Source of the DNA: Cycas panzhihuaensis
Taxonomy: Eukaryota > Plantae > Cycadophyta
Direction of reading: 5' to 3'
Length of the DNA: 64,000 nt
NCBI GenBank assembly: GCA_023213395.1
Contig: CM041465.1
Coordinates: 158,231,741-158,295,740, forward strand
Shown: positions 1-64,000 of the stretch, one piece after another
How positions within the stretch are numbered: the stretch's first letter is position 1
Layout: each line of letters opens with the position of its first letter
Made by a program: the position numbers and the translations under genes
The notes under the pieces: generated by a model
Told to the model about the DNA's origin: nothing
Database searches by the model: none
What the model saw: the letters and a program-made list of their open reading frames with translations, nothing else

Positions 1-1202
1 AAGGATGTATCTCTATAGGCAATCTCTATACGTATGCCAAGATGGACACAAGAGTTGGTCCAAGAGTATGATAATGACCACCCTTCTCAAAATTCACTAA
101 AGGAAACCCAAGAATAAAATACCATAAAATATAAGCTACCAAGAACCTTAATTTTGTGGAAGGTAAAAATATTTATACTAATAACATCAACTTTGAAGAA
201 AAAAATACTCAAGGAAGCCCACTCCATTTTGACTACTAGTCATATACCATAAATTATAGAACACATTATTTTAGAAGGGGATGAAAATAGATGTTTACAA
301 ATTTGTTGTAGAATATGACTCTTTCCAAAGTAACAAAAGAAAAAATATAAAACGTCTTAGTCTACTCCAACCATTATATATACTATAACAAAAATGGGAA
401 GAGATCTCAATGGACTTCATTACCAGATCACCAAAGCCAAAATATAAAGGTGTTATCTTTGTGGTTGTTGATAAGTTAACAAAACATATTCATTTCAAGG
501 AAATACAATTAATAATAAAATCCATCCAAGTTGTAAAAATCTTCATGAAGAAAATATATTGCCTATACAAACTTCCTAAGGTAATAGGTAGTGATCATGA
601 CCTAAAATTCTCTAGTTATTTCCATTAAGATTTATTCAAATTAACTAACATGAAATTATCCATGAGTACAACTTATCATCCCCTAGACATATGGCTAAAC
701 AAAATTAGTAAACAAGTGTATAGAAGGATACCTATATAACTTTATATTAGATAAACAATACTTATGGCACAAATGGTTCCATCTCATCGAATGGTGGTAT
801 AACACCACGTATTATAATTTGATAAATATGACCCATTCCAAGCACTCTAAATTTTTAAACTACCATATATCCTCACATGTACAAGAGTATCATGCATGTA
901 ATCTATCAAAGAACAATAAGAATAGATAGAGAAAATAGTTTGAATACTAAAATATAACTTAAATACAACTAGGAATTAGATGAAGTAGCAAGTAGATTTG
1001 CATAAGATAAAAGGATATTTTCAATAGAAGATTAGGTTTTCTTAAGATCCCAATTGTATAAGCAATCCATTATAAGGAAGATGAGTAAGCAAAAACTAGA
1101 ACTATAATTTATTAGTTTATGTCAAATGAAAGATAAAGTGAGAGAAGTAACATATAGATTGGCACTACGATAGGGTAGTTGAATCCATAATGTCTTCCAT
1201 GT
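1..1202 (+). pseudogene. Element A: decayed Ty3/gypsy (chromovirus) integrase region, left part
   Basis: ORF 410-628 MDFIT...IFVVVDKLTKHIHF...LPKVIGSDHDLKFSS matches the Ty3 integrase core. Downstream EWWYNTT and IHNVFHV motifs run up to 1202, with many stops. Confidence 0.9.
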
Positions 1203-1556
1203 TATAATATAACCCCACTTTCATAAACATTAATAAGCAAGAACCACCAAAGAGTTAAGTATCAATGTTAGTTATTAAGCTCTATGCACAGGTTGCTAAG
1301 CCCTCTAATAAGATGTAAGGCGATTAAGGCTTCTAATAAGATCATAAGAAAGAGACCCCCCTTGTGTCTATTTAAGGGTTGAAGATCACTTATAAGACAT
1401 TGACTATTGTTATTATTTTAAAGAGAAAGTACTTCAATACTCCTTTTTTGTACTTATTATATTTTTGTATGATCTATTCTAAATAAGTACTCAATTGACG
1501 CTTCATCTCCCATTTGCATTGGATTTACAAGGCTAATTTCTAGAAGTTATGCTCCA
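1203..1556 (+). repeat. 5' LTR of B
   Basis: TATAATATAACCCCACTTTCATAA...GTTATGCTCCA, direct repeat of 7455-7822. Confidence 0.92.
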
Positions 1557-1558
1557 AG

Positions 1559-1570
1559 TGGTATTAGAGG
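1559..1570 (+). promoter_or_regulatory. PBS of B (tRNA-iMet)
   Basis: TGGTATTAGAGG 2 nt after the LTR; consensus TGGTATCAGAGC. Confidence 0.85.
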
Positions 1571-1618
1571 TCAAGTTGGTGACCTTGTAGAAGTATTCTA
1601 GAAGTAGAAAAAGGGAAT

Positions 1619-1641
1619 CCCCCCCTCCCCCCCCCCCCCCC
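1619..1641. repeat. Poly-C tract (C7-T-C15)
   Basis: Seen directly in the leader of B. Confidence 0.95.
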
Positions 1642-2780
1642 AAATAATATTCATAACCCTTCTCATGCAAAAATTTATTTAGTTTTTAGTCATCTCTATT
1701 TTCTATAGTTTTAATTTTTAAATATTTCTACTCAGATTTACTCCCTCTCTCCCTTCCCCTCCTCAGGTAGATAACTTTACTTGGTAACTGCCTAATTTAG
1801 TAGAGACCTTGTGTTAGGGGTCTATAAAAAGCATAGGGATCTATCATTCTGGTTAAGTGCACTATAGCATTTCTAATCAATGTGTGAAGGACTAGAGATA
1901 ACACTCCTAAACTAAGGACTAAACATAACATAGTTTTGGAATTATGTTTTCATATACCCTCGTGTATATAGGAGGATCCTTATAAGCTCCTTCTCTATCC
2001 TAGTATAGGTGACCCTTTGATTGTTTATCCTTTATAGTACATGGGTTAGCAATTAGCACCCAAAAGTTACTCTACGTATATACTTATGCATGGTTGTAGA
2101 CCTTACGAAAATGGTCTTTCCTCTGTAGGTAGTGCCTTGAGATATCAGACCAAGATATAATATCGATAGAGAAGTTTATTATAGGGCCTATATAATCAAA
2201 CACTTCTTTGTTAAGTGTCTAATAGGCTTCCCTAAAAAATAGCTGTCAACTATTCGATTACTATAAGGACATACTTAAAAAGCAAAGGCCACAACTTTGT
2301 CAATATTGATCAGATTTAGAAACAACTTGAATAGTTATATTCACCGTAAAAAGAAAAGAAAAGAACATATCCATAACAAAGAAATCATTGTTAAAAATTA
2401 TACATCTTATTTCAATTAGTACATCATATTAATCATTTTATACTAGGCTAGCTTTTCCAGTTTATTTTTTGGTACAGTAGCACTTGAGTTATCGATGGGC
2501 CCCACAACTCTAATTTCACCCTTAAAACTCATCTACCCCGTTTTGATGAGCTCTTTGTACTTGTCCAAGTGGATAGAGTGTTATTCTAATGTCAATTTTA
2601 GGGTTAATAGGCTATAGACACCCCATATACTCTCCCTTTCTCCTCCTCCTCCTTTATCCCATCTATCTTTATAACATCTCCCTATTTCTTAAATCATGTT
2701 CTCTCTTGCCCTTTTCCATTTCGTATATTTTCCTTTCTTTCTACTTATTCCTGTTTCTTTAAACCCATTATATAGTTTTG

Positions 2781-5700
2781 ATGGCACCTACATAAGGAGG
2801 AAAGATTATTAAATAAGAGTTAGACTTAGAGAAATTTAAACATAAAATTAATGCACAAATAACTAGTCTTCCTATAAAAGTAGATTTTTTTAGCACTAAA
2901 ATAAAGATTATTGACATAATTAGTCACATGATGCAATCTCAATCCTAAAGCATAGGGACATCAAACATGACAAGAAATACTCCTCCCTTTCAAGGAAGCA
3001 ATACACCCCCATGAGGTCACCCACCAAGGTAATTGTCCTTCCACCACAAGATCAACATCCCTACTTTTGATCTAGATCTAGACAAAGAGAGCACTCATAG
3101 TTGGATTAGTAAGCTAGAATCTTACTTCATGCTTAATCTAATGTCTAAAGAAGATTTACTCCTATATGCCTCCATCCATATAGATGGAAGAGCCCATCAT
3201 TGTTTTAATTGGTAGAAATGAGAATACCCCTCCAATCAAATGTGGTCACATTTCGCAAGCTATTTTTTTGAATAATATGATGAAATATGAAGTTAATCCT
3301 TCCTCACTCAACTTATATGGTTTAAGTAAATAATAATAACGGAGGCTTTCATCGATGAATTTCAAGCCTTATATAATCACTCTTCATAAAGTCAAAGCTT
3401 GAACAAATAGACTATGATTAATATTTATGTGGTCGAACTCTAGGATTGTATACTAATGTGACTCAAGACAATGGTCATACACTCCCTTAAGAAAGCCTTT
3501 AAATGGGCATGAGTAGTTAAGGCCATTTGTAGCTGATAGACCTCCAACCACTTAAAGGGATAACCCTTAGTTTTCATAGCCTCGATAAATAGACTTTTAA
3601 TAACCATAACCTAGATTTGAAGATATCGGTTGACCACATACTAACTTTTCAAATCCCAGACTACAACAAGATGATCCAACTCACTCAAGAAGAGATCGAT
3701 AGAGAGAAGACCCCTCAACCAAATAGGTTTAAATCTTTCAAGTAGAAGCACAATGTCAACTAGAGACTAGCCTTTATATATAATACATAGAAAAGTGGAC
3801 TCTTAAACATGATTGTATTTGTAAGGCATGATGCATGGTCTTTTCTTTTGACCCCTCCCTATCCCCCAAAGAATCCTCTAACTTTGACTCTGACCATAAG
3901 GATGAAGGTGAAACCTAAGAAGACCCCACCCCAGACCCTCATCCTAAAGTTTCTTTATCAGTTATCACCTCCACTTCTTGCCTCAAATCCCTATGAATAA
4001 AAGGCATTCTCTACAAGACTCCAATGTTAATTCTGGTGGATAATGGTGCATCACTTAATTTTATTGATATCTCCTTAGCCCACCAACTTAATCTCTATAT
4101 AGTCCCAAAGATTGGCTTCACCTACGCCCTACTATGGTACAAAAATCTCCACTATGTTGGTATTATTAAAAACCTATGGGTCCATATCGATACCTATCTT
4201 TTGGTCTCATACTTCTATGCATTATCTATTAGAGGGTTTGATGTTATATTGGGGATCTAATTGCTACAAACCTTAGGGACTTATAGCATAAAAAACTCGC
4301 CTATAAATCTATCCATATTTTTCAAAGACCAAATGGGTAGGACATACAAAATCTATATGATGCAATCCCCTTCAAGCTAAGGGATTTCACTAGGGCACAT
4401 GAAATAATGACTTCAATCCAACCTTTGGTATATAGTTTATATCAATAACATTAAGGTTAGATCATAAATTCACCTATGTATCCATGATGTCCTTACCAAA
4501 TATGAATATGTATTCACTCCCCTACCTGCCACTACCCCACCTAACCATGGTTTTATCACATAATTAATCTCCAATCTAATCATGACCCTGTTAGCCTAAG
4601 ACCTTATTGTAATTCCTATTTCTAATAAAATGAAATTGAGAAACTCACTGTTGAACTCATGGACATGGGCATGATCTAGCTAAGAGAAAGCCCTTACATA
4701 GTATTAATAGTCTTAGTTAGGAAGAAAGATTGCTTCTTCTACCTCTACGTGGATTATAGGGAACTAAATAAAATTACCATCAAAAATAAGTTTCCACTCT
4801 ATGAATAGATGACATGTTAGATGAAATTCATGGAGTCTCCATCTTCTCTAAGGTAGAACTATAATCTAGCTACTATTAGATCTTAATTTCCCTAGAAGAT
4901 TACCATAAGATGACATTTCAAACTCATCACAGTTACTTCAAGCTTCAACTAATACCTTTTAGCCTTTGTAACACACCTACTACCTTCCACACTCTCATGA
5001 ATAAGAACTTTGTCCCCTACCTTTAAAAATTTATCATTGTCTTCTTTTATGATATCCTCATTTATAGTTCCAGCCTAGACCACCATATCTATCACTTAGA
5101 ACTTGTTCTTTAAATCTCACACCAATACCAATTATATACGAAAAACTTTCTAAGTATGAGTTTACAAAAATGGAAGTACAATATTTGGGGCATATTATAT
5201 CTTCAGAAGGGAGATGGGTAAACCCTGATAAAATACCCATCATCACTACCTAGCTAACATAAACCATTCTCACCTAACTACATGTATTCCTTAGCCTCAT
5301 AGGGTTTTACTATCATTTTATCTAAAACTATGCCTTCCTTATACCCCCCTAACTGATCCACTTCATAAAGTGCCTGTTAATAGTCTTCGATAATTGATAT
5401 TGCTCTCTCCTATGTCAAAGTAGTAGTGACCTCCACACCAATCCTTATCACTCCTAATTTTACCCAGCCTTTTCAATGTGAATACGATGCTTATGGATCA
5501 TCTTAGGTGTGGTCCTTATGCAAGACACCCACCCCGTTATATTTAAGAGTCACAAATTGAAAGATCATAAGATTTACCTTTCCACATATCAAAAGGAAAT
5601 GAAAGCTATTCTATACGCTATTGGAAAATGGCATGAATACCTCTTAGTTTCTAAATTTACTATTCTCATGGATCATTATAGCCTCTATAATCTATTAGAT

Positions 5701-7440
5701 TAACTGGTTTTATCCAAATAATAGGCTAAGTGGATTAACTACATATGGGCCTTTGAATTTATAATATCTTACAAGAAAGGCAAGGACAATATGGTTGTAG
5801 ATGCCCTTTTGCATTTGCATCCTGATTCTAACACCCCCAACCCTAGTCTTCACACCATATCGAAGCCCCATCCCATTTGGCTTGATGAGTTATAAGTTAA
5901 AAACTAGGCCTAGCCTAATTACTCTCAATGTAGTAAGAATGTCCTCACCCATAAAGGTTAGTCAACCTATAACAACCATCTACTCTTTTGTAATCACATC
6001 TTTATACATCCATCATTATCGTTCCTCTCTCAAATCTTAATAGAATACCACTCCACCCCCATTAGGGTCCACTTAGGATTTGATAAACCCTATCAATGTA
6101 TCCACTCTGATTTCTTTTGGCCCTATATAAAGCCTACCATATTCACTTTCATATTAGAGTGTGATCTGTGTCATCGAAACAAGGTGGAGACTAAAGTCCT
6201 TCTGAGACTCCTTTAATCTTTATACATTCCATAAGGTAAGTAGTAGGACATCACCATGGAATTTATAATGGGCTTACCTACATTTATTAGGTTTGATTCT
6301 CTTTGGATGGTCATTGATTGATTGACCAAGTATTCATGTTTCCTTCTAGTCCACACCTCATATACATCTTCTCACCTTGCTAACTTATATATCTAATTCA
6401 TCTTTTGTCTTCACAGTGTTCCCTTGACTATCATTTATGACTAAGATCCTAAGTTCACTAGCTCCTTTTGGTTAGAACTCTTTAAGGTAATAGGAACCTC
6501 TTTCAACTTGAGTTCTACCTACCACCCTCAAATGGATGGTTAATTTAAGGTCTTAAACAAAACTTTAGAAACCCACCTATGCTAGTTTGCCTCAAAACAC
6601 TAGCTCATTTTGGTAATAACTCTTGAAGGTAGTAGGAACCTCTTTCAACTTGAGTTCTGCCTACCACCCCTAAATGGATGGTTAATTTAAGGTCTTAAAC
6701 AAAACTTTAGAAACCCATCTACACTATTTTACCTTAGAACATTAAGCTAAGTGGACTTCTTGGCTTTCTCTGGTAGAATACTGGTATAACTCATCTCACC
6801 ACTCAACCATTAGTATGTTCATATTTTTGGCACTCTACAGATATCACCCCTCTTCCCACCATACCTTCGCCACTAATTTTTAAACCACCTCAGTCCAACA
6901 AAAGTTTTAAGAGATGGACCAAATCCTCAATACCCTTTAACAAAATCTAACCATTGCACAAAATCATATGAAGCAACTCGTCGAGTACTACCAATCTGAT
7001 TGATCCTTTGACATTGAAGATTTTATGTTCCTCTACCTCCAACCATACAAATCAAAGTCCCTCAAGACTTATCATGGCCATGAATTAAGCCCATGTTATT
7101 ACAACCCCTATAAAGTTCTTCACAAAATTTGTGAAGTTGCATATGCCTTTAAACTTCCCTTTGACACCAATATCCATAATGTCTTTTATATCTCTTATCT
7201 TAAAAAATGCTTGGGCAATAAAGTTACACCCCATACCACCTTACCTATTCTCACTGATGAGAAAACCCTTATAGTCTTGCAAGATTGAATCCTCACTAGT
7301 CACTAACACTACCTTTGGAATCACACTATTTCTAAGCATCTAGTATAGTGGGTCAGATGTAATATAGATGAAGCAACTTGGGAATCTAATAAGTTCATCC
7401 AGTAATACCCTCATCTCCAACACTGTAAGGACTCATCATC
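2781..7440 (+). pseudogene. gag-pol of B
   Basis: Gag KINIPTFD...WISKLESYF (3033-3215); protease LVDNGASLNFI...GFDVILG (4024-4260); RT YVDYRELNKITIKNKFPL (~4745); RNase H STYQKEMKAILYAIGKWHEYL (5509-5703); integrase SAYHP(Q)MDG; IHNVFYISYLKK; chromodomain remnant HLV*WVRCNIDEATWES (~7335-7390). Confidence 0.9.
6456..6739 (+). repeat. 142-bp tandem duplication inside B integrase
   Basis: 6456-6597 is repeated at 6598-6739 (CACTAGCTC...GGAACCTCTTTCAACTTGAGTTCT...AATGGATGGTTAATTTAAGGTCTTAAACAAAACTTTAGAAACCCA). Confidence 0.9.
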
Positions 7441-7454
7441 TCATAGAGAGGACC

Positions 7455-7822
7455 TATAACATAACCCCACTTTCATAAGCATTAAGAAGTAGGAACCACC
7501 AAAGGGCTAAGAATTGATATTAGCTATTAAGCTTTATGTGTGAGCCACTAAGCCTTCTAATAAGATGTAAGGCTATTAAGACTGCTAATAAGATCACAAG
7601 AAAGAGACCACCTTTATGTTTATTTAAGGGTTAAAGATCACTTGTAAGACATTGACTATTATTATCATTTTGAAAAGAAAGTATTTTGGTACTCCCTTTT
7701 AGTGCTCATTGTATTTTTGTGTGATTTGTTCTAAGTGATCTATTGTAAATAAGTGCTTAATTGACCCTTCATCTCCCATTTACATTGGACTTGCAAGGAT
7801 AATTTCTAGGAGTTATGCTCCA
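7455..7822 (+). repeat. 3' LTR of B (PPT AGAGAGGA at ~7445-7452)
   Basis: TATAACATAACCCCAC...GTTATGCTCCA, preceded by a purine tract. Confidence 0.92.
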
Positions 7823-8512
7823 CATGTCTCATGCCTTAAAGTAAAAAATTGGGCAAGACATCACCCCTTAAAAAGAATTTCTAAAACTATATGAAGAGGG
7901 TAAAATCATTATCAAACCAGAAGGCATCCTTTAGATCTAGATGAAAAGACCACTCTAGAGAAATCTAGGAATATCTTATAAAATGGAAGACCTTAAATCT
8001 AAAAGACATAACATGGGAATTAGAAGAATGGTATTATTAGCACCTAGGTTTAACCATACTTTAAAGGTAAAGTATATTTTTAGTGGGAGGGACTTGTAGC
8101 ATTTCTTTATTATTCTAACTGACTTTAAAACCCAATGATTACCTAGCAATCTGGTTGACTTATGGAAATTATTATTATTATTATTATTATTATTGGCTAA
8201 CTTCATAATATTCTCTAGATAACCTTATAATTTTATTCTAGTTGCCTTCCATCCTCCCTACTAGCCAAGATCCCTAAGCCCTTTTCGCCCACCTATTTAT
8301 AGAGATCCTTGGCCTTATTCTGGGGCATCTCAGGTGATTTTAGGCTACTAAAGTTTTGGTCTTAAGGGCTATAATTTTGGAGTATACCTTACCTCAAAGA
8401 GGAGTCCAATGTTAGGTACTTTAATTATAAGTTTTATACATCAAATTTACTATATTTTAATTAATATTTTAGTCCAATTCATAGAGTATAGTAGTAAATT
8501 TATTATATTGCA
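7823..8512 (+). mobile_element. Element A, right part: integrase C-terminus/chromodomain, PPT and 3' LTR
   Basis: Reading resumes as HVSCLK; EYLIKWK...ITWE chromodomain (~7969-8020); PPT GGGAGGGA 8085-8092; LTR starts TGTAGC at 8095. The right end (TTGCA 8512) is tentative. Confidence 0.8.
8168..8194. repeat. (ATT)9 microsatellite
   Basis: Seen directly; lies 10 bp left of the duplication breakpoint. Confidence 0.95.
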
Positions 8513-11500
8513 TAATTCTCATACATCTTCCATATTTTTTTATATTTTATTCTAGTTTTCCAATCTTTTATATAAAAATCCTCCATGTAACTACTTCATA
8601 ATAGAAGTGTAAGGAAGGATGGATAGAATAGTAGAATGAACTAGTGGAATAAGACTAGGCTAGCTAGGTTAGGACTTGGAAGTGAGGTAGAGACTCCATG
8701 AGATGGGGCATGAGTAAGGGAAAAGGTAAAGTAGAGTCAACTAAAGGCTCTAGTAATATGACCATGACTAAATAAGTAGGGACCTTGAAGAAAAGAGGAA
8801 GCCCTAGGGATTGAGACTTGAGTAAAAAAGATAAGCATGTTAAGCTAAGAAATCAGAGGAATATATTGAGTAAAGGGAATAAGGTAAGAGGAGGAATTCA
8901 TAGCCTCTTGAGGAGGTACATAGAAAAACCCTATATGTGAGAGGTAACCCAAACTAAGGTGCTTGAGAAAAGTGTCACAAGGGGGTTGAGAGATGCCCTT
9001 AGAATGAGAGGATTTTGAGTCCTCATGAATCTAATCCCTGAAGGCGGTTAAACTCCCTAAGATGGAGTTACTCCAAGATAAAATAAGCTAGCTTTGATAG
9101 ATGAAACTACCTGGTACTAGGATAATAGGATGTGGGATGAGGATGAGAATGAGGCAAAGGGGGGGATTGAGGAGTTGTATTGATCCCTAGACTAGTCTTT
9201 AAAAGGTTCCTAATATTAAGGAACTCAAATAAAGACATGGAATCATGCTCTCTTGGGTGAATTCCTTAAATCTACATATAGTTTCTAAGAACATTTAAGG
9301 TAATGGGTTTCTTCATATTTACTATCATGGATAGAAACATAAGAAGCAAAGTCAAAGTGTGAGAAAACATATAAAAAGAAACTAAGGGACTCTATATAAA
9401 TGATAGAGAATAGGAATGAAATCACTATAGGACACATGTTTAGAACCTTTCTAGTATGGTCTCCAAAATGTTCATCTAGGATTTGGGTGGTCCTGCATGA
9501 ACTAGTCCTCTCATAGAGAGAAGGGATGGAAGGGGGGAAGTTGATAGAATAAGACCAAAAAGATGACCTAAACTAAAGTATGGGATGCCATGGAAAGATA
9601 AACTAAATTAAGGAAGGACTCAACTACAACCCAAAAGGCTACAAGGAGAAAGAGAAATGAGGTAGATAAATGTGAGTAGTGTGCGTATGCTTAGATGTAC
9701 CACACCACCTTATAACCCATAGATAAAATGCATCATACCCACCATTAACCTAGGCTCACAAGTTAGGTAGGTACAAAAGTAATCTATGCAAGTTAGGAGG
9801 AGGTATGGGACTAAGATATACTCTAACCTAAAAGTATATAAAAAGTGATACAATGTTCTAAATAAATAAGCAATAATATCTATCTATATTCCTCTTAAAA
9901 GGAACAAACAACAAGTAAAAAACTCTAAATAGGTGGGCGGTTTACTTAGGCAATGTATCCTAAAATGTCATTACCTTTAAATATACCCTAGATACTAATT
10001 CCCAAAAGGAGGACACCCTAAGCTACCCCAACTCACATGAGAAGACTACATTGTACTATTTAATAAGGAGTGAGAGGACCAATAAGGACATAAACATAAA
10101 GGAGTAAGACCTTAGATTGATGACCTATTTATGGGTCAATTAGTGAGGACTCCCACACTTAATAATAACCTACCCATAAGAGTGGAAGGTTTAAGGACAC
10201 TTGTGTCTAATTCTAGACTCTCTCTCTCTCAAGAGAAGAAAATAAAGAGCAGTAAAACAAAAATAACTATTGTTAATAGGACTAATTATGCTTATTCAAT
10301 TATCTAAACTAGATTCATAAGTATATAGTAAGAATTATTGGTCATTCCTAATGGTCCTCACTTAATTATCCAACCCATATGTGTGATCATATAGTAAGGA
10401 TAATTACCCACCTCCAACCTACTCAAAACATAATGAGAAGTATGTGCTCTATCTTAATTGCAAGACTAATTGCTAATGGATCAAGTTTGGCCAATCTAGT
10501 CCCTCCTCTAACTCAATGTGAATTAAATCTAAAGAGGAGTAATAATAAAGAGCAAAGTCTACTTATGTAATTATCATGCACTTTTATTATGTGAAAGTAA
10601 TAACCAACCTATCTAATCATGCCAAGCAAGTGCAATGGAAAAGGAAACAAGTAATTTTGAATAACCACTCATGTAACATATGCTAGAAGTAAGATGCATA
10701 TAAGAACCATTGAATCTTAAGCAAACTTACACTTGAGCTCCCCTAGTAAATTGCATAAGAAAAATAAGGAATAAGGTAAGAGATAAATGGTATTTCCATT
10801 CGTCTTTGTCATTTTTCTTTTTGTTGTTTCTTTTTCTTAGTTTTTTCTACTTTTTGCTTTTGGGTGCTATGAGTAAAAAGAACTCTGAGGAGGAAAATAT
10901 ATAACACACCATAAAGGAGAAAATGTTATGCAAAGGGACATTAGATGATTCCATTTTTTATGGAAAGCATGGAATGAAATGAATGTGAAAGAAAGAAGCA
11001 TGTAAAACTACTTTTAAATCTCAAAAGCAATTAGACAAATTACCTACACAAGAGGCAATAAATAACCAATGAAACATAAAGAGCAAGAAATAGTTGAAAG
11101 ACATGAAAAAACCAACTTACAAATAAATTAATTAAATAAGGGGAAATCACCTTAGATATATGCTCAAAGGATAAGAAATCTCCTTGGAATACTAGTGGGT
11201 GAGTGAGTAGGTAAGGAAATGTATATGTAAACTAAACAAATAGAAGATGTGATAGGGAGATTAATCCCAAACAATGACAAAATCAAGGTGAGAGACATTG
11301 TTTCTAAGTCTAAACACAAGAGAGAAAAAGGAAAATATAGACCTCAAGTAACAAGAAATAAATGAGCCCAAAACAATAAGAATAACCCCAAGCAACTTCA
11401 AGAAGAAAACTAATAAATTGACAATCAAATAAGCATGCATTCAAGTAAGCAAATCTCTCAAATAATGAAGAGGCAAATGAAAAAAATAAACAATGAAATG

Positions 11501-12820
11501 AGAAGTAGAAAATAGTAGAATGAAAGAGAAGGAATCTAAAGAGAGATCTTTGATCTTATATGTAACAAGCAATGAGATGTGCTTGTCCATAATAAGAAGG
11601 ATAGATCAACATGATAACACTCCAAGTCCTATAAGTAAATAAAGAAATATATCATTTTAATGGAGGAATTATTTATGAAATAAAAGGAACGAAAATGAAA
11701 ACAATAATGAAGTCACCAAGAAATAATATAAAACTCACCAATGTAGAGTTTAATTCATTATCAGATAAAATTGGATAGCAATCCACTAGAGAAAATAACT
11801 TTCATGAAATGAAATCACTAAGAGAATATCATAAGAGTGATGAATCCGAATGTGAAATCACCAAAGAACACAATCTCATACACTCTATGCTCTAAATAAC
11901 TCTAATAATTATGCAAAAGTATCCAAATATTCTCCACCAACAAGTACTAAGGAATGAAAACCAATAACTTCTTAAAAGTAATTAATCATTAATAACTAGA
12001 GTGTTAAAAGATGGAGTACCAAAAGATAAAGTGACAAAAGATGGAGTGCCAAAAGATTCCAACCAAATGAGCACTTAGAACTAAATAGGCTACCATAGGA
12101 TATTATTTGATATTAAAAACCATTGCATTTTTAGTCGATAATATTCCTAGCCATATTAGGTTTGGGGAAAAGGCCAAAACAAAAACAAAAATGCTAAGAA
12201 AATCTTGATTTTTTTAAATTTAGAATTACAGAATTAATACTACAAATAGACACTAATACCATATAATTACAATTGATACTGTAAAAATCACATGGTATCT
12301 CAAAATGTATTTCATGGTACTACAAAATTATTCTATGGTATCACAATAAATATTACATAATGTTGTGATAAAGCTATAATTTTTGTGGCATGAATGTAAA
12401 CTTTATAGTACGATACTCTAAAATTGTAAAAATAAAAATAGATAAGCTTTCAAAGTGATAAAAAATCACTCTAAATAACTAACACAAGCAATTAATCATC
12501 TAAAGAGAAGGGGTATGAGAGAGTGCTAGCATTATGAGAAAGAAATATACCTTTAGTCCTTGTATGGTGATGTTTTTATTTTTAATCATTAGATCCTTAG
12601 GATCATGGGTTCAAAGCACAAGTTGACAATACATCATACAACATCATATCACATAGAGTGAATGGAAATAGAGATTAATACCTGACTAATAAGGAGGCCA
12701 AAAATATGGGAAATAATATTCACTCTCAAGGATATTATCCCTTTCATTATAGATTGGTATTCATTACTTCTCATGTACAAGTAGCCCACATAGTTACTTA
12801 AAAAAGATAATGGTGTGACT
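8205..12820. repeat. 4.6-kb tandem duplication, copy 1
   Basis: ATAATATTCTCTAG...AATGGTGTGACT, collinear with 12821-17432 over its whole length; differences are mostly transitions. Confidence 0.95.
8513..12760 (-). mobile_element. Segment C: unclassified retroelement-like sequence (second copy ~13131-17373)
   Basis: Lies between the end of A's LTR and the truncated gag of D. On the minus strand it begins TGCCAACC (copy 2, 17373) where D's reading frame breaks off. Pro/Ser-rich decayed coding-like tract ~8580-9500; no recognisable domain. Confidence 0.4.
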
Positions 12821-15800
12821 ATAATATTCTCTAGCTAACCTTATAATTTTGTTCTAGTTGCCTTCCATCCTCCCTATTAGCTAAGATCCCTAAGCCCTTT
12901 TCCCCCACCTATTTATAGAGATCCTTGGCATTATTCTAGGGCATCTCAGGTGATTTTAAGCTACTAAATTTTAGGCCTTAAGGGTTATAATTTTGGAGGA
13001 TACCTTGCCTCAAAGAGGAGGCCAATATCAGGTACTTTAGTTGTAAGTTTTATACATCACATTTACTATATTTCAATTAATATTTGTAGTCTAATTCATA
13101 TAGTATAGTAGTAAATACATTATATTACATAATTCTCATACTTCTTCCATATTTTTTATATTTTATCCTATTTTTCTAATCTTTTCTATAAAAATCCTTC
13201 ATGTAACTACTTCATAATAGAAGTCTAAGGAAGGATGGGTGGAATAGTAGAATGAACTAGTGGAATAAGACTAGGCTAGCTAGATTAGGACTTGGAAGTA
13301 AGGTAGAGACTTCATGAGATGGGGTATGAGTAAGGGAAAAGGTAAACTAGAGTGAGCTAGAGGCTTTAGTAATACGACTATGACTAAATAAGTAGGGACC
13401 TTGAAGAAAAGAGGAAGCCCTAGGGATTGAGACTTGAGTAAAAAAGGTAGGTATATTGATCTAAGAAATTAAAGGAATATACTGAGTAAAGGGAATAGGG
13501 TAAGAGGAGGAATTTGTAGCCTCTTGAGGAGGTATATAGAAAAACCCTACATGTGAGAAGTAACCCAAACTAAGGTGCTTGAGAAAAGTGTCACAAGGGG
13601 GTTGAGAGATGCCCTCAAAATGAGAGGACTTTGAGTCCTCATGAATCTAATCTGTGAAGGGGGTTAAACTCCCTAAGAGGGAGTTACTCCGAGACAAAAT
13701 AAGCTAGTTTTGATAGATCAAACTACCTAGTACTAGGATCATAAGGTATGGGATGAGGATGAGAAGGAGGTAAATGGGGGGATTGAGGAACTGTATTGAT
13801 CCCTAGACTAGTTTTTAGAAGGATCCTAATATCAAGGAACTCAATTCAAGACTTGGAATCATGTTATCCTGGGTGAATTCCTTAAATCCACATATAGTTT
13901 CTAAGAACAATTAAGGTAATGGGTTTCTTCATATTCACTATCGTCAATAGAAAAATAAGAAGCAAAATCAAAGAGTGAGAGAACATATAAAAAGAAACTA
14001 AGTGACTCTATATAAATGATAGAGGATATGAATGAAATCAGTAGAGGACACATGTTTGGAACCTTTCTAGTATGGTCTCTAGAATGTTCAAATAGGATCT
14101 AGGTGGTCCTAGATGAACTAGTCCTCCTATAGAGAGAAGGTATGGAAGGAGGGAAGTTGACAGAATAAGACCAAAAATATGACCTAAACTAAAGTATGGG
14201 ATGGCATGTAAAGATAAACTAATTTAAGGAAGGACTCAACTACAACCTAAAATGGCTACAAGGAGAAAGAGAAATGAAGTAGATAAGTGTGAGTAGTGTG
14301 TGGATGCTTAGATGTACCACACCACCTTACAACCCCATAGATAAGATGCATCATACCCACCATCAACCTAGGCTCACAAGTTAGGTAGGCACAAAAGTAA
14401 TCTATGCAAGTTAGGAGGAGGAATGGGACTAAGATATACTCTAACCTAAAAATTATATAAAAATTGATACAATGTGTTAAATAAATAAGCAATAATATCT
14501 ATTTATATTCCTCTTAAGAGGAACAAACAATAATAAAAAGCTCTGAATAGGTGGGAGGTTTACTTGGGCAACATGGCCCTAAATATAATTGCCTCTAAAT
14601 ATATCATAGATACTAATTCCCAAAAGGAGGACACCCTAAGCTACCCCAACTCACATGAGAAGACTACATTGTACTATTTAAGGAGTGAGAGGACAAATAA
14701 GGACATAAACACAAAGGAGTAAGACCTTAGATTGATGACCTATTTATGGGTCAATTAGTGAGGACTCCCACACTTAGTAATAACCTACCCATAAGAGTGG
14801 AAGGTTAAAGGACACTTGTGTCTAATTCTAGACCATCTCTCTCTAAAGAGAAGAAAATAAAGAGAAGTAAAAGAAAAATAACTATTATTAATAGGATTAA
14901 TGATGCTTACTCAATTATTCAAACTAGATGCATAAGTATATAGTAAGAATTATTGCTCATTCCTAATGGTGCTCACTCAATTATCCAACCCATATGTTTG
15001 AGCATATAGTAAGGATAATTACCCATCTCCAACCTACTTGAAATATAATGAGAAGTATGTGCTCTATCTTAATTGCAAGACTAACTACTAATAGATCAAG
15101 TTTGGCCAATTTAGTCCCTCCTCTAACTTAATGGGAATTAAATCTAAATAGGAGTAATAACAAAGAGTAAAGTCTAATTATGCAATTATCATGCACTTTT
15201 ATTATATGAGAGTAATAACCAACCTATCTAATCATCCCAATCAAGTGCATTGGAAAAGGAAACAAGTAATTTTGAATAACCACTCATGTAACATATGCCA
15301 TAAGTAAGATGCATATAAGAACCATTGAATCCTAAGTGAACTTACACTTGACCTCGCTTAGTAAATTGCAGAAGAAAAATAAGGAAGGAATAAGGTAAGA
15401 GATAAATGGTATTTCCATTCATCTTTGTCATTTTTCTTTTTGTTGTTTCTTTTTCTTAGTTTTTTCTACTTTTTACTTTTTAGGGTATTATAAGTAAAAA
15501 GAACTCTGAGGAGGAAAACATATAACACACCATAAAGGAGAAAATGTTATGCAAAGGGACATTAGATTAATCCCTTCCTTATGTAAAAGCATGGAATGAA
15601 ATGAATGTGAAAGAAAGAAGCATGCAAAACTACTTTTAAAGCTCAAAAGCAATTAGATAAATTACCTAAACAAGAGGCAATAAATAACCAATGAAACATA
15701 AAGAGTAAGAAATAGTTGAAAGACATGAAAAAACCAACTTACAAATACATTAATTAAATAGGGGGGAATCACCTTAGATCTATGCTCAAAGGCTAAGAAA

Positions 15801-17432
15801 TCTCCTTAGAATACTAGTGGGTGAGTGAGTAGGTAAGGAAATGTGTATGTAAACTAAACAAATGGAAGATGCAATAGGGAGATTAATCCCAAACAATGAC
15901 AAAATCAAGGTGAGAGACATTGATTCTATGTCTAAACACAAGAGAGAAAAGAGGAAAAGATAAACCTCAAGTAACAAGAAATAAATGAGTGCAAAATAAC
16001 AAGCATAACCCCAAGCAACTTTAATAAGAAAACTAATAAATTGACAATGAAATAAGCATTAATTTAAGCAAGCAAATCACTCAAATAGTGATGATGCAAA
16101 TGAAAAAAATAAAGCATGAAATGAGAAGTAGAAAGTAGTAGAATGAAAGAGAAGGAAACTAAAGAGAGATCTTTTATATTACATGTAATAAGCAATGAGA
16201 TGTGCTTGTCCATGATAAGAAGGAAAGATTAATATGACAATACTCCAAGTCCTATAAGTAAACAAAGAAATAGAGCATTTTAAAGGAGGAACTATTTGCG
16301 AAATAAAAAGAATGGAAATGAAAGTAATACAGTAATGAAGTCACCCAGAAATAAGGTAAAACTCACTAATAAAGAGTTTAATTCATTATTGGATAAGATT
16401 AGATTACAATCCACTAAATAAAATAACTTTCATAAAGTGAGATCACTAAGAGAATATCATAAGAGTGATGAATTCGAATGTGAAATCAGTAAAGAACACG
16501 ATCTCATACACTCTAAGCTCTAAACAATTCTAATAACTATGTGAAAGTATCTAAATATTCTCCACCAACAAGTACTAAGGAATGAAAACCAAGAACTTCT
16601 TAAAAGTAATTAATTATTAATAACTAGAGTGTTAAAAGATGGAGTACTAAAAGATAAAGTGACAAAAGATTCCAACCAAATGAGCACTTAGAACTAAATA
16701 GGCTACTATAGGATATTATCTTATATTAAAAACCATTGTGTTTTTAGTCCATAATATTCCTAGCCACATTAGGTTTGGGGAAAAGGCCAAAATAGAAAGC
16801 AAAATGCTTAGAAAATCTTAATTTTTTCTAAATTTAGAATCACACAATTAATACTACAAAATATACACTAATACGATAGAATTACAATTGATACTATAAA
16901 AATCACATGATATCTCAAAACTTATTTCATGGTTCTACAAAATTATTCTATGGTATCATAATAAATATTACATAATGTTGTAACAAAGCTCTAATTTTTG
17001 TGGCATCAATGTAAACTTTATAGTATGCTACTATAAAACTATAAAAATAAGAATAGATAAGCTTACAAAATGCTAAAAAATCACTCTAAATAACTAACAC
17101 AGCAATTAGTCATATAAAGAGAAGGGGTATGAGAGAGTGCTAGTATCATGAGAAAGAAATATGCCTTTAGTCCTTGTATGGTGATGTTTTTATTTTTAAT
17201 CATTAGATCCTAAGGATCAGGGGTTCAAAGCACAAGTAGACAATACATCAAACAACATCATATCTCATAGAATGAATGGAAATAGAGATCAATACCTAAC
17301 CAATAGGGAGGCCAAAAATATGGGAAATAATATTCACTCTTAAGGCTATTATCTTTTTCATTATAGGTTGGCATTCATTACTTCTAATATACAAGTAGCC
17401 CCCATAGTTACTTAAAAGACAATGGTGTGACT
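12821..17432. repeat. 4.6-kb tandem duplication, copy 2
   Basis: Offset 4616 bp from copy 1; junction GTGACT|AT|AATATTCTC. Confidence 0.95.
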
Positions 17433-17880
17433 ATTTTTGACAAACTTGGACTTATGAAAAATACATGATATCCCTGATGAAGATTATTTAGGGTAATAAG
17501 CACTAACTCTTTATCACTTATTTCTACTTCTATCTTAAGTAATTGATCTCTAATCCTCTTTGATTTATGTAGATGGAGAATTATAGACATGCCATATCCC
17601 ATTTTTAAATAGGACAATTAATTCCTTTAATATAAAATATACGTCTCATTCTTGTACTCATATAAATCCTTCAAAACATTCCATACCTCTAAAAAAGATT
17701 ACAATCCTTGAACATGCATAATGATGTCGTTAACCACAAATATTTTGATAATTGCAAGTGCCTCTTTATCTTTTTCCTCAAAATCTTTAATGTATTTTTC
17801 AATTGCCATCATATTAATAATTTTCATATGTTTTAATAGGATTAAAACGTTAGAAATTTTAAATTTCCATGCAATGTAAT
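17374..17880 (-). pseudogene. Element D: Ty1/copia gag remnant
   Basis: NYIAWKFKI...DFEEKDKEALAII (ORF 17699-17920) and RIRDQLLKIEVEISDKELVLITLNNL (ORF 17408-17617) match copia Gag N-terminus/UBN2-type region; cut on both sides. Confidence 0.85.
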
Positions 17881-18442
17881 TGTAACACCCTTGGTATATA
17901 TTAATTATTATATTATACATTCTAATGTATATTTTAATGCTTTATATTCATGGCTACAATTTCATGTAATCACACCTTGATTTAAAACATGAGTTTAGTA
18001 AAATATGTTGTTAGGTATGGGGTGTATCTTGGTGTGTTTTGTGTTTATATCAAGATAAAATATGACTTTATTTATGAGATGCTTATATGCATATAAATGG
18101 TTTGAGGGACAAATACCCACATGCTTTATACATAATGCAAATACCTAATTAAAATAAAACCTAGATTACTCAATGTAATAATGAAAGGTATGTGGCATAA
18201 GTGAAAGTGAAAGTCTCTATTAGGGTAATGTTTTAAGTATTAACCCTTAATGTTTATCCACTTTTTGTGAGCCACATGGCAATTAAAAGGTTGGTAGAGT
18301 TTTGATGGTCACCCCTCTATACGGTTTATATTATCACATCAGCATCTCTACCATGTATTAACTTTTGATTGGTTCCACTCCCTCACAAGTTGTAACATCC
18401 CACAACCTCACAAATTAAGGAGTATTGTCATCTTTTTAAACT

Positions 18443-21400
18443 TGTTTAATGTTAATTTTTTATCTATAATATTCTCCTAGGGTCCTCTTAACTAGAAGAA
18501 CTTAACTAGGACCACTTAAGTCATTCTTAAGGGTTGTGCATCATGATGTTATTCAACCACCATTCATTGGGCCACTTTTTATACTGATTATTTATAAATA
18601 TATGAGATCTTCTCACAATAATGTAATGTGAAGAACTTATCTCTTATTGTTCATTGAGTTTGTTTTCATGGTATCAAAGTAGGCCTAAAGGGACCAATCT
18701 TTAGAGGCTTTAGTGTGTAGTTCTTTAAGATTATTTTAAAGTAAGTCAGTAGAGACTAAAGGAGATTAAAGGGACCACTTAGTAGAAGCTTCAAGAGGTT
18801 TCTTTTCTAGTGCATAGATAATCATACTACTTGGTATAAAAGTATACAAATAACTAAAAATCAAAGTTCTCATATTGAAATGAAGCTTTACCAGATTAGG
18901 TGCCTCAACTTAAGGATTAATTTTCTCTAATGGCTTGACTTTAGAATCTATCTTAGAAAGTAACAAATTATAGAAAATTGGGCATGCAAGCTTGAGGATA
19001 AATCACCTCATTTCTCTTCAAATCTTTAGTGGTTTTCTTCAAAACTAGTTTTATTCTCTTCCTTGTTAGTAGAGATTTCCATTAAGCATAAATTTATAAT
19101 ATTTTATCTTAGATTTTATAAGATATTTATAGATTTTTGTTTAAAACCTTAAGCACCATTTTTCCTTTCAAAGTAAACAACCTGTTTCTTGCTTTATTAA
19201 AATGGATTTAATATACTCCCTAGCAAAATTTGATAAATTGATAGGGTCAAATTACACTATATAGAGAATCAAAATAAAAGGCATTTTATCTACTAAGATA
19301 AAATTATTGAAGAAATAAAGGATAATATAGGAAATATTGATGTGGCCAAGCTTACCAGTTAGGAAGAAAAGAATAGACATGCTCTTGTAGCAATTACTCT
19401 TTCTATTGTAGATTCCTTCTTAACCCACTTCAGCGAGGCTTCTTCAACTTAGAAGATTATAGCCTCCTTACATCATAAAAAAACTAAGGCCAAAATAGAC
19501 TCCTTAAGAGAACAATTATACCACTTAGAGTTGAAAGAAGGAGAGCCAATATCAAGTTTCATCACTAAAATTATTAAAGTTAAAGAAGTACTAACCCCTA
19601 TAGTGAACCAATTTCTAATATATAACGAGTTTAACTTGTTCTTAATGAATTACCTAAATCTTTCAACAATTTGGTTAACACACTCATTATAGGTCGACAG
19701 GTAGGGAGTATATTGTTTGATACTTTATATAGGCATATACTATAGTGAGAGCAAAGAAATAAAAAATATGAAGAATAAGGTAATCTTGAAGAAGCCTTTT
19801 CCACTAAGCTAAGGATTAGAGGTAGATAATAGTTCATAAGTCATTTGAGAGGAAGAGTAAGACCTTTGAGAAGTAGACTTAAAGATTTTAGAACTTGTTA
19901 TTATTACAAACATCTAATACATTTTTCTAAAGATTACCACCAATGAAGGTCTAATGATACTTGAAGGAAAAGAGTTAAAGGAAATTACAACAAGAAATAA
20001 TAGATAAAAGAATAATAAGAGATAACTTTCATTACAAACTTGGCATCAAGTATCTAATCTAACCAAGATTAGTTCATTGAATCTAGAGCTTCACACCACA
20101 TAACTACAAGAAAAGACTAGTTTGAATCCATGTGTCCTCATCTTCTTAGTGATTTAGTTAAACTTAGGGATAACTCTACTATAAGAATTGAAGAAGAAGG
20201 AACAATTATAGTTAAAATAAAAAATGAAGTATAAGAAAATAAACAATGTTCTTATTCGAGGTTTGAAGAAAAATCTTTTATGTATATCTCAACTAACAAT
20301 GAAGAAAAAACTTTGTATTATTTTTTATGAGAATAAATGCTTTACTTATAATAAAAAATAAAGTAACCTTGTAATTATGAAAGGGATAGAGATAAATAAT
20401 CTCTATAAGTTAGTCTCTATGCTTATGGTTTAATCTCTTTTAGTATGTAGCATTAATAATAAAATCTAACATTCTTGGTATAGATGCATTACAAATGATA
20501 GGCTAGAAATACTAAAAAAATTAATATGGTTAATGGATTATCAAATACTTCTTTAAAATTAATTGTATATGAAGGATGTATATTAGGAAAGCATCATAGA
20601 TCCTAGTTTTAGCAAAGCACTTGGAGAGCTTAAGAGAAACTAAAATTGGTCCATAATAACTTGTGTGGACCTATTATCCTAAATTCTATCAATGAAGCTA
20701 GGTACTTTCTCACCTTCATAGATGATTTTAGCAAAAAATCCTAGGTGTGTTTTATTAAAAATAAATGCAAAACATTTAATATTTTCAAATAATTTAGAAC
20801 TCTTGTTGAGGTAGAGACTGGCCAAAAACTTAAAATACCTAGAGTATAATTTAAATGCTTTCTATAAATAGTTTAAAATACATGGCATCCATAGGCAACT
20901 TACTATAACATATTCTCCATAGTCAAATGGAGTAACTAAAAGAATAAATCAATCAATAATATAAATGGCTAGATGCATGTCAAAAGAAAAATGAGTACTA
21001 AATGCATGCTAGGCTAAAGTAGTTAATATTATTATGTATCTTATAAATAAAAGCCCCACAAGAGCACTTAAGAGACTCACTCCTAAAGAGGCTTAGTTAG
21101 GAAGGAAGGCTAAAGTGAGTCATCTTAGAGTTTTTGGTTGTACTATATTTGTTTACATTCAAGACTAGAAGAGATCAAAATTATATGATAAAAGAATTAA
21201 GTACATTTTGGTTGGATATAATAGTAATTCTAAGGCCTAAAGATACATTGACCTAAGGACAAATAAAATCTACATCAGTAGGTATGTAACATTTGATAAG
21301 GCATTAAGGGAAAGTAAGCAAGAAGGCTCTCTAGAAAGGAAAATAATTAAAAAAGAAATTACATGGGTCTTCAAAGTCAAATAAAAAATAGACAATAGTA

Positions 21401-22999
21401 TTAATAAGTACAAAACTTGTCTGGTAGCAAAATGGTATATCTAGATTGCAAGGATTGACTATGAAGAAACATTTACCCTAGTCACAAAAACAATAATAAT
21501 CTATACTATTATAGTATTAACAACTTAGTATGATTAGGAAATCATATAACTTGATGTTAAAAGTGCCTTCCTAAATAGAGATTTGACAGAAGAGGTATAC
21601 TTGGAACATCCTTCTAGTTTTACAGAAAAAGAGAAGGAGTATCTTGTATATAGATTTAAAAAGGCTATGCATGGACTAAAACAAGCATCACATGGTTGAT
21701 ATAGCAAATTAGACTCTTATCTCAAAGGAAATGACTTTAGTTAATGTGAGTCTAATCTAAGTTTATACTTAAAAAATAAAGAAAATTGCTTGGTCATCAT
21801 TACAGTACTATATATTGATGACTTGATTATTATAGGTAATGATCATAGAATGATTAGGTAGTTAAGACAACAAATGGAGGATAAATTTGAGATGACAGAT
21901 ATAGGGCCTCTCTACTACTATTTGGGAATTGAAATAAATCAGATGAAAGATACTATATTTATTTTACAGGTAAAATATACTAAAAATCTTCTTAAAAAGT
22001 TCAACATGAAAGAATACAAGCCATGTGCAAGCCCCATGGAGATAGGTTGTGTCTTAATGGTTGATGAAGAAAATAATGAGGTAAATGAAACCCTCTATGA
22101 ATAACTAGTTAGGAGACTTATTTACCTGACAACTACTAAACCTAACATTTTATTCTCTATTGGAATGATCTCTAGATATATTAGAAAACCCAAAATATCT
22201 CATTAGGATGTAACAAAACACACCTTGAGATACATTAAGGGAACTTTAGGCCTAGGACTGAACTACACTAAAGCTATCAAACCTAAGTTGATCAAGTATT
22301 ATAGTTGAAATTAGGTAGGAGAGTAACAAGAAAAAAAGTGCACTTCTAGATATTATTTTAATCTAGGTTTAAATATCATTTCATAGAGCAACAAAAAATA
22401 GCCCATTATAGCCCTATCACCCATAAAAGTTGAATACAAGGCAATGATAATTGTAATATATGAAGTAGTTTGGCTTAAATAACTACTAAAGGATTTGAAC
22501 TATAAATATATAAATGCTACTCTAATCTTTTGTGGCAATTAGAGAATCATCAAGATGATAAGAAATCTTATTTTCCATGCAATAATGAATCACATAGAAG
22601 TCCACCCTTATTTTAGCAAGGAAAAATTTTAAAACAAAGAAATAGATCTTCAATACTCTAGCAGTAAGAACCAACTAATGAATACTTTTACAAAGCCTTT
22701 GGTAAATGATATATTTCAATGCTCTAAGGAGAACTTAAGAATTAGAGACAAATGATAAAATATTAAGAGGGAGTGTTAAATGTTATTGTTTTATTTATAA
22801 TATTCTCCTAAGGTCCTCTTAACCAGAATAACTTGACTAGGACCACTTAAGTCATTCTTAAGCATTGTGTATCATGATGTCATTTAACCATCATTTATTA
22901 GGTTACTTTTTGTACTCATTATGCATAAATATGTGATATATTCTTACAATAATATAATGTGACAAACTTATCTCTTATTATTCATTGAGTTTGTCTTTT
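18443..22999 (+). mobile_element. Element F: decayed Ty1/copia, short-LTR type
   Basis: 226-bp LTRs 18443-18668 and 22774-22999; TSD AAACT/GAACT; PBS TGGTATCAAAG at 18669; PPT TTAAGAGGGAG 22763-22773. Confidence 0.92.
19202..22755 (+). pseudogene. gag-pol of F
   Basis: Gag FDKLIGSNY; integrase LVHNNLCGP...YFLTFIDDFSK, HLRVFGC; RT LDVKSAFLN, LYIDDLII, FEMTDIGPLYYYLGIEI (ORF 21874-22104); RNase H HIEV...FTKPL. The IN-RT linker is deleted near 21330. Confidence 0.9.
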
Positions 23000-23069
23000 G
23001 AACTATGATCTTGCCTCTTTGTGGAGTTCAAATTCTTCATGACTTCATAGATTTTGAATTTTTAACAAC

Positions 23070-23290
23070 TTTGTAGATATTGTAATATTTGCCTTATGAA
23101 TTGTGAAGCTTTTATATTCTCATATTTTCATAGATTTTACAATCTTTTCCTCATGATTTATGATGTTTTTACATCCTTGTGATTTTATAGATTTTGTAAC
23201 ATTTGCATCATGAATTAAAAAGTTTTCATATTATTATGATTTTGAGGATTTTGCAATCTTTACATCATGAACTATGAAATTTTTATATAA
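23070..23290. repeat. Degenerate 57-bp tandem repeat, ~4 copies
   Basis: Unit like TAGATTTTGCAATCTTTGCATCATGAATTATGAAGTTTTTATATT... recurring at ~23074, 23131, 23188, 23244. Confidence 0.75.
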
Positions 23291-24169
23291 TATAAAGTTA
23301 TGAGATTCTACTTCCTCAACAAAAGTAGCAAATGTTTTCCACTTTGTGAGTTATAAGTTCTTACCACCTCATGAGTTAGACCCCACCACTTAGGAATCGA
23401 AGTGCCAACTTCTACACCTTTCCCATGTGCCACATGCCAATCTCCTTATGAACCTCATATAATTAATCATCACTACATAGACCAAAATAAAGTATTTGGT
23501 CCAATAGACCATTAACCTATTTTCACATATAAGTAGATAAAATTCTCCTTCTCTTTTACATATGGGATAAATTAATTTGAACAACTTTCATTACTTTAAA
23601 AGTATAAACTTTAATTTCTTGTAACTTTCAAACCCCTTACCTAAATTCAATAATCCAAAGTTGTTGAAAGATATTAAAGAGCTCCTTTGAACCATATACA
23701 TCTTTGAGTTTTCCATCAATCCCTACAATGTCATATTTTGACGTTATCATATGAGATCATAAACTCCAAATCTAAAGATTTAGAGCTTCATTCACCTTCT
23801 CAATGACTTATAAAGGAAGTGGACAATGATCCTATATTACTAATTAAATGACATAACACTTATTTCTTATGCTCATTTCCTCTAGAATGTTATTAAAGAG
23901 ATATTTAATCCTTAATTACCCTTTAATTATTCTCTTAACTTAAGTCATTTGGAATAAGATAGCTAATAGGAAAAACACAAGTCTTTGTTATAAATATAGG
24001 AGGGTGACAAATGTTGTAATCCATTTTGGTATTTGAAGTTTATGTGAAATTATAAAATTCAATCAAATATGGATAAAATAATAATATCATAATAATAAAT
24101 ATTTTAATCAATTAATAATATTAAGAATTATATATAAATAGTTTGTAGTGGCAAAAGTAAATCACCTAG

Positions 24170-25421
24170 TGTTGATATGATACTTAATCAAAACATAATA
24201 TTAATACACTAATTGTGCGTTATCTTCTAACACTCCTCTGTAATACATATTTGAAATGACACCTAAGTTTCACATAAATTTATAATGCTTGAATTTGATA
24301 ATACTTTGTGAAGATATCTGTAATGTAGTCTTCAGTCCTATAATGAAGCAGTCTAAACTCACTTTATTATACTAACTCTTAAATGAAATGATGCTTGATC
24401 TTGATATACTTTATTTTGCTATGTAAAACTAGGTTTTTTATCATTTGGATAGTACTATGGTTATAATAATGAATCTATGTAAGTCTAATATATGGTTGAT
24501 ATTGATCCTATAATATCCTTTGAAGTTGAACTACTTTACATGTTATTGCTTCAACTACTCTATATTCTATTTTGGATGTAGAAAAAGAAATGATTGGTTA
24601 TTTCTTTATATTTCAAGCAATTGAAACTAAACAAATGTTGAAAATATAATTTTATATTAACCTTTTATTTTTAATATTAAAAGGCCAATATGCATATATA
24701 TAACCAACCAATTTACACTCATTTGTTGATATATAGTGAAGACCATAATCTAATGTTCCTTTAAGATGCTTAATAATCCTCTTTATTACATTCTAATATT
24801 ATTCATTTAGTTGAGGCATGAATCTAAAAACTAAATTAATTGTATATGTTATGTCCAGATAGGTAGTTGTCAAATAAATTAGACTTCCTATTAGCTAACA
24901 ATATAGAGTGGGATTAACTAAAATAAAATCTTTATTTTTACTTAGATTCAACCTAGCCTTAATAGGAGTAACAATGGAATTACAAGTACTCATGTTAAAT
25001 TCCTTTAAGATATCCATAACATACTTACTTTGTGATATATGTATGCTATTATTATTTTTCTATACTTTAATATTAAGGAAATAATGTAAGTAACCAAAAT
25101 CTGTCATTTTAAATCTTGAAAACATGTCATCCTTGAATTGTTAGTATAATTTAGTACTATTTCCTATATGGATGAGATCACTAAAATAAAGTATAATAAC
25201 CAAAATTAAAGTACCAATTATCTTCATATAAAAATTGGGATTGAAAGAGATCTTTTGAAATCCTTTGTCCTAGAAATATCTTTTAATCTTAGAATACCAT
25301 GTTCTTGGAACTTATTTCAAACTAGATAATGCTTTCTTTAATTTGTAAATCAAGTGTTCATGACCTTCAAGTTTAAGTCCTTTGTGGTTATTCCACATAA
25401 TTTTTTTCATCAACATAACCA
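24170..25421 (-). mobile_element. Element G: truncated Ty1/copia (RT C-terminal half, RNase H, PPT, short 3' LTR remnant)
   Basis: Minus strand GYVDEKNYVE*P...LIYKLKKAL, FKMTDFGYLHYFL, DIFTK; PPT remnant 24233-24243; LTR end TATCTTCTAACA at 24232. Confidence 0.85.
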
Positions 25422-25532
25422 CAAGTAGGGTATATGTGGTTTTACTATGAGTTTTATAAGATCAGGCAGTCTAGATATTTGAACAAAAAATATCTACTAG
25501 AATCATAAGTCATGAAGAGGGGTCATTACAAG

Positions 25533-25545
25533 TGGTATCAAAGCC
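25533..25545 (+). promoter_or_regulatory. PBS of E (tRNA-iMet)
   Basis: TGGTATCAAAGCC 2 nt after TTACA. Confidence 0.85.
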
Positions 25546-26099
25546 AAGGTTTAATCTCAATAATAATTTATAAGGAAGTATAGGTCAAAGGATTTATGAA
25601 AAGTAAGTGAAGAAACATTATTAAAGACTTTTATTGTTGAAAAAGATTAAATTCAAGCAAGGCAAAAATAAGTTGTAGGATAAAATTAACTTAAAATTTC
25701 AAAGGTAGCACTATAGCATCGATTCAAATAAATTTGCCCTTAATAACTCTCACATCAATTATACACCATTTTTCTAGAATTCCATCATTTGTGGTTTTTC
25801 TTATTGAAGTTATAACTTGCATATCATAACTTAAAATCAACTAAAAATTAGTAAGCAAGGGTGTATTGGTGTCCTACGCCTAAGTTTCCTTTTTGCTATA
25901 ATGGCTAATTCTTAATAGAAATTAAGAATATTTTTCTGTATTTAAAAAAATCATTATTCCCTAAGAGACCCCCAAATTAGAAATTTTCAATATAACTATC
26001 TTCTTAGTGCTTAGATAACCTTGCATATTTTCTTCTAGATTAAAATTGATATTTTAAAAAAATTTATTGTTTATGTACAAGGGTAAATTTTGCACCATT

Positions 26100-26607
26100 T
26101 TTTACTTCTCAATAAACGTTAATATTATGAAGGAAATAAGAGATCCACTAGAATGGGTAACATGCAATTTGATTAATTCAACTAAGATAACCTATATGAT
26201 AAAGAGATGGAGCTGGAAAAGGATTAATGATAAGAAAAAAAATTAATCAAGGATGTCTCAAGTATTAAAACCCTTTGTAATATGCACAAATAGATTCATG
26301 GTTTTAAGGAGGATAATGACTATATTAAGAGAGCTTGTGAACATTCAAAGGATAATGGAATATGACCAAGAACAAAGAGAAAATCAAATTGAATATAATC
26401 ATGGCATAAGAAGAGGGTCTTAAGAATAAGTTATAAGGAGAGATTCTAGTAACAAAGTTAGGGAAATATAATATTATGAAGGCCAATGGGTTGTGATAAG
26501 TTAATAGCCTTGGGTTGGAGGATAGATTTTGAAAAAAAGAAAGAGGCATAAAGTGACCTCAAGACATGCAAAAAACTAGTTGCATTGACATGGAGCTTTC
26601 TAAGGAT
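26100..26607 (+). pseudogene. Highly decayed gag of E, left part
   Basis: Position after the PBS and continuity across H's TSD into a zinc-knuckle remnant; motif support is weak. Confidence 0.5.
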
Positions 26608-27115
26608 TGTTGAGAAAACTAGGTCCTAATAACTAGAAACTGCCACTAAGATCTAAATTATTTTACAACTAGTTACAAGAATTCAAACTAAAATTTAACA
26701 TGCAAGTTTTTAAACTAGAGATAATATAATAAATAAATTAGAAAACTAAAGCATCACATATACACTAAATATAATATGGTAAAACCCTAGTAGTATGCTA
26801 GGAAAATATCCACATAAGAAAAGTATCGATCTTTATTATTCAAGAATAGAGAAATGTATATAATCTATAGTAGAATGCTCGCAACAATAATAACTAGCCA
26901 TCTTACTCCTCATAGTACATCCAATACATTGAATACCATCAACATAATGAAAAAACACCCTAAATTAGGCTATATGAGAGAGTCATACAAGGCACAAATC
27001 TTGACAATCAAATCTAAGATATTTTGAATGAACGACCCCGATTCTTTTTACAATTTAGTATGTTTTAAAGTGCTAGCTTTTTAGGTTAGGGGCTACCACC
27101 CTTAAACCCTCTCTT

Positions 27116-27131
27116 GGGGGGGGGGGGGGGG
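27116..27131. repeat. G16 homopolymer in the left LTR of H
   Basis: Seen directly; absent from the paired LTR. Confidence 0.95.
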
Positions 27132-27316
27132 ATCAGTGTTTCCTGTACCCCCTAGCCAAGGGGGACTCCCACCCCTCTTAGATCCTCTTATAGAAGTTTA
27201 GAGGGGAAATTGCACTACCAACCAATCAAAATTTTTGCCTTCAGAATATTATTGTCACATTATCTAACAATCTCTACTTTGATAACAATTTACCTAATAC
27301 CTTTCTTGGACTATTT

Positions 27317-30300
27317 ATCACCTTTTCTACAAACCAAGAGAAGTTAAGCACCATTTAAACTTCTCTAATAGTATTAGTTTTATGAATATATCATCACAAT
27401 TTGGTTTTATATTAACCTTCTTAAATGCCACTCCACCTACTTCCACAACCTATCTAACAAAATGATACTTAAGAGTAATGTGCTTTGTCTTACTATGATA
27501 AGTTAGATTCTTTACTAAGTAAATGGTACTTTGAATGTCACAAAATACCTTTACCTTTTCCTATTTCCTTCCAAGCTCAATTGATAGATTATATAACCAA
27601 ATTGCTTCCTTACAAGCATGCGATGTAATAATATATTCTACTTCTATAGTCGATAATATAATTGTACTCTACAATTTTGACATCCAACTAACTAGACCAT
27701 TTGTAAGAGTAAACACATAACCCAAAGTAGACCTTATCTTATCTAAATCTCCTGTAAATTCTAAATTAACATATCTACAAACTTAATTACTTGTACCACC
27801 AAAGGTGATGCAATAGTCACTTGTGCCCCTCAAATACTAAAGCACCCATTTCACTACTAGCCAATGTTCCTTTCCTAGATTTGCCATAAACCTGCTAACT
27901 ACACTGACTACATGTGAAATGTCAGGTCTTATACATACCAAGGCATAAATCAAACTTCTTACTGCACTGGCATAAGATACATAAGAGATATAATCCTTTT
28001 TTACCTCATTTCTAGGACTCATACTCGAAGAAATCTTGAAATGAGAAGCCAAGGAGATACTAACTGGTTTCACATTTTCCATACCAAATCTAGTTAGCAC
28101 CTTCTCTACATATTTCTACTGTGATAACTATAGCTTACTATTTTTCCTATCTCTATGTATCTCCATGCCTAAGTTTTGTTTTATAGCTCCTAAATCCTTC
28201 ATATCAAAAGCCCTAGCCAATTGAGTCTTTAACTTATTGATTTCTACCATACTCTTTCTTGCAGCCAACATCTCATCAACATACAATACCAAGATAATAA
28301 ATAAGCCATTGTCCAAGAATTTAAAGTAAACACAATGATCATACTCACTTCTTTTAAAATTTTAGCTCTCTATAAATACATCAAACTTCTTATACCATTG
28401 CCTAGGTGATTGCTTCAATCCATACAATGATTTCCTAAGCCTATAAATAAGTCTTTTCCTGCCATCTTATACAAGCTCTTATGGTTGATCCATATAGATC
28501 TCCTCATCTAAATCTCCATGCAAAAAAATCATTTTTACATCTAACTAATTGAACTCCAAATTAAGAGAAGCTACCAATATTAATAGAACTCAAATTGAAA
28601 TATGTTTAGTAACTGGTAAAAAGATCTCATGAAAATCAATACCTACTTTTTATGCAAAGCCTTTAGCCACTAGTATTACCCTCTATTTGTCAGCCTTTCA
28701 ATCAACATCTATTTTCTTCTTGAAAACCCACTTGCAACTTATAATCTTCTTGCCATATGGAAGTTCTACCAAGTTCCATAAATTAATTTTCTTCAAAGCA
28801 TCTATCTCTTCTTGCATAGCCATCTTCTAATTCTCACTATGGATATCATCTACTACTTCTTGATAGCATATAGACTCACCATTATTAGAAACCAAAGTAA
28901 TAGAACTAGAAGGCTTACACCTATTAGGTGGATGACTAACTCATATAGATCTTCTAATAGTTGGTAGATAAGTATCTACATACTCCTATAAATCTACTAT
29001 AAATTCATCTTCAGAAAGATCTTCTTGTATTTCTGTTTCTAAAGATGGATGGGTCTCAAGCTTGACCTATTAATGTTCAACTTTCTACTCATGTTTTACT
29101 TCAACTTCTACAATGTCTAATTTTAGAAAGAGAGATTCATCAAATACAACATCTCTATTAATAGTGATTTTGTGAGCAGTAGGATCTCACAACTTGTATC
29201 CCTTTACACCATCTCTATCACCATAACCAACAAAGATATATCTCTTGGATTTCGAGTCTAACTTTGAATATTGACTTTTATTAGTCATAGCATAAGCATC
29301 ACAACCAAAAACTTTTAAATTTGAATAGTTATACAGATGTCCGGTTTATATCTCTTTAGGAATCTTGCAGTCTATTACAAGTGATGGTGACCTATTTACT
29401 AAATAATAAGTTATTTGAAAAGCTTCTACCCATAAGCCTTACTCTACTTTTGCATTACTCAGCATAATTCTTACTCTTTCTAAGAGTGTCATATTTATGT
29501 GCTTAGTCATGCCATTCTACTACAGAGTATAGCTAGTGGTCTTATACCTTTCGATCCCAACTTCTCTACAATAGTTCTCAAACTCCAAGGAGTTAAACTC
29601 ACCTCCATTATCAGTTTTTAAATACTTGATTAACCTATCAGTGCTCTTCTCAACTAGATCCTTGAATTTCTTAAACACATTGAAAACTTTAGATTTCCTT
29701 TTCAAAAAATAGACCCATACATTTTTGGAATAATCATCTATAAATGTGATAAAGTACAATGATCCTCCATAAGATATTATAGGGGTTGGACCCCATACAT
29801 CTGAATGTATATAATCTAGAGCACCTTTACTAATGTGACTCCTTACTTTAAACCTAAGTCTACACTACTTTCTAAAAACATAGTATTTATAAAAAGTTAA
29901 ATATAAAAGTTGTAAGTTAAGAAGCAACTTATGGTTCATCAACATCTTAAGCCCCCTTTCACTCATGTGCCCAAGTCTCTGATGCCATAATTGAGCTAGA
30001 TCTTTTATAGTCTTTGATACTAAAGTTGCGTAGTTGACATCTATACTTCCTACCAAAATATAAAGGTTTCATTTCTTTAAGGCTTTCATAACAACTAAGG
30101 TACCCTTTTGACACCTTCAATACTCCTTCATGACCTATGTACTTATAACAACTAGAATCTAGTTCATCTAAGAAAATTAGATTCCATTTTAAAATTAAGT
30201 ACATGTCTAACTTTAGTTATTGTTCTCACTATACCACAAAACATTTTAATTCTGATGCTACCAATGTCCATTATCTTATAGGAAACTTCATTTCCCATAA

Positions 30301-31249
30301 GCACATTACTACCATCAAGAGGCTGGTATAATAAAAACTAACTCTTGTGTGGAAACACGTGGTGTGAAGCACTTGAATCCAATAACTAATCATCATGATA
30401 ATGAGAAACATTATAAGTAACCAAGATATCATCATCATCCATACCTTGATTTGACTCCACCTAATTAGCCTTATTAGTAGGATCTTTCTTTTTTTTTAAC
30501 TCCTTCCTTTTGTAGTAATCCTTCTTGAGGTGACATATCTTACTACAGTACCAATATCTGAGCTTACTCTTTTTGCCTTTTGACTTTGACCTCGATATAT
30601 CCTTGAAGCTTTATCCTCTCTTAATCATTTTTCCCCTTACTGCCATATCTTTTGGTGTGGATGTTTCAAAACTGGACTTCCTCCTCATCTCTTCCGTTAA
30701 TAAAACACTCATAATAGAATCATAGTCTAATTCATCTGTAGTTCTAAATCTAATTGAGATGATAATATTATCCTAATATTTTGGTAATGAACATAATAAG
30801 ATAACAACCTTATCCTTATTCTCAATCGTGACATCGATACTAGCCAACTAACAAATAAGAGTATTGAAAATATTTAAATGATTAAGAATTTTTGTACCTT
30901 CCTTCATCTATAATGAGTACAGTTGCTTCTTCAATTAGATTTAATTCATCATTAATTTGGTCATGTACAAGCTTTCTAATTGGGTCCATAATCCTATTAT
31001 TATCTTCTCCCCTGTAATGTTAAATATAACTCCATCTACCAAGTACAATCGTATTATGCTAAGAGCCCTTTTATCCCGATCATCCCATTTATCATCGTCT
31101 ATTCCTATGGGTTTCTTTGATTTTCCTGCTAGAGTTTTGTACAATCTTTATTATACTAGAACATCATATGCTTTCAGCTTCCATAACTTAAAGTTATTCT
31201 TTCCATTAAATTTCTCTACCTTAAACTTTGCATTTGTCAATTTTACCAT
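27317..31249 (-). pseudogene. gag-pol of H
   Basis: MVKLTNAKFKVEKFNGKNNFKLWKLK; DKRALSIIRL; LWHQRLGHMSERG; [11 protein letters not shown]...LKTDNGGEF; LVLYVDEML; FDMKDLGA; YASAVRSLIYALVCIRPDI. Confidence 0.95.
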
Positions 31250-31987
31250 TTGGTGTAAGAAAAAGTTGGCATCAAAACCTTCACAAACTAGTTGTAAAAA
31301 CAAAAGTGGCTCTGATACCACTTGTTAAGAAAACTAGGTCCCAATAACCAAAAAATACCATTAAGATCTAAACTATTTTACAACTAGTTATAGGAATTAA
31401 AATTAAAATTTAATATGCAAGTTCTTAAATTAGAGATAATATAATAAATAAATAAAAAAGACAAAGCATCACGTATACTCTAGATATAACATGATAAAAC
31501 CCTAATAGTATGCTAGGAAAACATCTACATAGGAAATGTATCGATCTTTATTATCTAAGAATGGAGAAATATACATAATCTATAGTAGAATACTTACAGT
31601 AACAATAACTAGCCACCTTACGTGGTATATCCAATATATCGAATACCATCAACATAATGAAAAAACACCCTAAATTAGGCTATATGAGAGAGTCATATAA
31701 GGTATAAATCGTGACCATCAAACCTGAGATATTTTGAATGAACGGATCTAATTCTCTTTATAATTTAGTATGTTTTATAGTGTTAGCTTTTTGGGTTAAG
31801 GGCTACCACCCCCAAACCCCCTATTTATAAAGAGGGGGCAGGGTATAGTTTTGGCTCCCCCCATAGCCCCCAACCAAGGGGGGCTCCCACCCCCCTGAGA
31901 TCCCCCGACAAAAGTTTAGGGAGAAAATCAAACTGCCAACCTGTCAAAATTTTTGCCTCTAAACTATTGTTGTTACATTATCTAACA

Positions 31988-32070
31988 AGGACATATCTCA
32001 AATTAGATATTTATATTGTGGTGAATATTGGTACTATGCTTAGGGATGCCCAATAAAGGCAAAATCAAGA
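31988..32070 (+). pseudogene. gag of E, right part (CCHC zinc-knuckle remnant)
   Basis: IRYLYCGEYWYYA*GCP restores to C-x2-C-x4-H-x4-C by reversing G>A and C>T changes. Confidence 0.65.
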
Positions 32071-32724
32071 GAAAAATCTTACAAGGAAGGGATTACAATT
32101 GTTAAAACTTAATAGGGAGAAAAATACCTCAATGTTAGAGAAGCACATAGCACTACTACTCTATGGGAGTTAGTCCTATAATCTTGTACCATACTTAAGT
32201 GCTTGATTACTTTTAACCATGAGTATCTACTTCTAATAAAGTATATGGTATGAGACTATTAATATATCTAATTTATACAAATGTTGAGTGAGATTTTATT
32301 AATATGAATAATGTATGAGGATACATGATGTGACTCCATTGGCATGGGTAATATGTGTGAATACATGATGTGAACCATTGATGTATGTATTTCGTATATG
32401 TAAAATCATATGTGTATATTCATGAGATTGTTAGATTAATACAATACTTTGAATTAAACTGTGTCTTTCTGAAAAATTGTCAAAATTCCTAAAATATCAC
32501 TTAGTATACTTATATATTGATTTTATTTTGGTGAGATTTCATGTATATTATTATATTGTAGGCATAATTATTTCATTTTGATATGACATTGAAGGGCCTT
32601 CATGAGATGCTAAGGGAGCAATGGGTCAAATGACATAGTTCACATGTGGATAATGAATATGACTTGGTGAAATTTCATATAAAGAATAGAACTAATAATT
32701 GGGATCGAATAAATTACCATGATC

Positions 32725-33075
32725 AGATGCCATAGACTATGACTATGTATGTCAATTACCTACTATGGTAATGAATTGTATCTATGAGGCACTAAATTAA
32801 AGAACTATCATGCCAGGGACTACTACTATGTATGTAGACTACCTGATGTGGTAATGAGCTATGGCTATGAAGCACTAAGTCAAGCTATTATCATGATAAG
32901 GATTGTGATTGTGTATGTCAACTACTTAGCATGGTAATGAACTACAACTATGTAGTACTTAGTCAAGGTACTATTATGTTGAGGGCTATAATTATATATG
33001 TTAATTGTTTGGCATGGTCATGTTATATTACAAACTATAATCGTGAATCACCAAGTCAAGGCACTATGACTAAAT
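32725..33075. repeat. Degenerate 83-bp tandem repeat, ~4 copies
   Basis: ATGTATGTCAACTACC...ATGGTAATGA...GCACTAAGTCAAG register at 32745, 32828, 32911, 32994. Confidence 0.88.
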
Positions 33076-33399
33076 GTTACTATGAATCCATGAAATTATA
33101 AGAAAATTTAATATTGAAGCAATAAACAACAAAGCAACTTCATGGATCTAATATTTCCAACTATATAGTAATGTTGATCAATATTGGGATACTAGAATCC
33201 TTTATTTATAGTTTTATAAGTATGTTGTACACATTCTCTCTTAAAATAATAATAAAATAAACTTGCCTGCATGCATGAATGTATATTACTTACCAACTTA
33301 CAAAATAATAAAAAACATAAATCAATCTAATATAAGAATATATAGTTGAGTAACAAATAGAAAAAAATATCACTTTTTAACACCCTCCCTTGATGTTTA

Positions 33400-34816
33400 T
33401 TTTTTAAATATTAAGTGATGCTCAATGCTGCTAGAACTTATCCTACACTAATAACTTAGCAAGAATATTTGTCGACTATTATATATATGTATATATATCT
33501 GCTTGAATCGAACATATTTTAGTTACATAAGTTAGAAAATCGTTCATATATATTAATAAAATTATTTTATTATTCATTGCATATCAATCTAAATATTTTT
33601 TCTTATGCAATCATTATTTTTCTATACTAAGCCCTTGGGACTTGATTTAGACTATAAAAGGCCTTTGTTAATTCTTTCGGTAGCTCAACCAACTCCCAAG
33701 TGTTGTTCTTTATGGAATCATCCCATTCTTTAGCTTCTTTTGCTTTTTATAAACTTTTCCAAATGTAAGCAAACTAATATAAGAAACTTTTTGTTTTCCT
33801 TCAATTGTGCTCTCATTATATTCTTTGAGTGGATATATTAAGTCATGTTTTAGTTGAGTTTGTTTCTTAAAATTATTTAAATAAATAATATTTGTATACA
33901 AGTTCCCTTGAATGTTTTCAAATTCTTTTAAAATATTGAGATCTTGGATTTTAATAGTTGTAGAATAAATGATTACTTGTTGTTAGATTTCTAAAGTGTT
34001 TATTATCACAAAGACACAATCCTTAAACTCTTGGATACCCTAAACATCTTCTTTAGTAATGTCATTAATTAGAAATAAGGTATTATAGATAACTAACAAC
34101 TTTTCTTCTACTCTGTTATCATTGACTCCATTAACTAGATTTGATTATATTGAGATATTCTTCACTTGAAGTGTTCATGTTTTAGTTTGCTCCATAATCA
34201 AACTTAGTGATTCCATGATCTTGGGATTATAAAACATTTAGCACTGCTTTAAAGGAAAAATATTCAAAGTCCATATGTAAAAAAAATTATCCTTTCTTCA
34301 ATAGGATTTATTATTACTTTCTTAATTGAAAAGGATAACTCCTTAGAGGCATCAAGTTATCATATGTTTAAATCCTTTAACTTCTTATAATGGTCAAGTA
34401 AGAAGTCTTTTGTTTCCTCAAGTTTCTTGAAGTTAATATCATTAGAAAGTGATATACCTTTCATAGTATCATCATACATAGTTTATGTTTTCCATTTAAT
34501 AATTTCACTAGTATAGAAAAAGGCATCATTGACCTTATATAGTTGATCATTATTCATTAACATTTTAATTGTGGAATTTCCTTTAGTCATGTATTTAGTA
34601 TCATCACCATGGAACATAACCTTATTACTCTATTCCTTGTTGATGTCCTTGAATATTTTGTTATTTAAGGTCATGTGACTAGAATAGCTAGTCTAAAGTA
34701 TCATGTCTCTATTTCATTATTTTTGGTTAAAGCCATGAAAAGTTGAGTTTTAGGTTTATTATCATGTTGAGCATAGGAGTTATGATAATGACCACCTCTA
34801 CCTCTATAGTTATTGT
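33400..34816 (-). pseudogene. Element I: Gag C-terminus, protease, unrecognised region, RT-leader and RNase H scraps
   Basis: NNYRGRGG...QLFMAL...YSSHMT (protease); KNNTWELVELPK at ~33675-33710; no integrase core or YxDD motif seen. Confidence 0.7.
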
Positions 34817-35199
34817 TGTTAGCGTCAAGGTGTAGAGTGGGAGGATTACAAGTATAGAAAGATCATTTTTAAAGTGAAAATATTTTCTAAATATAAAGCA
34901 GTGATGTTAAAAAACACCAGGGAGGTATTCTCCACCTATAAATATACATTTTGGAGAGGTGGAAAGTGCCTCAACTTGACTAAAATTAAAATTTTAAAAA
35001 TTATTAAAATATTAAGTAAATAATTAAATATCTTACCTGAGGTAGTTGTGGCAGCTCCATGCCAATTATAAGTGGTTGTTTGGTGGCATTAGGTGGCCCA
35101 AGATAACTTTGGAAGGCTTAAGGTACCATTGAGAGGCCCAAGGTACTCACATGCATTTGCAAATTATGCATTATCCAAACATTCTCCCCCATAATGGCT

Positions 35200-38100
35200 A
35201 ATATGTAGAACTCCCAACTTGTCTCTAAATTTTTAAAATTTATTCTTACCTAAAGCTTTCATGAAGATGCTTGTTACTTAATCTTTAGTGCTACAATATG
35301 CTAATTTAATTTCTCCTACTTGTATTAGCTCTCGAATAAAATGGTGTTGCATCTCAATATGCTTCGTTCTACCATGAAATACTGGGTTCTTTGTCATCTG
35401 TATTGTGTATGATTATCACACCAAATTCTTGAAAGCCCTTTATATTCTAGCTAAAAGTCTTGTAATAGTCTTCTCAACCAAACTATTTCATATGCACTAG
35501 TGACTACTACTTTATATTCTACTTTGGTTGTAGATAGAGAGACTGTATTTTACTTATTAGTGCTCCAATCTATGGATATCAAACCCATACTGAAAGTGTA
35601 ACTTGAAGTTAATTTTCTGTCATTAATGTCACCTACCCAATCTGAATCTGTATAGCTTGTCAACCTAAAATTTGATGAAACTTTATAATATAGACCATAT
35701 TCTGAAGTGCCTTTAAGATATCATAGAATTTTTTTGTCTACTCACTAATGAGTGGTCTTTAGTTCTTGCATGAATCAGGATACTACACCAATTGAATACA
35801 TTATGTCTAGTTAAGTGGATGTCAAGTAAATAAAATTTCTAATTAACTATCTATAAAGTATAGGATTAATAGGTATAGAGTCATACAGTTTGGATAGCTT
35901 GATTCCTGTTGCTACTAGAGTTGATAATGGTTTGTAATCAGTCATCTTAAACTTTTATAGTAGGTCTAGGGTATATTTCCTTTGGGAGATGAAGATACTA
36001 TTTTTATCCTACCATACCTCCAAACCTAGGAAGTAATGTATTAATCCCAAATCTTTCATTTCAAATTCTTTACACATGGCTTCCTTAAAATTTTACAAAA
36101 GATGAGAGTCATTTCTAGTATAGACAAGATCATCTACATAGAGTCCCACAATTATAATAGAATCTCCCTTGATTTTGATGTAGAGATTTGGATCTAATTA
36201 AAACCTTTTAAAGCCTTGATCTCTAAAATATTTGTTAATTCAATAATACCAGGCCTTGGGTGCTTGTTTCAAACCATAAAGTGCTTTTTTGAGTTTATAC
36301 ACTTTGTCTTCTTCCTCCTTGACTTCAAAATCGAGGGGTTGAAAGACATAGATATTCTCTTCAATGTAGCCATTGAGGAAAGTTATTTTGATGTCCATTT
36401 GATAAATGTTCCATCCCATTTGAGCTGCCAAACTCATCATTATGTAAATAGTTTTCATTTATGCAACAGGAGAAAATGTCTCATTATAATAAATACCTTT
36501 TTTTATGCATAACCTTTGGTGACCAATCTAGCTTTATATTTGTTAATTGATCCATCAGAGAAGAACTTGGTTTTATAAATCCACTTAGTACCAATTGACC
36601 TCTTATTGGGAGGTAAGTCAATCGATTCCCAAGTATCATTCTTAACAATTGAGGGATATTCATCTTCCATTGCCTTTCTCCAGGAGGCATGTGCATTGGC
36701 CTTATCAAAGGTTTGAGGCTCATGGGACTCCAAAACTTTACTTATGAGGGAAAAGTTCACCCTATGTGAGCAAGTAGATCTTTGATTGCTATCTAAGATG
36801 TTACCTGTATCATGATTCCTTTGAACGCATTTCGGAAGATGTTGTGGTGGAGGTTAAAAAGAGGTTCCCTCCCCACTTAGTTCATTAATGACTCGTTTAG
36901 AATTAAACATAGGAGGCACATATTTTGACTTGGTGGAGGTGTCAAAGTTAATTATTACTTCTTTCCTCTTTCCTTGATTATCATGATATCAAGCATCTTC
37001 CTAAAACTTTACATCTCTACTCACCATAACCTTCTTTGACTTAGGATCATAGACCTTGTATGATTTAGATGTTTCACTATAACCAAGAAATGTGCACTTA
37101 ATACTATGGTCATCCAATTTAGATCTTCTTTATTTAGGTACATGTGCATAGGCTAAGCACCCAAAAACTCTTAAATGATGTATGTTTATCGTGTAGCCTA
37201 TCCAAGCTTCTTTAGGTGTCTTCCACCCTAGGGATTTAGTACAGTACCTATTGAGAAGATAAATAGATATATGGACTGCTTTTACCCAAAACTCATGTTC
37301 CAAGTATTTATCTTTCAACATGTACCTTGCCATTTCTATAATGATATAATTTTTCCTTTCAGCTACACCATTTTATTGTAGGGTATAGGGATTTGTGAGC
37401 TTCTTTCTTATCCCATGATACATACAGCATGCCTTAAATTCATTGGAGATGAATTCCCCCCCATTATGGATCTTAGTGAGAGAATTTTGTACCCACTTTG
37501 TCACTCCACAAAGGTTTTGAAGTCAACAAAGTATTGGAAGACATCATATTTAAACTTAAGGAAGAATACCCAAGTCTTCCTAATGTATTCATCAATGAAT
37601 ATGATGAAATATTGTGCACCTACCAATGAGGGGACATCCATAGGGTCACAAATATCTATATAGACTAGTTGAAGTGGTCAAGATGTCCGATAGCTATAAT
37701 TTAGAAAACTTTCCCTATGTTGTTTGCCAAGTAGGCATTCCTCACATATGGTTTTGTCCACTTCAATGTTAGACAACCCATTAACTATATCCATTCTTTT
37801 TATTAAGGCCAAACTGTTATAGTTTAGGTGTCCAAATCTCCTATGCCATAAATCACTATGTAATTTAACTGTAGTTCTTAAAGCATAAGTATCTGATGGA
37901 GTAAAGATAAGTTTGAAAAGTCTATCTTTTGTCATTTTGCCTTTTGTAATAATTACCTTATTTTTCCTCTTGTCTTTAATTGTGCATTCACCATTATTAA
38001 AGATAACCTTATAATCCTGATCCATCATCTGCCCTACTGATAGTATATTTTTCTTCAAAGTAGGAACATATAATACATCATTAAGGTGTATATACTCTTT

Positions 38101-39432
38101 TATATCTGTTATGAGAGCTATGTTACCTCTACCAACCAATTCATGGGATGTGTCATCACCTAATATTATTGAACCTATTTTATTTCTTACTAAGGTACAT
38201 AATAAATGCTCCTTATAAGTCATGTAAGTAGAGCAACTCGAATTAATGTACTAGTTATCATCTTCTTCTTCTTGGGTAGTAAAGCTAGATAAGAAAAGTC
38301 TGTTATTATCCCTTATCTCAATTGTGGTATTTACACTACCTTTTGTGGGTGGTCCATATTTTGAAAAATATTTGTCTTATGTATGACCACTATGATGACA
38401 ATAGGTGCAATATAGTGTATCTCTTCTCCCATAGCTTAGAATTCAATTATGAGGATGGGATCTTTCTATGTGGGATGATATCTCCTTTTCTTCATAATAG
38501 GGGAATTGATTATCCCTTTGTCTATTATCATAATAATCTAGATTTGACCTTTGAGCTTGAACATTTCCATGGAAGTTTGGGCAACATCAATGTGCCTCAG
38601 GTTGTTTCTCCTGATTTTGGTACCTAGGAGGATTAATATTTCATTAGTTTGCTTCTTGTCTCCTTTGGTGAGGAGCTTTATATTTAGGTGGTGGATCTTG
38701 ATACATATCCCTTCTAAGATTTCTATCCCTTCTCTTGGGAGATAGTTCTCTAGATTTTAATGTGGCAGCTTGAGAATGAGATTGGATTCTTACCTTGGTA
38801 TCAAAGACATGCTTAAGAGATTTATTTGTATTTTGTTGTTCTTTGACTATCATCAATAAGGTAATTAGTTGTTCTACCTTAAGGGTACTTAGGTCTTTAT
38901 ATACCCCTATGTTTGTTGCTACTATTTCAAATCTTCTTATGGCACCTACACATCTCAAGATCCTTTCTACTGCTCTTTGTTTTGTCAATATGTCTCCAAG
39001 TGATCTCATTTGGTTAACTATATCTTGCACCTTAGTCATAAATTTTATCACAGATTCTATTGGTATCATACGTAAGTTTTTAAATTTGCTTCTTAGGTTT
39101 TGAAGCTTAGAAGATACAACTCCTTTATAAATTAGTTCTAGGTTATCCCATACTTCCTTTGACTTTATAGACTCACTAACTCTTTAGAAAATGTGATATT
39201 CTAATACACGAAAGATAAGGGTAAGAGCTTCATTATCCTTTTTAACATTTTCTTTATAAGATATATTTTCAACATCAGTGGTATTTTAACCTAATTCACT
39301 ATAACTTGTTCTCACAATCTCTCACATGTCATTAATGATAAGGATGGGTCTCATCCTCCTACTCTAATTTGAAGTTTGTTATCATCTCTTAGCTAGATTA
39401 AAAAAAACTATAGATTAAGTAAAGTTTTTCAT
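35200..39432 (-). pseudogene. gag-pol of J
   Basis: Gag (ORF 38644-39069); LYVPTLKKNILSVGQ...LWHRRFGHLN...CEECLLGKQHR (37678-38223); HLRVFGC; EPQTFDKA...KYKARLV; QMDIKITFLNG...KALYGLKQAP; LYVDDL; KHIEMQHHFIRE. Confidence 0.95.
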
Positions 39433-41408
39433 AGGTTTAGTTTTGAAAAATAACCCAAGTTTTTCAAGTGTCCTAGTCCCTAATGAGGTTTCTAGGCTCT
39501 AAGTCTAAGGGTCTCCAAGGGAAACCTTTGGTTACTATCCTATTTAGTGGTACCTACTTATAAGTGGCAAAATAGGGACATAATATACCAGTACGTGAGC
39601 TCTAAAATTGATATACTTGAGTACATAGGCTGCTACAAAGGTTGTTATACCCCCCTGAGTTATTAGTCCACCTGCATCGAACTTATGCCTAGTGACAGAT
39701 CTAGCGGTGAAGGTTTTACTAACTAAGGCACTCACCCTCTCTAGGTCTATCCTTGGTCTTTGAACTCCAAAGAAGGACAAGTTCTTCACCTTAACCTTCT
39801 ACATAATACACCTTATAGACAATGACTTTCCTCATCCAATATGAGTAGGCCAATTAGCATGTGCGTGGTGGTGACTTTAGGGGTCATAATTATTTTCCTT
39901 GCAAGGTTTTAAAAAAATATGGTAAATTCAAGATATTATCTTGCTTAATGTGAAAGTAAATTTTAATTAGATGTGGTCTTTTTTAATCTCACAAGGATTC
40001 CTTTTATTCAAGAAATGAAATGAAACAAAAATAGATCTTTAAGCAAGATGAAATATATCTTAAATGAAACTATGGTGCAAAACTTTATATCAAGTCACTA
40101 TGAGAATAAGTAAAATGATTAAGATACTTTTATTCTTTTAATGAACCAAAAGAATGAATGCTAATATGTAATCTAATATTTTCAAATTGAGATACTCTTG
40201 TAGAAATAAAAAACTATATGTGCTTGTCTAAAGTGATGCACTAAATCAATAGAATCCTAATATTTAAATGCTCCTTAACTTTTAAAATATTTGAATGAAC
40301 TTTGAGGTAAAAGATATAACTATACTTTTTCAAATTTCAAGCTAAAGAAAGAATAGAGATTTTGAAAAAAGTAAGGAAGCTCCTTGACTAATATGCCAAT
40401 TAATGTTACAAGATAATAATGTAAAGTAAGTGCCAAGTAGTTTCTTTAGAAAAATAGAAATAAACTAGGTGAATCTTCTAATTTTAGGAAGATACAATGT
40501 TTAAAATGATTATTTGTGCTAAAAATCAGTCTATATTTGAATGATAGTGTCAAAGATAAAATAAAAGTCAAGGTAAATGGTACCAGTTTAATGTATTACT
40601 CCACTTAACCTTCTTGATCCTTAAGAAGCTGAAATTGATGATAAAGGTTATAAATAGCTTGTAATCTTTATGAAAAAACCACTAAATATCTCCAAGAAAC
40701 TAATTAGTAGTAGATTATGCTTAAGTATAATTAATTTGAATGGGAAAATTGCTCAAAAGTATTACAAAATGTGCTTGTATAGGGTTGAATTGGACTATTA
40801 ATTTGAGGAGCTTTAAATATCTACAAAATAATGCCAAAATAATATGAGACCAAATCCAATACATAGAGCTCTAAAAATGTTTTCTGTCAGTTCTTACAGT
40901 TTCAAAAATAGAGCTAAAACGGCCAAGTTATGGAGAAAATGGTGGACATACCTCCCTAAGGTAAGTGAAATAAGCACTGAAAAAGTTTTGACTTTGACTA
41001 ATTCAAACATAGTTGAAATGGACTCAAATTAAGCAAATGGTGATACCAGCCTAAAGATCATTGAAATATGAATCCAACAAGACTAGTTTTATAGAAAACT
41101 AATACTCTAGTAGAAAGTTATAGTGAAAAATGTAAAAGGTCCTCCTTAAGTATTAATGAAATAAAAATTTAAAAGAAAATGAATAAGCCCCTTGAGACTG
41201 AAGGAGCAAGATCATGTGGACCTCCAAGGCAACCATCATCTAAGTTATGAAAGGGGCTTAGAATCCAAATATTATGAAATACACTTGATAACCTTAAAAA
41301 CTAAAAGAATTAAAAGGAGTTAATAATCCTTTCACGTCTGCCCCTTAAGCTCAATAAAGCATGGTTTATGGATTCAATATGACCACTGGTTAATACGAAG
41401 GGGGCTAC

Positions 41409-44400
41409 TATTGGAAAATAGACCTGCAATAAGGTATTCACAAATAGAACCAAACAAAACAAAAGCACCTCCACAGGATCAAATGGTACCCTTAAGGTAC
41501 CTCTATTGTATTAATAAAACATCATTACAACATGATATAATATGATACACAATATTGTGTATTTATAATACAAGTTATGATGGTGAGATTGGAACTCACT
41601 TGCATGTGGGACAAAACAAATGTGCATTATCAATATTCCAACACTCCCCCTTAATGCACATTTAGGTTATTTGTATTTGTAACACTTTGTCCTTAGAAAT
41701 GTCTTGCGAATGTTGTCTTCAACTCGATCCTTGTCTTCAATCTTATAGTGATGTATTTGATGTAGAATAATATCTTCATTTTGATTTTTGTCTTCAATTC
41801 TATATCGATGCCTTTGTAAGATAATATTCTCAGCTTATTTTTATCTTCAATCTTGTAATGATGATGTTGATGTAGCAACTCTAGTAAGTGCAAATCCTAA
41901 TTATTCATTGTGGCTAGTCTAGTCTGATTATTATGAAGATCCTGTAAGTAACCATCTTCAAACACAACTTGCTTGTCATCATTGTCGCGTATAAGTTCTT
42001 AAATAATAGTGATTTCTTCAACCTTAGGAGTGGAGTCTTGATTAACTTACATAATTTTTGAACTTGAATCAATGCTCAAAGAAGGAACATCATTCAAACT
42101 TGAATCAATACTTAAAGTAAGAATATCATCAATATAAGACTCATCCTTTATAGGACCATCACATTCATATTCAAATTCTCTTGAAATCATAGTTTCATCT
42201 ATATAAACCTTTATCAACTTATCACTTTCAACATCTTCATTAGTAGTTGTAGTCTCATCAATACATTCAACCATCATTTCTTTATATTTAGTAGAAATTT
42301 CATCAATACTCATACCTTCTTCATCTTGACATGTTATTTTATCAGTGTTGATGATATTTTCTTCATTCATTGTACCTGTACCATAACCATAATTGGCATT
42401 AATTGCCTTTTCAATCATTCATTGTGTCTCTTCAGGAGTTTGTTCAAATACTTCCCTTAGAAAATCTCAAGCTTTTTTAGCAATACTTACATGTAGAATC
42501 ATAGGAATGACAAAATGGTATTTGGAAGGAAGATCAGCCTTATTGAATGCAACACAAATCATAATGAATGCCTTTCTATCTTTCTTCTTAAGCATTTCCT
42601 TTTCTTGTTCATTCTTAGAGATATTATATTCATCAATAACAATCTTCCACAAACCTCTAACTATGAATAAGCATCTTATATTAGTTGTCCAAAAGAAGTA
42701 GTCTTCACCATTACACTTAGGTACTGTAAAAAATGAATCCCTTAGGTAGTATTCATTTGTTTTAGGAATATACATAACCATATCATTATCCTCCATGATT
42801 GTAAATGCCATTTTCTAATACCATGCCCATTTTTCAATCAATAAATTCACCCATCAATCTCAACAAACTTTCTTATGTCTTATGTCCCTCATATTACAAA
42901 CTTTATCATCACATCATTGCCTTATACATCTAACATATTGCCAAATAGTCATACATAAAGAAATACTTACTTCACCATAGAATCAAAGCTTATACCATAT
43001 ACATCTCACAGAAATCATGCATACCTCATGTCACCATTAAATCACCAAGACACATCACACTTCACTTAATTGCCCAAAACATAACTCATGCCACAACACC
43101 ACTCAACAAAGTTTGTTTCCCTGTAACTCAGGTAACTTCAAGAAACTCATTCTTCTTTGCCCATTCACATCATAAAACATGCCTAATTTGGTCCTTAAAT
43201 ATACCTAACAAACACCCAATCTTGTCATGTAACCTCGCATGCAACAAGCATCTCATCACCCCATATCACTATCTTTTTTGCCCTCAAATGAACCTTATCA
43301 TGCCTATAACGTCCCTTCACATAAATCACATTACAAGGAGTACTAAATCACCATATGCCACCCAACTCATTCATGCAAACACATGCACATGTCATCATCA
43401 CAATAGCTCTCATACGAACACATATAAAAAAGCACTCAAATTGCCATTAAACAATCACCATCATACATCTCAAATCACTAATAGAGTGTCAAATACATTT
43501 ACATCAATATGACTTGATATTGTCTCATATTGCAACAATACTCTTCCATGCACAACATATGTAAGAGAGCCTTAAACAATCACCTCATTACCTTTGCCTC
43601 ATTCATGTTACCATATCAATATGAAACCCTTAAATTCCCCAAAAACTTATTTTTAAAAAAGAATATAACTCAAAAATATATAAAATATCGATGGAACTGA
43701 TGGCCTCTAAAATATGATTCTAACAGTTTTTGATATCTAGATCAAAAGTTATGCCCCTTTTAAAAATTTCACAATTAGGGTTTCTAGGGACTGTAATAGT
43801 ACCTTATGATAAACTACTAATAACATTTCACTCTAAACTCTAATGAACCTCAAACCACTTCTATTAAAAAGTAAATTCAAAAGAACACATAATAAAAAAA
43901 ACTTTAAGGTCATTTGGATACCTGTAGCTAAAGGTATGGCTCTTTGAAGTTGAGGTTTCATATCTATCCCAAAAAATACAACGACAGAAAAAAATAGGCC
44001 GAAATTAATTCTGCTACAATTTTCATACTTTCACCTCAAAATCTATAGTGCGACCACTCAAAATTTATAGAACAAGCCATTTCATCTCAATTTTGCTGTT
44101 ACTTTTCATAAATTCTAATGTTTATTCTCTTAAATATGCTTTTAACCCTTGATGATGCCTCCCAAATCACCGCTCCAATACTGAACAAAAACACCTCTCT
44201 CAACATGGACGCTCTGATACCATGTTGGAAAATAGACCTACAATAAGGTATTCACAAATAAAACCAAATAGAATAAAAGCAGCTCCACAGGATTGAATGG
44301 TATCCTTAAGGTACCTCCATTATATTAACAAAACATCATTACAATATGATACACAATATTATATATTTATAATACAAGTCATGATGGTGAGAGTGGAACC

Positions 44401-44447
44401 CACTTACATGTGGGACAAAACAAATGTGCATTATCAATATTCCAATA
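41409..44447 (-). mobile_element. Element K: 3.0-kb non-autonomous copia-type element carrying only a Gag-like ORF (TR-GAG-like)
   Basis: LTRs 41409-41643 and 44223-44447; perfect TSD GCTAC; PBS GCTCTGATACCA 44211-44222; PPT CTCCCCCTTAA 41644-41654; no pol motifs. Confidence 0.95.
41693..42811 (-). pseudogene. Single interrupted ORF of K (~372 aa): copia Gag N-terminus fused to acidic and basic unknown regions
   Basis: ORFs 42467-42811, 42047-42418 and 41693-41893 are in one frame. Motifs VPKCNGEDYFFW...RGLWKIV, KKKDRKAFIMI, AKKA(W)DFLREVFE. Confidence 0.85.
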
Positions 44448-45779
44448 GCTACATCACTTTACTTATACGAATTTCAAAACTAATCAAAAAATAATTAATT
44501 TTTTATTAAAAACATTACAAAGAAATGAAATAAAGATTAATATAAGGTCACCATTATGTGACCTATGTAGAGATGATTTCGAGCAAAGAATGAAGGCTTA
44601 AATGATGATGAAATTTAATCAAATGGATAGATCTATAACATAGAGAGGGGGGAGTCTTCAGAGCACATGAAAGACTCTTCAAAATGACTATAAATAGTGA
44701 GAAATAAGTGCTAAATGTTGACAAATTAATAAGTACGTCTGAGGTTGAACAGAGGAATGACGAGCAAAAGAGATATAACATGTAGAGAGGAGCTCAATTC
44801 GATCACTAATCCCTACCTAGATGGATTCACAAGGGACACCCAAGTAGTACAGACCTAATTCAGGGAAAAAAACACAAAAAATTATTTTATATTAATGAAA
44901 ATAATAAGGAAACGATGAATAAGAGAAGGCGTGGAGACTTAGTTGATTCAATCTCTCCATAGAAGACATAGTTTATTACCAAATTTTATGGGTAGTTGGA
45001 TATCCTAAATAGCAAGGCACTAGTCAAATTTCATGCCAAAAGGTTGCTCATAGTTTGAGAATGGAGCAACAAAGTAAAATGGACCACAAATAGCTAGTTG
45101 TGACTCACTGAGAGATATCTCTTAGCAGAAGCATTGAAATCACATACGATTTTCACTGTTGTCTAGAGGACTCGATCATGATTAAAGAAAGTAGTCATAT
45201 GATATAGTTCTAATTAGTGTACGAGCTGCAACAATGAGATAAAAAATGAGTATATTTGGTTCCCAAAATGAAAAAATATATATATATAAATGAAATTTAT
45301 ATGATATATTAAAGTTTTATAATGTTGATGATTTAATAAATCAAGATATTACAGACATACCACAAATACTACCGTAAACCTATCGAATGTTAACTGACTG
45401 GATCTGATACCAAATGTTAGCATCGAGGTGCAGAGTGGGGAGATTACAAGTGCAGAAACATCATCTTCAAAGTGAAAATATTTTCTGAATGTAAAGTGGC
45501 AGTGTTAAAAAATGCCAAGGAGGTATTCCCCACCTATAAATAGACATTTTGAGAAGGAAACAAGCACCTCAACCTAACTAAAGTTAAAATTTTAAAAATT
45601 ATTAAAATATTAAGCAAATAATTAAATATCTTACCTGAGGTGGCTATGGCAACTCCATGTCGACTGTAGGCAATTGTTTGGTGGCATTAGGTGGCTCAAT
45701 ATGACTTTAGAAGGCTTAAGGTGCCATTGAGGGGCTCAAGGTTCTCACATCCATTTGCAAATTGGGCATTATCCCAATA

Positions 45780-46670
45780 ATTATTGTGATAGTTTTGATC
45801 CCTATTGTAATTGTGGTTCTAATTACTACATCTTTGATCATTTCTATAGTTGTTAAAGTTGTGATAGTTTCCTTAGTTTTGTTAATGTAATTGGCCTTAT
45901 CTTTTATAAGTGATGCGGCCATCCCTTGGGTAGTCTCTATTGAACCTATAGTTAGAGGTAAGATATCTTAAATTTTCACATACATAGCATGATCTTCCTT
46001 TAAGTTTTGTTCCTTAACTTCTTGATCTATGTGGAGTAAATCTACCTTATCCCTAGTCCTAGAGGTAATAAATCTTTCACCTCCTTTATATCCTTGAAGA
46101 CTCTCTATTTCAATGAGTAGGTACCCCTATAATTCATCCATATCCATTACAAATTAATAATTTAATAGATTTAACATTTTAAAAATGCATTAGCCTTTTA
46201 CATAAGTTGTTTAAGATGGCCTCTCCCATTTTTAGTTCACTAATATGGTAACCTTAATTGATTGACTAATTATATTTATAACTCTCTAAACCTATCTACA
46301 TGTTTTGTTATAGAGTCATAAGTTTATAGTTCAATAAAGTGAAACTCTCTCTTCAAGTCTAAAACCTAGTGGTGCTCTACATCATACATGTTGAAGAGCT
46401 TATCCCACTATTCTTTGGCTAAGTCAATTCATCTTATATATAATGGTTGTATGTTTGTTATATTTATTGTAATGATTTTTTTGGCTAAGACATTAGCCTT
46501 ACTAGATTTCCAAAGATCAAAAACATCTATTATATCTAATTTAATGAATTTCCTTAAGATGATTTTGATCACTTTATAAGTGTTAAAGATTATTTCTATC
46601 ATTTATTACCAATTATTGTAGTTTGCTTATTTTTTCAACTTCTCATATGGCTCTAATATATCTATGATCA
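45780..46670 (-). pseudogene. Element I: gag N-terminal part
   Basis: EKLKK*ANYNNW...; AKE*WDKLFNMY; LDLKREFHFIEL; MAASLIKDKANY (ORF 45716-45922). Continues across J's TSD into NNYRGRGG. Confidence 0.75.
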
Positions 46671-48914
46671 TTGTGAATAATAAAATAATATTATAAGGAA
46701 AGATGAAGTATATAAAAAATTATAATTTTAACAATAAGAAATATTAGTAGCATAAATAAAATGCTAAAACAATGTGAATTTTTAAGTAATTTGTAATTTT
46801 TTTATAATAGAACTTAAGATTTTCCTAAATGTCAAATTGAGATATGTTTCATAATAAACTTTACAAAGAAATAAATAAAAATAAAGTGCTTAAAACAAGA
46901 TTTTACAAAGATGAAATTAAATGCAACTTATGGAAAAAAAAAGGTGAACGAGTAAAGGGTGCAAGAGACATTATTTGCAAGATATATAATAAGGAAAATG
47001 CTAATTTGATTTGAACCACCTATACCCAAAAAATTGACTTATTACTAGTCTTTCACCTAAAAAAGTATACTTTTATTAAGTGTATGTTATAATAAAAGAT
47101 GTTTGAGTGCTTTTAATGCAATAAATATATTACCATGTAGGGTTTCAGGCTTATGCTCTCAAGTTTTGCCCAATGGGCTTTGTAAAACTACTTAAAATTT
47201 ATAAAAACTCACTAAAATTTATACAAATAAGGTTTTCTAAACTATTTAATGGTCTTACAACATTTGTAATTACAATAAGATGGTAAACATGCTAAAATTT
47301 TAGTCTAAAATAATGTTTTTTGTTAAGTTTAACTCCTTTTGGGCTTTGGAACATGGTTACATAAAATGTGAAAATGATAGGGACCTAATATAACTTGGGT
47401 GTGGAATTCAATTAAGACTAAAGGTCAATTTAATTAATCTTTAACATTGAAAAAATAAAATCAAAATAATAATAATAAATAAGAAAAGAAAATCCATGGC
47501 ATATATCATTGTTGTTTAACAAAATTTAAATACAAAATTACTTTTAAGTGAAATATCTTGATCTTGAGTTCGATATAAATATAATCAAGCTTAAAGATCT
47601 ACTACAAGAATTCAAAAGTGATCAATGAAGAAACCACAATAGAAAATGATTAATAAATAAGCAAATACAACAAAAATATATTGCCACCTAAATTTGAATC
47701 TGGTGATGATTAAAAATCTAGTTTCTTTTATTTAAGGCTAGATTTAATTATTGGGAATAACAAAAGACTTATAAACATAGGTTGAAAGGAAAAAAAGATT
47801 AAAAAATCAATGGATCAGAATGCCCAATGGCCACATGATATCCAAAAATGCTATCACCTTAAAAACCTCAACATAGGAACTTCAAATTCAAATATGAAAC
47901 TTGATATCTATCATAGAAGGTTAAATCTAATGCTTAGTTTAAAAAACTATAAATTCATGAAGAGAAAACACAAGAAAAAATGAAATAGATTGAGTTTTTA
48001 AAAAAATTACCACTAATTAAGTATTTAGCTGCCAATCCTCTTCAATCATTGAAGAAACATAACTGCAACACTCCTAATCACTACTAAGTGATTAGAAAAT
48101 GGGTTCAATAGATAATATTATCACAATAACTAAAGCCACAAAGAAAATAAGCTAAAAGTACTATTAAATTTAATTAAACAAGGTGATGTTTTAGGAAAAT
48201 ATTTAAAACTTATCATAAATTCAATAGTTTCCAATGAAAGTTCTAATGTAGCATTCTTTGCACATTTTTCCTCACAACATTTGCCTCTTTTATGCTTCAA
48301 TCTTTAGCAATTAGTTTATTCCAATATTTGAAAATATCTTCACCATAAGTAAATCATCTCTATAAGCTCACCATGAACTTTGATACTATATAAGAAAATT
48401 TAATATGTAAGTAATGAGCAATATAACAACTTTGAGGATCTAGGATTTCCAACTATATGGTGATGTTCATAAATACCAAAATACCATGATCCATTATTTA
48501 TAAATTTGAAAGTACAATATGCACATTGTCCCTTAAAATAGTAATGAAACATGTTTACTTACATGCCTGAATGCATGCCAGTAACTAACCTTCAAAATAA
48601 CAAAAAATATAAATCGATTCAATATATAAAGATGTAGTTGAGTGATAAATGAAAAGAAACACCACATTTTAATAGAAATTATGAGCCATAGTGCTAATAT
48701 TATTGAGTGTAGACAACGTATAAGAGTACCATTATATGTTGATAATAGGATGCTATAATGAATGTTATGTGTTATGTATAATATAATATATGTATATTTT
48801 TAGGTATCGTTTTCCATGGATAGTAATATGTATTGCTTGATATGGTTAGTCGTGGATGTTATTATGGTTAAGGTTGAGAGTTTACTTGTCATTCATGTTG
48901 GTCATAGAGTGTTA

Positions 48915-48937
48915 TGTGTGTGTGTGTGTGTGTGTGT
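48915..48937. repeat. (TG)11 microsatellite
   Basis: Seen directly. Confidence 0.95.
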
Positions 48938-49149
48938 AGATAGAGAGATAGATAGATTTATCTATATATGTACATGTCACTAACATGGTATGAACTATTT
49001 TATATAATAATAACAAGAATATTTATTATAGGTTGAAGATAAAAATACCATATAACATTGATAGTGAGAATGTCCTATAGTGTACTAATGATAGAATGTC
49101 ACTTGTTATGTGTTGCTAAAGAAATTCCATTTACCATACACTAACAATG

Positions 49150-50050
49150 GAATGTAACTCATGGTGTGCCACCAAAGAAAGCACCCATCTTACTCCTAAA
49201 GAAAAGAGGGAAACACTACATTTATATATATTGATTATAAGTGGTTAAATATGTAGATAATAGAGAATTAATATTCCCTCCTAAGGATAAATGATTTTTT
49301 TGGATAAATGACAAAATCTAAGGTAACTTTTAAGATTGACATGAGGCTGAGATATTACTAGAATTTGAATTAAAGATGAGGACATCCAGATGACAAATTT
49401 TAAACTCAATATATGGTTAAGAGTTGGTAATATTACTACTTAACTAGTAAATATTCTAGTTATGTTCAGATGCTTAACAAATAGTATGTTTAACCATACT
49501 TAAATAAAGTTAACCACGACTTTTGGATAATATCTTAATCTATCCCAAGTCGATGAAAATGGATAATAAACACTTATGAGTGGTATCACATCCTTTATGG
49601 AAGTATAAATTATATACTAAATAGAGTAAATGTGCTTTTTGATAAAAATAGGCATAGTACTTAGGTCATATAATAGCCAAAGGAGATATTTAAATTAATC
49701 TACAGAAAATTAAAGATACTAAGAAATGGATTATAAATGAGAATTTTCTTAAGATGAGGAGTTTTATAAAGCTTACATAGTATCAATAGTGATATACCAA
49801 AGGGATATTCTAAAATTGTATATCAAACTACTTTCTTGCAAATGGAGTATATGAAGTTTAATAAAGTAGTAAGTGTAAACTATTTCTAGTAACTAAGGAA
49901 ATGGCTACTTTTGCATTGCTCTCACCTTACTATATCTAAATGAAGATTATAAATGACATATTAATATTATACAAGATGTGTAAGTGAGATGATTATGCAA
50001 AATAAGAAGCCTTAACTAAATACTAGACAAGAAAAATAATTCAAGTTTTA
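49150..50050 (+). pseudogene. Highly decayed Ty3/gypsy reverse transcriptase (probably E)
   Basis: IDYKWLN...YSLLRINDFF...FKIDMRLRYY...IKDEDI...LDNILIY...YLGHII...MRSFIKL, matching Ty3 RT motifs. Confidence 0.8.
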
Positions 50051-50649
50051 TAATTGTAATGTTAGAATTAAGTGTATTAGAGGAAATAAGATAAGGTTAT
50101 AGATGTACTTAGTTAAAGAATATGTTAATTTAACTTATTTAAATTGACCAAATGTCAAGATGATATACACCACTTTGACCTAGAACAATACTACTTCCTA
50201 ATATTTTAGGTCAACCCATATTACTCTAACCAATGTCAATGCCACCTAGTGAGATAACAGTCATATTGATAATACTTGACTTGATTCTACATCGACTTGT
50301 GTTAATACATGAGTTAAGAAAATTTTGTGTTGGCATATTATTTCTTAGGGTTTTGGTTAGAAAGAAAAATAGACCCCACTATCTCTAATTATTATTGCAT
50401 AGAATAACATAACTAAGATCAATAGAATATCATCAAAGTAATGACATAATAGAGCTTAATCATAATCATAATTAATTAGAATCTCAATCATCTTACATCT
50501 CACCGTATAGGTATACTTATAGTCATGTTGTGGGCATATGTGCTTCACTTACAACTAATCATATTTGGCCTTTATGTTGACTAATTGTGCATGACCTTTT
50601 ACTCATCTAATTACATTGAATATGCATTATCTTCTAATACTCCTCGTAT

Positions 50650-53600
50650 GCCTAAATTTTATCTAAGTTAGATATGATTATCCTTTGATAATGCTTTAGT
50701 GAAGATATCTACAAATTGGACTTTTTGTTTTACAGTGTTGAAGCTAAACTTGTTAATTATAAATGAGTTCTCTGATGTAATGATGTCTAATATCCATATC
50801 CTTTGTTTTGTTGTATATAACTAGATTTTTGGTCATTTGGATTATACTTTGATTGTCATAAAAGATCATTGTTGGTTCTTATTAAGGTTGATGAAGGTCT
50901 TTAAGAATTTTTCTAAGTCAAATTTCTCATCTTCCTACTAATTTAACTACTTTATATTTTATTTCTATTATAGATCAAGAAACTAATGGTTGTTTCTTTG
51001 CATTCCATAATATTGATGTTAAACTAACATTGAATACATATCCTAAAATTAATTTTTTATCTTTAATATCACTTGATTAATCTATATCAATGTACCAAAA
51101 TCCATAGTTTAATGTTCCTTTTATATATTTAAGGATTCTTTTTACTGCTTCTCAATGTTATTCCTTTGGTTCTAATATGTATCTTAAAGTTAAGTTCACT
51201 ACATATGTTATGATCAATCGAGTATTTATCAAATAAATCATGTTTCCTATTAATTGATGATACATAGTAGAATCAACTAAAATGAAATCTTTATTTTTAC
51301 TTAACTTCAACCCAAGTTTATCAAGGGTAGAATTTAACTTCCATTCACTCATGTTGAATTTCTTTAATATATCAATAGCATGGTTACTCTATTACATGTG
51401 GGTTCCTTCTTTACCTTGCCAAATTTTCATACCAAGGAAGTAATGTAATTTCTCTAGATTTATTATTTTAAATTCTAATATCATGTCATTCTTAAATTCT
51501 TAGAACATTTTATTACCATTGCCTATATAAATAAGATCATCAACATAGAGAGAAATTATAAGTATTGAAGTATCTGTAGTTTTTACATGCAAATCTAGAT
51601 CTTATAGGTATCTCAAAAATCCTTTATCCTAAAATTATTTATTAATTATAGAATACCAATCTCTTGTAGTTTATTTTAGTCCATATAAAGGTTTTTTCAA
51701 CTTGTATACTAAGTGTTTTTTTTCCTTGTTTTTCAAATCATTGAGGTTGTGCAACATAAATTTCTTCATTAATGTATCCATTGAGAATTGTTAACTTGAC
51801 ATCTATTTGATATATAGTCCATCATTAATATAAAACTATGGATAGGATACTTCTAATTCTATCCATCTTGGCAACTAAAGCAAAGGTTTCTCTATAATCA
51901 ATTCCTTCTTACTAAGCATAACCATTAGCCACAAGTCTTGCCTTATATTTATTAATAATTCCATTAGATTTATACTTGGTTTTATGAACCCATTTTGTTC
52001 CTATCACTTCTTTATTAATAAGTAACTTGACGAAATTTTATATTTTATTTTTTATCAAGAAATTATATTATGCTTCTTTAACTTTAGCATGATTATTATT
52101 GTTAATAACTTCATAAGACTATGGCTCATAGTTTTGTTCAACTTGAGATATCAATGCATAGTTAACTCTAGCTTGAGATTTATTTAACTTTTTGTTAAAA
52201 ATTTTATTAAGCATAGCTTTTGGATTATGATTTCTAACTAGTTATTTTGGACCTATAGATTGTTCTTGACTTAATAATGATGAACATAGAGTAGAACTTA
52301 AATCTTGACTTGAACTTAGAGTTGGAGTCAATATCGATGGAGATAATTTCTGAAGTGGAAATATTTTTAAATTAACTCTAATAATAACCCATTTTCCTTT
52401 GTCTTCTTTAAGTTTATAGATTGCATTCTCATCAAAAATCACATCTCTACTTATTATGAATTTCTTTGTAATTAGCTTAAATAATTGATAGGCCTTTTGT
52501 TCACTTGAGTAGCCTATGACAATGCACTTGACACTTTTACTTTCCAACTTAAATCAGTTCTCATCATGAATGTGAGCATAAGTATTGCACCCAAAGATTT
52601 TTAAATGCAAAACATTTGACTTATATCTTATCTAACACTCTTCAAGAGCTAAGTCCTTAGTTGCCTTTATAGGACTTTTGTTTAGTAGATATACAACAAT
52701 AATTACTACTTTAACCCAATATTTATTACTTAACTCTTTTGTCTTAAGCATATACCTAACTATTTCTATAACTATTCTAATTTTCCTTTGAATAATTCCA
52801 TTTTGTTGAGGTGTATATGGAGTAGTGAATTATATTCTTATGTCAACTCTATTATAGAAATCTCTAAAATTGTTTGAAATAAACTCATCACCATTATCTA
52901 AATAAAGAGTTTATAATATATAACCACTTTGTCTTTTAGCTATAACTCTAAATTCAACAAATCTAAAAAATATTTAAGACTTTTCTTTAAGGAAATACAC
53001 CCAAAATTTTCTTATAAAATTATCAATAAGAATCAAGAAAAATATGACATTTCTAAATATTAGAGTTCTTATTAGACTGTATACATATACATGTACTAAC
53101 AAGAGTGGATCTATAGATTAGAAATATGAATCAAGAAAAATTTCTCTATGTTATTTTCCATAGATATAACCTTTATAAACTCCATTATTACCATGAATAG
53201 CTAAAAGCCTTATAGCTATATTTTTCTTTTTAAAAGTATTAAGTGTGCCATAATTGAGATGACTAAATTTATAATACCAAAGTATGTTATCATTTGATAT
53301 TGAAGTATTCAATACTTGTATAAGTGGAAAAAATAAAAGTTTAAATAATCTATCTTTCGTTATTTGGTCTCTTGTAACTATAACACCATTATTCAACTTA
53401 TCACTTATTTTACATTCTCCATTATTAAAGACTACCATGTATTGTTATTCCATTATTTGACTAATAGATAATAGATTCCTTGTCATTCCGAGTATAAATA
53501 AGAAATTTTAAATATTCTTATTTGCTCTACCTTCAATTTGAATTATTTTAACTCCTTATCCTTGGACTTTCTGTGTATTATCATTTCCAAAAAAGACTTT

Positions 53601-54840
53601 TCTTTGATTGTTTTCTTCATGAATCTTAGAAACATATTTGCATTATAAGACATATGAGTTGAATAACCATAATCAATATACCATTCATCTTTCCTATTAG
53701 AAGTTTGAACATTCTAACTTATATAGAAAATATTTTATTCTTTATCAGTTATAATATTGGCTATGTTATCTTTATGGCATTCATATTAATAGTGTCCTTC
53801 CATTCCATACTTGTAGTAAGAAGCACCAAAAACTCTTCCTCTTTTAATTCCTCTTGATGGTGTTCTTCCTCTTCTTCTTGAAGAACTCCTTTCTCTTAAT
53901 GGAGTGAGATTCTTTCTTCTTGTATAGTTTCTTCCTCTTAATCTTCCTCTTCTTGACTGAAATTATCCTTGTTACCCTTGTCCATATCCATATCCATATC
54001 TAAAATTGCTTTATCCATAATTTGATGCCAATGAAGATGCTCCTACTAGTCCTTATCCTAGTCCATATCCATATCTAAAATTATCTTATCCATAATTTAA
54101 TATTGATGAAGATGCTCTTTCTTATCCTTGTCCATATGAATATGTTAGTGGTGGAGTTATTCCTTGATTTGATGATCCCCTAAATTTTTCTCTCAAAAAA
54201 GCCTTAGAAGCAAAGGCTTGTTCTAAATTATCAATTAAACTCTTCTTTTTCTTTTTTATCAATAATATTAATAGTAACTCATCAATATTCAATGTTGATA
54301 AGTCCCTTATCACTCCTATAGTTGAAATAACTAATTCAAATTTCCTTATCTCTTATATACATCTCAAAATTTTCTCTACAACTCTTTATTTAGGTACTTG
54401 CTAACCTAATGCACTCAATTAGTTTACAAAATCCTAAACTCTAGTGATAAAGGAATTGATAGATTCTATAGCATACATCTTGAGATTCTCAAAGTTTCTC
54501 CTTAAATTTTGAATCCTAGTGTTTATACTATCTTCAAATGATATTTTCAAAGTAATTCAAGCATCATAAGAAGTAAGAAGATTACAAATGCAAGGAAATA
54601 TATCATCATGAACATTATGAAATACAATTGCAAGTGTTTCACTATCTTTTCTTTTTATTTCTTCATTTAAATTCTCTTGATAAGGAGTCAAATTAGTTGT
54701 AAGAGAAATCAGAAAAGAAGCATATAATCTTTAAAAACAATCTTCCAAAATTACTTAGCTTACAAAGTAGGCTTTATTTTTCTTGACCATATGAAATAAT
54801 TACATTCATCAAGCTTAGGAACCACCAAAAAAGTATCCAT
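50650..54840 (-). pseudogene. gag-pol of L
   Basis: VPKLDECNYFIWSRK; RDLSTLNIDELL; zinc knuckle; LWYYKFSHLNY; KCIVIGYSSEQKAY...ISRDVIFDE; KYKARLVA; LYVDDL; DIFTKAL. Confidence 0.92.
53965..54140 (-). repeat. ~75-bp in-frame tandem repeat encoding Gly/Tyr/Gln-rich Gag segment
   Basis: TCCATATCCATATCTAAAATT...TTATCCATAATTT...TGAAGATGCTC present twice. Confidence 0.85.
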
Positions 54841-56959
54841 TATAAATGAAATTTGAGTAATTAATATTTGTAAAATCAACTACAAATATAAATTAAGCAT
54901 AATTAAGCACAATCATAATCAAGAGTATTGGAGAGAGCATAAGCAAGCACATAAATATCCATTCAAAATGGAATATGCACCACTATCACCTACCCTTCTA
55001 ATTGGGACAATCTTTTATCTCCTTTAAACTTTATTAATGAGCTTAATAAGACCACTAATAAGGTTTAAAACAAACTTTCCCTTAGGTTAAATATTAAGCT
55101 TTAATGTTTATGAAATGTTTCTTAAAAAATTACATCAAATGATTATAAAAAATTACTTTGTTGGTTACCACATAGGGCTCCAAATAAAGTGTTAACTTTG
55201 ACTGAAAATAACTCCAAGCTACTTTAAATTATATATCAAAATGGCCATCTTTAAATTATGGTTCTAATAGTTTAGAAGGCTCATAAATTAAACTCTTAAT
55301 TTTAAAGTTATAAGTAAAAAGGCATAGGTACTTGAAAATGATCCAAAAAATTAAATTAGGAGGTTTTTAGCCCCTTTCACACTATATCACTTAGTCACAT
55401 GTTGACTTAATATGACCACCTTCTTAATCAAGGGGTGCTCCATAGACTTCAAAGATAATTCCAATCTAGCTTAATGTATCAAAAAGTTTGTAAAAAGAAA
55501 ATTGCTATTATTAAAAAATTTAAAAGTGATCGACCTTTAATGATTGACTTATAGGCAATGAATCTCTATGAAAATTTCAATCGAACTTTGATTATATTAA
55601 TGGAATCTCCTAAATTTCTTATTTAAATCTCAATATAACTAGAATAGCATGCTATGAGTAAGATATATTAGAAGAGCTCAACAAAGGTGATTGTCATGTG
55701 GATGTAGGGCTATGGACTTCATCGATGTAGGCTTAGGCACAATGTTGCCAACTGAAGTGATGTTATACTTTAATGAAAGCTCAAGCATTAATAAGTGTAG
55801 TCATGTAGGAGCCATAATTAGAGTTTAATAATAGGAAGCTTAGTTGAGGTAATTGTAGGAGCATGTTATGTGGGATGTAAGGCTACTCTTCACCACGGAC
55901 AAAGATGACATATTTCACTCTTCACATAGGAGCTTTTAGTATACCCTTTAAATCCTTCACATGAGGTGAATCTCATGCATATATAGGGGCTTCAACTTGG
56001 TAATATAGTTCATGAAGATGAATGATATGAATGTAGACGAGTCAATCAACTTACAAGGACTCAAATAGAGGAGATTACTATTCATTTATTTTCTTAGGAT
56101 GTTCCACGATAATATGCTCAGTCAAGACGTTCCATGGTAGTGTGCTCAATCAAATAACCATACAAGTAGGGTTTATACATGGGTGAAGGATTTATATGGT
56201 TATAAGGTCAAATCTCAACAATAGAGGCAAACAAAGGAATTTAAATCAAATAGAGTGAAATAGAGTCAACTATAATTAAAACTGGCTTAAAATGAAAGAA
56301 ATAGGCTGAAATAGAGTTAAATAGCTAAAACGATATTTCATTGGTTTTGGATATATATACAAAATAAACTTAAGTGGATTTAAATGGACTCTTCAGTTTG
56401 ATAAACAGAGTCAAGAGTTTAGTCACAAAATAAACTTTTTGACAAGGTTTTGATAGACTTTTTCCTTCAAACAAGCTATGGACCCCTCAATAATAGATTT
56501 CCAGTAACAATGGACAATCAATAAGCATAAGATTAATAAAAAATAATAGCTTTATAACTTACAAGATAGACTTGATGTGATAATAATACTTGGCAACCTT
56601 CAACTAAGAAAAACTTTATTATGATACCTTACTTCAGCTTCTTGTCTTTAGCAAGTGCTCACATTTTAGCTTCTCATCTTCAACAAATTCTCTAATACCA
56701 TGTTATAAATATAACCACATAAGATATCATAATCAAGATTAATAGAATATCATTAGAGTAATTCCATAATGGAGCTCAGACATAATTATAATGAATTAGA
56801 ATCTCATTCATCTTACATCTCACCATGTAGGTATACTTATAGTCATGTTATGGGTATATGTACCTCATTTATAACCAATCACATTTTACCTTTATGTTAA
56901 CCAATCATACATAACCTTTTACTTAACTAGTTACATTGAATATGCATTATCTTCCAATA

Positions 56960-58586
56960 ATTACCTCCCTCTATGGAAGTGAAATCTCATATGAGCAAGT
57001 TTATTTTGTTTAAATCAAAAATGATAATGAGATGACCATAATATAATCTTCACTCTTATCTTGTTTCAAACCCTCAATATGATGTAATATTGTATATATT
57101 TTATCAAAGGGAAAAATAAATAAGGTTCTTACAAGAATAATTCTTCTAAGTGGACATAAATAAAAAGTAAGTAGAGGAAAAAGGGAAAATACAAGCGCTT
57201 AAGCAAAAGGAATGAAGAAATAATGTAGAAATGCATAAAATTGAAAAAAATAATGGAACAAAGGACTATATATTTAATTTTTATATGTTCATGAAAAGGA
57301 AAAGGGGGTCATTATCTTGATCTACTTAGGTTAAACTAGTAAGTAAATAACTCAAAAGGAATGAAATAGAATTTGATACTCAAAATCATATTTTACTAGT
57401 CTTGAGTTAAATAATTCTATCATTTAAAAATCCTTGTTTTACACATAACTTAGGATATATATTTATGGCCTTCCTATATATTCAATATTGAATCCATACA
57501 AATATCATCAGACACTCCCTAATGTATACTCGTATAATATTCAAACTCAAAATAAGTGGAAAATATAAGGATTTATCAATGGATAAGAAAGACTAATATA
57601 GGATAAGGATTATTACTTTCTCAAAACAAATAATTTACCTCAAAACATCAAATAAAGTGCTTAAGAAAATGAAGTAAATAATCGTTGACAAAAATGATTT
57701 GTGCTTTATTTTAATACATTATGTATATAATATGATGATTGAGTGCTTTGAGCACTACCCAACATAGTCAATTGATACACAATTAATGCCAAATTGAATG
57801 AGGACTCAAAGCCTTTAGTAGCAAATATTCTTACTAAGTATTTATTAGCTCATTTAATCCATTATGAGTGATAATATCCCTCACTAAAAATGTTGCCCTA
57901 GTTACATATATGAATAATATATACCAACAAAAAGAGAGGATATGATCAAAAGAATGAGAATTCTAAAGAAGCCTAAAGAGAGCATTAGAAAAAAAATCCC
58001 CTCCCCCTTAACTATCCCAGGGAATGCTTACTTATAGTGTAATACCTTTTGTTGTAGTCCTTCTCCACTTGGGCTATAAGTTAGGAGTAAAATATCTCCA
58101 TTAATAACGTAGGTTTTTATGCTTGTTTTGTTAATTAGTAACCATTATATTGAGGAAATACTTGTGTCTCTTAATGAGACAACATAATCAATATTGAGTT
58201 TTTGGTGTGATAATATCCTGTCCATGGGTTTGAGTTACTATCATTATAGAGGTGCGCTTAGTCATTAGGATAATTATGCTTGATGTATTACTATTAGGAA
58301 AAATTGTGTACAACCATTGGAATAGTCCTCAAGGAGTTGCATCTATTAGCAACCACCTCAAAGTTAGCTAGTTATGGCACTAATCTATCTTTCCTATGTA
58401 GAGGTTAGATCTAAGGCCTTATATGAACCATGCTTTATTTAATCTACCATATAGGAAACCATATGGAAAATGGGAAGGAAACATGCTATTTTATGATACT
58501 TGCTATCCTCCACTTATGGGAGTCTTTAAGATCATATTTTTACCTTCAAGGATTAACCCCTATATTATATTATCTAACTTCATTTC
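56960..58586 (-). repeat. Left (3') LTR of M, main part; true right boundary not determined
   Basis: Collinear with ~62390-64000. Confidence 0.85.
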
Positions 58587-60299
58587 ATCATATTTGATTA
58601 TTCTCCTACACTATAATTCTTAATAAAGGATCACCTTCTCAATTTGGGTAATACCTATTTTTCACAATTACTTACTTACATGTGGGGGATCATGAGTAAC
58701 CATATAATTGAAGTCTACTTTAATTGTCTATTACTCTTAGAACATACCACATCTTATAAACCTTATATAGATTTACCTACCATGACATCTCTCTAATCTT
58801 TCAAAATGAGGAGTTACTCTTATTGACCCCTTCCAAACAATACTTAATTATTGTGATTCTTCCCTTTGTCTAGAAATCTATTTTTATAACCAGTTGAGTT
58901 AGACATGGGTGTTTAGAATGATTTATTTATCATAAGTTCTTGAGATCAGATATGAGTTCCTTATTAAATGAACACACAACCACTTTTATAAAGTACCAAT
59001 CCTATTACAATGATTAAAAGGTTGAGTAACCATGTTGAGTAATTATCACTTAATCATGAGGCAAGAAGGGATAATTAAGGTTACTTTATAAAGTGCCCTT
59101 TATAATCGAGGATTTCAATCTCCTTAATATACATATTAGAGCCAATCCATTAGACTCTTTTATTTCTTAGAGATACATCCCCACTTAATCATTTTGCTAC
59201 ATATGTAGGCATTTTGTGAAGTTTTACCCTTTTACTAATTCTTAATTAATGTCTTCCTGCTTGATAGCTTGCCATTAGATGATTACTTTTTGTCTTTCCT
59301 AATCTAGAAGATAGATATTACACACAGGGGATGATATAGTGCATATGTTCTTTAATCTAATTTTCTTGGTCATTTGTCATTTTATTTCCCGTGTACATGA
59401 TTCCCATAAGTATTATGCCCATTGGATATAGTCTTATGGATTTTATGCTTTCATTTTCTTGCCTCCTTACTCCTTGCTTTGGCCATTATTTTTAGAAAAA
59501 TAATCCCCAGAATAGGACTTCCTTAGGGACAACAAGTTATTGGAGTGATTGTTATCACCTATTTATCTCCCATATTAACTTCACCTGCTAGATATGTTCC
59601 TGTGAAACAATCTCCTATATGATTATTTATCAAATGAGTGCTTCATGTAGGTCCATGACCCATGGGAAAGGCTTATTTATAATTCATTTTTTCATAGATT
59701 TAACTCCCATGTTGACTTCTCCAACTCTATATTTCTTTTGCAAAATCATTTACTTTAGGATTTATCCATTTCTTTCACTAGGATTATACTCCATTTATTC
59801 CTCATTTTAGGTGATAAAAATGAAGGGTAATATTAGCCTTCTTCTTTTTATTAACCCTTAATGGGTTGATAAAAACATAAAAAGAATAGATAACATCTGT
59901 TAATTGTGAGCATGGTGACTCAAAACCCTTTAACTACTTGAGATAGATTAAGTAGCCTTTCTTTCTTCTTAAGGTATATCATCTTTTACTCCCTCCTCCA
60001 TTATGACCATAGCCTGTGTGCTCATGAAATATAACTATATTGATAGTGCGAGAAATAGACACCCTATGTAGCCACTTATTCTTATCTTTAAGACAGAAAA
60101 AGAAATCTTACCTTAATATATACAAGGGAAAAGTACTAAGTATATGATTAATGGCTCAATTTAGATTCCTTTTATTTAAGCACTAAGTATTTTTCCATGT
60201 GCTATCCACCACTATTAGAGTAGGGACTCAAGACTCCACTTGGTTAGTAGGAGATTACTAAAATACTGATGATGAGGCAAGAGTACCTCCTTTTCAGAG

Positions 60300-62230
60300 A
60301 CTAAAAAACAATCAAAGTATCCTTTGGTACACAAAACCTTTGATCAGTGATTTTAGTGGGAACCTTAAGCTTGCCATTAACCTCTTGTTCTTATTATATT
60401 GTATAAAAGAGAAATTAATTATAAAATAAGAACTAAAATATGTAAAGTAGGGATAAAAAAGAATGAAACTTGGTTGTATGTAATTTAACTCTAACTCTTC
60501 CTTTGAGGTACCATGTTCTTTTAATATGTCTTGAGATTCATAAATTTCCTTAGAGATTGTTGCTTGAGGGACTACTTCTAGGGTTTGCTCCATTATAGTC
60601 TTAGTAGTAAAGTCTTCTTCTTAATTTCCTACTATAAACAACATGGATCCACATCCTTTGAATTTTTAGGATGGACTCCCAAAATTAGACTGTAATGCTT
60701 GAGCAAAGTAAATCTCATGGCTATATGAGGGCAAATCATTCAAATAGGATAGGAAAATAGATACCTCTCCTTCAAAATCCAAATTTATCATTGTATTCCA
60801 ATTTGACTTAATCTTCTCAAAAAATATTTCTAAGTCACTAATGTAATCAACTTTATCCTTTTGTGGTGCTACATTGACAAGATATCTTATCATCTTGACT
60901 TTAACTAGATCAATGATCTTGAGTTCTTAATAAGCCTCTAGATCATTCATGGGTTCTTCATCCTTGAATTCATGACCTTATACTTGCTCTTCACTATTAA
61001 GAATATTTTTAAATTAGAGCATAATAAAGTTAGAATCATGTCATTCTTCTCACTATCTTCTATATCTTTTGAAGAATTAATTTTGTGGAGATTTTCCAGT
61101 GTTCATCCATTTACTTTCAAGACTTCTAAATCACTTTTAGAATCAAAATCTATGTCGACTATCTCCTTGCCATAAAGTAAACTGAAGACTAAATTTGGAA
61201 TATTGTCTATCACCCCTATAAAAGATGTGGAATCTATAGGAGATAGAGCAGGAAATGAGTACACTTTGTTAAGCTCTTTGGTATTATCCTTGACATCTTT
61301 AGTTTCAGTTGCATGTAATTTATCTACATACTAAAGCTCTACATCATCCAAAAAAACATCACTTATGTTGATAGTTTGAGGTAGCTTACTACCTTTTATT
61401 ATTAAGGAAAGAGTGATTGAATCTTCCAACTTGATGATCTCTTATTCTTGGAGACACAAACTATTAGTCTACACTATTGGGTTACATTATATATCCTCCA
61501 CCTTATGGATACTTGATTTCTATTTTGAAATTCCTCTCATCTATCATCATATAATCAAACTTAGTATCCTAGTTAGGCTCATCAGATTCTTCTTGGGAGG
61601 GACATAACATATTCCAATTCTCTATGATCATTCCAAAATATAGGGAAAGAGCTTCTATATTTTGAAGGTAGACTATTCATTTCAAGACTACCTAGGTTTT
61701 TACATCTACGTTTAGACCCTTGATGAAACAATTTATGAGGTATTGCTCTCTTAGTCTGTATTCAAGGCCGATTTGATCAAGGAAAATATGGAACCTTTCT
61801 ACATAGGCAAAGAAATTTTATGTGCTCTTTTTCGTTATACTGGATAATTCCCTCAATAATGTTGTAATCCTTTCATGACTTTCAAATCTCAATTTAAAAA
61901 CATACACCAATTTGTTCCAATTATGAATGGAGGTGGCTAGTAAGGAATTGAACCAAGGCATAACTTCTCCTATTAAAGAATAGACAAATAATTATTTCTT
62001 TAATTTTATACCTTTTGCATGTAGTACAAAAGTCCATAATATGTCTTTTGACTAAACATGACTCAACCCTACTAAACTTAAGACAATATCTTAGAACATG
62101 TACTAGAAAATTATGGAATGAATCTTCTAGATCTAGAGGACTATTACAAAATGATGAAAGGATATCTTCCTATTTAGTCATACTTATGACAACTTATATC
62201 TCTTGTAGATTATAGGGCTCCCCATGTACT
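60300..62230 (-). pseudogene. gag of M plus acidic extension
   Basis: HIMDFCTTCKR and GEVMPWFNSLLATSIHNWNKLVYVFKLRFE (Retrotrans_gag-type), followed by ORFs 60666-60893 and 60312-60593. Confidence 0.7.
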
Positions 62231-62313
62231 CCTTGGAACTATGAAGTGAAATAAATACATATACAAATCATTAGCTCTTTCAAAAATTACAACAAAGGCC
62301 TTTTTGGGGGAGT

Positions 62314-62332
62314 GTCCCGAGTATGGTCACTA
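62314..62332 (-). promoter_or_regulatory. Putative PBS of M (tRNA-Arg-like)
   Basis: TAGTGACCATACTCGGGAC restores to TGGCGACCA...GGGA; 2 nt from the LTR edge. Confidence 0.55.
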
Positions 62333-62334
62333 GC

Positions 62335-64000
62335 TATTTCTTGGGGTTTTGGTTAGAAAGAAAAATAAACCCTACTCTCTCTAGCTATCATTGCCTCTTC
62401 CTATAGAAGTGAAATCTCATATGAGTGGGTCTACGTTGTTCAAATCAACAATAATAATGAGATAACCATAGTATATTCTTCACTCTTAATTTACTTCTAA
62501 CCTTTAGTATGATATAATATTACACATATTTTATAAAATAGAAAAAAAATAGGGCTCTTAGAGGAATGATTCTTCTAAGGGGATGTGAAGGAAAACTAAG
62601 TAGAGGGAAAGGGGAAAAAATACAAAAGCTTAAGCAAAAGGAGAAAAGAAAGGAAGTAGAAATGCATGGAATTGAAGAAAATAATGGAATAGAGGATTGT
62701 ATCTTCAATTTCTATATATTCATGACAAGGAAAGGTAGGTCCTTATCTTGATCTGCCTAAGCTAAGCCAGTAGGTAAAGACCTTAGAGTAAAGGAATTAG
62801 AATTTGATGCTCAAAATCACATTTTACTAGTCTTAAGTCAAATAATTCTATCGTTCAAAAATCCTAATTATGCATGTAGCTCAAGATATATTTTATATAC
62901 CTTCTTGTATATTCAATATTAAATCTACATGAATGTCATCAAAAACATCTTAGCGTAAATTTATGTAACATTCAAATTTTAAGTAAGCAAAAAACATAAA
63001 GGATTTATCAATAAATAAGAAAGACCAATGTAAGATAAGGATAATTATTTTCTCAAAATAAATAATTTACCTCAAAACATCCAATAGGGTGCTTAACAAA
63101 ATGAAGCAAATAATTATTGACAAAAATGATCCATGGTTTATTTTAAAATATTATATATTCAATAAGATAAGTGAGTGCCTTGAGCACTACCCAACATAGT
63201 TAGTACCAAATAGAATGAGGACTTAAATCCTTTAACAACAAATGTTCTTACTAAGTACTTATTAGCTCATTTAATCCACTACAATCCATAATATCCCTTT
63301 CCAAAAATGTTACCCTAGTTATATATACATATAATAGATACTAATAGAAAGACAGGATATGAAGAAAATAATGAGGATTCTAAAGAAGCCTAAAGAAAGA
63401 ATTTAAAAATAAATCCCCCTCCCCCCTTCCCCCTAAGGGAACACCTACTTATAGTGTAACACCTTCCATTACAGGCCTTCTACACTTGGGCTATAAGTTG
63501 GGACTACAATATCTCCATTGACAACTTGGTATTTGCTTCTATTTTGTTAATTAGCAACCATTATACTACAAAAACATTCTTGTCTCCTCATGAGATGGTG
63601 TATTCCACACCAAGTTTTTAGTGTGATAATATCTTCTCCATGGGTCTGAGCTACCATTACCATATAGGTGTGTTTAGCCATTAGGGTAATTATGCTTAAT
63701 GAACTATTATTAGGATAACTTGTGTACAACCATTGGAATAGTCTTCAAGGAGGTGCATCAATTAGTAACCACCTTGAAGTTAGCTAGTTATTACATTACT
63801 TTGTCTTTCCTACACAGGGGTTAGATCTAGGGCTATGTACTAACTTTGTTTTAGTTAATCCTTCACATAGGAAACCATAAGGAAAAGGAGAAGGAAACAT
63901 ATTACTTCATGCTACTTACTATCCTCCACTTATCGGTGTCTTCACAATTGAGTTTTTACCTTTAAGGGCTAACCCCTACACTTTGGTATCCATTCATTTC
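62335..64000 (-). repeat. Right (5') LTR of M, at least 1.67 kb, truncated by the window end
   Basis: TATTTCTTGGGGTTTTGGTTAGAAAGAAAAATA matches 50339 onward. Confidence 0.88.

What the first reader, a model, noticed from the sequence alone, without database searches (positions are those of the whole stretch)
1..64000. CpA/TpG-biased C>T hypermutation of transposons (RIP-like spectrum in a plant genome)
Seen: a hand alignment of K's LTRs gives 20 substitutions in 225 bp. 18 are transitions; assuming C/G is ancestral, 12 are at CpA/TpG, 2 at CpG, 2 at CpT and 2 at CpC. Of 29 scorable termini of paired LTRs, 12 read TA instead of TG or CA. All four imperfect TSD pairs differ by a single transition (AGGAT/AGGAC, AAACT/GAACT, ATTGT/ATTAT, ATTGC/ATTAC). 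PBSs read TGGTATTAGAG and TGGTATCAAAG. The premature stops I examined are CAA>TAA, CAG>TAG or TGG>TGA/TAG. Established: plant TE decay is usually concentrated at CG/CHG, CpA>TpA is the signature of fungal RIP, and non-CG methylation by DNMT3-type and CMT2-type enzymes favours CA/CW contexts. Inference: this host permanently disables repeats by heavy CHH (CpA) methylation plus deamination, or by an active RIP-like process.
Basis: partly seen in the sequence, partly recalled or inferred. Interest (0 to 1): 0.8.

Follow-up and report, generated by a model that had tools for sequence, protein, structure and literature searches.

The report
CAA-biased methylation decay of plant retrotransposons
Old retrotransposon copies in this plant DNA lose cytosines fastest at CG and CHG sites and next at CAA, which likely records ordinary DNA methylation slowly turning into mutations rather than a fungal-style active mutation defence.

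Summary
The window is nested, decayed LTR retrotransposons, probably of a gymnosperm (copia RT groups with Ginkgo proteins). A CpA excess survives normalisation (C/T mismatch per site: CAH 0.34, CTH 0.17, CCH 0.14). It is not RIP-like. Polarised on 1,140 conserved codons, C>T is 16-fold more frequent than T>C and ranks CG 29/37, CHG 55/83, CAA 43/111, CTA 18/103, CAT+CAC 18/141, other CHH 31/328. About a quarter of apparent CpA events are hidden CG/CHG decay. CpA is not depleted, and the 4.6-kb tandem duplicate has the lowest Ts/Tv (1.66). The stop-codon and LTR-terminus arguments are largely circular. Best reading: passive deamination of CG/CHG/CHH methylation, with CAA-preferring CHH methylation as published for plant chromomethylases. 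The residual interest is its strength: CAA mutates at about 45% of the CHG rate, predicting heavy germline CAA methylation, unlike conifers. No methylome or single-copy control was available.

The parts
1..1203 (+). Decayed gypsy integrase region, interrupted by element P1
   Evidence: tblastn with gypsy homologs; used in the codon tally
1203..7822 (+). P1: gypsy LTR element; LTRs 1203-1556 / 7455-7822, PBS at 1559, TSD CATGT/CATGT, LTR divergence 15.5%
8205..17434 (.). 4.6-kb tandem duplicate (8205-12822 / 12821-17434), 8.1% divergent, Ts/Tv 1.66; the best RIP-type substrate in the window
   Evidence: no Pfam hit in 3 minus-strand frames of 13000-16601
18443..22999 (+). P3: copia element; LTRs 18443-18668 / 22774-22999, TSD AAACT/GAACT
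24205..25449 (-). Decayed copia RT/RNase H fragment
26608..31987 (-). P4: copia element; LTRs 26608-27269 / 31323-31987, TSD AGGAT/AGGAC
33097..48674 (-). P5: oldest LTR pair (25.7% divergent), TSD GAAAT/GAAAT, hosting P6 and K
34817..45779 (-). P6: copia element with gag, protease, integrase and RT; TSD ATTGT/ATTAT; RT nearest to Ginkgo proteins
41409..44447 (-). K (P7): short, very high-copy LTR element nested in P6; TSD GCTAC/GCTAC; both TA termini lie in CAG context
50399..56959 (-). P8: copia element; left LTR truncated at its outer end; TSD ATTGC/ATTAC
56957..64000 (-). P9: 1.6-kb repeat pair (56957-58586 / 62387-64000, 21% divergent) around a Retrotrans_gag domain

Best explanation
These dead retrotransposons lose C to T in the order CG > CHG >> CAA > CTA/CAT > other CHH, most likely by slow passive deamination of cytosines that the host keeps methylated, with a likely CAA-preferring CHH methyltransferase writing the third tier. 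Shown here: the direction (C>T about 16 times T>C), the ranking, the near exhaustion of CG and CHG, and events on both strands of every copy. Inferred: (1) these cytosines are methylated in the germ-line or meristem lineage; (2) 5mC deaminates to T and escapes repair (established chemistry); (3) CAA/CWA methylation is laid down by a chromomethylase in heterochromatin, as published for Arabidopsis, maize, tomato, pine and Ceratopteris, possibly with a plant DNMT3 contributing; (4) over a long residence time this breaks the ORFs and lowers GC to about 31%. Inactivation would be a by-product of silencing, not a targeted mutagenesis step.
For: Codon-polarised tally, 1,140 conserved codons in 7 coding regions: C>T 194/803 vs T>C 14/919. 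By context: CG 29/37, CHG 55/83, CAA 43/111, CTA 18/103, CAT+CAC 18/141, rest 31/328; CAA vs rest OR 6.1, p=2.5e-11. The CAA excess holds on both strands (21/50, 22/61), without Gln codons (32/86) and in all 7 regions. Pair data with identical flanks: CAG .75, CTG .60, CAA .42, CAT .27, CTA .19, CAC .14, others .08-.12. The codon rates, halved and simulated, reproduce these pair values except CAT. Double mismatches CA|TG 41 vs CG|TA 4, CAA|TAG 16 vs 3 and CTA|TTG 10 vs 2 show decaying CG and CWG. Composition: CG 0.13, CAG/CTG 0.31, CA 1.05. Termini: CAG 4/4, CAA 4/11, CAT 1/6, CAC 1/5. Family-polarised direction in K: 35:6, 32:9, 33:7 and 33:11 in four runs. Published methylation preferences match: CAA/CTA or CAA/CAT for chromomethylases (PMC5221884), CAA/CTA in pine (PMC10082083), CWA in fern (PMC9477723). 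Deamination-driven GC loss with 35.7% CHH is reported in Welwitschia (PMC8275611).
Against: No methylation data and no single-copy control exist for this host (no genome). The second-tier context is inconsistent: CAT is high in the pairs (.27) and in K's interior (11/81 vs CAA 3/53; only 40 of 66 rows shown). Gypsy codons show CAT+CAC 8/44 and CTA 1/26, while copia codons show CTA 17/77 and CAT+CAC 10/97. A pure CWA writer therefore does not explain everything. Conifer CHH methylation is only about 1.5-2.7%, far too low for a CAA rate near half the CHG rate unless this lineage differs. Across species, methylation level does not predict transition rate (PMC12154656). 105 of 1,140 codons (35 ambiguous, 70 multi-hit) were dropped from the tally.
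Confidence: 0.75

Rival explanations
1. An active RIP-like process recognises duplicated DNA and mutates CpA to TpA in bursts.
For: CAH mutates 2-2.5 times more than other CHH. C>T is strongly directional. Two of 10 strand series show mild clustering (z -2.45 and -2.24).
Against: CG and CHG exceed CpA per site. A CpA-only simulation gives CAA=CAT=CAC and about 2 CA|TG doubles, against the observed .42/.27/.14 and 41. CpA is not depleted (o/e 1.05); TpA/ApT is 0.97 vs 1.00 shuffled; (CA+TG)/(AC+GT) is 1.21 vs 1.00. Conserved Trp codons give TAG 4 and TGA 3, with 27 of 40 intact. The linked tandem duplicate has the lowest Ts/Tv, 1.66, and no strand runs (z 0.10, -0.31). K's family is very high-copy with LTRs about 91% alike.
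Confidence: 0.04
2. The CHH writer is a plant DNMT3 orthologue (kept in gymnosperms) with an animal-like CpA preference, not a chromomethylase. The deamination step is the same, so this is not exclusive of the best explanation.
For: The +1 base A has the largest effect among CHH sites (odds 3.6, vs 2.4 for +2 A). CAT is raised in the pairs and in K's interior. Gypsy codons show CAT+CAC above the rest (p=0.0096). DNMT3 persists in gymnosperms, and moss DNMT3b makes most CHH methylation (PMC6453930; PMC13595168).
Against: Moss DNMT3 expressed in human cells prefers CAC and also methylates CCC and CTC (CAC was not the top context in moss itself), whereas CAC, CCC and CTC are low here (.14.09.08). 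CTA is raised in copia codons and in pairs. The host's methyltransferase genes could not be examined.
Confidence: 0.3
3. The CAA excess is a methylation-independent neighbour effect on deamination or repair, acting genome-wide.
For: Effects are graded across -1, +1, +2 and +3 positions. No unmethylated control was available. Methylation alone does not predict mutability across species.
Against: A and T neighbours differ strongly (+1: 3.6 vs 1.4; +2: 2.4 vs 1.2), which is not a simple melting effect. A 5' T lowers the rate (89/583 vs A 110/508), unlike UV or APOBEC-type TC preference (recalled). The top CHH context is the one plant chromomethylases share.
Confidence: 0.15
4. The CpA signal is only an artefact of unpolarised pairwise counting (hidden CG/CHG decay, T>C back-mutation, CpA abundance).
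For: 108 of 421 apparent CpA events are hidden CG/CHG decay. Uniform-CHH simulations give a loose CAH excess of 0.27-0.31 vs CCH 0.18-0.19.
Against: The same simulations are flat (0.15-0.19) under identical flanks, where the data range from .08 to .42. The polarised codon tally keeps CAA at OR 6.
Confidence: 0.03

Closest known systems
5mC-deamination decay of plant TEs (wheat, PMC2996936; 108-species spectra, PMC12154656)
   Same: Transition excess concentrated at CG and CHG, with matching CG/CHG depletion; Ts/Tv of the same order (wheat TEs 2.8; here 1.7-8, LTR pairs 3.7).
   Different: Here CG/CHG are nearly exhausted, so most remaining events are CHH, and CHH is split about 5-fold between CAA and the rest. 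In the passages I read, those papers treat CHH as one class.
Chromomethylase CHH sub-context methylation (Arabidopsis CMT2, maize ZMET2/5, tomato CAA/CAT, pine PtCMT1, Ceratopteris CWA)
   Same: CAA is the top CHH context; CTA or CAT second; C-rich contexts lowest.
   Different: Those are methylation measurements; this is a mutational footprint. The second context is mixed (CTA and CAT), and the implied level is far above that of pine or fern.
Welwitschia mirabilis genome (PMC8275611)
   Same: Gymnosperm, GC-poor decayed LTR elements (about 29% GC; 31% here), deamination invoked, high CHH methylation.
   Different: The host here appears to be another lineage (RT nearest Ginkgo; several related organisms hold the repeats). 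No sub-context terms were found in that paper's main text.
Fungal repeat-induced point mutation (RID/DIM-2; PMC12543289)
   Same: Directional C>T in repeats with a CpA component.
   Different: CG/CHG are hotter than CpA, there is no CpA depletion or TpA gain, third-base dependence is strong, and the tandem duplicate is not preferentially hit.

Membership tests
RIP / RIP-like | CpA is the dominant C>T context per available site | tested here: not met
   CG 29/37 and CHG 55/83 vs CAH 61/252
RIP / RIP-like | CpA/TpG depleted and TpA enriched in repeats | tested here: not met
   CA o/e 1.05, TA 0.96; indices 0.97 and 1.21 vs shuffled 1.00 and 1.00
RIP / RIP-like | Linked long duplications hit hardest, almost only by transitions | tested here: not met
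   4.6-kb tandem duplicate: 233 transitions, 140 transversions, lowest Ts/Tv of 10 pairs
RIP / RIP-like | Strand-coordinated clusters of mutations | tested here: inconclusive
   2 of 10 series with z below -2, none in the tandem duplicate; unpolarised test
RIP / RIP-like | RID/Masc1 methyltransferase and premeiotic timing | not testable with these tools
   No host genome held
5mC-deamination decay of plant TEs | Directional C>T excess on both strands | tested here: met
   194/803 vs T>C 14/919; sense 77/304, antisense 117/499
5mC-deamination decay of plant TEs | CG and CHG hottest and depleted | tested here: met
5mC-deamination decay of plant TEs | Mutated contexts are methylated; repeats exceed single-copy DNA | not testable with these tools
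   No methylome; no single-copy gene recognised in the window
Chromomethylase (CWA-type) CHH footprint | CAA is the top CHH context | tested here: met
   43/111 vs 31/328; 109/261 in pairs; exception: K interior 3/53
Chromomethylase (CWA-type) CHH footprint | CTA above CAT/CAC | tested here: inconclusive
   Met in copia codons; not met in gypsy codons, pairs or K interior
Plant DNMT3 CHH footprint | CAC/CTC/CCC among the methylated contexts (moss enzyme in human cells) | tested here: not met
   CAC .14, CTC .08, CCC .09 vs PMC13595168; a gymnosperm enzyme may differ

The most novel reading that the evidence does not exclude
A gymnosperm lineage (probably cycads) keeps heavy, heritable CAA/CAT-directed CHH methylation on its retrotransposons, written by a non-angiosperm CMT or DNMT3.
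Probability: 0.4. Interest if true: 0.55.

Novelty: new member of a known kind. Interest (0 to 1): 0.33.

Why it matters
It removes the claim of RIP in a plant for this window and shows the counting traps behind it. What remains is a testable prediction: TE CAA sites in this gymnosperm carry much more CHH methylation than the 1.5-2.7% CHH measured in conifers. More generally, trinucleotide C>T rates in old LTR elements could serve as a fossil record of CHH-methyltransferase specificity in the germ line of giant-genome plants that lack methylomes. The context-dependent rates also bias LTR-based dating.

Tried and rejected
No whole host genome is held, so the genome-wide, single-copy and methyltransferase-gene checks could not be run. 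A scan of metagenome contigs for a 22-base K LTR motif found 0 matches; the second scan was not used. The first read-laying showed only 40 of 488 difference rows, too few and too selected for a spectrum. Whole-window six-frame Pfam scans were too long and gave no result; annotation rests on tblastn and three smaller Pfam scans. The gypsy homolog search gave 2 weak hits; the closest representative (P0133, 64%) has no name. A palindromic CNNG effect was tested and not seen (CATG o/e 1.07, CTAG 0.99). The Trp TAG:TGA test has few events (4:3) and is weak alone. The careful tree did not finish; the quick tree is reported, with long branches and biased composition for window rows. Earlier-findings searches returned nothing. 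Paper searches listed no cycad methylome and no CHH sub-context mutation spectrum for plant TEs; the library lacks most subscription journals, so this is not proof of absence.
Full report
Setting. The window is about 31% GC with only three stop-free frames of 150 aa or more. It is a nest of LTR retrotransposons: five copia coding regions, at least three gypsy regions, seven LTR pairs with TSDs, a 4.6-kb tandem duplicate and a 1.6-kb repeat pair around a gag domain. No host genome is held. The P6 reverse transcriptase hits four Ginkgo gene models first (54%, 421-432 bits; next 390) among 7,209 hits. Three of five window RTs form a clade with those four Ginkgo rows (SH-aLRT 98, quick tree of 41 rows, long branches). 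Four laid runs from three coded organisms each put about 60,000 contigs on a 9-kb stretch, so the families are high-copy and shared among related species. A gymnosperm host is likely (about 75%). A cycad is my guess, because Ginkgo has one living species and cycads are its sister group (recalled).

Observation. The four imperfect TSDs and both PBS variants are present. I count 10 TA termini of 27 scorable, with 1 unscorable. After normalising, K alone is not significant (p=0.15). All ten pairs together give C/T mismatches per C site of CG 29/63, CHG 53/110, CAH 393/1140, CTH 207/1226 and CCH 103/717.

Counting traps. CG and CHG contribute few events because few remain: o/e CG 0.13, CAG/CTG 0.31, CCG 0.07, while CA is 1.05 and TA 0.96. 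A CG that decays oppositely in two copies appears as CA|TG and is scored as two CpA events. There are 41 such doubles against 4 CG|TA, plus 16 CAA|TAG (vs 3) and 10 CTA|TTG (vs 2) from CWG (nine pairs, 147-bp tandem left out). That is 108 of 421 apparent CpA events. The only single-transition routes to a stop are CAA, CAG, CGA and TGG. TA termini by third base are CAG 4/4, CAA 4/11, CAT 1/6 and CAC 1/5, and both of K's are CAG.

Clean spectrum. With two identical bases on each side, the pair rates are CAG 12/16, CTG 6/10, CAA 109/261, CAT 73/275, CTA 50/269, CAC 15/110, CTT 35/286, CCT 17/175, CCC 7/81, CCA 9/112 and CTC 12/150. CAA exceeds the C/T-rich contexts in all nine pairs. Simulations with hot CG/CHG and uniform CHH are flat under this filter (0.15-0.19). 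A CpA-only model gives CAA=CAT=CAC and almost no CA|TG doubles. Independent polarisation used codons at columns at least 80% conserved among 120 copia and 152 gypsy homologs: 1,140 codons, of which 764 were intact, 271 had a single change, and 35 ambiguous and 70 multi-hit codons were dropped. C>T is 194/803 and T>C 14/919. By context: CG 29/37, CHG 55/83, CAA 43/111, CTA 18/103, CAT+CAC 18/141, rest 31/328. As rates these are 1.53, 1.09, 0.49, 0.19, 0.14 and 0.10. An earlier copia-only run at 90% conservation kept the order, but CAH vs other CHH was not significant there (p=0.13). The codon rates, halved to match divergence, reproduce the pair spectrum except CAT (0.15 vs 0.27). Family-polarised sites in K's interior confirm the direction (35:6, 32:9, 33:7, 33:11) but favour CAT (11/81) over CAA (3/53) among the 40 of 66 rows shown. 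So CAA first is solid in two of three data sets, and the second place (CTA or CAT) is unresolved.

RIP test. RIP makes C>T at CpA in repeats and needs RID or DIM-2 (PMC12543289, passages). Here CG and CHG are hotter than CpA. TpA/ApT is 0.97 and (CA+TG)/(AC+GT) is 1.21, against 1.00 for both in shuffles. Conserved Trp codons are TGG 27, TAG 4 and TGA 3 of 40. The linked 4.6-kb duplicate has the lowest Ts/Tv (1.66) and no strand runs; 2 of 10 series elsewhere show mild clustering. It does not work like RIP.

Mechanism and literature (all seen as passages of the main text; no supplements read). CHH methylation in heterochromatin is densest at CAA/CTA in Arabidopsis (35-40%) and maize and at CAA/CAT in tomato, through chromomethylases (PMC5221884). 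Chinese pine prefers CAA and CTA (PMC10082083), and Ceratopteris prefers CWA at low level (PMC9477723). DNMT3 persists in gymnosperms, and moss dnmt3b mutants keep residual CWA methylation (PMC6453930). The moss enzyme prefers CAC in human cells (PMC13595168). DRM2 passages (PMC8172135) added only background. Welwitschia has 35.7% CHH methylation and 29% GC attributed to deamination, against about 1.5% CHH in spruce (PMC8275611) and 2.5-2.7% in Wollemi pine (PMC10473749). Wheat TEs show Ts/Tv 2.8 with CG/CHG above CHH (PMC2996936). CG and CHG transitions drive plant spectra, but methylation level does not predict rate (PMC12154656). The Cycas genome paper's main text has no occurrence of 'methylation' (PMC9023351). 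Supplements of the moss, Welwitschia, pine and wheat papers may hold sub-context data that bear on novelty.

Verdict. The pattern is real but mostly explained by known plant biology: passive decay of methylated cytosines, with a CAA-biased CHH tier that becomes visible once CG and CHG are spent. The RIP-like reading is not supported. The noteworthy residue is that CAA mutates about five times faster than other CHH and at about 45% of the CHG rate. This predicts heavy CHH methylation in a gymnosperm for which my searches listed no methylome. Interest 0.33.

Noticed in passing
window 8205-17434: The 4.6-kb tandem duplicate has many transversions (140 vs 233 transitions, including 26 C:G) and no Pfam hit in the three frames scanned; its origin (internal duplication, giant LTR or assembly issue) is unexplained.
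   Followed up: partly
window 6456-6744: 147-bp tandem duplication inside the integrase of gypsy element P1, 11% divergent.
   Followed up: no
window 41409-44447: K is a short (3 kb) LTR element with a 187-aa open frame (42949-43512, +) that has no Pfam match; summed contig depth reaches 1e5, suggesting a very high-copy non-autonomous family.
   Followed up: partly
window 1203/7455 and 33097/48389: In P1 and P5 both LTRs begin with TA at the same end, so the change may predate insertion or these families may have non-canonical termini.
   Followed up: no
conserved codons, whole window: C>A (34/798) is about four times the other transversions, possibly oxidative G>T damage or another consequence of methylation.
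   Followed up: no
window 5503-6600: One unnamed protein (P0133) is 64% identical to P1's RNase H-integrase, far above all others (37% or less over comparable lengths); likely an intact relative from the same plant group.
   Followed up: partly
window 32727-33022 and 53976-54143: Short degenerate tandem repeats with periods of about 83 and 75 bp.
   Followed up: no
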